From an uncultured Acidobacteriota bacterium (GTDB lineage: Bacteria; Acidobacteriota; Thermoanaerobaculia; Multivoradales; UBA5704), in NCBI GenBank assembly GCA_963770895.1, contig CAVYRF010000001.1, forward strand, positions 928,001 to 992,000: 64,000 bases of DNA, given 5' to 3'. A model generated the notes under the pieces. The model was not told where the DNA came from, ran no database searches, and saw nothing but the letters and a program-made list of their open reading frames with translations. Positions 1 to 64,000 of the stretch are shown here, one piece after another. How positions within the stretch are numbered: position 1 is the first letter of the stretch; each line of letters starts with the position of its first letter. A program made the translations under genes and the position numbers.

Positions 1-1
1 C

Positions 2-886
2 GACGCCTACGTCGCGGGCGTGACCTGGTCGCCCACCTTTCCCGGCGTCACCGCGGATTCCATCCAGCCAGCGCCGGGCGGCGGCTTCGCCGACGCTTTC
101 GTGACCGAGATCGGCGCCGCGGGCGACACCATCCTGTATTCGACCTTCCTGGGCGGTACCGGCAGTGACGGCGCAACGGCCCTGGCGGTGGACGCCGCCG
201 GCATTGCCTACGTGGTGGGCAACACCAGCTCGCCCACCTTTCCCGGCGTGACTCCGCGTTCGATCCAGGCGACCAACATGGGCAACCAGGATGTCTTCCT
301 GGCCGAGCTCAGCCCCAGCGGGACCGCCATCCTGTATTCCACCCTGCTGGGAGGCACAAACCTCGACCAGGCCACCGGCATCGCCCTGGACGGCTACGGC
401 AACATCTACATCACCGGCGAGACCTGGTCGGCCACCTTCCCAGGTGTCACCGCCGCCTCGCTGCAGCCCGAAAATGCCGGCGCCACCGACGCCTTCCTGG
501 TCAAGATCGCGGCCTCCGCCAGCCGCTCGTATTACACCGTGACACCCTGCCGCGTCGTCGACACCCGCACCGCCACCCCCCTCGCCGCCGGCGAGACCCG
601 CCAGTTCACCGTCACCGGCGCCTGCGGTATCCCCGCCACCGCCGCCGCCATCGCGGCCAACGTCACCGCCGTCCCTCTCGGCACCGCCGGCGCGCTGGTC
701 CTCTATGCCGGCGACGCTCCCCAGCCTCCCGCCACCAACAACCTCAGCTTCCTGGCCGGCCGCCCGCTGGCCAACAACGCCGTCATCCAGCTGGCCCGCA
801 ACGCCACCGGCACCCTGAACATCCAGGCCATCCTGCCGGCCGGCGCGACCCACGTCCTGCTGGACGTCACCGGCTACTTCCAGTAG
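2..886 (+). CDS. SBBP beta-propeller-repeat protein, C-terminal part (5'-truncated by window), with acidobacterial-type C-terminal domain
   Basis: Frame is open from base 2 (DAYVAGVTWSPTFPG...). It has repeated units 'YVxGxTxSxTFPGVT...DAFxxxl...ILYSTxLGG' and ends in 'YYTVTPCRVVDTR...CGIPATAAAIAANVTAV...HVLLDVTGYFQ', TAG at 884-886. Confidence 0.85.
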   Translation, partial: DAYVAGVTWSPTFPGVTADSIQPAPGGGFADAFVTEIGAAGDTILYSTFLGGTGSDGATALAVDAAGIAYVVGNTSSPTFPGVTPRSIQATNMGNQDVFLAELSPSGTAILYSTLLGGTNLDQATGIALDGYGNIYITGETWSATFPGVTAASLQPENAGATDAFLVKIAASASRSYYTVTPCRVVDTRTATPLAAGETRQFTVTGACGIPATAAAIAANVTAVPLGTAGALVLYAGDAPQPPATNNLSFLAGRPLANNAVIQLARNATGTLNIQAILPAGATHVLLDVTGYFQ

Positions 887-926
887 CGCGGTCCGGCCGC
901 CGCCCAGAACGCCGAGGAGCCTCCGG

Positions 927-1205
927 CTAGAAGTTGCAGCAGCCCGACTCTACGGCTACGTCGTACGCGGTCTTCTCGCCGGTGCAGGTGGTGCCGCTGC
1001 AGGTCTGGACGCACTCGCCGACCTGGGTGGTGTGCTGGGCGTTGCTGTAATAGAAGGTCCTGTAGGTGGGGTAGCCGTCGGCGCAGATGAAGGCGGCGGC
1101 GGGGCGCGGCGGCACCAGGAAGACGGTCGCAATGAAGGCGGCGAGGGTGAAGGCGAGAAGGGCGACGCGGCGGCCGAGGGGGGTGGCGGTACTGGGGTGT
1201 GGCAT
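927..1205 (-). CDS. Small secreted Cys-rich protein (DUF6289-like), 92 aa
   Basis: ATG at 1205 follows an AGGAGG RBS. The signal peptide ends ...PRPAAA. The mature part 'FYYSNAQHTTQVGECVQTCSGTTCTGEKTAY...CC' has 6 Cys and resembles the YYSdA..t.VG...C.G....G..T.Y pattern. Confidence 0.7.
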   Translation of the reverse strand: MPHPSTATPLGRRVALLAFTLAAFIATVFLVPPRPAAAFICADGYPTYRTFYYSNAQHTTQVGECVQTCSGTTCTGEKTAYDVAVESGCCNF

Positions 1206-1366
1206 GGCGGTCCTCCTGTCGTTTCTTCGACGTTGTGGATACAGAAATAGGTGTGTGTGGAGGACGGCCGGACGAGACGAGGGGCGCGGCCATGCTCCGC
1301 GGCCACGTGCGCGGCCGAGCGAGCCGCGCCCGCCTCCCCTGTCCCTCGCGCCACAGCATGTGTAGC

Positions 1367-2704
1367 ATGCAAGCGATGACACCGCTCGAACCCGTCTCGC
1401 AGGAAGAGCGCATCCGCTCCTTGGACACGCTGCGCGGGTTTGCGCTGCTGGGCATCCTGCCGGCGAACGTCCTCATCTTCGGCATGTACTTCGCGGCGGG
1501 CAACGACCCCATGGTGGCAGGCGGCGCCACTGGCCTGAACCTCGCGAGCTGGGCGGTGTTCCGCATCCTGGTCGAGGGCAGGATGCGCTGTCTGTTCTCA
1601 ATGGTCTTCGGGGCCGGCGTGATCCTGCTGACCGCGCGGGCCGAGGAGCGAGCCGGGGCCACCGCTGCCGCCGACATCTACTACCGGCGGAATCTCTGGC
1701 TGCTGGTGTTCGGCCTGGCGCACGCCTTCCTGCTGTTCTGGGGCGACATCCTCTATCCGTACGCCCTGTGCGCGCTGATCCTCTTCCCCTTCCGCAAGCT
1801 TTCGGCGAAAAAGCTCCTGATCATCGGCGGCTTGTTCATCGCGTTCAAGGCCGGGTGGGCCACCGTCGATGCATTCCGGCAGACCGAGCGGCGGAGCCTG
1901 GCTGCCGCGGCCGATGCTGCCGAGAAGGTGGGTCACCTGCCGACCGACGAGCAGGCCGCGGCGAGGCGGCAACTGGAAGCGCAGCGCCTGCAGCGCAAGC
2001 CATCGCCGGAGGCGCTGGCGAAGGACGCCGCGAAGTGGCGCGGCAATCCGCTGGAAGTGATCGGCGAACGGGCGAAATTCCTTGCGACATGGCACGGGCT
2101 GCCGTTCTACGACCCGGCGAATTGTGACATATGGAGCATGATGTTCATCGGCATGGGTCTCTTCAAACTGGGAGTCCTCAGTGCGGCGATGTCTTATCGT
2201 TTCTATATCTCGATCGCCGTCGCCGGAACCCTGATCGGAATCCCGCTGAGCTCGTGGATGGCATGGCTGGCGCTGAGGAGCCATTTCGACCGTGTGACCG
2301 TGCTGTCGACCCAGGTGGCCACCGACCTTGAGCGGCTGCCGGTCGCCCTTGCGTACATGGCGGTGCTGATGATCCTGTGCAAGGCAGGCAGGCTGCGGTG
2401 GCTGACCGGCCTCCTGGCCGCCATCGGGCAGACGGCCCTCAGCAACTACATCCTGCAATCGGTCATCTGCTCGCTCGTCTTCACCGGCTACGGCCTCGGC
2501 TTGTACGGACGGCTCGAACGGTATCAGCTCTACTTTGTAGTAGCAGGATGCTGGGCCCTGTCGCTGGCCGCAAGCCCCGTCTGGCTGCGGCACCACCGCT
2601 TCGGGCCGCTCGAATGGTGCTGGCGCTCGCTCACCTATTGGAAGCGGCAGCCGATGCGCGTGACCCGCCCACCGGCGGCCTCCCAGATCGCCGGCAGCTG
2701 CTGA
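1367..2704 (+). CDS. DUF418 (YeiB-like) integral membrane protein
   Basis: Motifs 'ERIRSLDTLRGFALLGIL', 'LFSMVFGAG', 'WGDILYPYA', 'GQTALSNYILQS' and 'FGPLEWCWRSLTY'. The start could be 1358, 1367 or 1376. Confidence 0.9.
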   Translation: MQAMTPLEPVSQEERIRSLDTLRGFALLGILPANVLIFGMYFAAGNDPMVAGGATGLNLASWAVFRILVEGRMRCLFSMVFGAGVILLTARAEERAGATAAADIYYRRNLWLLVFGLAHAFLLFWGDILYPYALCALILFPFRKLSAKKLLIIGGLFIAFKAGWATVDAFRQTERRSLAAAADAAEKVGHLPTDEQAAARRQLEAQRLQRKPSPEALAKDAAKWRGNPLEVIGERAKFLATWHGLPFYDPANCDIWSMMFIGMGLFKLGVLSAAMSYRFYISIAVAGTLIGIPLSSWMAWLALRSHFDRVTVLSTQVATDLERLPVALAYMAVLMILCKAGRLRWLTGLLAAIGQTALSNYILQSVICSLVFTGYGLGLYGRLERYQLYFVVAGCWALSLAASPVWLRHHRFGPLEWCWRSLTYWKRQPMRVTRPPAASQIAGSC

Positions 2705-2716
2705 TCCTAAGCTCTG

Positions 2717-3797
2717 GTGCGCTTCGCCTGGGTGCTGGGGCTGGTTGTCGCCGCGGTGCCGGCGCGGGCGGAGCCACCGGCCGTGGCGGCGACGTTGCCG
2801 GCCAGCGGTTTCGACGATGCGGCGGCGCGGCGCCTCTTCGAATACGACGCCGCGGCGCCGCTCGACGTCCGGGAGGAGAAGACCGAAACGCGCGGTGCTG
2901 CCGAGGTGGTGGACCTCTCCTACGCCAGCCCGTTGGGACGCGTGCCGGCCTTCCTGGTGCGTCCGCGGCGCGGCGGCGCGGCGACCGCGGCAGTGGGGAA
3001 GGCCGCGGCGACCGCGCCACCCGGCGGCGGTGTTCGTGCACCTCGGCCAGGGGAACCGCGGCACTTTCCTCGACGAGGCGGTCGACCTCGGCGGGCGCGG
3101 CCTGGTGTCGTTGCTGATCGGCGCGCCGTTCACCCGCCCCGAGCACCCCAAGGCCAAGATGCCCTTCGACGGCGAGCAGGACCGCCGGGACTTCGTGCAG
3201 GCCGCGATCGACGTGCGGCGCGGTTTCGATCTCCTCGCCGCCCGCGACGACGTCGACGCGACGCACCTGGGCTACGTCGGTCACAGTTTCGGCGCGACGA
3301 TCGGCGGCCCGCTGCTCGCCACCGAACCGCGCGTGCAAGCCTGGGTGCTGATGGCGGGCTTTGCCGCCCAGACGCGCGAGCTGTCGAGCGGCGACGGCCT
3401 CGCCGGCCTGGCCTTCCGCACGCTGCTGGCCGCGGACGACCAGCAGCGTTACCTCGCCACGCTGGCGCCGATCGACAGCGTTCGCTTCCTGCCGCACGCG
3501 CCGCCGGCGCCAATCCTCTTCCAGTTCGCCCGCCGCGACGAATACGTCGCGCCCTGGGATGCGGCACTCTGGCTGCAGGCCCGTCGCGGTCCAAACGAGG
3601 TAGCGTGGTACGACACGGGCCACACTTTCGACGCCGACGCGCGCCGCGACCGCGATGCCTGGCTGCTGCGCCAGCACAACCCGGCCCGCGTCCGGGGCAG
3701 CCGGCCGGGAGATCCCAGGCCCGTCAAATGTCTTCGGGGCTCGCTGCGACTGCCTCGCTGTCCTCTCGTCCGGCCTTACGGGTGCGCCACGATGTGA
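2717..3797 (+). pseudogene. Secreted alpha/beta-fold hydrolase split by a 1-nt frameshift near 3000-3025 (pseudogene or assembly indel)
   Basis: Signal peptide and 'DLSYASPLGRVPAFLVRP' are in the frame starting 2717. 'PAAVFVHLG', the nucleophile elbow 'GHSFG', 'RRDEYV' and 'WYDTGH' are in the +1 frame (ORF 2745-3797). Removing one base gives a 359-aa protein. Confidence 0.75.
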
Positions 3798-3834
3798 AGG
3801 TAGGCTTGACAGGTTGGCTTCATATATCTATCCT
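3792..3834 (+). promoter_or_regulatory. Sigma70 promoter of the MarR gene overlapped by an inverted repeat (probable MarR operator)
   Basis: TTGACA (3806-3811), 17 bp, TATCCT (3829-3834). Imperfect inverted repeat ATGTGAAG (3792-3799) / CTTCATAT (3818-3825). Confidence 0.7.
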
Positions 3835-3841
3835 TCCTGGC

Positions 3842-4294
3842 ATGACGGAAGCAGCAGATGGCCCAAACACCACGCTTGCCGTAAGGCTGGCGGAAGAGCT
3901 TCGGGGCTTCGGTGGCAAGCTGAAGCGCCACCTGCTCGCCCAGGCGGACGCTGGCGATCTGACTCCCTCGCAGACGGCTGTGCTCCTGCGCCTCGAGAAA
4001 GACGGGCCGGCTACGACCTCGACGCTTGCCAGAGCTGAGGGGATGCGACCTCAGTCGATGGGATCTGTCATCGCCGCGTTGGAGGAAGCTGGGCTGGTGG
4101 CCGGCGCGTCCGATCCGGCGGACGGGCGACAGACGATCCTGTCGTTGACCGACAGGTGCCGCTCTTTGCTCGTACAGGGGCGTGCCGCGCGGCAGGACTG
4201 GCTGGCGCGCACCATCGAAGCGCGGCTCCTGCCGCATGAGCAGGACCAGCTCGCGGCAGCGATGCCGCTGCTGCGGCGCCTGGTGGGCGAATGA
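3842..4294 (+). CDS. MarR-family transcriptional regulator, 150 aa
   Basis: Winged-HTH 'LTPSQTAVLLRLEKDGPATTSTLARAEGMRPQSMGSVIAALEEAGLV...DPADGRQTILSLT'. It is the C-terminal part of track ORF 2717-4294. Confidence 0.92.
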   Translation: MTEAADGPNTTLAVRLAEELRGFGGKLKRHLLAQADAGDLTPSQTAVLLRLEKDGPATTSTLARAEGMRPQSMGSVIAALEEAGLVAGASDPADGRQTILSLTDRCRSLLVQGRAARQDWLARTIEARLLPHEQDQLAAAMPLLRRLVGE

Positions 4295-4340
4295 GCCAAG
4301 CGCGCTGTGCCGCCAATCCATTGAAGAAAGGTCCACGCCT

Positions 4341-4685
4341 GTGACGACGCCCGACATCCACCCGCTGTATCTCCTCTCGCATTTCGCAGGCGGCGCGCTG
4401 CTGGTGAACGCGATCCCACATGTCGTCAGCGGCCTGATGGGGCGGCGATTCCCCAGCCCGTTCGCCAAGCCGCCCGGCAGGGGGCTATCGTCTGCGACGG
4501 TGAACGTGCTGTGGGGCTTTGGCAACCTCGTGGCCGCCTACTTCCTGGTGTGGCGAGTGGGTGGATTCGATCTCCGGCAGACAGGCGACATCGTGGCGCT
4601 GGCGCTCGGCATGCTCCTGCTCGGCCTCTGGCTTGCTCGGGACTTCGGCCAGCTGAACGGCGGCCGCGGGCCGCGGCCGGAGTGA
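4341..4685 (+). CDS. Small conserved-looking membrane protein, 114 aa
   Basis: GTG start, three hydrophobic segments and the motif 'NAIPHVVSGLMGRRFPSPFAKPPGRGLSSATVNVLWG'. Stop overlaps the MFS start (GTGA). Confidence 0.8.
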   Translation: MTTPDIHPLYLLSHFAGGALLVNAIPHVVSGLMGRRFPSPFAKPPGRGLSSATVNVLWGFGNLVAAYFLVWRVGGFDLRQTGDIVALALGMLLLGLWLARDFGQLNGGRGPRPE

Positions 4686-5908
4686 GCACCTCGCGGCCAG
4701 GCACCTTTCGCTCACTCAGCCACCACAACTATCGCCTCTGGGCAGGCGGTGCGCTGGTTTCCAACGTCGGCACCTGGGTGCAGGCAACGGCGCAGGACTG
4801 GCTGGTGCTGACGGTGCTCACCCACCGCAGCGCCTCGGCGGTGGGCATCGTCATGGCGCTCCAGTTCGCACCCCAGCTTCTGCTGCTTCCGTGGACGGGC
4901 TCCGCCGCGGACCATGCGGACCAGCGCAAGCTCCTCATCGCCACCCAGACAGCGATGGGCGTACTGGCGCTGATGCTGGGCGTGCTCACCGTGAGCGGAG
5001 TCGTGCGCCTATGGCACGTCTACGTCTTCGCCTTCCTGTTCGGCAGTGCGGCGGCGTTCGACGCGCCGGTGCGCCAGACCTTCGTCGGGCAACTGGTCGG
5101 CGACGAGGACCTGCACAACGCGGTCGCGCTCAATTCGATGTCGTTCAACATCGGCAACCTGATCGGTCCTGCGGTGTCAGGCCTGCTGATCGCCGCGGTC
5201 GGCACCGGCTGGGCGTTCCTCACCAATGGGGCCTCGTTCCTGGCCGTGCTGGGCTCGCTTTTGCTGCTGGACAAAGGCACGCTTCATCCTGCGGTGCGTT
5301 CCAGGCGGGCACGAGGAAGCTTCGCGCAGGGCCTGCGCTACGTTTCGCAGCGAGCCGACATCATCGCGATCCTCGTCATGCTCTTTCTGATCGGCACGTT
5401 CTGCCTGAACTTTCCCATCTTCATTTCGGTCATGGCGGCAAAGGTATTTCATACCGACGCGCGCGGCTACGGCCTGCTGTCGTCCGTCATGGCGGCAGGA
5501 ACGATCGGCGGTGCGTTCCTGAGCGCCCGGCGGGACAAGCCGCGGTTCGGCACGCTCCTGTGGTCCGCCGGCCTTCTCGGGGTCGGCTTTTCCCTTGCGG
5601 GGATCGCTCCCAGCTACTGGACCTTCGCCGCCGCTCTGATCGTCGTCGGCGTCGCGTACCTGACCTTCGTCACCGCCACCAACGGCCTCATGCAGCTTTC
5701 GACCGAGCCGGCCATGCGCGGGCGCATGATGGCGCTGCGTGTCGGCGTGGCACTGGGCGGCACGCCGGTAGGCGCACCGGCCGTCGGGTGGGTCGCGGAT
5801 CGCTTCGGGCCGCGCTGGGCGCTCGCCGTCGGCGCCGCGTCGGGCTTCGCGGCCGCGGCGGTCGCCGCCTACGCTCTCATGCGGCACGTCCAGCCGATCG
5901 AGGCGTGA
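4682..5908 (+). CDS. MFS transporter, 408 aa
   Basis: 'NYRLWAGGALVSNVGTWVQATAQDWLVL', 'FDAPVRQTFV', 'NAVALNS', 'MRGRMMAL'; about 12 hydrophobic segments. Confidence 0.92.
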   Translation: MSTSRPGTFRSLSHHNYRLWAGGALVSNVGTWVQATAQDWLVLTVLTHRSASAVGIVMALQFAPQLLLLPWTGSAADHADQRKLLIATQTAMGVLALMLGVLTVSGVVRLWHVYVFAFLFGSAAAFDAPVRQTFVGQLVGDEDLHNAVALNSMSFNIGNLIGPAVSGLLIAAVGTGWAFLTNGASFLAVLGSLLLLDKGTLHPAVRSRRARGSFAQGLRYVSQRADIIAILVMLFLIGTFCLNFPIFISVMAAKVFHTDARGYGLLSSVMAAGTIGGAFLSARRDKPRFGTLLWSAGLLGVGFSLAGIAPSYWTFAAALIVVGVAYLTFVTATNGLMQLSTEPAMRGRMMALRVGVALGGTPVGAPAVGWVADRFGPRWALAVGAASGFAAAAVAAYALMRHVQPIEA

Positions 5909-5947
5909 AGTTCCAGTTTCAGCGTCGGTTCACTGAGGTCAAAAACG

Positions 5948-6583
5948 ATGCGCGGGCGGCTGACACCAGGGTTTCGCATCGAACCGGCGACAGGTAGCGA
6001 CATCCCATGGATTGCCGACCTGGAGGCCACCGTCTACTCGCAATCGGACGCCGTACCTGAGCAGACGCTGCGAGAATGGTTCTCGGTGAATCCGAGCGGC
6101 TTCTCGATCGTTCGCGATCCGCACGGCAAGGCAATCGGCCACCTGGACATCCTGCCACTCCGTCCTGTCACGCTGGACGCTTTCCGCAAAGGGGATCTCG
6201 TCGAGCGCGAGATCGGGGGCGACGCGCTCTATTCACCCGCAGAGCGGGCTTCCATAACTGCACTCTATGTGGAAAGCATTATCTTGAGGCCGGACAAGGC
6301 CATATCGAAAGGGCTCGCCGTGCTCGCCGTTCTCGACAACCTCAGCTCAATTCTCGAGCGCGTCGCGGACGCAAAGACCGTCGAGCTGATCTACGCCATC
6401 GCGGCAACTGCGGCCGGCGAAAAGCTGCTACGAAAACTGAGCTTTGAACTGGAGAACGTTGCCGAACGGCGCCGGGATTCTCATAAGCTGTTCGTCGCAA
6501 GCGTCTCAGACGTTACCTCCAGGGCAGCAGCCTTCTCAGGAACGCAGTCGTCTATCTCACATTCTGTGCACCGCGGCACGTGA
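5948..6583 (+). CDS. Hypothetical protein, GNAT-like fold
   Basis: 'RIEPATGSDIPWIADLEATVY...LYVESI...IYAIAATAAGEKLLRKLSF' resembles the GNAT topology. GC is visibly lower than in the surroundings. Confidence 0.6.
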   Translation: MRGRLTPGFRIEPATGSDIPWIADLEATVYSQSDAVPEQTLREWFSVNPSGFSIVRDPHGKAIGHLDILPLRPVTLDAFRKGDLVEREIGGDALYSPAERASITALYVESIILRPDKAISKGLAVLAVLDNLSSILERVADAKTVELIYAIAATAAGEKLLRKLSFELENVAERRRDSHKLFVASVSDVTSRAAAFSGTQSSISHSVHRGT

Positions 6584-6941
6584 TCCAGCACGGCCTGCGG
6601 CCCGACGACCGAGTGGTGCAGAACCCCGGCCGTTCTTCAGGTTCGGGCCTGCTTCCTTCCGGCCTGCTTTCTTACTCGAGCGGCTGTTTGCCCCGACCGC
6701 GGCGCGCCTGGCGGCGCGACCGCGATCGGGCCGGGGGGCGAAGAGGGAAGGTTTTGCCGCGGCGAATGCCGCCTCATCCACTGCCGCCGAAATGGAGGGC
6801 TTTGATCCACATGCCGCGTGGGAACAGCGCCCCGGCCGGGCTGGGGCTGAATGGGTCGTCCCGGCGTCCGGCGCGAGGCGTCGCCTTCAAGCCTGTGCTC
6901 TCCGCAGCGATCGCGGAGGGGCAGGCCCCTTGGCTCCTTGG

Positions 6942-8078
6942 CTACGTCCCGCCGCGAGTGGCCTGGTCCGCGGCCCTGGCGAGGCTGTGCAGGAGTTCGA
7001 AGAACTTCGCCGATTGACCGATGAAGAGACCCATGGCAGTCAAGAATTTGAGGGCGCCCATCGCGGCTCCCGCGGTGGCGGTGGGTCGGATGATCGACAC
7101 CACCGGCAGCGTCCGGCTCAGGAAAGGACACGGCTTGGGCATGATCAGGTTGGTCTGGAAGTCCGGGCCGCCAAAGGGGGGTGAATTCAGGTCCGGGAAG
7201 ACCAGCCCATTGGTGGAGTCGGTCACCGGCGGCGCATCGCCCGCGATGTCGGACCAGGTTTGAAAGTGCATCGTTTCGGTGGGGCCGATGCTGAGCAGGA
7301 TGCGCAGCACTTCCGGGCTGGTGGCGCGCTGCGCCAGCGAAGGGTACAGACTGTTGCCGCCCTGTTCGATGGTCGGCATGTGAAACGCCGCCGTATTGAC
7401 GATCGCCTGCAGGTGGTCGTCGGGAGCGAGGTCGGCATCCGTCCTGGGTATCGCGGTGAACTGCCCTGCCGCCAAGCCGGGAATGGCTTGCGGGAACTTG
7501 AAGGTCGGATCCAGGTCGGGGTTGTTGGTGCTGCTGCGATAGCGGGTATACCAACTGGTATCCAGGGTGAGCTGCATGAGATTCGTCAGCCGCAGCTGCC
7601 CGCTGGAACCGGTCGCCGTGCTGCCCGGCAGCGTGCGGAACGGTTCCAGGTCCACCGGCTCGGCGCGCTTGCTGACCAGGTACGCGTTCAGAAAGCTCTG
7701 GTGGCTGAACTCATCATGGGTGTTGTCGTGGACGTATTGCGGAAAGTCCGAATCCAGATTCATGAACTTGGCGGTGTAGGCGGGATTGCCCGTGCCGCCG
7801 GGGACCTCGCTGTCCTGCACCCCTCCCAGCTCGTTGTACTGCACCCAGAAGTCGGTTTCGAGGATTTCCGCCGCGGCTGCGAACCTGATCAGAGCCGCAT
7901 CGCCCCGGGTGATGCCGGTGTTGCTTTCTTCTCCTTCCGGTACCTCGTCTCCGAGAGCAGGTGAGCTGCCGGCGAACAGGCCGCCGCTCATGATCGCCGC
8001 ACCTGCCGCCGTCAACCCGCCCTTCATCAAAGCGCGCCGGTCGAACCCTCTCTTCACACCATCTGGTGGGCGCCGCAT
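6942..8078 (-). CDS. Tat-exported ferritin-like (di-metal carboxylate) domain protein
   Basis: Twin-arginine signal 'FDRRALMK'. Metal-ligand-like motifs 'AAAAEILE', 'DEFSH', 'TIEQGG' and 'TETMH'. ATG at 8078 follows a GAAAGG RBS. Confidence 0.8.
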   Translation of the reverse strand: MRRPPDGVKRGFDRRALMKGGLTAAGAAIMSGGLFAGSSPALGDEVPEGEESNTGITRGDAALIRFAAAAEILETDFWVQYNELGGVQDSEVPGGTGNPAYTAKFMNLDSDFPQYVHDNTHDEFSHQSFLNAYLVSKRAEPVDLEPFRTLPGSTATGSSGQLRLTNLMQLTLDTSWYTRYRSSTNNPDLDPTFKFPQAIPGLAAGQFTAIPRTDADLAPDDHLQAIVNTAAFHMPTIEQGGNSLYPSLAQRATSPEVLRILLSIGPTETMHFQTWSDIAGDAPPVTDSTNGLVFPDLNSPPFGGPDFQTNLIMPKPCPFLSRTLPVVSIIRPTATAGAAMGALKFLTAMGLFIGQSAKFFELLHSLARAADQATRGGT

Positions 8079-8460
8079 AGTGCACTGCCTTTCTCGCGTG
8101 GTCGTTGAACATCGTGCCGGCTCGGCCGGCGACAACAGCGTTTCGCAAACATTGATGCAACTGGCAACGCGTGGTGGATGGCGAGTCAAGCGGAGCCTGT
8201 CTCGCGTTGAGTGGGTGCCCGCGCGACGGCAGGCGGTTCAATCCGCGGTTGCCGGCAACAATAGGTGCCGCGCTGCCTGCTAGCGCACGGGGCGGCTCAG
8301 GCCTGCGAAGGCGCGCAGGCTGCGCAGCGTCTCGCGGGTCTTGTCCTCGGCTGAGAGGCCCGCTTCCGGCGCGATCAGGGTTGGAAACTGGCGGGCGTGG
8401 GCGCCGCCTGCCCGTTACTCGGCTCCTTGGGCGCCTTGAACACCATGCGAAGGCGCCGGC

Positions 8461-9996
8461 TCAGGGCGCCTGGCCGCAATTCCTGGCGCGCGTCGCCGGG
8501 CGGGGCGATGCCCGCTGGAGCAGATAGCTGAAGTCGCCAGCGCAGCCGTTGAACCCGCTCCCGAAGGAGTGGCAGACGATGCAGGACGCGGTTTCCTTCC
8601 CCAGGCTCTGGATATAGGTCTCCATGGTGGTGTTTGAGAGCACCTCGGGCGTGGGCTGAGAGTCCTTTGGCTTCTTCGCCGTCGGGTTTGCCGGCCATTG
8701 CGTGCTCACCAGCACGTAGTTCTCCCAGACGGTGCCGTGTACCAGCGCGTGCCACTGATCGTTGATGTCCTTGGGCAACAGGTGGATACCGACCGAAATC
8801 ATTCTCGCCACCTGCACCGGCTGCGTCATCGGCGCGTGACTGTCGCGCGGATTGGCATTTTCGACACATCCCACGCAGTTCGGATCGTTCCACGAATAGT
8901 GCGCTTTGGGATCCGGCGTCGCGCCCTGTATGGGAGCGTTGTCCACCTGCTCGAAGGTGGACCAGACCCACTGGGGTCGCCCGTTCACCTTGTGCGCGAT
9001 GTGGAAACCGACGAGCCCCATCTGCCGCTGGCAGCAGGGCCCCTCGCCCGGCTGATTGCAGGTCGGATACTTACCCTGCTTGTCGGGCCGGCCCGTGGCG
9101 AGATCGACCTTCGAGTCGACGATCGTCGCCAGCTCGGTGAAAAATCGGCTCGCATCGTCCTTGGCGCCGAGTACCTTCCAGGCCGCCTTGATCTCGATGG
9201 CGCCGAGCGAACCGCCGTCGGTGCCGGTGGGGAAATTGAAGGGAGCCGCGAGGGCAGCCTGGGTGTTGCCGTTGTAGAAACCGTTCCCCACGATATATTC
9301 GAAGCTGTCCTGGTCGATGCGGATCTCGTAGCGCGCCAGCTGGCCCGACTGGTCGGTGAGCCAGACGTTCGGCACCGCTTGAACGGATTCGTCAGCCACG
9401 TTGCCGACCTTCGAGGTTGCCCGCAGCGTCGGTTCGCCGCCCGGGAAGCCCTTCTGGCAGGCCGCGGGAGCCGCCGTGCTGTCGTCCTTCCAGCAGCTTT
9501 CGAGGCAGCCCGGCACCTTCGGATCGCAATGGCAAGGATTCTGCCCCTGGTCGGAGAAGATCTGGTGCGGCTCCTTGAAGGTCATCCAGACCACGCGGTC
9601 ATCGGCACGCCGTTCACCGAAATGCTTCGTTTTGTCCGGTTCGCCGTTCTGCGCGCCAGCCGGCCAGTTGAGCGCCACCAGGCTCTGCCACGAGAAGCAG
9701 TCGAAGTTCTGCTGGATCGAGGCGGTGCCAAACGCGTGCACCTCGTGGGGAGGGCTGGAGTCGAGCGTGGCGCCCAGGCACGGCCCGGGCGCGGTGCTCA
9801 CTGCGGCCTCGGTGCTCGCGGCGTCCCCAATCCTGGTGGTAGGCGCGGCGACCTTCGCCGGGAGCGGCGCGGGGGGCAACCTCTGCGGCACAGGCGGCGG
9901 CGAGCCCCAGTGGAAGGCGGCGAGGCCGCCGGAGAGCAGGGACGCCGCGAGACTTGCCGGCGCCCACCAGAACCGACGCGTTGGTTGAGGGCTCAT
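8461..9996 (-). CDS. Exported Cys-rich protein with one C-terminal CxxCH heme-c motif
   Basis: N-terminal hydrophobic segment, 'FSWQSLVALNWP', 'AIEIKAAWK', 'WVWSTFEQVDN' and 'NTTMETY...SCIVCH'. [11 protein letters not shown] upstream. Confidence 0.8.
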   Translation of the reverse strand: MSPQPTRRFWWAPASLAASLLSGGLAAFHWGSPPPVPQRLPPAPLPAKVAAPTTRIGDAASTEAAVSTAPGPCLGATLDSSPPHEVHAFGTASIQQNFDCFSWQSLVALNWPAGAQNGEPDKTKHFGERRADDRVVWMTFKEPHQIFSDQGQNPCHCDPKVPGCLESCWKDDSTAAPAACQKGFPGGEPTLRATSKVGNVADESVQAVPNVWLTDQSGQLARYEIRIDQDSFEYIVGNGFYNGNTQAALAAPFNFPTGTDGGSLGAIEIKAAWKVLGAKDDASRFFTELATIVDSKVDLATGRPDKQGKYPTCNQPGEGPCCQRQMGLVGFHIAHKVNGRPQWVWSTFEQVDNAPIQGATPDPKAHYSWNDPNCVGCVENANPRDSHAPMTQPVQVARMISVGIHLLPKDINDQWHALVHGTVWENYVLVSTQWPANPTAKKPKDSQPTPEVLSNTTMETYIQSLGKETASCIVCHSFGSGFNGCAGDFSYLLQRASPRPATRARNCGQAP

Positions 9997-10079
9997 ATCG
10001 CCTCCTTCAAAGGGCGCTCTCGAAGTGATGATTCATGGCCGCTCCGTGCAACCGGCCATCGTCCGATCGTGCAGGTCGT

Positions 10080-11075
10080 TCAGGATTCGGGGGAGCCGGC
10101 GTCCATCCAAGCCTTGAAGGTCGCGATCATCTCCTGTGTCCACGGCTGCGAAGGTGGCTTGGGCATGCGGTGGGACGAAACCTCGTCGTAGATGCGCTGG
10201 CCGTTGGCCTTGACACTCTGGTAGCTCCCCAGGTCGAGCGGCTTGCCGGACCCGCCGGGATCTCGCACCATGTGGCCCACGTCGACGGCGTTGAACAGAC
10301 CCTGGATGTAGTTCTGCCAGGTCGGCGGACGTGCGTCGGCCGATGGCGGCGGAGGTGGGGGCGGCGGTGCGACGGCCGGTGGGGACGGCGCGGCGGTCTG
10401 CGGATCGCGGGCGGCGCGGGCCGCCTTGATCGCGCTGTCGGGCCCTTGCTTCGCCTTGTCGGGCAGCTTCCCGGCGAGATAGCCGGCATGGCTCACGCCG
10501 AGGAGCCAGAGCAGATTTGGCACGACGTCGAGGTTGGGAAAGCTCGGCGACCCTTCCTTTGCCCGGTCGACAAGCAGGCAGACATAGACACCCGCGATCA
10601 CCAGGGTGAAGATGAGATTTTGGAATTTGGTCACGTCCACCACCTGATCGATCAGCGGCCCCTCCTCCTGGAGCACCACCTGCGCCAGCCGCGGGGGAAT
10701 GGTGAGCCCGCCTCCTGGATTGACGGCCGCGGCCGGCAGGATCCCTTTCGTCTGCACGGCGGCGCCCCGCACATCCTTGCCGCTCTTGATCGCGCCCGAG
10801 GTGACCGCCGATCCGGCGCTGATGCCCATCAGCACGAGCAGCGTCTGGGGAATCTGCAAAGCCGTGGCAAGCGGCGGGCGGGAGTAGAGCAGCAGGCCGA
10901 CCAGAGTGGAGAGCACGAGCAGGGTCCACAGGACGATCTGCAGATGGTTCAGACTGTACCGGCCCCGCTCGTCGATCAGGATGCCGGACCAACCCCTGCC
11001 GGCCGCCCGGCCGGCGAGGCCGGCGAGGATCAGGAGGACGAGAAGCGCAACGAGCCACAGATAGACGAAAGACAT
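10080..11075 (-). CDS. Membrane protein with poly-Pro linker and a C-terminal cytochrome c-like domain lacking CxxC
   Basis: TM motifs 'YSLNHLQIVLWT', 'LMGISAGS', 'KFQNLIFTLV' and 'LLGVSHAGYLAGK', then a PPPPPPPP linker. C-terminus reads 'TWQNYIQGLF...GHM...DLGSYQSVK...RMPKPPSQPWTQEMIATFKAWMDAG'. Strong [12 protein letters not shown]. Confidence 0.75.
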   Translation of the reverse strand: MSFVYLWLVALLVLLILAGLAGRAAGRGWSGILIDERGRYSLNHLQIVLWTLLVLSTLVGLLLYSRPPLATALQIPQTLLVLMGISAGSAVTSGAIKSGKDVRGAAVQTKGILPAAAVNPGGGLTIPPRLAQVVLQEEGPLIDQVVDVTKFQNLIFTLVIAGVYVCLLVDRAKEGSPSFPNLDVVPNLLWLLGVSHAGYLAGKLPDKAKQGPDSAIKAARAARDPQTAAPSPPAVAPPPPPPPPSADARPPTWQNYIQGLFNAVDVGHMVRDPGGSGKPLDLGSYQSVKANGQRIYDEVSSHRMPKPPSQPWTQEMIATFKAWMDAGSPES

Positions 11076-11269
11076 GACACCTCCTTCTGCCGGGAGCGCC
11101 AGCGCGGATGGCGGGGACGCCGCCTGTCATCGATCTCTCTCTCAGACGGACGCGTTCGGCGCTTTCGCACGGCGGGCGGCCGGCCGCGCTGGCCCGCATA
11201 GGCGGCCCCGGAAAGCTGTGCTATCAATCCCTCCCGCATGGTCCTGTTCGACGTGTTGGGGCTCGCCAG

Positions 11270-12727
11270 ATGGCGGCTCGCGGGGCGAGGGGCGGCGTGG
11301 GGCGCCGGGTGACGGGCGGCGACCAGGCCGTGGGTGTGGAGCGGCGGGCGTTCAAGCTGGTGGCGGTGGCCGGTGAGGATGCCGCGGCGCTCGACGCGGC
11401 GGCGCGGGAGGCGGCGGCGCGGCTCCGCGCGTCGCCCGCCGCGGAGCTCGGCAGGCTGGCGGCGGCCCTGCGGCGGGACGGGCCGGCGCCCAGGCACCGG
11501 CGCATGGTGGTGTGCCGGGAGCCAGGCGCGGCGATCGCGGCGTTGACGGGTGCCGTCGGCCCTGGGGCGGCGCGGGTGTGGAGCGGGGTGGCGGGGCGGC
11601 GGGCGCCGGCGGTGTCGTTCCTGTTTTCGGGGGTCGGCGATCAGTATCCGGGGATGGCGCACGGACTCTATCGGCAGGAGCCGGTGTTCCGCGCCGCCGT
11701 GGATCGGTGCGCCGAGATCCTCGTCCCCTGGCTGGGGCGCGACGTGCGGGAGGTGCTGTTTGCGCCGGCGCCGGAGGCGGCCGCACCGCCGGGGGAAGCG
11801 GGCGCAGCCGCGGGGCACGGCGGCCCGCAGCGGCGGATGGATCTCCGCCAGATGCTGGGACGGAGCGGGGCGGCCACATGGGCGCCGGCCAACCCGCTCG
11901 ACCAGACCCTTTTCGTGCACCCGGCGCTGTTCACGGTGGAGTATGCGCTGGCGCAGCTGTGGATGTCCTGGGGCGTGGTGCCGCGGTCGCTCGCCGGCTA
12001 CAGCGTCGGCGAGTACGTGGCGGCGTGCCTGGCAGGAGTGTTCGAGCTCGCCCAGGCCTTGCGGCTGGTGGCGGTGCGGGCGCGCATCCTGGACGAGCTG
12101 CCGGCGGGCGCGATGCTGAGCATCTTCCTTCCGGAGGCGGACTGCGCGGCGCTCCTGGGAGAGGGCTTGTGGCTCGCGGCGGTGAACGGACCGAGCCTTT
12201 GCGTGGTGGCGGGGGAGAGCGCGGCGGTCGAGGCGCTGGCGTCGCGGCTCCAGGAGCGGCGCGTGCCGTGCCGCCGGTTGGCCGCCGGACACGCGTTCCA
12301 TTCGCCGCTGCTGGCGCCGGCGGTGGCGCCGCTGGTGCGCGAGGCGGCGGCGCTCGCGCTGCGGCCGCCGGCGGTGCCATTGCTGTCGAACGTCAGCGGC
12401 GGATGGATCGGCGCGGCGGAGGCGACGGACCCCGAGTATTGGGCGCGCCACATGTGCCGGCCGGTGCGCTTCGCGGCGGCGCTCGCCACGCTCGGTACGG
12501 GGGCGGCGCGGGCGCTGGTCGAGATCGGGCCGGGGAGCACGTTGTGCAGCATGGCTCTCCAGGGCGCCATGCCGGTGGCGCCGGTGGTGGCGGTGCCGTC
12601 GCTGCCGCACGCGCAGGACGCGGAGCCCGACCTCGAGGTGATGGTGTCGGCGCTCGGCAGGCTCTGGCTCGCGGGGGTCGAGCCCGACTGGCGGGCGTTC
12701 GACGGCGAGCACCTGGGCACCCGCTGA
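11270..12727 (+). CDS. Free-standing malonyl-type acyltransferase built like a cis-AT (KS-AT linker + AT)
   Basis: 'FLFSGVGDQYPGM', active site 'GYSVGEY' (11996-12016), 'AVNGP', 'HAFHS' (malonyl signature) and post-AT 'LGRLWLAGVEPDW'. No KS or ACP. Start could be GTG 11309. Confidence 0.88.
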   Translation: MAARGARGGVGRRVTGGDQAVGVERRAFKLVAVAGEDAAALDAAAREAAARLRASPAAELGRLAAALRRDGPAPRHRRMVVCREPGAAIAALTGAVGPGAARVWSGVAGRRAPAVSFLFSGVGDQYPGMAHGLYRQEPVFRAAVDRCAEILVPWLGRDVREVLFAPAPEAAAPPGEAGAAAGHGGPQRRMDLRQMLGRSGAATWAPANPLDQTLFVHPALFTVEYALAQLWMSWGVVPRSLAGYSVGEYVAACLAGVFELAQALRLVAVRARILDELPAGAMLSIFLPEADCAALLGEGLWLAAVNGPSLCVVAGESAAVEALASRLQERRVPCRRLAAGHAFHSPLLAPAVAPLVREAAALALRPPAVPLLSNVSGGWIGAAEATDPEYWARHMCRPVRFAAALATLGTGAARALVEIGPGSTLCSMALQGAMPVAPVVAVPSLPHAQDAEPDLEVMVSALGRLWLAGVEPDWRAFDGEHLGTR

Positions 12728-12907
12728 CCCCGCGGTGTAAAGCCGCCGGCGCGCGCGGTCCGCGGCCGGCCGGCAGGATGCCGGGACGGACCCCGATTGG
12801 GCGGCGGCCGACACTTAAGGAGAGAGGCCGCGCGGGCGAGGACAACGGTGCGGCGCCGGGTTGCGGCCGCGGGCGCCGCCGGTCGCGCAGTGGGGGATTC
12901 GAGAAGG

Positions 12908-14862
12908 ATGGATGGCCATGATGTGTTGCGAGCTTTCGCCGGCTCGGTAGCCGGGGGACCGGCGCGCATTGCTTTGCAGGCTGGGGCGCGCCGCATCTCG
13001 TATCGCGATCTCGACGAATGGACGGACGCGTTGGCCCGCGCTCTGCGGCCGGCCGGGCCGGGCGCGGTGGTCGCGGTCTGCGCCGGCGATCCGCTGGCCT
13101 GGGCGGCGGCGCTTATCGGCGTGCTCAAGGCCGGCTGTGTCTTCGCGCCGCTCGACCTGGCGCAGCCGCCGGCGCGGTTGCTGACGGTGCTGCGGCAGCT
13201 CGCGCCGCGCTGGTTCGTGGGCTCGGTGACGGAGGCGCCCGGCGGCTCCGCTGGCGGTGCAGACGATGCGGCAGAGCCGGCGGCGCTCGCGGTGCTCCAG
13301 GCTGTGGGCTGGAGCGGTGAGGTGGGGTGGTGCCGGCTCGACACGGCGCGCCTCGCGGTGACGGCGCAGCCGCCGGGCGCCGGCTCGGGCGCTGCGGCTG
13401 GGGGCGCTATCGCTCCGGGCGCTGCCGCTCAGGGCGCCGCGGCGCCGCCGCCGGCCGATCCCTGCTACGTGTTCCAAACCTCGGGGTCGACCGGCGTGCC
13501 GAAGCTGATCGCCGGGCGGTACGAGGCGATCGGGCATTTCGTGCGCTGGGAGGTGGAGCTTCTCGGACTGGGCCCCGGCGTGCGGGTGAGCCAGCTCGCG
13601 GCGCCGCACTTCGATGCCTGGCTGCGCGACGTCTTCACCCCGCTCGCCTGCGGCGGCACGGTGTGCGTGCCGCCGGCAGCCGAGGTGCGCCTGGACGCAG
13701 CGGCGCTCGCCGACTGGATCGAGCGCGAGGGCATCGAGGTGCTGCATTGCGTACCGTCGCTCTTCCACCTGGTGGCGGCGGGCGAGCTGGCGCCGGAGCG
13801 CTTCGCGCGGCTGCGCGCCGTGCTGCTCGCCGGCGAGGCGCCGGTCGCCGCGGACCTGGCGCGGTGGTTCGCCGTCTTCGGGCGGCGGGTCCGGCTGGTC
13901 AACCTCTACGGTCCGTCGGAAACCACGATGACTAAGCTGTTCCACGAGATCGTGCCGCACGACCTCGGGCGGCGCGCGATCCCGGCGGGGCGGCCGATGC
14001 CCGGCGCGGCGGTGCTGCTGGTCGACCGCCGCGGCCGCCCCGCGGCACCGGGTGCGGTGGGTGAGATCCTGCTGCGCACGCCGTACGCGGCGCTCGGCTA
14101 TCTCGGGCAGCCGGAGGCGACCGCCGCGGCGTTCGTACCCAATCCGTGGAGCGACGGCGCTGGCGACCGCGTCTACCGCACCGGCGACCTCGGCCGCCTG
14201 CTGCCGGACGGCGCGGTCGACCTGCTCGGGCGGCGGGATCAGCAGGTCAAGGTGCGCGGCCAGCGAGTCGAGATCGGCGAGATCGAAGCGGCGCTCGCCG
14301 CCCACCCCGCGGTCGCGGCGGCGGCGGTGGCGGCGCGGCGGGACGGCGAGGGTCTGCCGGCGCTCTGGGGCTTCGTGGTGACCGGCGAGGAGCTGGCGCC
14401 GCGGGCGCTGCGCGACTGGCTGCTGGCGCGCCTGCCGGCGGCGCTGATACCCGACCGCTTCGTGCGGCTGCCCGCGCTGCCGCGTCTCGGCAGCGGCAAG
14501 GTCGATCGCCGGGCGCTGGCGGCGCTCGACGTGGAACAGCCGGGCGCCGCCACGCCGCCGCTCGCGCCGCGCAATCCCACCGAGGAGCAGCTGCTGGCGA
14601 TCTGGCACGAGGTGACGGCCACCCGCGGCGCCGGCGTGCGCGACGATTTCTTTGCCGCCGGCGGCCACTCGCTCCTCGCCGCGCGCCTGCTGCTGCGGGT
14701 GCGCCACGTCTTCGGCGTCGAGGTGCCGCTGGTCGAGTTCTTCGACCACCCGACCATCGAAGATCTGGCGGCGAACGTCGAGGAGCGCATGCTGGCCCGC
14801 GCCGACCCGGCGGAGCTCGCGGCGCTGCTGGGCGAGCTCGACGGCGCCGGGGCGGCCGCGCC

Positions 14863-14866
<4 letters not shown>
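12908..14866 (+). CDS. NRPS initiation module A-T
   Basis: A-domain cores 'TSGSTGVPK', 'YGPSE', 'YRTGDL' and 'SGKVDR'; PCP 'GGHSLL'; acidic C-terminal docking helix. Pocket read by eye: DARHLALMTK. Confidence 0.93.
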
Positions 14867-28180
<13,314 letters not shown>

Positions 28181-28184
<4 letters not shown>

Positions 28185-31100
28185 CCGGCGGCGCGGCAGG
28201 CGGCGGCGAGGCGATCGCGGTCGTCGGCATGAGCGGGCGCTTCCCGGGTGCCGCGAGCGTCGCCGAGTTGTGGCGCAACCTGCGCGCCGGGGTTTCCGGC
28301 GTCCGTCCCTTGACCGACCAGGAGCTGGCGGCGGCTGGGGTCGGCGCGGCGGAGCGCGACGATCCGCGCTACGTCCGCATGGCCGGGGTGTTGAGCGGCG
28401 CCGATCTGTTCGACGCCGGGCTCTTCGGCCTGACGCCGCGCGAGGCGGAGGTGATGGACCCGCAGCTGCGGGTGTTCCTCGAATGCGCCTGGGAGGCGCT
28501 GGAGGACGCCGGGCACGACCCCGAGCGCTTCCCCGGCTGGATCGGCGTCTATGCCGGTGCGGCGCTCGGCAAGTACCTGTGGCTCAACGTCGGGCGCCAC
28601 CCGGAAGCGCTGGCCGCGGTCGGCACCTTCCAGGCGATGATCACCAACGACAAGGACTTCCTCGCCACCCAGGTCAGCTATCGCCTGAACCTGCGCGGCC
28701 CGAGCCTCGGCGTGCAGAGCGCCTGCTCGACGTCGCTCGTGGCGGTGCACCTCGCCTGCCAGGCGCTGCTCTGCTTCGAGTGCGACATGGCGCTCGCCGG
28801 CGGCGTGTCGATCAGCCTGCCCGAGCAGGGCTATCTCTACCAGGACGACGGCCTGGCATCGCCCGATGGCGTCTGCCGGCCTTTCGATGCGCGGGCGGCG
28901 GGGACCATCCGCAGCAACGGCGCCGGGGTGGTGGCGCTGCGGCGGCTGGGCGACGCGCTGGCCGATGGCGACCGCGTGCTGGCCCTGGTGCGCGGCTCGG
29001 CGATCAACAACGACGGCGCGGCGAAGGTCGGCTTCACCGCCCCTTCGGTCGGCGGCCAGGCGGAGGTGATCGCCGTGGCGCAGGCGGTGGCGGGGGTGAG
29101 CGCGGAGAGCATCGGCTACGTCGAGGCGCACGGCACCGGCACGCCGCTCGGCGATCCGATCGAGGTGGCGGCGCTGACGCAGGCGTTCGGCGCGGCGGCG
29201 GCGCGCCGCGCCAGGTGCGCCCTGGGATCGATCAAGAGCAACCTCGGTCATCTCGACGCGGCGGCCGGGGTGGCCGGGTTCATCAAGACGGTCCTGGCGC
29301 TGCACCATGGAGAGCTGCCGCCGAGCCTCCACTTCGCGACCCCCAACCCGCAGATCGATTTCGCGGCCAGCCCGTTCTACGTCAACGCCGAGCTGCGCCC
29401 CTGGCCGCCGGGGGAGCCGGGGGAGACGCCGCGCCGCGCCGGCGTCAGCGCCTTCGGCATCGGCGGCACCAACGCCCACGTGGTGTTGGAAGAGGCGCCG
29501 CCCGCGGCGGCGGTTCCGGCCCCGGCGGCGGCGGAGGCAGCGCCTGAGATCCTGTTGCTCTCGGCGCAGAGCGAGACGGCGCTGCGCACCGCGGCGGCGC
29601 GGTTGGCGGCGCACGACAGTGAAGACCTGCCGGCGATCGCCTGCACGCTGCAGCTCGGACGCCGCGCCCTCGCCTGGCGCTGGTCGGCGGTGGTGCGAAG
29701 CACCGAAGAGGCGCGGCGGCGGTTGCATCAGCTGGCGCGCGGCGAGGCGGCGGCGGTGGCGGTGGCGCGCGAGCTGCCGGCGGTGGCGCTGGTGTTTCCG
29801 GGACCGGCGGCGGTGTTGGCGGGAGCGGGAGCGGGGGCGGGCGCAGGAGCGGACGCGGACGCTGGGAGAGCGGGGATGGCCGGGCTGGCGGCGGAGCTGT
29901 ACCGCACGCGGGCGGTGTTTCGCGCCGTGGTCGAGGAGGGCTGCGCGCTGCTCGCGCCAGAGCTGGGCGACGCGGTGCGGCGCGAGATCGCCGCCGGTCC
30001 GGCATCCGGCGACGTCCGGGTTACCGGTCCTGCGTCCGCCGTCGCGGCCGAAGCCGCCGCCCCGGCACTGTTCCTGTCGCAGCTGGCGCTGGCGCGGCTG
30101 TGGCTGAGCTGGGGCGTCGAGCCGGCGGCGCTCTACGGCTACGACGGTGGCGAGGAGGTGGCGGCGTGCGTGGCCGAGGTGCTGCCGCTCGCGGCGGCGC
30201 TCGAGCTCGCGGTGCTGCGCGGCCGGCTCGCGGCCGGCGGCGAGCGAGCGGCGATCCTGGCGGCGGTGCGCGGGCTGGTCGCCGTGGCGCGCCCGCAGGC
30301 GCCGCGCATCCGCATGGTGTCGAGCGTCACCGGCGACTGGGCGGGCTGGGAGGACCTGGCGGACCTGGCGTACTGGGTGGAGCTGCTGGCGGCGCCCGCC
30401 GACACCGCCGCCGGCCTGGCGCTGCTGCGCGACGAGCCGGCGCGGGTGCTGGTCGAAATCGGCCCGCGCGGCGGAGCCGTGGCGCAGCTTCTGGCGACGG
30501 CGGGCGAGCTCTGGCGAGCCGGCGTGGCGCTGCGCTGGGAGGCGGTGCACGAGCGGCGGCGTCCGCGCCGCGCGGCGCTGCCGACCTACCCCTTCGAACG
30601 CCAGCGCTACTACCTCGAACCCCAGGTGCCCGCCGGCGGGGCGGCGATGCCGCCGGCTTTGGGCAGTGGGACGGAACAGGTGGGGAGCGGCGGCGGCCGC
30701 CGGCCGCTCGCAGAGTGGTTCCACCTCGCGTCGTGGAAGCGGTCTCTGCCGCCTCCGCCCGGCGAGGAGCCGGCGGCGACGGAGCGCCGGTGTCTCGTGC
30801 TGCTGGACGACCGCGGCGTCGGCGCGGCGCTCGCCGCCGCCCTGCGGCGCGACGGCTGGCAGGTGACGGAGGCGGCGGCGGGCGCGGCCTGGCAGCAGGG
30901 GAGCGATGGGCGCTACGTGCTGCGGCCGGGGGACGAGGAAGACTTCCGGCGCCTGTGGCGCGCGCTCGCCGGCGACGTCGGTATCGGCGGCGGCGGTCTG
31001 CCGCGGCGGGTGGTCCACCTGTGGAACCTCGGCGGCGACAGCCCCGAACCGGGGCTCGACGCGGCGCTCGACCGCTCCTTCTACAGTCTGCTGCACCTGG

Positions 31101-32701
31101 CCGGGCGCTTCGCGGCGCACCCGGGGGCGGCGGTCGAGCTGACGGTGGTCTCCGACCGCCTGCACGCGGTGGACGGCGGCGACCGGCCGCACCCTGAACG
31201 GGCGGCGCTCCTGGGCACCTGCCGCGTGCTGCCGCAGGAGCTGGAGCACGTGAGCTGCCGCAGCCTCGATCTCGACGTGGCGGGTGGCGTCGAGCAGGCG
31301 GCGGCGCTCTGCCTGGCGGAGCTCGCCGCGCCGGCGGCCGAACCGGTCGTGGCGTGGCGCGGGCCGTATCGCTGGCTGCCGAGCTGGGAAGCGGTGCCGC
31401 TCGCCGACGCGGCGCCCGGCGCCGGCCTGCGGCCGGGGGGCGTCTACGTGGTGACCGGCGGCCTGGGCGGCGTCGGCCTGGAAGTGGCGGAGCTGCTCGC
31501 CGCCGGCGGCGCCCGGCTGGTGCTCGTCGGCCGCACGCCGTTGCCGCCGCGCGAGACCTGGGACGCCTGGCTCCCAGCCCATCCCGCCGGCGACGCGACG
31601 AGCGCCCGCATCCGCCGCCTGCAGGCGATCGAGGCGCGGGGCACCGCGCTCCTCCTCGCCGCCGGCGACGTCACCGACCGCGGGCAGATGGCGGCGGTGC
31701 GCGACGCGGCGCGGCAGCGCTTCGGCGCCGTGCACGGTGTTTTCCATGCCGCCGGGATCGCCGGCGGCGGGCTTCTGGCGACACGCACGCGCGAGCAGGC
31801 GGCGGCGGTCCTGGCGCCCAAGGTCGCCGGCACGCGGGTGGTGGCCGAAGTGTTCGGCGCCGTTGCCGGGGAGGCCGGGGAGGCCGGAGCCCTCGACCTC
31901 CTGGTCCTCTTCTCGTCGCTCAACGCGCTCACCGGCGGCATCGGGCAGGCCGACTACGCCGCGGCCAACGCCTTCCAGGACGCGTTTGCGGCGGCAGCCG
32001 CTGCGGCTCCGGCGACCCCGCCGATCACCGGCCGCACGCGCGTCGTCTCCATCAATTGGGACGCCTGGCAGGGCGCCGGCATGGCGTCGGCGGCCGACCT
32101 GCCCGCGGAGCTGCAAGCCTGGCGCGCCGCGCAGCTCGCCGAGGCGATCGAGCCGGCGGAAGGGCGCGCGGCGCTGGCGCGCATCCTGGCGGCGGACCTG
32201 GTACGGGTGGCGGTCGCGACCGACGACCTGGACGAGCGCCTGCGCGCCGCCGCAAGCCTGCGCCTGAGCGCTGCCCTGGCGCTCGCCGCCGCCGCCGCGC
32301 CGCCGCACCGCAACCCGCACCCGCGGCCGGCGGTGGCACCGGCCTACGTGCCGCCGGAGACGCCGGACGAAGAGCTCCTCGCCGGCCTCTGGCAGGAGCT
32401 TCTGGGCATCGCGCCGATCGGCCGCGACGACGGCTTCTTCGAGCTGGGCGGCCACTCGCTGCTCGCCGGCCAGCTCGCCGCCCGCATCCGCCAGCAGGTC
32501 GGCATCGACCTCCCCTTGCAGGCGGTCTTCGCCCATCCCACGCCGGCGCGGCTCGCCGTGGCGATGCGCGATGGCAGCGATGGTGGCGACCGTGGCGACG
32601 GTGGCGAAGACCACCAAGGCGGGGCGGTCGGCGCCGCGCCGGTGCTGGCGCCGCGGCCCCGTATCGGACGCCGCGTGCCGTTCCCCGGGGCGTTCGAATG
32701 A
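28181..32701 (+). CDS. Type I PKS module KS-AT(inactive)-KR-ACP
   Basis: KS triad intact ([21 protein letters not shown]). AT reads GYDGGE instead of GHSxG and lacks the HAFH subdomain. KR has GGLGGVG and [12 protein letters not shown] has GGHSLL. Confidence 0.95.
28211..29502 (+). repeat. KS copy 1, near-identical to KS copy 2 (51285-52636)
   Basis: Both start 'gcgatcgcggtcgtcggcatgagcgggcgcttcccggg' and share long identical stretches (e.g. [28 protein letters not shown]). Confidence 0.9.
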
Positions 32702-35700
32702 CGGCTTCCGAAGTTGCGGCACCGCCGGCAGCCGGCGCCGCCACCGCGGCGGCGGGCGAAGAGGCGTTCGTCTTCCCGCTCTCCCTGGCGCAGGAGCGGC
32801 TGTGGTTCGTCGACCAGATGAGCCCGGGCCTGGCGGCGTACAACATCCCGCTGGCGGTGCGGCTGTGCGGCCGCCTCGACCGCGCGGCGCTCGCGGCGGC
32901 GCTCGCCGGCGTGGTGCGGCGGCACGAAACGCTGCGCACGCGGTTCGGCGTCGACGACGGCCAGCCGGTGCAGGTGATCGCGCCGGAGACCGCCGCGCCG
33001 CCCGCCGCCGCCGCCGGCGCCGCCGTCCTGCCCGAGGTCGATCTGCGCGCTCTCGGTGCGGCCAAGGCGGCGGCGGAGGCCGCGCGGCTGGCGGCGGCGG
33101 CGGCGGCGGCGCCGTTCGACCTGCCTCGCGGGCCGGTATGGCGCGCGCGGCTGCTGCGCACGGCGGCGGCGGAGCACGTGCTGCTCCTGGTGCTGCACCA
33201 CATCGCCGGCGACCGCTGGTCGCTCGGCGTGCTGCTGGCCGAGGTCGCGGCGCTGTACGTCGGGCGGCCGCTGCCGCCTCTGCCGCTGCAGTACGCCGAC
33301 TTCGCGGTGTGGCAGCGCGAGGCGCTTGCCGGCGGCGAGCTCGGGCGCCAGCTGGCGCACTGGCGCGAGCGGCTGGCCGGCGCCGCGCCGCTCGTGCTGC
33401 CGGCCGATTGGCGGCGGCCGGCGCGGGCGCGGCATCGCGGCGCGGTGGTGCGGGGCGACCTGCCGCCGGCGCTCGCCGACGCCCTGCGGCAGCGCGGCCG
33501 CGAGGCGGGGGCGACGCTCTTCATGACGCTCCTCGCCGGGTTCGTGGTGGTGCTGGCGCAACACGCCGGCGAGGACGACCTGGTCGTCGGCACCGCGGTC
33601 GCCGGCCGCGCGCGGCGTGAGCTCGAAGGACTGATCGGCTTTTTCGTCAACACCCTGCCGCTGCGTGTCGATCTGGCGGGCGAGCCCACCTTTGGTGAGC
33701 TGGTGGCGCGGGTGCGCGCCGTGGCGCTGGACGCCTTTGCCCATCAGGACGTGCCGTTCGACCGCCTGGTCGAGGAGATGCGGCCGTCCGGCGGCCTGGG
33801 GGGCGGCGGCGCCGCGCCGCCGCTGGTGCAGGTGACCTTCCTGCTGCAGAACACGCCGCTGCCCGAGCTGCGGCTGCCGGGCGTCGAGCTGGCCGAAATG
33901 TCTCTCCCCTCGCGCTTCGCCAAGTTCGACCTCGCGGTGAGCGCGGTCGAGGAGGCGGGCGGCGGCGTGAGCGTGCACTGGGAGCTCGACGCCGACCTTT
34001 TCCTGCCGGCCGGCGTCGAGCGCCTGGCACGCCAGTTTCGCACCCTCCTGGCCGCCGCGGTGGCAGCGCCCCACCTCGCGGTGTGGGACCTGCCGCTCGC
34101 CGACCAGGCCGAGACCGCGGCGCTCCTTGCCGCCTGGAACCGCGATCTGCGTCTGCCGGTGGGCGTGGCGCCACCGCTGAGCGCACCGAGCGCACCGAGC
34201 GCAGTGTCGGAGACGGAGGAGCTGGCGTCCTGGCTGTGCACGGCGGCGGCGACTGCCGCCGGGGTGGCGGCGGCGCGGGTGGCGCCGGACATGCCGTGGA
34301 GCCGGCTGGCCCTCGACTCGCTGGCGGCGGTCGAGCTGCGGCACGAGATCGCCGCGCACACCGGCGTCGAGGTGGAGCTGGCCGATCTCCTGGACGCGGC
34401 GAGCGCCGACCACCTCGCCGCGGCGATCCTGGCGCGCCAGCAGGAGGAGCGCTCCGGGGCGGCGCCGTCGACCGCGGCGATGGCGGGGGTGGCGGCGGTG
34501 GCAACCGCAGCGTGGCCGGAGCCTTCGCCGCCGGGTTCCGAACTGCCGCTGGCGGCCGGGCAGCGGGCGCTCTGGCTCATCCACCAGCTGGCGCCGGCTT
34601 CCGGCGCCTACCACATCGCCGCCGCTTTCCGCGTCCTGGCGCCGCTCGACGACGCGGCGCTGCGGCGCGCCGTGGCGACGATCGCCCGGCGCCACGCGGC
34701 ACTGCGCTCGACCTTCCACGCGCGCGGCGGCGAGCCCTACCAGACGATCCAGCCGGAGATGCCGCCGGAGTGGCGGGAGATCGACGCCACCGGGCTCGCC
34801 CTTGCAGGGCTCGGCGAACGGCTGGCCGACGAGGCGTGGCGACCGTTCGACCTGGCCCGCGGGCCGCTGGTGCGCCTGGTCTGGCTGCGCGGCGCGGCGG
34901 GCGGCGACCGGCTGCTCTTCGTCGTGCATCACCTGGTCGCCGACTTCACTTCCCTGGCGGTGGCGGCGGCCGAGCTCGGCGCGCTCTACGGCCTCGCCGC
35001 GCCCCCGCCGCCGCCGCCGCCGCCGCCGGCAGTGAGCTACGAGCAGTTCGTGCGCTGGCAGGCGGCGGCGCTCGCCGGCGAGCGCCTGGAGCGCCTGTGG
35101 GCCTTCTGGAGCGCCGCGCTCGCCGGCGCCCCCGCGGCGCTCGATCTGCCGGCCGACCGGCCGCGCCCGCCGGCGCCGAGCTACCGCGGCGGGGTCGAGC
35201 GGGCGCGCTTGCCAGGCGGCGCCGGGAGCCTCGCGTTGTTAGCGGGGGCAGGGGCGGGAGCGGGGGCGGGGGAGCGCGCGGCGACGCCTTTCGTGGCGCT
35301 CGCCGCGGCGTGGATGGGGCTCCTCCATCGCACCACCGGCGACGAAGACCTGCTCGTCGGCACGGCCACCGCCGGCCGTCCCGGGCCGCGCGCCGCGGCG
35401 GTCGTCGGCTACTTCGCCAACCCGGTCGTGCTGCGTGCCCGGCCGCGCGGCGACCAGCCGTTCTCCGCGCTGCTCGCCGAGCTGCGGGAGACGACGCTCG
35501 CCGCCTTCGCCCACCAGGATCTGCCGTTCCCGCTGCTCGCCGAGCGGCTGCATCCGGAACGCGACGCGGCGCGCTCACCGGTCTTCCAGGTGAGCCTGGC
35601 GCTCTACCGCGAGCCCGGCGGCGCGGCGGCCCCCGCGGCGCTCGCCGCCATCTCCGGTATCGCCGGCATCGCTGCCGGCGCTCCGGACGTGCCGCTCGAC

Positions 35701-38700
35701 CTCGGCGGCCTGCGGCTCGCGTCGCTGGCGCTCGACGAGCGCTGGGCGCCGTTCGACCTCAGTCTGCGCGCCGCCGAGGTGGCGGGCGACCTGGTGCTCG
35801 CGCTGCAGTTCAGCCGCGACCTTTTCGACGCCGTGACCGCGCGGCGCCTGCTCGATCACCTGGTGCGCCTGCTGGCGGCGGCGGCGGCGCGGCCGGCGAG
35901 CCGCCTCGCCGAGCTGCCGCTTCTCGCCGCCGCCGAGCGCTGGCAGCTTCTGGGCGAGTGGGCGGAAACCGCGACGGCGACAGCGCGCGCGGTCGGCCTC
36001 CCCCACCTGGTCGCCGAGCAGGCGGCGCGCACTCCCGACGCGGTGGCGGTCGTCGCGACGGCTGGCCGCCACCTGTCCTACGGCGAGCTCGACCGTCGCG
36101 CCGCCGGCCTGGCGCGGCGCCTGGCGGCGCACGGCGTCGGCTTGGACTCCCGCGTCGGGCTCCACGGCGAGCGCTCGCCGGAGCTGGTGATCGGCGCGCT
36201 CGGCATCCTGCGGACGGGTGCCGCCTTCGTGCCGCTCGATCCCGAGCTGCCGCCGGCGCGGCTGGCGTTCCAGTTGGGTGACGCGGTGGGCGCCGGCGGT
36301 GTGGTCCTGGCTGCGGACGCGCCGGCCGGTCCGCCCTGGGATGCGATGCGCGTGCTGCCGCTCGCGCTGCGCGCGGACGGCTCGGCGGGCGCTCCGGGTG
36401 CCGGGGAGGTGCCGCCGGATGGGCTGGCCTACGTGCTCTACACCTCGGGCTCGACCGGGACGCCCAAGGGGGTGATGAACAGCCACCGCGGCATCGTCAA
36501 CCGCCTGCTCTGGGGCAAGACGGTATTCCCGCTCACGGCGGCCGACCGTGTGGCGCAGAAGACGCCGGCCACCTTCGACGTCGCGGTGGTCGAGCTGTTT
36601 TCGCCGCTCGTCCAGGGAGCCTGCCTGGTCCAGGCGCGTGCCGGCGGCCATCGCGAGCCGGCGTACCTGGCGCGCTGGCTGGTCGAGCAGGCGATCACGG
36701 TGGCGCACTTCGTGCCGTCCTTGGTTCTGGAGCTGCTCGCCGAGCGCGCGCTGCCGCGGGCGGGCGCGCTCCGCCGGCTGTTGGTGGGCGGCGAGGCGAT
36801 GGCGCGCCAGCTCGCCCTGGGCGTCGAGCAGCGCTTGGCGGCGCGGCTCTACAACCTCTACGGTCCGGCCGAGGCGGCGGTCGACACCGTCACCTGGCCG
36901 TGCCGTGACCAGGCCGCGGCGCGGCCGGTGCCGCTCGGCTGGCCGGTCGCCAATACCCGCGCCTACGTGGTCGAGCACGGCGGCGAGCCGGCGCCGCTCG
37001 GCATCGCCGGCGAGCTGTGGCTCGGCGGCCCGCAGCTCGGGCGCGGCTACCTGGGGCGGCCGGCGCTGACGGCGGAGCGCTTCGTGCCCGACCCCTGGGC
37101 GGCGGCCGCCGGCACGGCGGGGGCGCGCGCCTACCGCACCGGCGACCGCGTGCGCCGGCGCTGGGACGGCGCGCTCGAATTCCTCGGCCGGCTCGACTTC
37201 CAGGTCAAGGTGCGCGGCGTCCGTATCGAGCTGGGCGAGATCGAGGCGGCGCTCGTGGCGCAGCCGGAGATCGCCGCGGCGGCGGTGCGGCTCGCGGGCG
37301 AAGCGGCGACGGCACGGCTGGTGGCGTTCGTCGTCGCGGCGCGCGGCGCGAGCGTGCCGGCAGCCGCCGAGCTGCGCCGGCGCCTGCGCCAGACGCTGCC
37401 CGACGCGATGCTGCCGGCGCGCTGCGTGACGCTCGCGGCGCTGCCGCTGACGCCGCACGGCAAGCGCGATCACGCCGCCCTGGCGCTCCTCGCGGCGGCG
37501 CCGGCGCGGCCGGCAGGCGATGCCGGCGATGTCTTCGAAGGTGGGGAGGGCGGCGCCGCCTGGGAGGCGCCGCGCGGCGCGGTCGAGGAGCTGCTGGCGG
37601 CGCTCTACGCCGAGCTCCTGCCCGACCTGGCGCCGGGGGAGATCGGCCGCGACGCCAACTTCTTCGCGCTGGGCGGCCATTCGCTCCTCGCCGCGCGGCT
37701 CGCGGCGCGCGCCGGCCAGGCCCTGGGGTGCGAGCTGCCGCTGGCGGCGGTGTGGAGCGCCGCGACGCTTGCCGACCTCGCCAGGGCGGCGGCGGCGCTG
37801 CGCGCCGCGGGCGTGGCGGAGCTCGCGCCGCTCGTGCCGGTGCCGCGCGAGGGCGAGCTGCCGCTGTCGTTCGCCCAGGAACGGCTGTGGTTCATCGACC
37901 GCCTGGAGCCGGCAACGGCGCACTACAACCTGGCGGCGGCGCTCGCCGTCCACGGCGCGCTCGACCGCCGCGCGCTCGCCCGGGCGGTGGCGGCGCTCGC
38001 CGTGCGCCACGAGGTGCTGCGCGCGCGCTTTCCGGCGCCGCTCGGCCGGCCGGTGCAGGCGATCGCCGCCACGCCTGCCGCCGCGCCGCTGCCGCTCGTC
38101 GACCTGGCGGCGCTGCCGCCTGCCGCGCGCGCCGCGGAGCTCGATCGCCGCATGCGCGACGAGGCGCGGCGCCCGTTCGACCTCGCGCGCGGGCCGCTGT
38201 TGCGCTGCCTGCTGCTCCACGCCGCGCCCGGCGAGCACCGGCTGCTGGTGACCCTCCACCACATCGTCGCCGACGGTTGGTCGGTCGGCATCCTGGAGCG
38301 CGAGCTGGGGGATCTCTACGCCGCCGGCGCCGGCAGTCGGACGCCGCCGCTGCCGGTGCTGCCCTTGCAGTACGCCGATTTCGCCGTCTGGCAGCGGCGC
38401 AGCCTGACCGACGCGGTTGCGGCCGGCGAGGCGGCGTGGTGGCGCGAGCGCCTGGCGGCGGCGCCGGCCGACCTGGCGCTGCCTTTCGATCGGCCGCGGC
38501 CGGCGGTGCCGCGCCGATACGGCGCCTCGGTGCCGGTCGCGCTGCCGCCGGCGGTGGCGGCAACCGTTGGCGAATGGGCGCGGCGGCAGCGCCTGACGCC
38601 GTTCATGGCGCTCCTCGCGGCGCTCCAGGCGCTGCTCGCGCGCTACAGCGGGCAGCCGGCGATCGCCGTCGGCGCGCCGGTCGCCGGCCGGCAGCGGGCG

Positions 38701-41700
38701 GAGCTCGAGCCCCTGGTCGGCTGTTTCGTCAACACCCTGGTGCTGGTCGGCGAGGTGGATGACGACCCGCCGTTTGCCGATCTGCTGACCCGCACGCGGC
38801 AGGCGGTGCTGGCAGCGCTGGCACATCAGGAGCTGCCCTTCGAGCGCCTGGTCGAGCTCCTGGCGCCGGAGCGGCGCGTGGGACGTCAGCCGTTCTTTCA
38901 GGTTCTCCTCGCGGTCGAGGACGCACGCCCCGCGGGTCTCACGCTCGCCGGGCTGCGCGTCGCGCGGCTGCCGCCGGCGCACGTGACGGCCAAGGCCGAC
39001 CTGGCGCTGACCGTTGCCGGCGACACGGCGGGCTTCCGCGGCGCGCTCGACTACGACCGCGAGCTCTTCGACCCGCCGACCGCGGCGCGCCTGGCGGCGC
39101 ACTGGACGACGCTGATCGCGGCCGCGGCGGCGCACCCCGGGCGCCGCCTGAGCGAGCTGCCGCTGCTGTCGCCGGGCGAGCGTGCGCAGGTGGTGGGCGA
39201 GTGGAACGACACCGCGCCGGCAGCGGCCGACGCCGCCCATGCCGCCAACGCCGCCAACCCTGCCGACAGCGCGGCCTGGCTGCCGGTGCCGGCGCAGGTC
39301 GCGGCGCGGGCGCGGCGCGCCCCCGACGCCGCGGCGCTCGTCCAGGCGGGGCGGGTGGTGAGCTACGGCGCCCTCTACGCCGCGGCGTCGTCGCTCGCGG
39401 CGCGGCTGCGGGCGTGCGGCGTCGGCCCCGAGACCACGGTCGCGCTCTGCGCCGAGCGCTCCGCCGAGCTCGCGGTCGGCCTCCTCGCCGTGCTCCTGGC
39501 CGGCGGCGCCTTCGTGCCGCTCGACCCGGCGCAGCCCGCGGCGCGCCTGGGGCGCCTGCTGAGCGACGCCCGCCCGCGCGCCGTCCTCACCCGGCGCGGC
39601 CTGCGTGATCGGCTGCCACCGGCCTGCGACGCGCCGGTGATCGAGCTGGACGCGGTGCTGGCGCCGCAAGACGTCGCGCGGCCGGACGCGCCGCCGGCGC
39701 CGCTGGCGCCAGCAGACGCCGAGCCCGCCGCCACACCTGCCGCCGCCCCTCCGGCCGCGCCAGGGCAGCTCGCCTACGTGATCTATACCTCGGGCTCGAC
39801 CGGCCAGCCGAAGGGGGTCGAGGTCTCGCACGCGGCGTTCGCCAACCTGGTCGCCTGGCACCGGCGCGCCTGGGCGCTCGCCGCGGGGACGCAGGCGAGC
39901 TGGCTTTCGGGGGTCGGCTTCGATGCCTCGGTCTGGGAGCTGTGGCCGGCCCTGGCGGCGGGCGGCACGCTCCACCTGCCGGACGACGCCACGCGGCTCG
40001 CGCCCGAGGCGCTGCGCGACTGGCTGGTGGCGCGGCAGGTCGGCATCGCCTTCGCACCGACGGCCCTGGCGGCGGCCCTGGTCGAGTCGCCCTGGCCGCG
40101 CGCGACGGCTCTCGCGGTGCTGTTGACCGGCGGCGACCGGCTGGCGGCGCGGCCGCCGGCCGGCCTGCCCTTCGCGCTGATCAACAACTACGGTCCGACC
40201 GAGGGCACCGTGGTGGCAACCGCGGGGCGCGTGCCGCCGCGCACCGTGGCGGCCCCGGCGCCACCGACGATCGGCCGCCCCATCCGCGGCGTCGCGGTGC
40301 GGCTGCTCGACCCGGCGCTGCGGCCGGTGCCGATCGGCGTGGCGGGCGAACTCTGCATCGCCGGGCTGGGGCTGGCGCGCGGCTACCGCGGGCGGCCGGA
40401 GCTGACCGCCGGGCGCTTCGTGCCCGACCCGCTGGGCAGCGCCGGTGCACGCCTCTATCGCAGCGGCGACCTCGGACGCTGGCTGGCGGCGGGCGAGATC
40501 GAGTTTCTCGGCCGGCGCGACCAACAGATCAAGCTGCGCGGCCACCGTATCGAGCCGGCGGAGATCGAGGCGGTGCTGACCGCCCACCCGGCGGTACGCC
40601 AGGCGGTGGTTCTGGCGGTGGGCGAGGGCGGCGCGCGCCGCCTGGTGGCGAGCGTCGAAGGCGTCCAGGGCGCGGTGAGCGCCGCCGATCTGCGCGCCCA
40701 CCTGCGGGCGGCGCTGCCCGAGGCGATGGTGCCGGCGCGCCTGGTGTTCGTCGAGCGGCTGCCGCTGACGGTGAACGGCAAGCTCGACCGGCGAGCCGTG
40801 GCGGTGGAGCACGCCGCGGCACTGGCGGTGACCGGTGGCGGCGGTGGCGGCGCGGATCAGGCCGCGGCGGCCGGCGCGGACGGCACGGGTGGCGCGCCGC
40901 GCGGCCCGGTCGAGGAGCTGCTGGCCGGGGTGTGGGCCGATCTGCTCGGCATCGAGGCCGCCGCCATCGGCCGCCAGGCCGACTTCTTCGCCTTGGGTGG
41001 GCACTCGCTGCTCGCCACCCGGCTGGCGGCTCTGGTCGAGCGGGCGATCGGGGTCGAGATGCCGCTTGCGGCGGTGTTCGCGGCGCCCACCCTGGCGGGC
41101 TTGGCGGCGCGGATCGCCGCGGCGCACGATGCCACGCTGCCGCCGCTGCCGCCGCTGCCGGCGCTGCCGCCGCTCATCGCCGCCGGGCGCGGCGGTCCGA
41201 GGGAGGAGGGCGGCGAGCTGGCCGCCGCCTTCGCCCAGGAGCGCATGTGGTTGCTCGACCGGTTGGCGCCGGCGAGCGGCGCCTACCACATTGCGACCGC
41301 GCTCGCCGCCGCGGGCGCACTGGACGTCGCGGCGCTGCGCAGCGCCCTGGACGCCTTCGCCGGCCGCCACGAAACCCTGCGCACCACCTTCGCCGAGCGC
41401 GACGGCCGCCTGTTGCAGGTGATCGCGCCGCCATCGGCCCAGGCGCTGCCGGTGATCGACCTGACGGCGGCGACGGCCGGCGCCGCCGCGGAGCTGCACC
41501 GCCTGGTGCGGGCGGAGGCGGCGCGGCCGTTCGATCTGGCGCGCGGGCCGCTCCTGCGGGTGACCCTGGTGCGGCGCGGGACGCGGGACCAGGTGCTCCT
41601 GGTGACGCTCCACCACATCATCGCCGACGCCGCCTCGGTGGCGGTGATGCTGCGCGAGCTCGGCGTCCTCTACGACGCAGCGCAGGCGCGCGGCGCGGAT

Positions 41701-44700
41701 CATGGCGGCGTGGTGCCGGTGCTCGCGCCGCTGCCCATCCAGTACGCCGACTACGCCCTCTGGCAGCGCGGCTGGCTGCGCGGCGAGCTGCTGGCCGGCG
41801 AGGTGGCGTGGTGGCGCGAACGGCTTGCCGGCCTGCCGCCCGAGCTGCCGCTCCCCTGGGACCGCCCGCGGCCGGCCGTGCCGCGACGGGCGGCGCACCT
41901 GGCGCGGCGGCCGCTGGCCGCGGCGGCGGCGCTCGCGGCGCTGGCGCGGGCGCACGGGGCGACGCTCTTCATGACGCTCCTCGCGGCGTTCCAGGTGCTG
42001 CTGGCGCGCCTGGGCGGCGGCGACGACGTGCCGGTCGGGACACCGGTCGCCAACCGCACGCGGCCCGAGGTCGAGGGGCTGGTCGGCCTCTTCGTCAACA
42101 CGCTCGTGCTGCGCGGCGATCTCGCCGCGGCGCCGGCCTTCGATGCCTTCCTGGCGCGGACCCGCGACGCGGCCCTGGCCGCCTACGCCCACCAGGAGGT
42201 GCCGATCGAGAAGCTGGTCGAGGCGCTGGCGCCGGTGCGCGACGCCGGCCGCCAGCCGCTGTTCCAGGTCCTGTTCACCCTGGAGGAGGCGCCGCTCGCC
42301 GGGCTGCGGCTGGGCGGCGTCGCGCTGGCGCCGCTCGCCGCCGCCCCCGCACCGGCGAAGTTCGACCTGACGCTTGCGGTGACGCGCCAGGGCGGCGAGC
42401 TGACGGCGACGCTGGAGCTCGACGGCGACCGCTTCGACGCGGCGACCGGCGAGCTCCTGGCCGACTGCTTCGCGACCCTGGTTGCAGGCATCGCGGGCAT
42501 CGCCGGCATCGCCGCGGCGCCGGCCCCCGGTGTCGACGCGCTGCCGCTTCTCGACACGGCGGCGCGGCGCGCGGTGCTGGCGGCGGCGGAGGGGGAGCGG
42601 GTGAGGCGCCCGGCGCGCGGCCTGCACGAGCTGTTCGAAGCGCAGGCCGCGCGCACGCCGGACGCGGTGGCGCTGGTCGACGCGGACCGCCACCTCACCT
42701 ACCAGGCGCTCGACGAATGGGGGAACTTGCTGGCCCACCGCCTGGCGCGGGTGGGCGTCGGCGCCGACGCCCGCGTCGGCATCTGCGCCGAACGCTCCGC
42801 GGCGATGAGCGCCGCGCTCCTCGCGGTGCTCAAGGCGGGCGGGGCGTTCGTGCCGCTCGATCCGGATCATCCGCCGGAACGGCTGGCGGGCGAGATCGCC
42901 GAAAGCGAGGCGCGGGTGGTGCTGGTCACGGCAGCCGTCGCGGCGCGCCTGCCGCGGCTCCCTGCCGGCACGGTGGTGCTGCGCATTGCGGCGCCGCCGC
43001 CGTCGCCGGCAAGCGAGCGGGCGGCGCTGCCGCGGCGGGCGGCGCTGCCCGCGGCGCTGGCCTACGTGATCTTCACCTCCGGCTCGACCGGCAGGCCCAA
43101 GGGCGTCATGGTGTCGCACGGGGCGATCCTCAATCACGAGCTGTTCGTCGCCGAGCGCTACCCGCTGAATGCCGGCGACACCGCGCTGCAGATCACGCCG
43201 TTCTCGTTCGACGCCGCGCTCTGGGAGCTCTTCACCCCGCTCGCCGCCGGCGCGCGCCTGGTGGTGGCGCGGCCGGGCGGCCATCGCGATCCGTCCTACA
43301 TCACGCGGCTCGCCGCGGCCGAGGGGGCGACGGTGCTGCAACTGGTGCCGTCGATGGCGGCGCCGCTGCTCGACGATCCGGGCATCGCCGCCTGCCGCGC
43401 CCTGCGCCTGGTGGCGTGCGGCGGCGAGCCGCTGCCCGGCGAGCTGGCCGACCGGCTGATGGCGCGCCTGGGCGTCGCGCTGGTCAACTTCTACGGTCCG
43501 ACCGAATGCGCCATCGATGCCACGAGCTGGCCCTGCCGGCCGGGCGAGGGGCGGCGGCGCGTGGTGCCGATCGGCTTGGCGCTGCCCAACGTCCGGGCGC
43601 ACGTCCTGGACGACGGGCTGGCGCCCTTGCCGGTGGGGGCGCCCGGCGAGCTCTGCGTCGGCGGCGCCTGCCTGGCGCGCGGCTACGTCGGGCGGCCGGA
43701 GCTGACCGCCGAGCGCTTCGTGCCCGACCCGTGGAGTGCCCGGCCCGGCGAGCGGCTTTACCGCACCGGCGACCGGGTACGGCGGCTGCGCGGCGGCGAG
43801 ATCGAATACCTCGGGCGGCGCGACGCGCAGGTCAAGGTGCGCGGCGCCCGCGTCGAGTTGGGCGAGATCGAGGCGGTGCTGCTCGCCATGCCGGGGGTCA
43901 GCGAGGCGGCGGTGGTGATGGCCGGCGACCAGGACGCGCGGCGGCTCGTCGCCTGTGTGGTGCCCGCCGCCGGCGCGGCGGGCGATGATGGCGGTGGTGG
44001 CGGCGGCGGCAGGCCGGGGGAGCTCGCGGCGGCGCTGCGCCGCCACTGCCGGGAGCAGCTCCCCGAGTACATGCTGCCGCAGGCGTTCGTAGTGTTGGCG
44101 CGGCTGCCGCGTCTGCCGAGCGGCAAGCTCGACCGGCGGGCGGCGGCCGCCGCGGCGGCGGGTGCTGTCGCCGACGAGAGCGCGGCGTCGGCGGACGGCG
44201 CACCGCACACGCCCTACGAGGAGATCGTCGCCGGGCTCTGGGCGGAGGTGCTGGGGCGGCAGCGGGTCGGCGTTGAGGCCGACTTCTTCGCCGACCTCGG
44301 CGGTCATTCCCTGCTTGCCGCGCAGGTGGTGTCGCGAATGCGCGAGCGTCTGGGTGTCGAGGTGCCGCTGCGTGCGCTGTTCGACGCGCCGACCGTACGC
44401 GGTCTGGCGGCGGTCGCCCTCCGCACCTCGGAGATGGCGGCGACGGCGGCGATTGCCGTTCCGCTGCTCGCGCGGCGGGCCGGAGAGGAGCCGGCGGCGC
44501 TCTCTTTCGCCCAGGAGCGGATCTGGTTCCTCACCCAGCTGACGCCCGGGCTCACCGCTTACAACATGCCGCTGGCGCTCACCCTCCACGGTGATCTGGC
44601 GGTGCCGGCGCTGGCGCGGGCGCTCGCCGCGCTCACCGCGCGGCATGAGGTGCTGCGCACGCGCTACGCGGCGCTGGGCGGCCCGCCGGTGCAGGTGGTG

Positions 44701-47700
44701 GCGCCGGCGGCACCTGTGCCGCTGCCGGTCGTCGATCTCGGCGGGTTGGCCGGCGTGGCCGGCGGGGCGGCGGCCGAGGCGGCGCGGCTGGCGGCCGCCG
44801 AGGCGCGCCGCGCCTTCGATCTCGGCCGCGACCTGCCGCTGCGCGCCTGCCTGCTGCGGCTGGGCGGCGGCGAGCACCGCCTCCTCCTGACGCTGCACCA
44901 CATCGCCGCCGACGGCTGGTCGCTGGCGCTGGTCGCCGGCGAGCTGGGGCCGCTCTACGCCGGCGCGGCGCTCGCCACGCTGCCGCTGCAGTACGCCGAC
45001 TACGCGGCCTGGCAGCGGCGGGCGATGAGCGGCGCGGCGCTCGCGCGGCAGCTCGACTACTGGCGGCGGCAGCTGGCGGAGCTGCCGCCGCTGGAGCTGC
45101 CGGCGGATCGGCCGCGCCCGGCGGTGCCGCGGCAGCGCGGCGCGGTCCTCCCCTGGCGATTGCCGGCGGAGCTCGGCGACCGCCTGCGGCAGCTGGCGCG
45201 GGAGGCCGGGGCGACGCTCTTCATGACGCTCCTGGCCGGCTTCCAGGAGCTGCTCGCGCGCCACGCCGGGCAGGACGACTTCGCGGTCGGCGCCGCCGTC
45301 GCCAATCGCGGGCGGCGCGAGATCGAGGGTCTGGTCGGCCTTTTCGTCAATACCCTGGCGCTGCGCACGGGGGCCGGCGGCGACGGCGCCGCCGGCTTCG
45401 CGGCGCGGGTCGCCGCGACGCGCGAGACGACGCTCGCCGCCTACGCCCATCAGGACGTGCCGTTCGAGCGCCTGGTCGAGGAGCTGCAGCCGGCGCGCGA
45501 CACCCGCCGCGCGCCGCTCGTCCAGGTCATGCTGCTGTGGCAGAACACGCCGCTGCCGGCCCTCGCCCTGCCGGGCCTCGCGGCGTCGGCCGCCGCGATC
45601 GACAACGGCAGCGCCAAGCTCGATCTGCTGCTGTCGCTCGAGGACGAGGCGGGCGCCGTCGCCGGCGCCTGGGAGGTCGATACCGACCTCTTCGACGTGG
45701 CGACGATCGCGCGCTTCGCCGAGCGCTTCCGCTGCCTGCTGGCGGCGGCCGCGGCGGAGCCACGGCGGCCGCTTGCCGAGCTGCGCTGGTTCGACGAGGC
45801 GGAGCGGCGCGAGATGCTGGCCGCGGGGCAGGCCGCTCCGGCAGCCTGGCAAGCAGAGCGGCCGGTGCGGGCGCTGGTTGCCGAGCAGGCAGCGCGTGCT
45901 CCCGAGGCGGTGGCGGTGACCGCCGCCGGTGAGCGAGCGCTTTCCTATGGCGCGCTCGACGCCGCGGCCGCCCGCCTGGCCGGCGTGCTGCGGCGGCGCG
46001 GGGTCGGCCCCGAGGTGCGCGTCGGCGTCTGTCTCGACCGCGGCCCCGAGCTCCTGGTGGCGCTCCTCGCGGTGCTCGAGGCCGGCGGCGCCTATGTGCC
46101 GCTCGATCCGGCCCATCCGCCGGCGCGCCTCGCGGCGGCGATCGCCGATGCGGCGCCGCGGCTCGTGCTGGCCGCGCGCCGCCACCGCGCGCTCCTGGCC
46201 GGCGCAGCGGTCTACGACATCGAGGAGGCGCTGGCGGCGCCCGGCGGTGCCCCGCTGAGCACCGCGGCCGCCGGCGCGGCGCCGGCTGATCGCTGCCTGG
46301 ACGGGGCGGCGTACGTGATCTTCACCTCCGGTTCGACCGGCCGTCCCAAGGGGGTGGTGGTGACGCATCGCGGGCTGAGCAACCTGCTGCTCGCGATCCG
46401 CGACCTGGGGGCGGTGGTGCCGGGCGAGGCGCTGCTGGCGGTGACCACGCTCGGCTTCGACATCGCCGGGCTCGAGCTCTTCGTGCCGCTCGTCACCGGC
46501 GGCACGGTGGCGCTCGCGGCGCGCGAGGAGAGCGCCGAGCCGGCGCGGCTGCGGGCGCGGCTCGCCGATCCGCGCATCGCGGCAATGCAGGCTACCCCGG
46601 CCACCTGGCACATGCTGCTCGACGACGGCTGGCGCCCGCGGCGTGGGTTCCATGTCCTCTGCGGCGGCGAGGCGCTGCCGGCGGCGCTGGCGGCGGCGCT
46701 TCTCGCGCCCGGCGCGGCGCTGTGGAACCTCTACGGGCCGACCGAGACCACCATCTGGTCGACCGCCCTGCGTGTCGCGCCGCACGTGCCGCGAGGAGCG
46801 ATCGTGCCGCTCGGCGCGCCGCTCGCCCACACCACCCTGCGAGTGCTCGACGGCGGCGGCGAGCCGGTGCCGCTCGGTGTCGCGGGCGAGCTCCACATCG
46901 GCGGCGCCGGTGTCGCCCGCGGCTACCTCGATCGTCCCGACCTGACGGCCGAGCGCTTCGTCCCCGACGCCTGGGGCGCCGCCGGCGCGCGTCTTTACCG
47001 CACCGGCGACCGCGTCTGCCGGCGCTCCTCCGGCGCGCTCGAGTTCCTCGGCAGGCTCGACCACCAGGTGAAGCTGCGCGGCTTCCGTATCGAGCCGGCA
47101 GAGATCGCGGCCGTGCTGCGCGACTCACCGGGTATCGGGGAGGCGGTCGTCGTGCTGCGCGAGGACGTTCCCGGCGGTCCGCGGCTGGTGGCCTACGTCG
47201 TGCCGGCGGCGCCGGCGGGCGCGGGGAAGGTGCCGGCCGCGCCGGCGGATACCGCCGCGGCCGAGCTGGCGGCGGCGCTGCGCCGGCGCTGCCGCGAGCG
47301 GCTGCCGGCCCAGATGGTGCCGGCGGCGTTCGTGGTGCTGCCGCGGCTGCCGCTCACCCCCAACGGCAAGCTCGACCGCCGGGCACTGCCGGCGCCGGCG
47401 GCGCCAGCGTCGCCGGCAGCGGGGGAGCGCGGCAGCGCGGCTGCCGTGGCGGCGACGCCGCTCGAAGAGATCGTCGCCGGGCTGTGGGCGGACGTCCTGG
47501 GGCGCGAGCGCGTCGGCATCGAGGACGATTTCTTCACCGACCTGGGCGGTCACTCGCTCCTCGCGACGCAGGTGGTGGCGCGGCTGCGCGAGCGGCTGGG
47601 GTACGAGCTGCCGCTGCGCTCGCTCTTCGAGGCGCCGACGGTGCGCGCCTGGGCGGGGCGGGTGGCGGCCGCGGCGGAGGTGGGGGAGGACGCCGCGCTC

Positions 47701-50700
47701 GCAGCGGCGCCGCCGCGCCTCGAGCGGCGGCCGAAGGCGGCGCCTGGAGAGCCGCCGGCGCCGCTGCCGCTGTCGTTCGCCCAGGAGCGCCTCTGGTTCC
47801 TGGAGCAGTTGGCGCCGGGGCTCCCGGTCTACAACCTGCCGCTCGCGGTGCGCCTCTCCGGCCCGCTCGACCGCGCCGCGCTCGCCCGTGCGCTGGCCGC
47901 GGTGGTGGCGCGCCACGAGGCGCTGCGCACCCGCTTCCGCTTCGCCGGCGGGCGGCCGGTGCAGGAGGTGGCGCCGGCGCTGGCGATCGACCTGCCGGGC
48001 GCGCCGCTGCTGGCGCTGCCGCTGGTCGATCTCACCGGCGTTGCGGCGCCCGCGGGTGCGACGGCAAGCGCGACCGCGCCAGGCACGGCGGCGGCCCTCT
48101 CGATGCCGGCAAGCACGGTGGCGGCGCGGCTCGCGGCGGCCGAGGCGGCACGGCCTTTCGATCTCGAGATGGCGCCGCTGCTGCGCGCGACGCTCGTGGC
48201 GCTGGCCGCGGGCGAGCACCTGCTGCTCCTGACCCTGCACCACATTGCCGGCGACGGCTGGTCGTTCGGTGTGCTGCTGCGCGAGCTGGGTGCGCTCTAC
48301 GCCGGCAGGGTGCTGCCGGAGCTGCCGGTGCAGTATGCCGACTATGCCCTGTGGCAGCGGCGATGGCTGCGCGGCGCGGTGCTCGACGGCCAGCTCGCCT
48401 TCTGGCGGCGCCAGCTCGCGGAGCTGCCGGTGCTCGACATGCCGGCCGACCGGCCGCGGCCGCCGGCACAGGCGCACCGCGGCGGGCAGGTGCCGATCGC
48501 GGCGCCGGCGGCTCTGCTCCCGGCGCTCCGGCAACTCGGCCGCGCCGCCGGGGCGACGCTCTTCATGACCCTCCTGGCCGGCTTCCAGGCCCTGCTCGCG
48601 CGCTGGAGCGGGCAGCGCGACCTGGCGGTGGGGACGGCGGTCGCCAACCGCCGGCGCCGCGAGCTCGAAGAGCTGATCGGATTCTTCGCCAACACCCTGG
48701 TGCTGCGCGCCGACCTCGCGGCGGCGGCGGACTTCGCGGCGCTCCTCGCGCAGGTGCGCGCGACGACGCTCGACGCCTATGCCCACCAGGACGTGCCGTT
48801 CGAAAAGCTGGTCGAGCAGCTGCGCCCGACGCGCGACACCGGCCGCAACCCGCTGGTGCAGGTGATGCTCGTGCTGCAGAACGCGCCGCTGGCGGTGCCG
48901 CCGCTGCCGGGGTTGACCGCGGCCGCCGCGGCGGTCGCCGGCCACGGCGCGATGTTCGATCTGTCGCTGCTGCTGACCGAGGACGTGGACGGCGGGCTCC
49001 GCGGCGTGCTCGAGTACGACGCCGATCTTTGGGACGCGGCGACGGCGGAGCGCCTGGCGGACCACTTCCTGCGCCTGCTGGCGGCGGCCGCGGCGGCCAC
49101 GGAGGGGGCGACGGCGCCGCTCGCCGATCTGCCGCTGCTGTCGCCCGGCGAGCTGCGGCAGGTGGTCGAGGAGTGGAACCGGACGGCGCGCGAGCCGCGG
49201 CCGGCGGCGACTCTGCACGCGCGGGTCGCGGCGCAGGCGCGGCGCACGCCGGCGGCGGTGGCGGTGGTCCACGGCGGGCGGCGGCTCACCTACGGCGAGC
49301 TCGCCGACGCGGCGGGCGTCCTCGCCGGGCGGTTGCGGCGTGCCGGCGCCGGCGCCGGGCGGATCGTCGCGGTGAGCCTCGAGCGCTCCGCGGAGATGGT
49401 GGTGGCGCTGCTCGGCGTGCTCGCCGCGGGCGCAGCCTACGTGCCGCTCGATCCGGCCTATCCCGCCGAGCGGCGGGCCTGGGTCTTGGGCGATGCCGGC
49501 GCCGCCCTGGGGGTGACCTCGACGCGGCTTCAGGCGCAGGTCGCGGGCGACAGTGCGGTGGTGCGCTGGCTGTGTGTCGACCAGCCGGAGGAGGAGGCGG
49601 TGGCCGGCCCGGGTGGCGCGGCGGCGGTGGCATCGGCGGCGTTGGCGGCGGCGATGGCGTCGGCGGCCAGCGGGTGGCGGGAGACCGATCCCAGCGAGCT
49701 GGCGTACGTGATCTACACGTCGGGGTCGACGGGGCGTCCGAAGGGTGTGGCGATCGCGCACGAGAGCGCCTCGGCGCTGCTCGACTGGAGCGCGGCGACC
49801 TTTCCGGACGCGGCGTTGGCGGGGGTTTTGGCGAGCACCTCGATCAGCTTCGACCTGTCGATCTTCGAGCTGTTCGGCACGCTGGCGCGCGGCGGCACGG
49901 TGGTGCTCGCCGAGACGCTGTTCGATGAGGCAGCATGGGACTGCGGCTGGCCGGTGACGTTGGTGAACACGGTGCCGTCGCTGCTCGATTCGCTCCTGGC
50001 CGGCCGGCCGCTGCCCGCGAGCGTCCAGGTGGTGAACCTGGCGGGCGAAGCGCTGCCGGCGCGGCTGGTGGAGCGGCTGCGCGCGGCGCTTCCCGACGCG
50101 GTGGTGATGAATCTCTACGGTCCGTCCGAGGCGACGACGTATTCGACCTGGGCGCGGGTAGGTGGGGAGCCGGTGCCGCCGATCGGTCGGCCGGTCGCGG
50201 GGACTTGGGGCTACGTGCTCGACGGGGCGATGGCGCCGCAACCGGTGGGCGTACCGGGGGAGCTGTACCTGGGGGGCGCGGGCCTGGCGCGCGGCTACCT
50301 GGGCCGGCCGGAGCTGACCGCCGAACGGTTCCTGCCGGACCCCTTCGGTGATCAGAGGGGTAAGACGGGCTGGGGGGGCCAGGGGAGCCGGGGGGGCGAG
50401 CGTCTCTATCGCACCGGCGACCGGGTGCGCTGGCTTCGGGGGGGCGTGCTCGAATACCTGGGGCGGCTCGACGACCAGGTGAAGCTGCGCGGCTTCCGCA
50501 TCGAGCCTGGTGAGGTCGAGGCCGCGCTCGCCGGGCACCCGGCGGTGCGCGAGGCGGCGGTGGTGGTGGTGCGTCAGGACGCGGCGGGAGAGCGGCGGCT
50601 GGTGGCGTACGTCGCCCTCGCAGAGGCCGGTGAGCGGGCCGCCGCCGCGGGTGCCGCGGGCAATGGGAATGCCGCCGGCGCGAGCGCCGGGGACGCGGCC

Positions 50701-51198
50701 GCCGCGGAGCTTCGCCGCTACTGCCGCGAGCGCCTGCCGGCGCACCTGGTGCCGGCGGCGTTCGTGATGCTGCCGCGGCTGCCGCTCACCGCGAGCGGCA
50801 AGCTCGACCGCCGCGCCCTGCCTGCCCCCGAGGCTCCCGAAGCGGCGCTCGCCGGCCAGTTCGTGGCGCCGCGCAACGAGCTCGAACGCACCGTCGCCGC
50901 GATCTGGCAGGAGGTGCTGGGGGTCGAGCGGGTGGGCACCCGTGACAACTTCTTCGATCTCGGCGGCCATTCGCTGCTCCTGGTGAGCCTGCGCGACCGG
51001 CTGCGCCAGCGGCTGGGGCGCGACTTCACGCTGGTCGATCTCTTCCGCCATCCGACCGTCGCCGCCTTCGTGGACGCGCTGGCGCAGCCGGTCGCGGCCG
51101 AGCTGCCGCGCGGCGACATTGCGACGCGCGCCGCGCAGCGCGAGGCGGCGATGCGCGATCGGCGCTCGTTCCGGCCCGGCTCGAAAGGTGGGCGATGA
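32698..51198 (+). CDS. NRPS, 6166 aa: C-ACP-(C-A-T)x5 (Ser-clade variant, Leu, Gln-like, Gly, Ala)
   Basis: ATG at 32698. The first C is followed directly by an ACP-type carrier (LALDSL). Pocket codes read by eye: DVVHLGLVDK, DAWFLGNVVK, DAWQAGFIDK, DILQLGLIWK and DLFNNALTYK. No E or MT domains seen. Confidence 0.95.
48986..50820 (+). repeat. Copy 2 of near-identical end-of-C + Ala A-domain segment (copy 1 at 22735-24480)
   Basis: Direct sequence comparison by eye; same DLFNNALTYK pocket. Confidence 0.9.
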
Positions 51199-54100
51199 AG
51201 AGCGCCGGCGCGGCGCCCCCGGTGCCGACGGAGAGGCTCGACGCGGAGGACGCCCTCGCCGGCCTCGACCCGGATCTTGGCTCGGCGATCGCGGTCGTCG
51301 GCATGAGCGGGCGCTTCCCGGGCGCGGCGAGCGTCGCCGAGCTGTGGGACAACCTGCGCGCCGGCCGCTGCGGCATCCGCTTTCTGAGCGACCAGGAGCT
51401 GGCGTCTGCGGGGGTCGGCGCGGCGGAGCGCGACGACCCCACCTACGTGCGTGCGGCGGGGGTGTTGGGCGGCGCCGATCTGTTCGACGCCGGGCTCTTC
51501 GGCCTGACGCCGCGCGAGGCGGAGGTGATGGACCCGCAGCTGCGGGTGTTCCTCGAATGCGCCTGGGAGGCGCTGGAGGACGCCGGGCACGACCCCGAGC
51601 GCTTCCCCGGCTGGATCGGCGTCTATGCCGGCGCGGCGCTCGGCAAGTACTTGTGGCTCAACGTCGGGCGCCACCCGGAAGCGCTGGCCGCGGTCGGCAC
51701 CTTCCAGGCGATGATCACCAACGACAAGGATTTCCTCGCCACCCAGGTCAGCTACCGCCTGAACCTGCGCGGTCCCAGCATCGGCGTGCAGACCGCCTGC
51801 TCGACGTCGCTGGTCGCGGTGCACCTCGCCTGCCAGGGTCTGGTGAGCGGCGAGTGCGACATGGCGCTCGCCGGCGGCGTCGCGGTGAGCGTGCCGGAGC
51901 TGCGCGGCTACCGCTTCCAGCCGCGCTCCATCACCTCGCCCGACGGTGTCTGCCGGCCTTTCGACGCGCGGGCGGCGGGGACCATCCGCAGCAACGGTGC
52001 CGGGGTGGTGGTGCTGCGGCGGCTGCGCGACGCGCTGGCCGACGGCGACCGCGTGCTGGCCCTCTTGCGCGGCTCGGCGATCAACAACGACGGCGCCGCC
52101 AAGGTCGGCTACACCGCGCCCTCGGTCGGCGGCCAGGCGGAGGTGATCGCCGCGGCGCACGCGGTGGCGGGGGTGAGCGCGGAGAGCATCGGCTACGTCG
52201 AGGCGCACGGCACGGCGACGGCGCTCGGCGATCCCATCGAGGTGGCGGCATTGACGCAGGCGTTTATCGCCGGGGGCGCCGGGGGCGCCGGGGGCGCCGG
52301 CGACCCAGACGGCACCCGCGGCCCCGGTGGCGACGGCGCTCCCCGGAGCCGCGGGCTGTGCGCCCTGGGCTCGCTCAAGGGCAATCTGGGCCACCTCGAC
52401 GCGGCGGCCGGGGTTGCCGGCCTGATCAAGACGGTGCTCGCGCTGCAGCATGCTGAGCTCCCGCCCAGCCTCCATTACGAGACGCCCAACCCGCGCATCG
52501 ACTTCGCCGCCAGCCCGTTCTACGTCAACGCCCAACTGCGCCCCTGGCCCGCGGGGGAGACGCCGCGCCGCGCCGGCGTGAGCTCGTTCGGCATCGGCGG
52601 CACCAACGCCCACGTGGTACTGGAAGAGGCGCCGCCGATGATGGGAGCAGCGGGAGCGGCGGGAGCGGTGGCCGCGGCGGCCGGCAACGGTGAAGACGTC
52701 GCCGCCGGCGGCGACGCCTGGCAGGTGCTGGTGCTCGCGGCCCGCGACGAAACCGCGCTGCGTGCCGCGGCAGAGCGCCTGGCGCGCCACCTGACGCAGC
52801 AGGAGGAAGCGGCGGCGGACGGCGGCGGCGCCCCCGATCTCGCCGCGGTCGCCTACACCCTGCAGGTCGGACGCCGCGCCCTGGGCTGGCGCTGGTCGGC
52901 GCCGGTGCGCGGCATGGCCGAGGCGCGCGCCCGCCTCGTCGAGCTGGCGGTGGGAGACGTGGCGGCGACCGCCCCTCCCGCAGCGCGGCCGGCGGTGGCG
53001 TTCGTCTTTCCCGGCCAGGGTGCGCAGTTCGCCGGCATGGGTGCCGAGCTCTACCGCGAGGAGCCGGTCTTCCGCGCCGCGGTGGAGGAGTGCTGCGATT
53101 CCCTCGGGCCGGCGCTCGGCGGCGAGGTGCGGCGCTGGTTGACGATGGACGTGGCGGCGGGCGCCGGCGGCGCCGCGCCGGCGGACGGCGGCGACACCGC
53201 GGCGGCGCTCGATCAAACCTGGCTCACCCAGCCGGCGCTCTTCGTCTGCGAGCACGCCCTGGCCCGTCTCTGGATGAGCTGGGGGGTGACGCCTACGGCG
53301 CTTCTCGGCCACAGCGTCGGTGAGCTGGTGGCGGCGACCCTGGCCGGTGTCCTGACGCTGGCGGACGCCCTCCGCCTGGTCGCGGAGCGCGGCCGCCTCA
53401 TGCACTCCCTGCCGCCGGGCGCCATGCTGGCGGTGACGCTCGGCGAAGAGGCGCTCCTGGCGCGCCTGCCGGCGGAGCTCGACCTGGCGGTGGTGAACGG
53501 TCCGCGGCAGTGCGTGGCGGCCGGCCCCGAGCCGGCGGTCGCGGCGTTCGCGGCGGCGCTGGCCGAGGCGGGAGTGGCCGCACGCCGCCTGCGCACCTCG
53601 CACGCCTTCCATGCGCGCGGCATGGAGCCGATCCTCGACGAGCTGCGGCGTGTCGCGGCGGCGCTGCCGGCCGGCGAGCCCGCGCTGCCCTGCGTGTCGA
53701 GCCTGAGCGGCGATTGGGCGCGCCCCGGCGAGCTCGCCGACCCCGGCTACTGGGTGCGTCAGGCGCGGCAGACGGCGCGCTTCGGCGACGCCCTCGCCCG
53801 CCTGCTCGCCGAGCCCGGCCGCATCCTCCTCGAAGTCGGCCCGCGCCAGGGTCTCGCCCAGCTCGTGCGCCAGCTCGCCGCGGAGCCGGCCGCCGCGCAG
53901 CCGGCGACCGCAGCAGCGCCGACCGCGGCGGTGCTGACTGCAGCGGCAGCGACAGTGCCGGGGTCGACTGCAGCCGAGCCGATCGCGGCGGGGTCGACGT
54001 CAGCGGCGCCGATCGCAGCCGAGCCAACCGCAGCGATGACCCCGGCTGGCGCCGCCATAGCGGTTTTTTCCGGGCTGCGGCAGGCGCCCGCCGGTCACCG

Positions 54101-57100
54101 GGTCGCGGGCGGCCGGGAGCAGGTGCTGCGCACCCTGGGAGCGCTCTGGCAGCACGGCGTGGTGGTCGACTGGCCAGCCCTACACCGCGGCGCGCGGCGG
54201 CGCCGGGTGGCGCTCCCCACCTACCCCTTCGAGCGGCGCCGCTACTACCTGCCGACCGCCGAAGAAGAAGAGGCTTCCGGCGGAGGTGCGGCAGCGATAT
54301 CCGGCGGGGAGGGGTTGGTGGCAGGCGGCGGGGAGCTGGCGGCGACCGATCGGGGCGCGGTGGCGGCCGGGCATGCCGCCACGCCCGCGGGCGGCGCCGC
54401 TGCGCGGCGGGCGCTGCGCGACTGGTTCTACCTGCCGTCCTGGGAGCGCACGCTGCCGCCGCCGCCCGTAACGACGGTGGCGCCGCCCGCGGACGCGGCG
54501 CCCGGCCGCTGCCTGGTCCTGGCCGACCGCCACGGATTGGGCGCCGCGCTGAGCACGGCGCTCGCCGCCGGTGGCTGGCAGATCACGACCGTCGAGGAAG
54601 GCGAGGAGTACGCGGCAGACGGCAACGGGCGCTACCGGCTGCCGCCCGGCGACGGGGACGCCTGCCGGCGCCTCTGGCAGGAGCTGGCGGCGGGGCCGGG
54701 CCTGCCGCACCGCGTGCTGCACCTGTGGAACGTGGCGCCCGATGACGGCGCGCCGGATGACGAAGCCTCCGACGTTGACGCGCCGGACTGCGTAGCGCCC
54801 GAAGTTGGCTCGTCGGCCGACGCAGCGCCCGACGTTGGCGCGCCGGACGGCGCAGCGCCCTACGACGGTGTCCCCGGCAACGGTGCTCTCGGCAACGGCG
54901 CGCCCTGCGGCGACCCTCCCGACGACGAACCGGAACGCAGCACGGCGGCGCTCGCCGCCGGCCTCGACCGCGCCTTCTACAGCCTGCTCCACCTGGCGCA
55001 CGCGCTCGGCCACCACGCCGCGGCGCTTGCCGCCGGAGCCGGGGTCGAGGTTACCGTGGTCGCCGACCGGCTGTATGCGATCGAAAGCGGCGACCGGCCG
55101 CGGCCGGTGGCGGCGACGCTTCTCGGGCCGTGCCGCGTCCTGCCGCAGGAGCTGCCGGGTGTGCGTTGCCGGGTGATCGACCTGGACCCGCGGCTGCCGC
55201 CGGCGCGCCAGGCGGCGCGCTGCCTGGCGGAGATCGCGGCGCCGGACGGCGATCCGGTGGTGGCCTGGCGCGGGCCGCACCGCTGGGTGCCAGCCTGGAA
55301 GGCGGCGCCGCTCCCCGCAGCGGCGCCGGGCGGTGGCGCAGCGACGGCCGGCGGTGGCGCAGTGGTGGGCGCGGGCGCCCACCTGATCACCGGCGGGCTG
55401 GGCGGCCTGGGATTGGAGGTCGCGCACCTGCTGGCGGCGCGCGGCGGTGCGCGCCTGGTGCTCCTCGGGCGCACGGAGCTGCCCGAGCGCGCGGTGTGGG
55501 AGGCCTGGGTGGACGGCCATCCAGGGGCGGGTCGCACGAGCGCCACCCTCCGCCGCCTGCTCGCCCTGGAGGAGCAGGGCGCCGAGCTGTTGATCCTCGC
55601 CGGCGACGTCACCGACGCGGCGCGCATGGTCGAGGTGCGGCGGCTCGCCGAGGCGCGCTTCGGTCCCCTCGACGGCATCTTCCACGCCGCGGGCGTGCCG
55701 GGCGGCGGCCTGCTGCAGACCCGGTCCGCGGCGCGCGCCGCCCAGGTGCTGGCGCCCAAGGTGCAGGGCACGGCGGTTCTGGCGCGGGTGTTCGGCGGTC
55801 CCGGAGCTCCGACTGGTCCCGGCATTCCTCGCGGCGCCGGCGGTTCTGGCACCGCCGTTGGGCCGGGTGGTCCAGGGAGTCTCGCCATTCCAGGCGGCCC
55901 CGGCGGTCCGGCCGGCTCCGGTGGTTCGTCCGGCTTGGACGGTCAGGTCGGCCCCGGCGCTCCCGGCAGTCGGGCGCTGCCGCGGCTCGTCCTCTGCTCG
56001 TCGCTCGCCGCCCTGACCGGCGGCATCGGCCAGGCGGACTACGCGGCGGCCAACGCCTTCCTCGACAGCTTTGCCGCCACCGCGGCAGCCGCGGGTGACG
56101 GACCGGCGCGAGTCGTCGCCATCGCCTGGGACGCCTGGCAGGAGGTCGGCATGGCGGCGGCGGCCGAGGTCCCGGCGGAGCTGCGCGAACAGCACTCTCG
56201 CGGCCTCGCGGAGGCGATCACTCCCGCCGAAGGGCGCCAGGCGCTCGCCCGCATCCTGGCGAGCGGCGCGCCGCAGATCGCGGTGTCCACGGTGGCGCTC
56301 GCCCCACGCCTCGCCGCCGCGGCGCGCTGGCGCCTGACGGCGGCGCTTGCGGGCACGGCCGCGGACGGGGCAGCGCCGGGAGCCGCCGATCGCCGCGCCC
56401 GCCATCCGCGGCCGGCGGCGCTGGGCCCGTGCCTGCCGGCGGCGGCACCGCTCGAAGCACGCCTGATCGAGATCTGGCAAGCGCTCCTGGGCATCGAGCC
56501 GATCGGCCGCGACGACGATTTCTTCGAGCTCGGCGGCCATTCGCTCCTCGCCATCCAGCTCGCCGCCGCCCTGCGCGCCCAGCTTGCCGTGGAGGTGCCG
56601 CTCGACACACTGGTCGGCGCCGCCACCCCGGCGGCCCTCGCCGCCGCCCTGGCGCCCGCGGCGGGCGGCTCCGTCGCCACGTCCGACGCCGCGAGCGCCC
56701 GCCCGGCCGGCGACCGTTCATCGGCCGCAGCGCCTGCCAGCTACGCTGGCGCTGCCGCTGTGCCCGCCGCGCCGCGCCTTGCCGCCCTGCAGGCGGCCGG
56801 GTCGCAGCTGCCTTTCTTCTGCGTCCACCCCGCCGGCGGCAACACCTTCTCGTACCGCGAGCTCGCCGCCGCCCTGGGGCGCGAGCGGCCGTTTCATGCG
56901 ATTCAGTCCGACGGGCTCGACGACGAGCTGATCGCCGGCCTCACCATCGAGACGATGGCGGCGCGCTACGTCGCCGCGGTGCGCGGCGTCCAGCCTGCCG
57001 GCCCCTACCATCTGGGCGGCTGGTCGATGGGTGGTCTGGTCGCCTACGAGATGGCGCGTCAGCTCGCCGCCGCGGGCCAGGCGGTGGCGCTGCTGGTGCT

Positions 57101-57575
57101 GTTCGACACCCGCGCCCGCACCCGCACCGGCGACGTCGACGAGCTGCCGGAGGACGACGTGGAAATCCTCTTTGCCCTCTACGGCGACGATCTCGGATTG
57201 ACGCTCGCCGAGCTCCAGGCGCTCCCCGCCGCCGCGCTCCTGCCGTTCGTCGTCGAGCGCGGCCACAGCGGCGGTTTTCTCGCGCCCGACTTCGGCGTCG
57301 AGCAGGCGCGCCGTCTGCTCGCGGTGTACAAGCGCAACCGCCGCCTCATGTGGGATTACGAGCCGCGCCCCTATCCCGGCTCCCTCGTCCTGCTGCAGGC
57401 CCGCGACCGCCGGCGCGGCGAAGCCGCACCCTTCGGGCTCGGCTGGGATCTCTTCGCGCGCGGCGGCCTCGACGTCGAGATCGTCCCTGGCAACCACAAC
57501 AACCTGATGGCCGCGCCCCGTGTCGCCGCGGTCGCCGCCGCCGTCGCGCGCCGTTTCGCCGCCCTCGTGCCCTGA
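51195..57575 (+). CDS. Terminal type I PKS module KS-AT-KR-ACP-TE
   Basis: KS triad intact. AT has GQG, GHSVGE and HAFH (malonyl). KR has GGLGGLG and YAAAN. ACP has GGHSLL. TE has GWSMGG and GNH. Confidence 0.96.
51285..52636 (+). repeat. KS copy 2, near-identical to KS copy 1 (28211-29502)
   Basis: Direct sequence comparison by eye. Confidence 0.9.
53895..54040 (+). repeat. Degenerate 15-nt tandem repeat inserted in frame near the end of the PKS-2 AT
   Basis: Encodes [40 protein letters not shown]. Confidence 0.75.
54735..54929 (+). repeat. Degenerate 15-nt tandem repeat (13 units) inserted in frame in the PKS-2 KR structural subdomain
   Basis: Encodes [65 protein letters not shown]. Confidence 0.8.
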
Positions 57576-57609
57576 GGACGGACGCAAAGGGGCGAGGAGC
57601 GGGCGGCGC

Positions 57610-60033
57610 CTACTCGCTGCGCAGCGTGGCGATCGGTTCGGTGCGGGCGGCGCGCCAGGCGGGCAGGGCGGTGGCGGCCAGGGCGACGAGGGCGAGCAGT
57701 GCCATGCTGCCGGTGATGGCCAGCGGGCTTGCGGCCGGCACCTCGAAGAGCAGGCTGCGCAGCAGCGGCACGGTGGCGATCGTGGCGGCGAGCCCGGCGA
57801 TCTCGCCGCCCACGACCAGGACGCAGCTCTGGCGCAGGACGAGGGCCAAAATGTCGGCGCGGCGAGCGCCCAGGGCCATGCGCACGCCGATCTCGCGGCG
57901 CCGTTCGCTCACCGCGTAGGCGAGGACGCCGTAGACGCCCAGGGCAGCCAGCAGCAGCGCCAGACCGGCGAAGAAGCCCAGGAGGACGGCGACCAGGCGC
58001 GGCCGCGCCAGCGTGTCGGAGACGACGGCGTCCATCGCCTCGACTTCGTAGATCGGCTGCTCGCGGTCGAGGGCGAGCATCTCGCGGCGGATGGCGGGTG
58101 CCAGCCGGTTGGGCGCCAGGCGGCTCCTGACCAGGAGCGTGGCGCTGTTGTCGAAGCCGGCAAGGTAGATCTCCGGTTCGGCAGCGGCGTCGAGCGCCAG
58201 GTCGCGGGCGTTCGCCACCACGCCGACGATGGGCAGGGCGGTGGGGTGCGGGCCGACGACGCCCATCACGACGCGGCTTGCCGTGGGGTTCCTGCCGCGC
58301 AGGAAGCGGTCGGCGAAGACCTGGTTGACGATGACCGGGCTGGCGCTGTCGTCGACGTCGCGATCTGCAAACACGCGGCCGGCGACCAGGCCGATGCCCA
58401 GGGTGCGGAAGTACGACGGGCTGACGTCGCGGATCTGCGCCACCGGGTAGTCGCCCGGGGCGGGTGCCGGCGCGCCGGCGATCAGGAAGCGCGACAGCGA
58501 GTGCGAGGCGGCGAGCGGCCGCACGTTGATGGTGGCGGCGGCGGTGACCCCGGGCAGCGCGCCGACGCGCTCGAGCAGGCGCTGGAAGAAGCGCTCGGTC
58601 TGCTGGTCGCTGTAGGAGCTTTCGGGCAGTGAAACGCGCAGGCTGAGGACCTGCGCGGTCTGGAAGCCCGCATCGACCCGCAGCAGGTTGGCGAAGCTGC
58701 GGATGAGCAGCGAGGCGCCGGTCACCAGGACGATCGCCAAGGCGATCTCGGCGGCGGCGAGCAGCGCGCGCGGGGCGCCGCCGCGGCCGCTGCTGCCGCG
58801 CTCTCCCTGGCGCAGGGTGCCGGCGAGATCGGGACGCGGGCGGCGCAGCGCCGGGAAGCTGCCGCAGACGACGGCGGCCAGGGCGGTGATCGCCGCGGCG
58901 GCGACCAGCATCGGCAGGCTCAGGTCGGCGGCGGCGCGGGCACCGAGCTGGGCGCCGGCAAAGCGGCTCATCTCGATGGCCAGAAGCGGCCGCGCCGCCG
59001 CCGCGAGGCCGACGCCCACCGCCGCGCCCAGGGCGCAGAGCACGACGCTCTCGGTCACCAGCTGACGCAGCAGCCGGCCGCGGCCGGCGCCCAGGGCGGT
59101 GCGCAGGGCCATCTCGCGCTCGCGGCCGACGGCGCGAACGAGCAGCAGGTTGGCGACATTGGCGCAGGCGATGAGGAGCACCACGACGACGGCGCCGAAC
59201 AGCGCCAGGACGGCCGCGCGCAGATGGCCGACCAGGCGCTCCGGCAGCGGCACGACGCCGATCCCCAGGCCGCGATGGGTGGCGGGAAAGGCCTGCTGCA
59301 GGCGGCCGGCGAGGGTCGCCATCTCGGCGCGCGCCGCGGCGAAGGTGGCGCCCGGGCGCAGGCGGCCGACCACTCCGACGATGTGGTACTGGCGGTTGGT
59401 GCGGTCGTCCGCGCTCAGCCGCGAAAGCGGCAGGAACAGCTCGGCGTCGAGCGGATACTGCGCCCCGGCCGGCAGCACGCCGGCGACCGTCACCGGCTGG
59501 CCGTTCAGGCGCAGCGCGCGGCCGACGACTCCGGGGTCGCCGTGAAAGCGCCGCTGCCACAACTCGTGGCCGAGAAGCGCCACGCGGTCGTGTCCCGGCA
59601 CCTCCTCGTCGGGCAGGAAGTTGCGGCCGAGCGCCGGCCGCACGCCGAGCAGCGGGAACAGATCGGCGGCGACCAGCGTCGCCCGCACCTCTTCCGGCTG
59701 GCCATCGACCGTCAGCGCCGCATCCTTGTAGCCGCTGAACGAGTAGGCGGCCAAGCCGGAAAAGCTCGTCGCCTGGGTACGCCAGTCGACGTAGTCGGGA
59801 TAGGGCACGTCGATCGCCCCGGCCTGCGGGTGCAGATCCTCGATCACCGCCAGGCGGCCGGCGTCGCGGAACGGCAGCGAACGCAAAAGCAGCCCATAGA
59901 CGACGCTGGCGATCGCCGTCGTAGCGCCGATACCCACCGCCAGGGTCAGCACCGCCGCGGCGGTGAACCCCGGGCTGCGCGCGAGAGTGCGCAGTGCGAA
60001 GCGGAGATCCTGTGACAGCGACTCGATCGTCAT
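57610..60033 (-). CDS. ADOP-type duplicated ABC permease (MacB/FtsX domains twice), 807 aa
   Basis: 'QDLRFALRTLARSPGFTAAAVLTLAVGIGATTA', 'LLIACANVANLLL', 'REMALRTALGA' and 'REIGVRMALGA'. ATG at 60033 follows an AAGGAG RBS. No ATPase gene in the window. Confidence 0.93.
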   Translation of the reverse strand: MTIESLSQDLRFALRTLARSPGFTAAAVLTLAVGIGATTAIASVVYGLLLRSLPFRDAGRLAVIEDLHPQAGAIDVPYPDYVDWRTQATSFSGLAAYSFSGYKDAALTVDGQPEEVRATLVAADLFPLLGVRPALGRNFLPDEEVPGHDRVALLGHELWQRRFHGDPGVVGRALRLNGQPVTVAGVLPAGAQYPLDAELFLPLSRLSADDRTNRQYHIVGVVGRLRPGATFAAARAEMATLAGRLQQAFPATHRGLGIGVVPLPERLVGHLRAAVLALFGAVVVVLLIACANVANLLLVRAVGREREMALRTALGAGRGRLLRQLVTESVVLCALGAAVGVGLAAAARPLLAIEMSRFAGAQLGARAAADLSLPMLVAAAAITALAAVVCGSFPALRRPRPDLAGTLRQGERGSSGRGGAPRALLAAAEIALAIVLVTGASLLIRSFANLLRVDAGFQTAQVLSLRVSLPESSYSDQQTERFFQRLLERVGALPGVTAAATINVRPLAASHSLSRFLIAGAPAPAPGDYPVAQIRDVSPSYFRTLGIGLVAGRVFADRDVDDSASPVIVNQVFADRFLRGRNPTASRVVMGVVGPHPTALPIVGVVANARDLALDAAAEPEIYLAGFDNSATLLVRSRLAPNRLAPAIRREMLALDREQPIYEVEAMDAVVSDTLARPRLVAVLLGFFAGLALLLAALGVYGVLAYAVSERRREIGVRMALGARRADILALVLRQSCVLVVGGEIAGLAATIATVPLLRSLLFEVPAASPLAITGSMALLALVALAATALPAWRAARTEPIATLRSE

Positions 60034-60136
60034 GGGCACCGGACTCCTTCGCGTAGGGCCACGCCAGCGATTTTGGCACATCGATGCCGAGCAAGTCGCA
60101 GGAGGAGCCCGCATGAGCGACCAACGCCGAGGGTAT

Positions 60137-60148
60137 TTCCTGCAGGAA
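60137..60148. promoter_or_regulatory. Perfect 12-bp palindrome TTCCTGCAGGAA in the divergent permease / precursor intergenic region
   Basis: Palindrome seen directly; a regulatory role is inference only. Confidence 0.3.
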
Positions 60149-60193
60149 GCCTGAAGGGTTAAGCTTGCGCGTCAACTATGGAGGATGACCGCA

Positions 60194-60352
60194 ATGAAAA
60201 AGGATGCAAAGAAATTGAGGCTTTCGCGCGAAACGGTGGCTGGGCTCGATGCGCCCGGCAACCAGTCCGGGCTGGCCGCGGTGCGCGGCGGCGCCGGCAC
60301 CGCCAGCCACACGCAGCTCAAGGAGGACTGCTGCGTCAGCAAGACCCACTGA
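60194..60352 (+). CDS. RiPP (lanthipeptide-like) precursor peptide, 52 aa; not in the ORF track
   Basis: GGAGG RBS at 60180-60184. Translation: MKKDAKKLRLSRETVAGLDAPGNQSGLAAVRGG|AGTASHTQLKEDCCVSKTH*. It has a KKLxLxRETV leader, an LxxVxGG double-glycine site and a Ser/Thr/Cys-containing core. Confidence 0.8.
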   Translation: MKKDAKKLRLSRETVAGLDAPGNQSGLAAVRGGAGTASHTQLKEDCCVSKTH

Positions 60353-60638
60353 GGGTGGCCCGATCCCGTGCCGGTTGATCGTCGTCGAGAGCCCGGTGGG
60401 CAGCCAAGGAGCCCAGCGGCGAGTGCACGGCCGTCGGCAGTTGCAGCCAGTACGTCTGCTGCAGCTGCAGCTAGGCAGGTTCCCAACACCAGCGGTCGCG
60501 AGAGACCAGTCTTGTCCTCCCCGCCTGCGGGATCGCCGGGACGGTCGGGCCGCGCAGCTGCTCACCCAGGGCGCGCAGCAGCCCCTTTTCGAACGCTTCC
60601 AGCGCGCCGTCGCGGGGTGGGCATGACGGCTGCGTCAG

Positions 60639-61094
60639 CTAGCGGCCCGGGGGCTGGATGTCTGGCTGGGCCCCGAGGTCCAGGGCCACGGGGGGCGTCG
60701 AAGGCCAACGGGGCGGCGGTGAAGGGGGAAAGCAGATGCGATCGACCTTGACGGCGATCAGGGTGACGAGATTGGCGACGCGGTCTACCGACAGGCGGGC
60801 GGTAAAGGTGGCGACGCCGGGCCGGGCAGTCGTTTCGCCCTTCTTGCCCATCGAAAGGGCAATGCGGCCGGTGACGACGCCGGACGTCAGCGTATCGATG
60901 TGCGGCTTATAGATGGTGACGTCGCTGCCCCGGCCAGTAAGGAACTGGCGGGGCCAGGAGCGGTGCGCCGGCGTGCCAGCGGCGGTGTCCGTGGCCGCGA
61001 GCACCGCAAGGCCGCCGAGCGGCCGGTCGGAGGTGCCGGCACTGCCTTCGACCAGCCGCTGGGCGGCCTGGTTGTCGGAATGAACCAGACTCAT
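60639..61094 (-). CDS. Hypothetical protein; may be a truncated N-terminal domain of a larger secreted protein
   Basis: 'WPRQF...VTIYKPHID...RIALS...GVATFTARLSVDRVANLVTL...ICFP' looks like a folded domain, followed by a low-complexity tail. Co-oriented just downstream of the peptidase. Confidence 0.45.
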   Translation of the reverse strand: MSLVHSDNQAAQRLVEGSAGTSDRPLGGLAVLAATDTAAGTPAHRSWPRQFLTGRGSDVTIYKPHIDTLTSGVVTGRIALSMGKKGETTARPGVATFTARLSVDRVANLVTLIAVKVDRICFPPSPPPRWPSTPPVALDLGAQPDIQPPGR

Positions 61095-61106
61095 CGGCGC
61101 TGGCGC

Positions 61107-61970
61107 TCAGCGTGCAGGTGAGCCTGCGACTGCGGCGAGGCCCTGCGGCCGGTCGAGGCCGAAGAGATTGGGATGTCCCTGGCAGCCGCCGGTGGCAAGG
61201 TATTGGGATTTACCATCCACCTCTCCCTGGCTCAGGCCGGTGGCCAGGCGGTCGGCGCCGGCGCGGTATGCCTGCTCGATCGAGACGGGGTCGCCGGCGG
61301 GGTCGGTCGCATTGACGGCGGCTTGCCAGAGCGGCCGGATGAAGGGTTCGCACCGCGCTTCATGGTGACTGTCGGCGCTTGCCACACCGACGACGTCCCG
61401 TCCCATCCGCGCGGCTTCGTCGAGAAAGCCGCCTGAGTAACACTGATCGGCGATCAGGATCAATCGCGCGAAGGGGAGCGGCGCCAGCCGGCGAAGGAAC
61501 GCGCCAGCCGTGATCAGACCGCTTTCCAGATTGAGAAAGGGGTGGCCGAAGGCGCGCCCGCCATGGCCGGTGAGGTAGACGAGCAGCAGGTCTTGTGGCC
61601 GCATCTCACGGCGCAAGAGCTCCACGGCCTGGTCGAGGCCGGCGGTCGAAGCGGGCAGGCGCCGGAGCGCGGCGTCTTCGCCGTTCGCCTTGCCGGCGGC
61701 CACGAGCAGCGTATGGCCGGGGGTGTAGCCGAGACGGGGCAGGCTGTCCAGGGCCAGATGGACGTTGTAGTTGTGAGTGAAGGAGTCGTCGCCATTGACG
61801 ATCAGCGCGTACTGGACCCCGGCCGCGGCGGGCGCCGGAGGGACCGCGGCTGCGGCTGCGTTGTGCGACAGGGCGACAACGAGCAGTGCCGCGGCGCCGG
61901 CCCAGAGGTGCCGAGCGGCGCGGGAGCGGCGCGCCGATTGCCGAGTGTGGTTGGAAGGGGGGACGGTCAT
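61107..61970 (-). CDS. Secreted clan CD cysteine peptidase (C13 legumain / caspase-like)
   Basis: Signal peptide, 'YALIVNG', catalytic His 'LLVYLTGHGG' and catalytic Cys 'LILIADQCYSGGF'. Confidence 0.85.
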   Translation of the reverse strand: MTVPPSNHTRQSARRSRAARHLWAGAAALLVVALSHNAAAAAVPPAPAAAGVQYALIVNGDDSFTHNYNVHLALDSLPRLGYTPGHTLLVAAGKANGEDAALRRLPASTAGLDQAVELLRREMRPQDLLLVYLTGHGGRAFGHPFLNLESGLITAGAFLRRLAPLPFARLILIADQCYSGGFLDEAARMGRDVVGVASADSHHEARCEPFIRPLWQAAVNATDPAGDPVSIEQAYRAGADRLATGLSQGEVDGKSQYLATGGCQGHPNLFGLDRPQGLAAVAGSPAR

Positions 61971-62246
61971 GGCGTGCTCCTTATCGTCGTCAGCGTGCTG
62001 GTTGGCAGCGTGTCAACGACAAGCGTAGGGCCGGCGCCCGCCGCGCACCATCGGTCGTCATCCCTTCGTGGGATCGGGAACCGTCCGGTCGCCGGCGCCT
62101 GCACCGGCCTCCCCCTTGTCGGGATTGTTCCTACGCCGCGAGGATCGATCGATGGAGCTGCCGTGCCTGCGTCATCGCGAGGTGGCGGCGACCGCGGTTG
62201 GCGCCGGGGCTGCGGCAGGTGGGTCGAGTGCGACGTGGGTGCTGCC

Positions 62247-62470
62247 GAGAGTCGCCAGGCCGTCCAGGCCCGGCATCGCCAGGTCCAGGGAGATCGCCAC
62301 CGGCAGAGAACGTGACCGCCCAGATCCGCGGCGTCGCTCTGCTCGATCCCTTGGCCGAAGACTCGCTGCGCCGGGCCTTCGAGGGCGAGCCGGTTCACTA
62401 CCGGGCGCGATGCGGGCTTGCTCCCGGCAAGGCGCGCCTCCTGGCCATTGCCTATGATCCGGTACGCGAC
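62247..62470. pseudogene. Back-to-back remnants of two-component genes: receiver fragment (- strand) and PAS fragment (+ strand)
   Basis: - strand 62247-62300 reads 'VAISLDLAMPGLDGLATL'. + strand ~62360-62470 reads 'LRRAFEGEPVHYRAR...LAIAYDPVRD'. Neither lies in a credible full-length gene. Confidence 0.5.
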
Positions 62471-62572
62471 CCGGCGCCGCCCTTCGGCAGCTCGTCGTCG
62501 ACCGCCGCTGAACGCCAGCCGCAAGTGGCACCCGCCGACGGCGGCCGCGAGGATCGCTATCACGTCAGGCGC

Positions 62573-62601
62573 TTGCTTTCGCAAGTGCCTTGCCGTATCT
62601 T
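62573..62601 (+). promoter_or_regulatory. Putative sigma70 promoter of the histidine kinase
   Basis: TTGCTT, 17 bp, TATCTT, ending 33 bp upstream of the ATG at 62635. Confidence 0.4.
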
Positions 62602-62634
62602 TTGTGTACTCCAACCCCCTAGGGGTTCCGCTCG

Positions 62635-64000
62635 ATGTCCGCCTTCAGCCTGATCGACGACTTCCTGGGAGCGCTCATCACACTCCGCCCCGACGGCGAA
62701 ATCGTGGCCTGGAATCCAGGTGCCGAGACCCTCTGCGGGGTGCCCGCCGCAGCAGCGGTGCACCTCTCTGTTTTCGACCTCATCGTACCGCCCGGACAGG
62801 CCGACGAGGTCAACAGGCAGATCGGCAAGGCCCTGGACACCTCCTCCGCGACCTTCGAATCCGAAGTCCGCCGCCAGGACGGCTCCCTGGTCTTCGTGGC
62901 GATCGCACTGCGATCGGTCCCGGAAGCCGGCGGCAAGCTGATCGCCGCCAACATCCGCGACATCACCGAGCTGATGTACCTGCGCCAGTCGCGCGTGCTG
63001 GAAACCAAGTTCCAAGGTCTCCTGGAAGCGGCGCCCGACGCCATGATCACCATCAACCGGGACGGCCGGATCGTCCTGGTCAACGGCCCGGCGGAACGGA
63101 TCTTCGGCTACAGCCGCGGCGACCTGCTCGGCCGCCCGCTCGAAGACCTGGTGCCGCGCCTCTTTCGCGGCCAGCCGGCGCCGATGTCCAAGGTGCTCAT
63201 CGGCGCCTTCCAGCTGCGCCAGCAGAGCCAGGGCCTGTTCGACCTGCACGACCTCCATGGGTGCCGCCGGGATGGCTCCACCTTCCCCGCCGAAATCAGC
63301 CTTTCTCCCCTGGAAACCGAAGACGGCCTGTTCACCACCGCCGCGATCCGCGACATCAGCGACCGCCTGCGGGTCGAAGCCAAGTTCCGCAGCCTCCTCG
63401 AATCGGCCCCCGACGCGATGGTCATCGTCGACAGCCGGGGGCGCATCGAGCTGGTCAACGGCCAGGTCGAAAAGCTGTTCGGTTACCGCCGCGACCAGAT
63501 GCTGGGCCGCGAGGTCGAGATGCTGGTGCCGGAACGCTTCCGCCCCCAGCACGCGGGCCACCGCGACGGCTTCTTCGCCGACCCGCGCGTTCGCGGCATG
63601 GGCGCCGGCATGGAGCTGTATGGACGCCGCAGCGACGGCAGCGAATTCCCGGTGGAGATCAGCCTGAGCCCGCTCGAAACTGAAGAAGGCATCCTGGTGT
63701 CGGGCGCCATCCGCGATCTGACCGACCGCCGGCGCCTCGAAGAACAGCGCAGCAGGAGCCTGCACGAAGCCAGCCGACTGAAGAGCGAGTTCCTGGCCAA
63801 CATGTCGCACGAGTTGCGGACACCGCTCAACGCCATCATCGGTTTTTCCGAGCTGCTGTGCGACGGCAAGGCGGGTCACCTCGAACCGTTGCAGCGCGAA
63901 TATCTGGACGACGTCCTCAGAAGCTCCCGCCACCTGCTGGGCCTGATCAACGACGTGCTCGACCTGTCGAAGATCGAGGCCGGCAAGATGGAGTTCAACC
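62635..64000 (+). CDS. PAS-domain sensor histidine kinase (3 PAS + HisKA), 3'-truncated by window; not in the ORF track
   Basis: Frame is open from ATG 62635 to the window end. PAS repeats 'LLEAAPDAM...VNG..E.IFGY...[15 protein letters not shown]'. H-box '[26 protein letters not shown]' at 63781. Confidence 0.93.

Follow-up and report, generated by a model that had tools for sequence, protein, structure and literature searches.

In an uncultured Acidobacteriota bacterium, a hybrid NRPS-PKS cluster begins with a free-standing AT and contains, further downstream, a PKS module whose own AT is dead. This led us to ask where the free AT (the lone AT) came from, whether it loads the AT-dead module in trans, and with which extender unit. 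The original prediction was that the lone AT had been copied out of a PKS-1-type module and now acylates the PKS-1 ACP. We examined these claims in a window of 64,000 nucleotides, in related genomes and against known systems.

The inactive AT of PKS-1 and its cluster

The features of the cluster are as follows.

11270..12727, + strand: free-standing AT with a KS-AT linker and a truncated post-AT linker; its start is perhaps a GTG at 11330 or 11336
12908..14866, + strand: A-T initiation didomain, beside the lone AT
14863..28184, + strand: NRPS-1, with four C-A-T modules, its ORF broken by a frameshift
28181..32701, + strand: PKS-1, with intact KS, dead AT, KR and ACP; paralogue of PKS-2
29489..30595, + strand: KS-AT linker, AT remnant and post-AT linker LPTYPF of PKS-1
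32698..51198, + strand: NRPS-2, C-ACP-(C-A-T)x5
51195..57575, + strand: PKS-2, KS-AT-KR-ACP-TE, closest relative of PKS-1

All of the motifs on which the prediction was built were confirmed in place. The lone AT has GVGDQ at 11630, GYSVG at 11996-12010 and HAFH at 12290-12301, and the AT of PKS-2 is intact (GQGAQ, GHSVG at 53307 and HAFH at 53601). In PKS-1, GQG is replaced by a AGAGAGAG tract at 29819, and the nucleophile motif reads GYDGG (30137-30151) instead of GHSxG. By alignment, roughly 69 small-subdomain residues are lost as well, while the remnant still spans 172 of 297 profile positions and keeps most of the large subdomain. The rest of the module is intact, as had been claimed: the KS retains its catalytic Cys, His and His (SACSTS at 28718, EAHGT at 29123 and KSNLGH at 29234), the KR its GGLGGVG and YAAAN motifs and the ACP its GGHSL at 32447.

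An assembly error is an unlikely cause of the deletion, because all four orthologous PKS-1 proteins examined (P0122 being the fourth) likewise have no Ser, no GQG and no small subdomain. Contigs of two other runs span the remnant, with a net excess in total length of 126 and 96 nt, below the ~207 nt missing. The structural model of the KS-AT remnant, built from a two-row alignment, reached a pLDDT of 36, too low to inform its fold or AT-KS docking. With an overly stringent cut-off, a search with the remnant region across the host family matched only the host's own genome and is uninformative. The same genome holds a second AT-dead, KS-intact module at G000:C2:4727132 with no lone AT nearby; thus, dead modules can do without a local partner.

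Elsewhere in the cluster, the NRPS-1 frameshift lies in G-runs near 17995-18015, and the orthologues in G065 and G404 read through it as one ORF. The initiation didomain carries the code DARHLALMTK, which suggests Glu/Asp, and the NRPS-1 module feeding PKS-1 has, in the orthologues, what is presumably a Pro-like code. NRPS-2 has no FAAL here, the junction without it lying near 34100-34300, whereas in its orthologues one precedes the internal ACP, which is an orphan in this genome. Neither extender-cassette genes nor a free ACP were found in the cluster flanks (11.3 kb upstream and 26.5 kb downstream).

Two relatives of the same family, G065 and G451, share the gene order and the dead PKS-1 AT, so that a free AT, an AT-dead PKS-1 with intact KS, KR and ACP, and an intact PKS-2 are common to all three genomes. 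The lone AT accompanies the AT-dead PKS-1 in 3/3 genomes with the whole cluster assembled. G404 has the lone AT, the A-T didomain and the NRPS, and P0004 is another lone-AT orthologue, with a longest contig equal in length to that of the dead-AT orthologue P0122.

Ancestry of the lone AT and of the remnant

Sequence comparison supports a cis-derived rather than FabD-like lone AT, as predicted: it scores 240 bits to cis ATs versus at most 101 to FabD or PksD. Of the linkers that it was said to keep, the KS-AT linker is present in both sequence and predicted structure, but the post-AT linker is kept only in part, since the protein stops ahead of LPxYPF; 3/10 lone-AT family members end in an RRRxxLP tail. 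There is no KS upstream in window positions 1-11300. The lone-AT model (pLDDT 74.7) has SpnD-AT and ZmaA-AT as its best fold matches. When the family profile was ranked against solved structures, ZmaA-AT came first with 366 bits and the second match had 337; in the same kind of ranking for the PKS-2 AT, ZmaA was only fifth. Proofreading acyl hydrolases of the PedC/PksD type belong to a FabD-like AT2 clade and have an altered active-site Arg. The lone AT does not fit this type: it has an Arg at Ser+25, present in 10/10 family members, and its score to PksD is weak (101 bits).

We found a different origin for the remnant. In AT trees whose sole outgroup was the genome's FabD-like protein, and which left out reference trans-AT, ZmaF and ClbG sequences, the AT remnants and the PKS-2 ATs formed one clade (support 100/99). 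The remnant is 45% identical to the PKS-2 AT and 29% to the lone AT. The KS and KR trees gave the same PKS-1/PKS-2 pairing; the two KS share 89.7% DNA identity over 1016 nt, and the PKS-1 KS is sister to the cis PKS-2 KS (88% over aligned columns, in a tree without trans-AT KS). At the sequence level, these data demonstrate that PKS-1 and PKS-2 are copies of a single KS-AT-KR-ACP module whose AT was of the GHS (malonyl-type) kind.

This leaves excision or copying of the lone AT from a PKS-1-type module hardly credible. The lone AT does carry cis-type linkers, and the host's remnant does have Tyr before the nucleophile position. However, a single clade of lone and dead AT was rejected by the AU test (p=6.5e-5), which refutes excision under the tree model used. 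The Tyr also fails as a clue to ancestry: the orthologous remnants read GHGAG, GHGAG and GDGVG at this motif, and P0122, the remnant's sister sequence, has His, so the shared Tyr is drift. Nor is Tyr uncommon there, as had been thought, since GYS occurs in 8/25 G[HY]SxGE ATs of the host genome. The notion that trans acylation evolved recently is not supported either, lone-AT orthologues being only 57-65% identical. The lone AT was instead placed in a group marked by GYS and G[VL]G[DE][QH] (SH-aLRT 97 in one tree, 92/95 in another). This GYS clade is moderately supported, and in one tree it takes in a GHS AT. Among 63 sampled GYS ATs, there were at least 5-7 changes between cis and free forms.

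Extender supply and the candidate substrate

According to Table 2 of PMC4207774, ZmaA-AT (hydroxymalonyl-ACP) and ZmaF (aminomalonyl-ACP) have GYS, whereas CoA-using ATs have GHS. A hydrophobic MXW carrier motif, as opposed to RXR, is proposed there for ACP-borne extenders. The lone-AT family has GYS in 10/10 members and keeps HAFH/HPFH. None of them shows MXW; in 8/10, the carrier motif has Arg as its third residue (P/S-x-R, with P-C-R/S-C-L variants included).

We observed a link between GYS ATs and extender cassettes in a draw of 301 Streptomyces genomes. A full cassette lay within 8 kb in 10/11 independent GYS-AT genomes, and a cassette ACP occurred anywhere in 64/288 of the others. The cassette-linked GYS ATs have the same HAFH and Arg carrier-motif features as the lone AT; 3/10 are AT-ACP-FkbM fusions, and a SerRS-like ligase stands alongside 2/10. 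A Herpetosiphon GYS-AT array has an FkbH ~4 kb past the last locus examined, and according to PMC3368417 that genome contains hydroxymalonyl-ACP genes with a 16-module PKS. In the host family, the GYS motif is carried by 78/92 genomes, and a cassette FkbH is present in 71/78 GYS-positive versus 6/14 GYS-negative genomes, kin that are not independent; G065, G451 and G404 have it. In at least two GYS-positive genomes (G401 and G448), no cassette was found. TIGR01686 matches in G401, G448 and G406 were considered as missed FkbH and not counted, as they hit a long, ~30% identical protein; the match in G460 is probably the same protein. The host genome has one FkbH-HCDH-ACP-ACAD cassette, on another contig (G000:C2:3526326-3529826).

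On its own, GYS is not diagnostic for an ACP-borne extender: GbnB, which loads a starter from succinyl-CoA and accepts malonyl too, has GYSVG as well (bioRxiv 10.64898/2026.04.24.720606).

Taken together, we consider it somewhat probable that the AT of a malonyl module died after duplication and that a recruited GYS AT now loads this module in trans with hydroxymalonyl, which amounts to an extender switch and not just a shift from cis to trans loading. The PKS-1 copy has lost its AT chemistry while retaining the linker and large subdomain, perhaps as a scaffold. An AT of the GYS lineage has split from another cis module and been recruited as the first cluster gene. It would take hydroxymalonyl off the ACP of the genome's single cassette and place it on the PKS-1 ACP. 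The KS and KR of PKS-1 could then extend the upstream aminoacyl end to a 4-amino-2,3-dihydroxy acid unit, while PKS-2, loaded in cis from malonyl-CoA, would yield a regular statine-type unit. Trans loading within a mixed cis/trans line is plausible because the lone AT accompanies the AT-dead PKS-1 in every complete cluster; hydroxymalonyl as substrate and the PKS-1 ACP as partner are what we infer from sequence. An extender change as the purpose would explain why a functional cis AT could die.

The lone AT may instead use malonyl or have another role. Malonyl as its substrate is doubtful, because the GYS lineage tracks hydroxy- and aminomalonyl-ACP cassettes. That it is a plain substitute for the dead AT, loading PKS-1 with malonyl-CoA in trans, is unlikely: although HAFH, the Arg at Ser+25, the Arg-bearing carrier motif, GbnB's malonyl transfer despite GYSVG, a PKS-2-like KR and a cluster without its own cassette all suit malonyl, the best solved relative is ZmaA-AT, and there would seem to be no reason to lose a functional malonyl AT yet keep a foreign one in 3/3 complete clusters. 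The PKS-1 KR resembles the PKS-2 KR and not those of GYS modules. Nor does the KR motif lend separate support to an alpha-hydroxy substrate: the SSxN Asn of the PKS-1 KR occurs in 0/47 GYS modules and 4/67 GHS modules.

We regard as improbable the idea that FabD or the PKS-2 AT loads PKS-1, leaving the lone AT to a starter or internal ACP, another cluster or editing. As first gene, it does adjoin the initiation A-T; NRPS-2 has its orphan ACP, GbnB and EtnB offer a precedent, and the dead module elsewhere has no lone AT. However, the flanks hold no free ACP, the lone AT co-occurs with the dead PKS-1, and in G065 and G451, which nevertheless keep the lone AT, the internal ACP comes with a FAAL of its own. 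GbnB, moreover, has GAWH, against HAFH/HPFH in the lone AT.

Trans loading of PKS-1 with methoxymalonyl or aminomalonyl is very unlikely. The FkbM fusions and SerRS-like ligases of the Streptomyces loci fit such extenders, as does one free FkbM-like ORF in the host genome (C1:1063467-1064714), but the host cassette lacks a methyltransferase, and genome-wide we found no match to the ligase and only one cassette-type ACP.

If hydroxymalonyl loading is correct, a module became trans-fed by death of its AT after duplication and gain of a foreign AT with new chemistry, not by excision of its own. A commoner building block would have been replaced at PKS-1 by a rarer, hydroxylated one; nature would thereby have swapped extenders through trans complementation, with a history that is traceable. 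As a candidate hydroxymalonyl AT, the lone AT would be portable and of use in engineering. ATs with GYS, G[VL]G[DE][QH] and HAFH should then not be annotated as malonyl, and product predictions would change for many clusters of the host family. With slightly less than even confidence, we extend this to the whole family, which may keep one genome-wide hydroxymalonyl-ACP supply outside clusters for many GYS ATs that repeatedly leave modules and, acting in trans, give AT-dead malonyl modules a new program.

Comparison with known systems

Canonical trans-AT PKSs (PksC, DszD and PksD type) also have a separate AT gene. However, their AT is FabD-like and has neither KS-AT nor post-AT linkers, a description that the lone AT does not fit, and all of their modules lack ATs and carry a short docking remnant, whereas here the PKS-2 AT is intact and the PKS-1 remnant is large. 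The host cluster gives no evidence about the origin of such systems. OzmC (methoxymalonyl-ACP) and KirCII (ethylmalonyl-CoA) are discrete ATs that bring a non-malonyl extender to one module, as proposed here, but they serve canonical trans-AT lines, and OzmC (325 aa) is DpsC-like rather than cis-derived with linkers. Among the discrete ATs that a 2018 review lists as confirmed for non-malonyl units, none is a hydroxymalonyl AT. The succinyl starter ATs GbnB and EtnB are free and have GYSVG like the lone AT, but combine GAWH with a dedicated free ACP.

ClbG and ZmaF already provide examples of hybrid lines that mix cis and trans loading and contain dead ATs next to a free one. The zwittermicin A hybrid NRPS-PKS (PDB 4QBU) has, like the host cluster, a free AT beside cis ATs, its extender is ACP-borne, and ZmaF and ZmaA-AT share GYS with the lone AT. 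ZmaF differs in using aminomalonyl and, judging by its FabD-like numbering (G90), in having no KS-AT linker, which the lone AT keeps; hydroxymalonyl is loaded in zwittermicin A by ZmaA's own cis AT domain, whereas we propose a free AT. In colibactin, according to PMC8402462, ClbG feeds an ACP-borne extender to modules without a functional AT (ClbC, ClbK and ClbO) beside cis-AT modules. That extender is aminomalonyl, made within the island, and we liken ClbG to the lone AT by description, not sequence. In the host, the only cassette sits on another contig (C2) and not in the cluster. The host cluster shares with the ZmaF/ClbG type a free AT that is catalytically intact by its motifs and an AT-dead, KS-intact module in a hybrid cluster.

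Cluster layout and the dead acyltransferase of PKS-1

The window holds a 46-kb hybrid cluster in the order lone AT (the free-standing acyltransferase), A-T, NRPS-1 with four modules, PKS-1, NRPS-2 and PKS-2 with its TE. Close relatives whose source is named belong to Thermoanaerobaculia; together with the ADOP permease beside the cluster, they mark the host as an acidobacterium. Three genes flank the cluster:

Genes beside the cluster (window positions)
8461-9996, minus strand: 511-aa Cys-rich protein, probably secreted, without a Pfam match; upstream
10080-11075, minus strand: 331-aa membrane protein that has a short domain at its C terminus, without a Pfam match; upstream
57610-60114, minus strand: ADOP-family duplicated permease; directly downstream of the cluster, a possible exporter

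Each motif named in the original prediction was found in the sequence, and the anatomy of the ATs is firm. In the lone AT a KS-AT linker is present, with no KS upstream; the enzyme scores best against cis ATs, keeps HAFH and the Arg-bearing carrier motif, and has a predicted fold resembling SpnD-AT and ZmaA-AT. Its post-AT linker ends ahead of LPxYPF (a longer stretch is kept in 3 of 10 family members), a pattern that fits erosion of a cis domain. In the remnant, the dead AT of PKS-1, some 69 residues are missing from the small subdomain.

We found nine more stand-alone orthologues of the lone AT (449-509 aa, 57-65% identity). Among the 92 family genomes, three besides the window's own carry a stand-alone orthologue; the remaining matches fall within long PKS frames. 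Two relatives, G065 and G451, have the entire cluster, establishing co-inheritance, and in both the PKS-1 AT is dead and the PKS-2 AT intact, which indicates that the dead state is inherited. In a third, G404, the contig stops ahead of PKS-1. The nucleophile motif of the remnant is GYDGG in the window, GDGVG in G065, and GHGAG in G451 and in P0122, a further PKS-1 orthologue. Separately, two other modules of the window's genome (G000:C2:4727132-4733941 and G000:C1:1169797-1186632) carry ATs with Gly in place of the Ser (GHGIG, GHGLG) and keep the KS cysteine, with no free AT seen near either.

NRPS-1 is split by a single frameshift in G homopolymers (17995-18015), probably an assembly error because the orthologues read through. 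NRPS-2 starts (32698-35000) as C-ACP-C without a loading domain; in G065 and G451 the C domain is encoded by a gene of its own, and FAAL-ACP-C comes after it. An internal FAAL behind a C domain is odd in its own right. Loss of the FAAL from the window's copy may have disabled or rerouted the line, and with the frameshift it may mark this cluster copy as damaged.

Separate ancestry of the lone AT and PKS-1

A quick 83-row AT tree joined three remnants and three PKS-2 ATs in a single clade (SH-aLRT 100) and placed a separate lone-AT clade (100) among GYS ATs (97), those with the GYS active-site motif. A mixture-model tree of 40 rows and the 345 columns covered by remnants, from which FabD, a single long-branch AT and a further 41 rows had been dropped, supported remnants plus PKS-2 at 100/99 and the GYS group at 92/95. 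PKS-1 paired with PKS-2 in the KS and KR trees too. Their KS regions share 89.7% DNA identity over 1016 nt; across 28210-29500 and 51284-52636 identity is 85-90% with clustering by genome, and homogenization by gene conversion is suggested. The proposal that the lone AT was copied out of a PKS-1-type module did not survive: the remnant groups with PKS-2 ATs, and a clade of lone ATs plus remnants was rejected (p-AU 6.5e-5). The trees, this rejection and the KS identity indicate that PKS-1 arose by duplication of a GHS-type module and that the lone AT has a different source. Within 63 GYS-group rows, a non-random sample with five rows scored free by protein length only, free and cis forms switch at least 7 times, 5 of them forced by starred branches.

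Substrate and extender supply

According to one report (PMC4207774), the GYS motif occurs in ZmaA-AT and ZmaF, each specific for ACP-borne extenders. ZmaA-AT was the top solved structure for the lone-AT family profile. Extender-cassette dehydrogenase genes adjoin the AT in 8/10 gene-called loci, the other two being one cis module and one 4-kb contig.

In a controlled test, the GYS pattern matched in 14 of 301 Streptomyces genomes; 11 were left after removal of one match that codes for Thr and of two genomes that had supplied loci examined earlier. All 11 are ATs. Ten have HCDH, ACAD and ACP nearby (ACP within 8 kb), plus FkbH (8) or a SerRS-like ligase (2); the eleventh, without a cassette, is degenerate. 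The same cassette ACP occurs anywhere in the genome in 64 of the 288 other Streptomyces (Fisher p=5e-6, inflated by kinship). The GYS lineage is linked with the cassette.

About 20 further actinobacterial loci resemble L038:6513-11239, L049:5796-11047, L154 and L156, where free GYS ATs accompany HCDH, ACAD, ACP and a SerRS-like amino acid:[ACP] ligase. This ligase, scoring under the family cut-off, stands in place of FkbH or an adenylation domain, probably as an alternative route to aminomalonyl-ACP.

The window's genome has exactly one cassette, the hydroxymalonyl-ACP set FkbH-HCDH-ACP-ACAD without a methyltransferase (C2:3526326-3529826), coupled to methionine-salvage genes (L113, G000:C2:3524107-3529826), remote from the lone AT and outside any PKS cluster. 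Cassette FkbH was found in 77/92 family genomes and the GYS pattern, which undercounts (4/8 GYS ATs detected in the window's genome), in 78/92: 71 had both, 7 GYS only, 6 FkbH only and 8 neither, all 8 negative again on a repeat search. In the GYS-only genomes, the cassette is frameshifted (G444), present as HCDH-ACP-ACAD (G406, G430), a fragment at a contig edge (G417), or not seen (G401, G448 and probably G460).

Several results speak against hydroxymalonyl loading of PKS-1 by the lone AT. The lone AT still has HAFH and the Arg-bearing carrier motif, and GbnB has a GYSVG motif and loads succinyl or malonyl from CoA. The PKS-1 KR showed no GYS-module signature, an AT-dead module elsewhere in the genome lacks a free AT nearby, the cassette lies far from the cluster, and the window's copy of the cluster may be damaged. 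Overall, we lean slightly toward hydroxymalonyl; that the lone AT serves the PKS-1 ACP is, summed over readings, likely. The product would then carry one mid-chain 4-amino-2,3-dihydroxy unit and one statine-type unit ahead of the TE. Amino-acid assignments are presumptive, taken from code positions and tables.

Comparison with known systems

In a 2018 review (PMC6164871), the discrete ATs with a confirmed non-malonyl substrate are KirCII, OzmC and ZmaF. Our literature search, with poor coverage of subscription papers, turned up neither this cluster nor any discrete AT for hydroxymalonyl. Four actinobacterial loci (L081, L085, L088, L089) combine an AT-less KS-KR module, aminotransferase, TE, free GYS AT and in-cluster FkbH cassette, and offer a cleaner test case for such an enzyme.

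The window's cluster does not belong to the canonical trans-AT systems. The lone AT resembles ZmaF and ClbG in its way of working; however, it lacks the MXW motif, and its cluster has no in-cluster cassette. In Actinomycetota it is common to find similar free GYS ATs next to KS modules whose AT is missing or degenerate. Therefore, the arrangement is recurrent, not unique.

Follow-up and report, generated by a model that had tools for sequence, protein, structure and literature searches.

We propose that the NRPS-PKS cluster in a 64,000-nt stretch of DNA from an uncultured Acidobacteriota bacterium (hereafter, the window; host genome G000) initiates two chains and makes them converge. An elongation-type C domain with the motif HHxxxDR (the DRW C domain) would join the two arms, and one lipo(depsi)peptide would be released by the TE. 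We give this reading a probability of roughly 0.55. One of its components, a second and lipid-primed initiation point at an internal ACP, can be put forward with high confidence from the sequence evidence. The original prediction, a single linear backbone with an unassigned amino acid at the C-ACP unit, is probably wrong, as that place is occupied by a fatty-acyl-type ACP followed by a starter C domain.

Gene and domain organisation

Domains were called using Pfam, HMMs built from the window's own domains and motif annotation. The cluster lies on the forward strand (Table 1) in the order AT, A-T, C-A-(frame break)-T-(C-A-T)x3, KS-AT0-KR-ACP, C-ACP-(C-A-T)x5, KS-AT-KR-ACP-TE, which supports its hybrid NRPS-PKS nature. 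Pfam and the HMMs returned the inventory predicted originally (one starter A-T, nine C-A-T modules, one C-ACP unit, two PKS modules and a TE), to which a stand-alone AT at the head of the cluster must be added; searching the ESM Atlas with this AT confirmed its family and gave nothing further. Pfam found no E, MT, DH or Cy family among the seven cluster proteins, in agreement with the earlier statement that E, MT and DH domains are absent. Regarding the predicted translational coupling, four of the five junctions have 4-nt overlaps (GTGA or ATGA, at 14863, 28181, 32698 and 51195), but the AT and A-T genes are separated by a 180-nt gap. GC3 frame plots agree with the frames of the large ORFs and present a single switch, at ~18000.

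Table 1. Features of the cluster and its flank, in window coordinates
Feature	Position	Strand	Evidence or remark
Stand-alone acyltransferase, GYSVG + HAFH, malonyl-type	11270..12727	+	PF00698, E 5e-47
Starter A-T, arm 1, pocket DARHLALMTK	12908..14866	+	Pfam, HMM/motifs
Arm 1 NRPS, modules 2-5, four C-A-T	14863..28184	+	Pfam, HMM/motifs
Module 2 C-A	14863 to ~17990	+	Ends at the frame change
Frame break, A2-T2 linker	17990..18015	+	First of two near-identical 15-nt G-rich repeats
PKS1, KS-AT0-KR-ACP	28181..32701	+	KS C, H, H intact; AT0 without serine; KR intact
C-ACP-(C-A-T)x5 protein	32698..51198	+	Pfam, HMM/motifs
Specialised C domain, HHIAGDRW, elongation-type clade	32737..34122	+	Motif, tree
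FAAL-type ACP, LALDSL, serine kept	34225..34434	+	Motif
Starter-type C domain, HHLVADFT	34495..35946	+	Tree; orthologous to the FAAL-ACP-C C domain in G011 and G021
Arm 2 modules 6-10, A-T then four C-A-T	35932..51198	+	HMM/motifs, pocket codes
PKS2, KS-AT-KR-ACP-TE, AT with GHSVG + HAFH	51195..57575	+	Pfam, motifs
ADOP-family duplicated permease, candidate exporter	57610..60033	-	TIGR03434, 848 bits (cut-off 622)

The host genome comprises 8.16 Mb in three contigs with 71% GC, against 75-78% in the cluster region, and encodes MbtH and a PPTase in single copy, adjoining one another. The permease gene, whose family (TIGR03434/ADOP) we take to be acidobacterial, is convergent with the TE gene and is found at the equivalent position in two related genomes, G011 (61%) and G021 (66%). 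No other flanking gene is shared with the homologous clusters; those 5' of 11270 were ruled out as cluster members by their absence beside the homologues.

Both PKS modules have intact KS triads, and both KRs retain the NADPH motif and the catalytic K, S and Y. GxSxG, D and H are present in the TE, and AT2 retains its two motifs. KR stereochemistry is read from the LDD or W fingerprint, and these KRs carry neither. The AT of PKS1 has lost its serine (GYDGG); it is inactive in both G000 and G011, and has gone altogether from a third related genome, G035. With this AT lost and the stand-alone AT bearing malonyl-type motifs, the latter most likely serves the PKS1 ACP with malonyl in trans. An NRPS module followed by KS-(AT)-KR-ACP, with an intact KR and no DH, occurs twice in the cluster, so the two predicted junctions would indeed be able to give 4-amino-3-hydroxy acids. 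The unit expected ahead of the TE, Ala plus C2 (4-amino-3-hydroxypentanoate), is likewise consistent with the Ala code of A10 and the intact PKS2 KR. NRPS-PKS/KR pairs are listed in the didemnin, burkholdac, hapalosin, thalassospiramide and nosperin clusters by PMC12081711, which describes this route as lacking experimental verification. Chitinimines contain 4-amino-3-hydroxypentanoate, attributed there to an Ala module and a KR (PMC13291983), and so does delftichelin A (PMC13122642). The analogy once drawn with pepstatin and aspartic-protease inhibition is weak, given that the extended residues are Pro-like and Ala and not the Leu of statine.

For the A domains, we assumed the standard assignments of pocket codes to Ala, Leu, Gly, Ser, Pro, Gln and Tyr. 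The Tyr-like code of module 2 is DATTMAAVCK, module 3 has DAGIVAGVFK, conserved among the homologues, and module 4 has the Ala code DLFNNALTYK. The pocket of module 6 (DVVHLGLVDK) belongs to the Ser clade and is enlarged, with W239V and S301G, that of module 8 (DAWQAGFIDK) is Gln-like, and modules 7, 9 and 10 show Leu, Gly and Ala codes. Hence the Ala, Leu, Gly and Gln-like residues called before find support in the pockets. The Pro* proposed at residue 5 stands on less even ground: module 5 (DAHFLSLVVK) falls in the Pro clade and its homologues are Pro-type, but in G000 five of nine pocket residues differ from theirs and Val236 and Gln239, frequent marks of Pro (PMC12283262), are lost. The A1 pocket shares seven of ten letters with the first A domain of zeamine Zmn16 (DPRHLALLAK), predicted to take aminoadipate (PMC3547906), and its substrate is probably an acidic amino acid of the Asp/Glu/aminoadipate class. 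PDB sequence searches gave no assignment for A1 or A5. The codes of the cluster were not found in the literature searched, which included the supplement text of PMC12283262, its code tables apart. A4 and A10 are 93-97% identical at the DNA level, compared with 60-74% for a control pair (pairwise alignment; self-BLAST did not detect it), which suggests that a recent conversion probably replaced a Ser module 4.

The frame break falls in a linker with G runs of six (17995) and seven (18009) in its two repeats, and is the only one in 46 kb. Sequencing runs X3 and X5, from two studies, each yielded one 443-nt contig, ~94% alike to the window, that spans 17702-18161 and is a net 17 nt shorter. A 17-nt difference is one short of a multiple of three, the size of the missing base, so this relative is in frame; the A2-T2 linker is also continuous in G011 and G035. 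The pieces listed from runs X1 and X2 are short, exact and outside the frameshift. So, the frameshift that had been marked for checking is probably a homopolymer under-call or assembly error, a judgement that draws on the ~94% relative and the homologues rather than on this strain's own reads.

The C-ACP unit in related genomes

We searched 92 genomes of the family with the starter A-T and found four others with matches at 62-68% identity, the remainder giving at most 55%. In a protein database the same query gave 13 matches other than itself, with 55-69% identity and no less than 97% of the length covered; one of the closest bears a Thermoanaerobaculia label, which, like the permease, agrees with an Acidobacteriota host. 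The next near-full-length A-T matches gave at most 48% (among the best 120 of 547). G011 contains the whole cluster in identical order, G021 contains it in order with many frameshifts, and in G035 it is spread over three contigs. Only the first two genes were detected in the fourth genome, G005 (84% complete, about 1000 contigs), in which the DRW junction was not found. A stand-alone AT heads the cluster in all four.

Three genera of the family preserve both the gene and domain order and its spacing, at ~55-65% protein identity. The common order begins with AT, A(DARHL.LMTK)-T, a Tyr-like module, DAGI.AGVFK, Ser (Ala in G000), the Pro clade and KS-AT0-KR-ACP. It goes on with C(DRW), ACP, starter C, the Ser clade, a hydrophobic residue (a second Ser in G035) and a Gln-like one, and ends with Gly, an Ala-like module and KS-AT-KR-ACP-TE, then the convergent permease in G011 and G021. 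Among the clusters, the FAAL is in cis or absent, the DRW C domain free or fused, the methyltransferase present or missing and the A pockets swapped; module 2 has a methyltransferase in G011, a like-sized insertion in G021 and G035 and neither in G000. Broader screens remained within the family. A class-wide pattern search of 401 genomes, with just 13 other family members in the sample, matched only G000 and G011, and an order-wide AT search of 251 genomes gave three matches, all from the family and none from outside it. Six related loci at 29-36% identity were found among genome contigs, none of them a homologous cluster. The sole metagenome locus that matched the pattern (L072) has nearly the same sequence as G035 and was left out of the counts.

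The stretch equivalent to the C-ACP unit reads C / FAAL-ACP-C-A(Ser) in G011 and G021, C / ACP-C-A(Ser) in G035 and C-ACP-C-A, in one frame, in G000; a FAAL thus lies between the DRW C domain and the ACP in two of the homologues. The internal ACP carries LxLDSL, as the FAAL-fused ACPs do, whereas PCPs carry GGHSL. A tree was built from 38 C domains of the clusters and 50 of the 260 background ones, with classes named from architecture within the set and not from external references. It unites the C domains that follow the ACP in the four clusters (support 0.96) and nests them within the starter C domains headed by an ACP (0.98). The DRW C domains of the four clusters also group together (0.89), among the elongation C domains. 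A PDB sequence search did not single out the starter C domain, its best matches being Txo1/Txo2.

We then placed this unit against the other ACP-starter-C heads of G000. Seventeen of 24 have no further NRPS or PKS domain within 6 kb upstream, so such heads are chain starts; three of the others lie behind a fused FAAL and four behind other modules. Both the tree and this census identify an embedded starter-type C domain downstream of elongation modules, preceded by an elongation-type C domain with the ACP (and, in two homologues, the FAAL) between them. A C domain directly before the head occurs only in the present cluster (n = 24). Because the FAAL-type ACP and the starter C domain coincide with a FAAL at the same place in two syntenic clusters, we regard a second, lipid-primed initiation at the internal ACP as very probable. 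The C-ACP unit as an assembly artefact was ruled out, since the junction recurs in three other genomes.

The motif HHxxxDR is present in one of the 287 C domains of G000 (27 of which have no parsable motif) and in four of four homologous clusters, which points to a special role for the DRW C domain. In G011, G021 and G035 it has a gene of its own and its C-terminus is conserved; in G000 a linker of ~35 aa fuses it to the ACP.

Predicted supply of fatty acid to the internal ACP

The present cluster contains no FAAL. To see how common this is, we counted starter-type C domains in G000 and obtained 29 (32 rows less three with low scores); 24 of these come with an ACP, and the DS serine is kept in 24 of 24. 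Three of the 24 heads have a fused FAAL and one a remnant; for the other 20, no FAAL lies within 50 kb. A stand-alone FAAL is encoded at G000:C2:910086-911972, amid non-biosynthetic genes. Seven of nine same-genus genomes have an orthologue of it at 76-79% (one partial) and two lack it, with neighbouring genes conserved in four of the five loci compared. In another genome, G003, the best 25 loci include 14 heads, one with a fused FAAL, and the genome gives three FAAL-like matches. The 20 distant heads and the one stand-alone FAAL conserved in the genus suggest that the fatty acid is supplied in trans, probably, and most likely by that enzyme; fused FAALs of other G000 clusters could be alternative loaders.

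The wider scheme, in which the DRW C domain grafts arm 1 onto an internally primed arm 2 and one housekeeping-like FAAL primes ~20 further heads, is tentative, and we rate it somewhat below even odds. If true, it would mean a new scaffold from uncultured Acidobacteriota and a genome-wide lipo-initiation scheme, and would account for clusters that seem to lack parts or do not work when expressed in isolation. A shared FAAL, if real, would make this distant gene, together with the single PPTase and MbtH, a requirement for heterologous expression of most lipopeptide clusters of the genus.

Proposed fate of the two arms and known systems

From domain order, motifs, orthology, conservation and the presence or absence of FAAL, we predict the chemical steps, trans partners, joining and product as follows. 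Arm 1 would begin with an acidic amino acid on the free A-T and continue with a Tyr-like residue, X, Ala and a Pro-clade residue, after which PKS1, using malonyl from the stand-alone AT, would extend it and reduce it to a 3-hydroxy acyl-ACP. For arm 2, a FAAL (within the cluster in G011 and G021, in trans in G000) would place a fatty acid on the internal ACP, the starter C domain would N-acylate residue 6 (Ser*), and Leu, Gln*, Gly, Ala and a second malonyl/KR step would follow. The DRW C domain would move arm 1 to a nucleophile of arm 2, either the 3-OH of a hydroxy-fatty acyl group or the residue 6 side chain. The one TE would then release a product containing two 4-amino-3-hydroxy units, either linear or closed into a ring through the free N-terminus of arm 1. 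The usual substrates of FAALs are plain fatty acids, which counts against the 3-OH as nucleophile, and residue 6 in G000 is not clearly Ser by its pocket, a point against joining at the side chain.

As arm 1 has neither a TE nor a reductase, its off-loading needs the DRW C domain, a point in favour of joining. An unlikely alternative that deserves serious attention is that two co-transcribed lines make two products. Arm 1 would then leave through the DRW C domain, whether by transfer to a free amine or alcohol, by hydrolysis or by head-to-tail cyclisation, and a separate lipopeptide, acyl-Ser*-Leu-Gln*-Gly-(4-amino-3-hydroxypentanoate), would come from arm 2. Zmn19 and VibH are precedents for a C domain that releases its chain onto a soluble acceptor (PMC3547906), and arm 2 looks complete alone, like other ACP-starter-C heads. 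The separate gene for the DRW C domain in three of four clusters, with its conserved C-terminus, is as compatible with release as with joining. However, order and spacing have been kept in three genera at ~55-65% protein identity, and the C domain is fused in frame with the arm 2 protein in G000; both observations favour joining, as do the icosalide and zeamine precedents. Besides, the window has no gene for an amine or polyamine acceptor, and the flanks share only the permease.

Far less room is left for one linear line, in which the C-ACP unit would be an A-less module, either skipped or charged by an A domain nearby or in trans. Both G000 and its family have many A-less C-T modules, and charging by other A domains has been described for thalassospiramide (10.1101/560987); yet the carrier here is FAAL-type (LALDSL and not GGHSL), the next C domain is starter-type and the homologues have a FAAL at this point. 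We also consider it improbable that the pathway is decaying in the present strain, with a real frameshift, a lost FAAL and methyltransferase and drifted pockets leaving arm 1 or the whole line silent. The break at 17995, the absence from G000 of the FAAL of G011 and G021 and of the module 2 methyltransferase or insertion of the homologues, and the divergence of pockets 5 and 6 would fit such decay. Against this, the break is single, lies in a G run within a repeat and is in frame in a close relative, the catalytic motifs are all intact, and FAAL loss is the rule in the genus. Within the joining reading itself, the Arg that replaces the Gly of the motif could impair catalysis by the DRW C domain.

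Taking a linear chain for granted would give a misleading structure for synthesis from sequence or for MS searches. Soil Thermoanaerobaculia-like Acidobacteriota are rich in NRPS (more than 30 NRPS/PKS loci in G000 by a KS/domain census), and we found no characterised product from them in the literature searched. The same literature, MIBiG being outside its scope, yielded no characterised cluster of matching architecture, as originally predicted. In these largely non-subscription sources the present cluster, an internal FAAL-ACP behind a PKS-C junction and a single FAAL for many NRPS heads are undescribed. Judged against literature alone, each part is precedented and the combination appears new. 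Complete, present in several genera and naturally varied, the cluster lends itself well to testing whether C domains carry out convergent assembly.

The acidobactamides of Acanthopleuribacter pedis, named in 10.1101/2024.08.18.608444, come from the same phylum. Like pepstatin (PMC12081711), the predicted product is an acylated peptide with two 3-hydroxy-4-amino units; pepstatin is made by discrete iterative enzymes with an F420H2 reductase and has Leu-derived units, whereas modular KRs and chains ending in Pro* and Ala are found here. Chitinimines and delftichelin A share 4-amino-3-hydroxypentanoate with it, in chitinimine after Leu-Gln (PMC13291983, PMC13122642), but the chitinimine line has one initiation, a lipid from a PUFA-type synthase and another module order (PMC13291983).

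Zeamine and fabclavine (PMC3547906, PMC13291983) resemble the present line in a DxRH-type A1, an aromatic residue 2 and a PKS-KR after the last NRPS module, followed by a C domain. In zeamine, the NRPS-PKS Zmn16-19 ends with a free-standing C domain proposed to join a separately made lipid-bearing chain (PMC3547906); the order NRPS, PKS with KR and free-standing C domain is found in three of our four clusters, the C domain being fused in G000. Unlike these systems, the present line is without a PUFA-type synthase, aminotransferase, reductase or E domain, and no pfa-like polyamine synthase gene was seen among the scanned window proteins or the KS near the cluster. The partner arm is here an NRPS-PKS lipopeptide, and arm 1 has five residues against six in zeamine.

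Finally, icosalide IcoA of Burkholderia gladioli likewise has two initiations, an elongation-type C domain before an embedded starter C domain and one TE. For the LCL domain of its module 3, directly before the chain-initiating C domain, the proposed role is acylation of a hydroxyl in the second chain, which would join chain 1 to the acyl-Ser of chain 2. The embedded initiation has in vitro proof, while the joining is a proposal (PMC6553374). Arm 1 of the present line differs in beginning with an amino acid on an A-T, not with a 3-hydroxyacyl group on a starter C domain, and in ending in a PKS with KR. The second start here has its own ACP and a FAAL in cis or in trans, where IcoA takes FAS intermediates directly, and the present line would assemble ten amino acids and two ketide units, with HHxxxDR in its putative joining C domain.

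Repeated domains and flanking genes

Within the assembly line, the adenylation domains of modules 4 and 10 (A4 and A10) share 93–97% DNA identity, and the ketosynthases of its two PKS modules (KS1 and KS2) share 86–94%. Such likeness at the DNA level points to recent gene conversion. Regarding the surroundings of the cluster, the two genes divergent from it gave no match in Pfam or NCBIfam and were not found beside homologous clusters. A CxxCH motif occurs in the product of the outer one, which is similar to unnamed ‘cytochrome c family’ clusters. Further out, the hydrolase-like gene seems to be split between frames near position 2717–3797 of the window.

Coordinates of the features described (L-numbers are loci retrieved from family genomes, with local coordinates; G000 is the genome of the window)
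Feature	Location	Strand	Remarks
DUF418 protein, hydrolase-like gene, MarR regulator, MFS transporter	window 1199-5908	+
Ferritin-like (Ferritin_2) protein	window 6942-8081	-	N-terminus twin-arginine-like
Outer divergent gene	window 8461-9996	-
Inner divergent gene	window 10080-11075	-
A4	window 22800-24300
A10	window about 49000-50600
PAS-PAS-PAS histidine kinase	window 62635-64000	+	continues past window end
Stand-alone FAAL	G000:C2:910086-911972 (L070:10087-11973)	-	neighbours non-biosynthetic
MbtH-like and PPTase genes	G000:C2:2497438-2499313		adjacent to each other
PRMT-like methyltransferase	L026:12172-13461 (G011)		inserted within Tyr-like A domain of homologous cluster
Sulfotransferase-SCP2 gene	L027:3-1283 (G011)		divergent from AT gene of homologous cluster
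A-less C-T modules (examples)	L014-L023; G000 C1:1190302-1212474, C2:3542474-3568093
ACP-starter-C heads	G000:C2:3713507, C1:1190302; L089 (G003:C3:1059814-1063296)

Differences among homologous clusters

The methyltransferase insertion seen in the homologous cluster of G011, a genome of the same family, has no counterpart in the window's cluster, and the sulfotransferase-SCP2 gene of G011 is a possible tailoring enzyme. In both G011 and a second genome of the family, G021, the module 9 carrier (L024 and L052, respectively) shows GGQSL plus an insertion in place of GGHSL.

Shared partners and chain initiation across the lineage

The genome of the window encodes a single MbtH-like and a single PPTase gene, and the pair lies away from the clusters. 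Its stand-alone FAAL, a fatty-acid loader, is conserved within the genus, where its gene neighbourhood is likewise kept, and 20 of the 24 ACP-starter-C NRPS heads in this genome lack a nearby FAAL.

Among family NRPSs, A-less C-T modules are common, frequently in runs of two or three. DARH-type A-T didomains are recurrent split modules in unrelated family clusters (L059, L061, L062, L064, L065 and L066), several of them with a terminal C domain upstream or a free-standing one downstream. Finally, because the further ACP-starter-C heads listed in the table sit within or directly behind larger NRPS loci, second chain initiations may recur in this lineage.

Follow-up and report, generated by a model that had tools for sequence, protein, structure and literature searches.

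Module 3 of IcoA, the icosalide synthetase, is described as a double chain-initiating NRPS whose starter C domain acylates an aminoacyl carrier in vitro, while its upstream C domain is put forward as the one that links the first chain with the 3-hydroxyacyl group (PMC6553374, in its available text). In the same text, IcoA is thought to take its 3-hydroxyacyl thioesters from fatty-acid synthesis. For zeamine, the accessible parts of PMC5811116 describe Zmn19, a separate C domain behind an NRPS-PKS line that couples a beta-hydroxy thioester to the product of a second, lipid-type pathway; the polyamine that it accepts is free and comes from a PUFA-synthase-like line. Lipo-initiation modules of the FAAL-ACP-C type are described, in the portions available, for vioprolide and corramycin (PMC10099666), for potashchelin (PMC7100376) and in a review (PMC11837247), which states that stand-alone FAALs are usually co-localised with their ACP. 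C-carrier pairs that lack an adenylating domain and are supplied in trans are known from WS9326A (Cal19, PMC7539972) and syringomycin (SyrE, PMC8949500), where, in the available descriptions, the carriers are PCPs charged with amino acids by A or A-T partners of the cluster.

The locus analysed here lies in a 64,000-nucleotide stretch of DNA (the window) from the genome of a soil-type acidobacterium, labeled G000; labels of the type G001 denote the compared genomes, which are kin and not independent cases. As in IcoA, likened from its description, an elongating C domain (C1) stands directly ahead of an embedded starter C domain (C2). Unlike IcoA, which has no carrier there (PMC6553374), the junction has a dedicated FAAL-type ACP between the two C domains; its donor would be a PKS-extended peptide, and its first C domain is a separate gene in relatives. 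Compared with Zmn19, the second line here would be a FAAL-primed NRPS-PKS with its own TE, and it has no polyamine genes. The carrier type, the starter C and the downstream C-A-T are those of the vioprolide, corramycin and potashchelin modules, and the intact FAAL-ACP-C form is present in the orthologs in G011 and G021. In contrast to such modules, the junction has no FAAL in cis and lies inside the line, and its candidate FAAL, encoded on a different contig, would be common to about 20 clusters. Like WS9326A and syringomycin it is a C-carrier pair without an adenylating domain, but here an acyl carrier is followed by a starter C.

Domain anatomy of the junction

NRPS-2 is a single open frame of 6166 aa (Table 1), with codes that presumably specify X-Leu-Gln-Gly-Ala. 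For its first 1100 aa, Pfam reports a pair of Condensation stretches plus one PP-binding domain that covers model positions 2-67 of 67, and no AMP-binding match, so the A-less C-ACP-C junction proposed in the first-pass annotation is real. C1 (motif HHIAGDRWS at 33196-33222) ends in the linker [17 protein letters not shown], which that annotation had recognized correctly but placed at 34135-34140; these positions hold its last two residues only, and the whole spans 34090-34140. The fusion linker that follows starts at the position of the orthologs' stop codon and replaces both the stop codon and a FAAL. The 35-residue spacing between C1 and the ACP is inside the range of the seven other A-less C-carrier pairs of the genome (26-118 residues); four such pairs from other loci, two of them the same place, have 35-42 residues.

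Table 1. Features of the cluster, with positions in the window
Feature	Position	Strand	Basis or remark
Lone acyltransferase, GYSVG and HAFH	11108..12727	+	Conserved in G011 and G021
Starter A-T of first line	12911..14866	+	Code DARHLALMTK
NRPS-1, four modules	14863..28184	+	Frame break near G run ~18007-18015
PKS module KS-AT-KR-ACP, AT degenerate (GYDGG)	28181..32701	+	Stop codon overlaps NRPS-2 start
NRPS-2, C1-ACP-C2-A-T-(C-A-T)x4	32698..51198	+	
C1, condensation domain of the cluster's ordinary elongating group, ending in C-A linker helix	32773..34149	+	Pfam, tree support 0.989
Fusion linker, 21 codons	34150..34212	+	Includes 9-nt repeat 34179-34203
FAAL-type acyl carrier, motif ALDSL	34213..34434	+	Ser codon TCG 34318-34320
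C2, starter-type condensation domain	34543..35934	+	HHLVADFTS at 34927-34953; group following FAAL-type ACPs
First A-T of second line	35983..37803	+	Ser-derived A domain, code DVVHLGLVDK
Terminal PKS module KS-AT-KR-ACP-TE	51195..57575	+	Sole thioesterase of the cluster
MacB/FtsX-type ABC permease	57610..60114	-	Same place in G011 and G021 (62-66%)

The carrier scores 67 bits on a profile built from 23 FAAL-type ACPs of the source genome, with the junction carrier left out, versus 18 bits on a PCP profile. The other 12 of the 13 carriers in the window reach 82-110 bits on the PCP profile and 11-38 on the ACP profile, which bears out the earlier remark that this carrier is unlike the rest of the cluster. 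Among the 307 carriers called in G000, it is the sole FAAL-type ACP directly behind a C domain, and its ALDSL motif is unique, with Ala at the conserved Gly in one of 64 such carriers. The following C domain, with [11 protein letters not shown] at 34558, had also been called atypical, and it does group with the C domains behind ACPs (support 0.987). Domain calls and the tree place the embedded starter C downstream of the elongating C with the carrier between, the carrier being of the ACP type and not of the cluster's PCP kind. At the junction, then, a FAAL-type acyl carrier and a starter C domain have been joined to the end of an elongating C domain. Carrier type, Ser site and starter C of a FAAL-ACP-C module are all present, no FAAL similarity occurs within 3 kb upstream of the ACP, and the position of the ACP is internal; on sequence grounds, the unit is derived from such a lipo-initiation module without being a canonical member.

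A different origin would be an assembly artefact in which the 9-nt repeat cost the sequence an A domain, or else a usual A-less module fed an amino acid in trans as in WS9326A. The cluster does contain at least one frame break of the assembly, and seven other A-less C-PCP pairs exist in G000. Two studies nevertheless supply contigs of a related strain, ~93% similar, that span the junction without a large insertion. It is crossed by X2 record 11, which has 2272 bases and aligns at 33288-34476 and 34491-35514, and by X4 record 18 (33647-34476). The bridge comes from the related strain only, as no same-strain piece covers 34062-34221; that strain shows 18 gap letters at the junction, a multiple of three, and its junction region may hold a stop codon. 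Furthermore, in the A-less trans-loaded type the carrier is a PCP and an elongating C or a TE comes after it, whereas this carrier is a FAAL-type ACP and C2 is starter-type, and the orthologs carry a FAAL or nothing at the site, never an A domain. By this comparison, the domain missing at the junction is a FAAL and not an A domain. The junction is real and not an assembly collapse, and we regard the artefact or A-less module as highly improbable. The 9-nt repeat itself, to which the first-pass annotation had drawn attention, is present but not special: there are 17 perfect 9-nt tandem loci within 12797-57575 and 115 TRF rows in the window, and the related strain is 18 letters shorter around it, so we discarded it as a splice scar.

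Orthologous clusters and the orphan FAAL

Orthologous clusters were found in three other genomes. The layout in G011 and G021 is KS-AT-KR-ACP / C[HHIVSDRWS] / FAAL-ACP-C-A-T..., and in G041 it is C[HHIVSDRWS] / ACP-C without the FAAL; the fused C-ACP-C form was seen in none of them. In all three, the C1 counterpart is encoded on its own, after a PKS module that has a KR, and ends exactly at the C-A linker. C1 groups with these separate C domains (support 0.989) and C2 with its own orthologs (support 0.983). The first-pass view that a lipopeptide starter lost its FAAL and was fused behind the upstream line holds, except that no foreign starter was spliced in, as both lines are already neighbors in the orthologs. 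A search with the starter A-T across the class (three candidates scored per genome) matched 8 of 401 genomes and gave no further ortholog; G330, taken up as a candidate, has a different cluster on inspection.

The identity of C1 to G011, G021 and G041 is 63, 64 and 63%, versus 59, 62 and 58% for C3, so C1 is as conserved, by sequence identity, as its canonical neighbors; dS between the genomes is saturated by G+C bias. C1 retains the His and Asp of its motif. The Arg, earlier listed as an oddity, is common to all three orthologs, and an A domain comes next in the same frame in 66 of 84 HHxxxDR domains (80 loci); it is therefore no mark of an odd or dead C1. The junction ACP is 49 and 55% alike to the FAAL-fused ACPs of G011 and G021, with 53 and 60% for the next PCP.

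The loss of the FAAL had been pictured as local. In G000, 20 other NRPS frames start with a FAAL-less ACP-C, a FAAL stub remains in at least one of the 20, and a second has a FAAL-like start as judged by eye. The search for a free FAAL elsewhere in the genome, which had been suggested, returned an orphan at G000:C2:910083-911972, on a contig other than the cluster's and with no ACP adjoining. It nests among NRPS-fused FAALs in the tree, and orthologs (76-79%) are present in seven of nine congeners. With cut-offs chosen after looking, none of 12 strong ACP-C matches lies beside a FAAL in G003, which has the orphan, while 5/6 and 6/7 ACP-C matches do in G009 and G011, which have no orphan-FAAL match. 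As judged from these genomes, FAAL loss is a lineage-wide and genome-wide habit with a candidate trans FAAL and not a local accident. Two other free FAAL-like genes, one in a type III PKS-ACP operon and one an ACP-ligase-acyltransferase fusion, were set aside as loaders. The lone acyltransferase, also put forward as a loader, is retained in the orthologs; rather than loading this ACP, it probably partners the first PKS module, whose own AT is dead.

A proposed second chain start

By analogy with icosalide, the best explanation is that the junction forms a second, trans-acylated initiation point and that C1 joins its lipid-primed chain to the upstream peptide-polyketide. We put this forward tentatively, at slightly less than an even chance; second initiation taken alone is probable. 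Of the three roles offered for the ACP in the first-pass annotation, the second entry point fares best and pass-through is less likely. The orphan FAAL would load a fatty acid onto the junction ACP in trans, and C2 would hand the fatty acyl group to the first residue of the second line. The PKS module ahead of NRPS-2 would be the donor of the upstream chain to C1, which would couple it to a hydroxyl of the lipid-primed chain. The simplest acceptor would be the 3-OH of a 3-hydroxyacyl group carried by the ACP, 35 residues behind C1, and the alternative would be the residue 1 side chain. Both lines would then yield a single lipodepsipeptide (starter-4 residues-C2 unit, acyl link, X-Leu-Gln-Gly-Ala-C2 unit), released by the cluster's single TE. 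In a bolder form, which we think possible though unlikely, C1 and the trans-acylated ACP would act as a fatty-acid elongation module, in which one genome-wide FAAL replaces an A domain and a hydroxy fatty acid is the mid-chain link between two peptide-polyketide halves, and the same orphan FAAL would prime about 20 lipopeptide clusters whose own FAALs were lost once it arose.

The conserved gene order of both lines, with one TE and one exporter, favors the second start, but it also fits two co-produced compounds. No gene for fatty-acid hydroxylation or amination is common to the clusters, the G041 ACP is only 38-50% alike to the other ACPs of the orthologous clusters, and in PlmJ C1, another HHxxxDR domain, a homology model places the Arg in the substrate channel (PMC10549243); all three count against the second start, as does the unique ALDSL of the junction ACP. 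The conserved Ser of the orthologs is weak support for a branch point, because about 11 of 24 first modules in G000 are Ser-type. In G000, the first A domain of the second line differs from the orthologs' DVWHFSLVDK at three code positions and has GKRD at the catalytic lysine, unique among 242 sequences, so this stretch may be drifting.

Two independent lines in one cluster would account for the same gene order: ACP-C2 would start an ordinary trans-acylated lipopeptide, C1 would serve only to release the first line (by hydrolysis, by ring closure or, as with Zmn19, by transfer to a small free amine or alcohol), and the fusion would be a neutral by-product of the FAAL deletion. In 3/3 orthologs a stand-alone C gene follows a PKS module with a KR, which is the zeamine Zmn18-Zmn19 layout as far as the available description goes, HHxxxDR domains elsewhere are also last in line or ahead of a TE, and FAAL deletions are frequent in G000. 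We nevertheless judge this rather unlikely, given that no common gene would provide a free amine or alcohol (the window flanks contain no genes of a free-amine acceptor pathway), that both lines occur together in all four genomes with the C1 group (G041 as a partial contig only) and that the fused state persists in a strain ~7% diverged.

The fusion brings the ACP within reach of C1, and transfer via a skipped module's carrier has been discussed for PlmJ (PMC10549243). The G000 ACP might accordingly no longer be acylated: the upstream chain would move from the PKS carrier to the empty ACP arm, and C2 would condense it with residue X into one lipid-free chain. ALDSL could weaken FAAL recognition, and the A domain after C2 may have acquired its changed pocket in adapting to a new donor. 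Such a pass-through role is impossible in G011 and G021, whose version of this ACP comes with a FAAL; relative to their neighbors, neither C2 nor the ACP has a clear change in rate, and a candidate trans FAAL is present. We consider pass-through improbable.

The same ALDSL, GKRD and drifted code would also be expected if the G000 cluster were degenerating and the junction a tolerated deletion without function, as would the frame break in NRPS-1, the absence of an insert of methyltransferase size that the orthologs have in their first A domain and the longer branches of all G000 domains in the C-domain tree. The 18.5-kb frame is free of stops, however, C1 is no less conserved than its neighbors, and the related strain is colinear; the NRPS-1 break at a G run, together with frequent breaks in the few-contig G021 assembly, would fit sequencing error. 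Decay is in our view improbable.

Occurrence of the arrangement and genome mining

A protein search with residues 380-700 gave 83 matches among 8000 scored candidates of 605-1925 aa, none with a C-ACP-C arrangement, and a metagenome scan returned one locus, which is unrelated. None of 26 FAAL-type ACPs called in a set of 211 loci, and none of 17 in a set of 83 proteins, lies behind a C domain in one frame, and no fused C-FAAL was seen; these loci come from targeted searches, overlap and are mostly short, so the counts are no proof of rarity. A literature search that reached few of the subscription papers gave no description of a FAAL-type C-ACP-C junction, and neither 'C-FAAL' nor 'internal FAAL' nor 'trans-acting FAAL' turned up in the text searched.

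The three states of one line in relatives (C / FAAL-ACP-C, C / ACP-C and C-ACP-C) indicate how a lipid start may come to lie within a synthetase. Should the proposed coupling hold, it would add to icosalide a second way of re-initiating and joining chains, and C-ACP-C would be a portable part for lipid-linked peptides; should C1 merely release the first line, the junction would be an evolutionary curiosity and the common FAAL the main result. Anyone mining genomes of this NRPS-rich and apparently uncultured acidobacterial lineage would take its FAAL-less ACP-C clusters for broken, and they would stay silent in heterologous expression unless the distant orphan FAAL were added. At the cluster edge, the ABC permease is the only common flank gene.

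Anatomy of the junction and its missing domain

The first 1100 residues of NRPS-2, which is a single open frame, hold two condensation domains (C1 and C2) and one full-length carrier, with no adenylation match in this stretch. The motifs reported in the first-pass annotation are found where it placed them, apart from the linker peptide, which it put at 34135-34140 (Table). Its view that the carrier is unlike the others of the cluster also holds: on profiles made from the carriers of the genome itself (G000), the junction carrier reaches 67 bits against the FAAL-type ACP profile vs 18 against the PCP profile, the remaining 12 of the window's 13 carriers have PCP scores of 82-110, and the closest solved structures are PKS-type ACPs. 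Of 307 carriers called across the 8.16-Mb genome, no other is a FAAL-type ACP immediately after a C domain. The cluster contains 17 perfect 9-nt tandem loci, and the repeat at the junction is among them. Elsewhere in G000, seven A-less C-carrier pairs all contain ordinary PCPs, and several further modules have partial A domains.

An assembly artefact or an ordinary A-less module is a very improbable explanation. The stretch 34100-34250, for which a read-coverage check had been suggested, is crossed by contigs of a related strain (∼93% alike; X2 and X4, runs from two same-year studies that may belong to one campaign), and neither contig contains an A-sized or FAAL-sized insertion. X2 record 11 spans 33288-34476 and 34491-35514, and X4 record 18 spans 33647-34476; the first piece of the former and the latter each carry 18 gap letters, located in X2 at 34173-34197. 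The frame is kept across the junction; as 40 of the 493 differences were listed, the relative might still have a stop codon. A second mapping of 34030-34500 at an 88% threshold did not recover either record, which suggests that the linker and ACP of the related strain are <88% alike to those of G000. Within the same interval, the exact-match run X1 covers just 34306-34500. Acidobacteriota and Thermoanaerobaculia account for several of the top protein matches that carry a name.

A search with the C1 end and ACP ranked G021, G041, and G011 at the top of 92 genomes of the family. G011 and G021, from one other genus, have the complete cluster with its order unchanged: lone AT, A-T, four NRPS modules, and KS-AT-KR-ACP in the first half, then a separate C gene (HHIVSDRWS), FAAL-ACP-C with five modules, and KS-AT-KR-ACP-TE; in both, the cluster is followed by the same ABC permease as in G000. 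A partial contig of a third genus, G041, carries KS-KR-ACP, a separate C, and a FAAL-less ACP-C. The A domains of G000 are mostly orthologous to these module for module, the Ala domains excepted. In all three relatives the separate C gene ends directly after the C-A linker helix, and from that point 21 codons of continuous frame lead into the ACP in G000. The C-then-FAAL/ACP arrangement sought in relatives is present, but with the C as its own gene.

A tree was built from 112 C domains: those of the window and the orthologs, every post-ACP domain, and a random draw from the rest of the genome. C1 falls beside the separate C domains of the three relatives (0.989), within the ordinary elongating group of the cluster, and C2 falls beside the orthologs' post-ACP domains (0.983) within the starter group (0.987); the atypical character assigned to C2 stands, and C1 is of ordinary type. 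A motif search of 300 genomes of the order gave matches at 22 places in 20 genomes, and among these 20 only G000, G011, G021, and G041 have this C type ahead of a FAAL or ACP. The gene order, the C1/C2 grouping, and the motif search show that the missing domain is a FAAL, in line with the loss first proposed, a FAAL being present ahead of ACP-C in G011 and G021. Since FAAL loss is common in G000, deletion of the stop codon and FAAL there is the favored direction of change. A fused C-FAAL-ACP ancestor, later split in the other genera, is less likely but conceivable, as G000 retains the canonical Trp-Asn of the linker.

A candidate loader for the ACP

FAAL-less ACP-C begins 20 NRPS frames in G000, and a FAAL is fused to an ACP in four cases. 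In one of the 20 (contig C1:1518395-1526104), a clear remnant of the FAAL C terminus is left ahead of the ACP. In another (contig C1:2172516-2187602), the frame opens with an N-terminal stub that, judged by eye, looks like the first helix of a FAAL and runs into the ACP. Two of the three free FAAL-like genes were rejected as loaders: one belongs to a type III PKS operon that has an ACP of its own, and the other is an ACP-ligase-acyltransferase fusion. The suggested genome search did yield a free NRPS-type FAAL, an orphan with no carrier beside it. This FAAL falls among NRPS-fused FAALs, is syntenic in G003, and has orthologs (76-79% alike) in 7/9 congeners; the ortholog frame is 607-720 aa long in six of these and 1293 aa in the seventh. 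When ACP-C matches are counted at E ≤2e-36 and a start ≤18 residues into the query (cut-offs chosen after looking), G003, where the orphan is present, has 0/12 adjoining a FAAL; the counts are 5/6 in G009 and 6/7 in G011, with no orphan match in either. This pattern among kin fits a single shared loader that made fused FAALs dispensable, and the orphan is a candidate loader for the 20 FAAL-less starters. A review of FAALs describes stand-alone ones as usually co-localized with their ACP (PMC11837247).

At contig C1:1029797-1060054, two modules each have two consecutive adenylation-type domains before the carrier, one of them FAAL-like (PF23024 matches at 1032836 and 1038659; ∼30-33% to FAALs).

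Features of the window and of G000
Feature	Coordinates	Remark
NRPS-2	32698-51198	
C-A linker peptide	34090-34140	
NRPS-1 first A domain	16435-17965	
NRPS-1 frame change	18000-18165	at G run
NRPS-1 third A domain	∼22950-24480	Ala-type
NRPS-2 last A domain	∼49200-50800	Ala-type
Frames upstream of lone AT	8461-9996 (-), 10080-11075 (-)	
Orphan FAAL	G000 C2:910083-911972 (L014:5084-6973)	between histidine kinase and TonB-like gene
A-less C-PCP modules (frame starts)	G000 C1:470885, 1190302, 1518395; C2:3542474 (two), 3935832, 4060873	

Proposed coupling of two lines

Line 1 (starter A-T, NRPS-1, PKS module) comprises the starter, four residues, and one reduced two-carbon unit; it lacks a TE and stops at C1. 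Because the AT of its PKS module lacks its Ser, the lone AT would supply that unit. A fatty acid bound to the ACP would open line 2; C2 would acylate residue X, followed by what we take to be Leu, Gln, Gly, and Ala from the codes, one further two-carbon unit, and the TE. C1 would transfer the chain of line 1 to a hydroxyl on the lipid-primed one, in the simplest case that of a 3-hydroxyacyl group on the ACP, from which C1 is 35 residues away, a distance similar to other A-less C-carrier pairs. Second initiation by itself is probable; the coupling by C1 is our preferred reading, put forward tentatively.

Several features count against coupling: the ALDSL motif of the ACP (none of the other carriers in a set of 64 has Ala in place of this Gly), the A domain that opens line 2, with three code positions changed from the orthologs' Ser code and a GKRD that occurs once in 242 sequences, and the absence of a fatty acid tailoring gene common to the clusters. 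Ser at the first position in ∼11/24 first modules weakens the orthologs' code as support. The NRPS-1 frame change, between the first A domain and first carrier, is either a sequencing error or a real break and is also counted against coupling. Two independent products from one cluster are a rather unlikely reading, pass-through at the ACP in G000 only is less likely still, and decay of the G000 cluster ranks below both.

C1 itself retains the catalytic His and Asp, and its identity to G011/G021/G041 is 63/64/63% vs 59/62/58% for C3. The Arg of its HHxxxDR motif is common to 3/3 orthologs. A pattern scan of species genomes gave at least 120 stretches, 80 with flanks; among the matches listed, these hold 84 HHxxxDR domains from Actinobacteria, Cyanobacteria, Proteobacteria, Acidobacteria, and others, with an A domain next in the same frame for 66 and an ACP for one, which is not independent of the orthologs. 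We take 27 of 62 downstream codes among those matches to be Ala- or Gly-type, which hints at a narrow acceptor site. Two published proposals count against an active C1: a model of fungal PlmJ C1 places this Arg in the substrate channel (PMC10549243), and the megapolipeptin paper suggests, without test, that an HHxxxDR domain acts in capping (PMC11411415). Two relatives (L208, L211) have an HHxxxDR C domain and then an FkbH-like sequence, recognized by eye, behind a carrier; four genomes (L212-L215) have A-T-C-TE endings with an HHxxxDR C domain and no last carrier.

Known systems and neighboring features

The junction is predicted to work like icosalide module 3, in which a starter C embedded after an elongating C begins a lipopeptide chain anew (PMC6553374); in IcoA no carrier separates these C domains, whereas the junction has an ACP. 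The orthologs' separate C gene resembles zeamine Zmn19 (PMC5811116), but the free-amine pathway of that type is absent from the G000 cluster. With the shared reactions only predicted here, we do not class the junction with either type. A canonical FAAL-ACP-C starter has its FAAL in cis, unlike the junction, and is described at the start of the line (PMC10099666, PMC7100376). Nor is the junction an A-less module of the WS9326A kind (PMC7539972, PMC8949500). No description of a FAAL-type C-ACP-C junction was found in the literature searched, and no second fused case among 211 loci and 83 proteins, a biased sample.

Neither of the two frames upstream of the lone AT has a Pfam match or a counterpart in the flanks of the ortholog clusters. 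G011/G021 carry a ∼300-residue, methyltransferase-sized insert that is missing from the first A domain of NRPS-1. The two Ala-type A domains are near-identical (branches 0.03-0.04), and the orthologs carry Ser at the NRPS-1 site, so a recent copy-over between NRPS-1 and NRPS-2 is likely.
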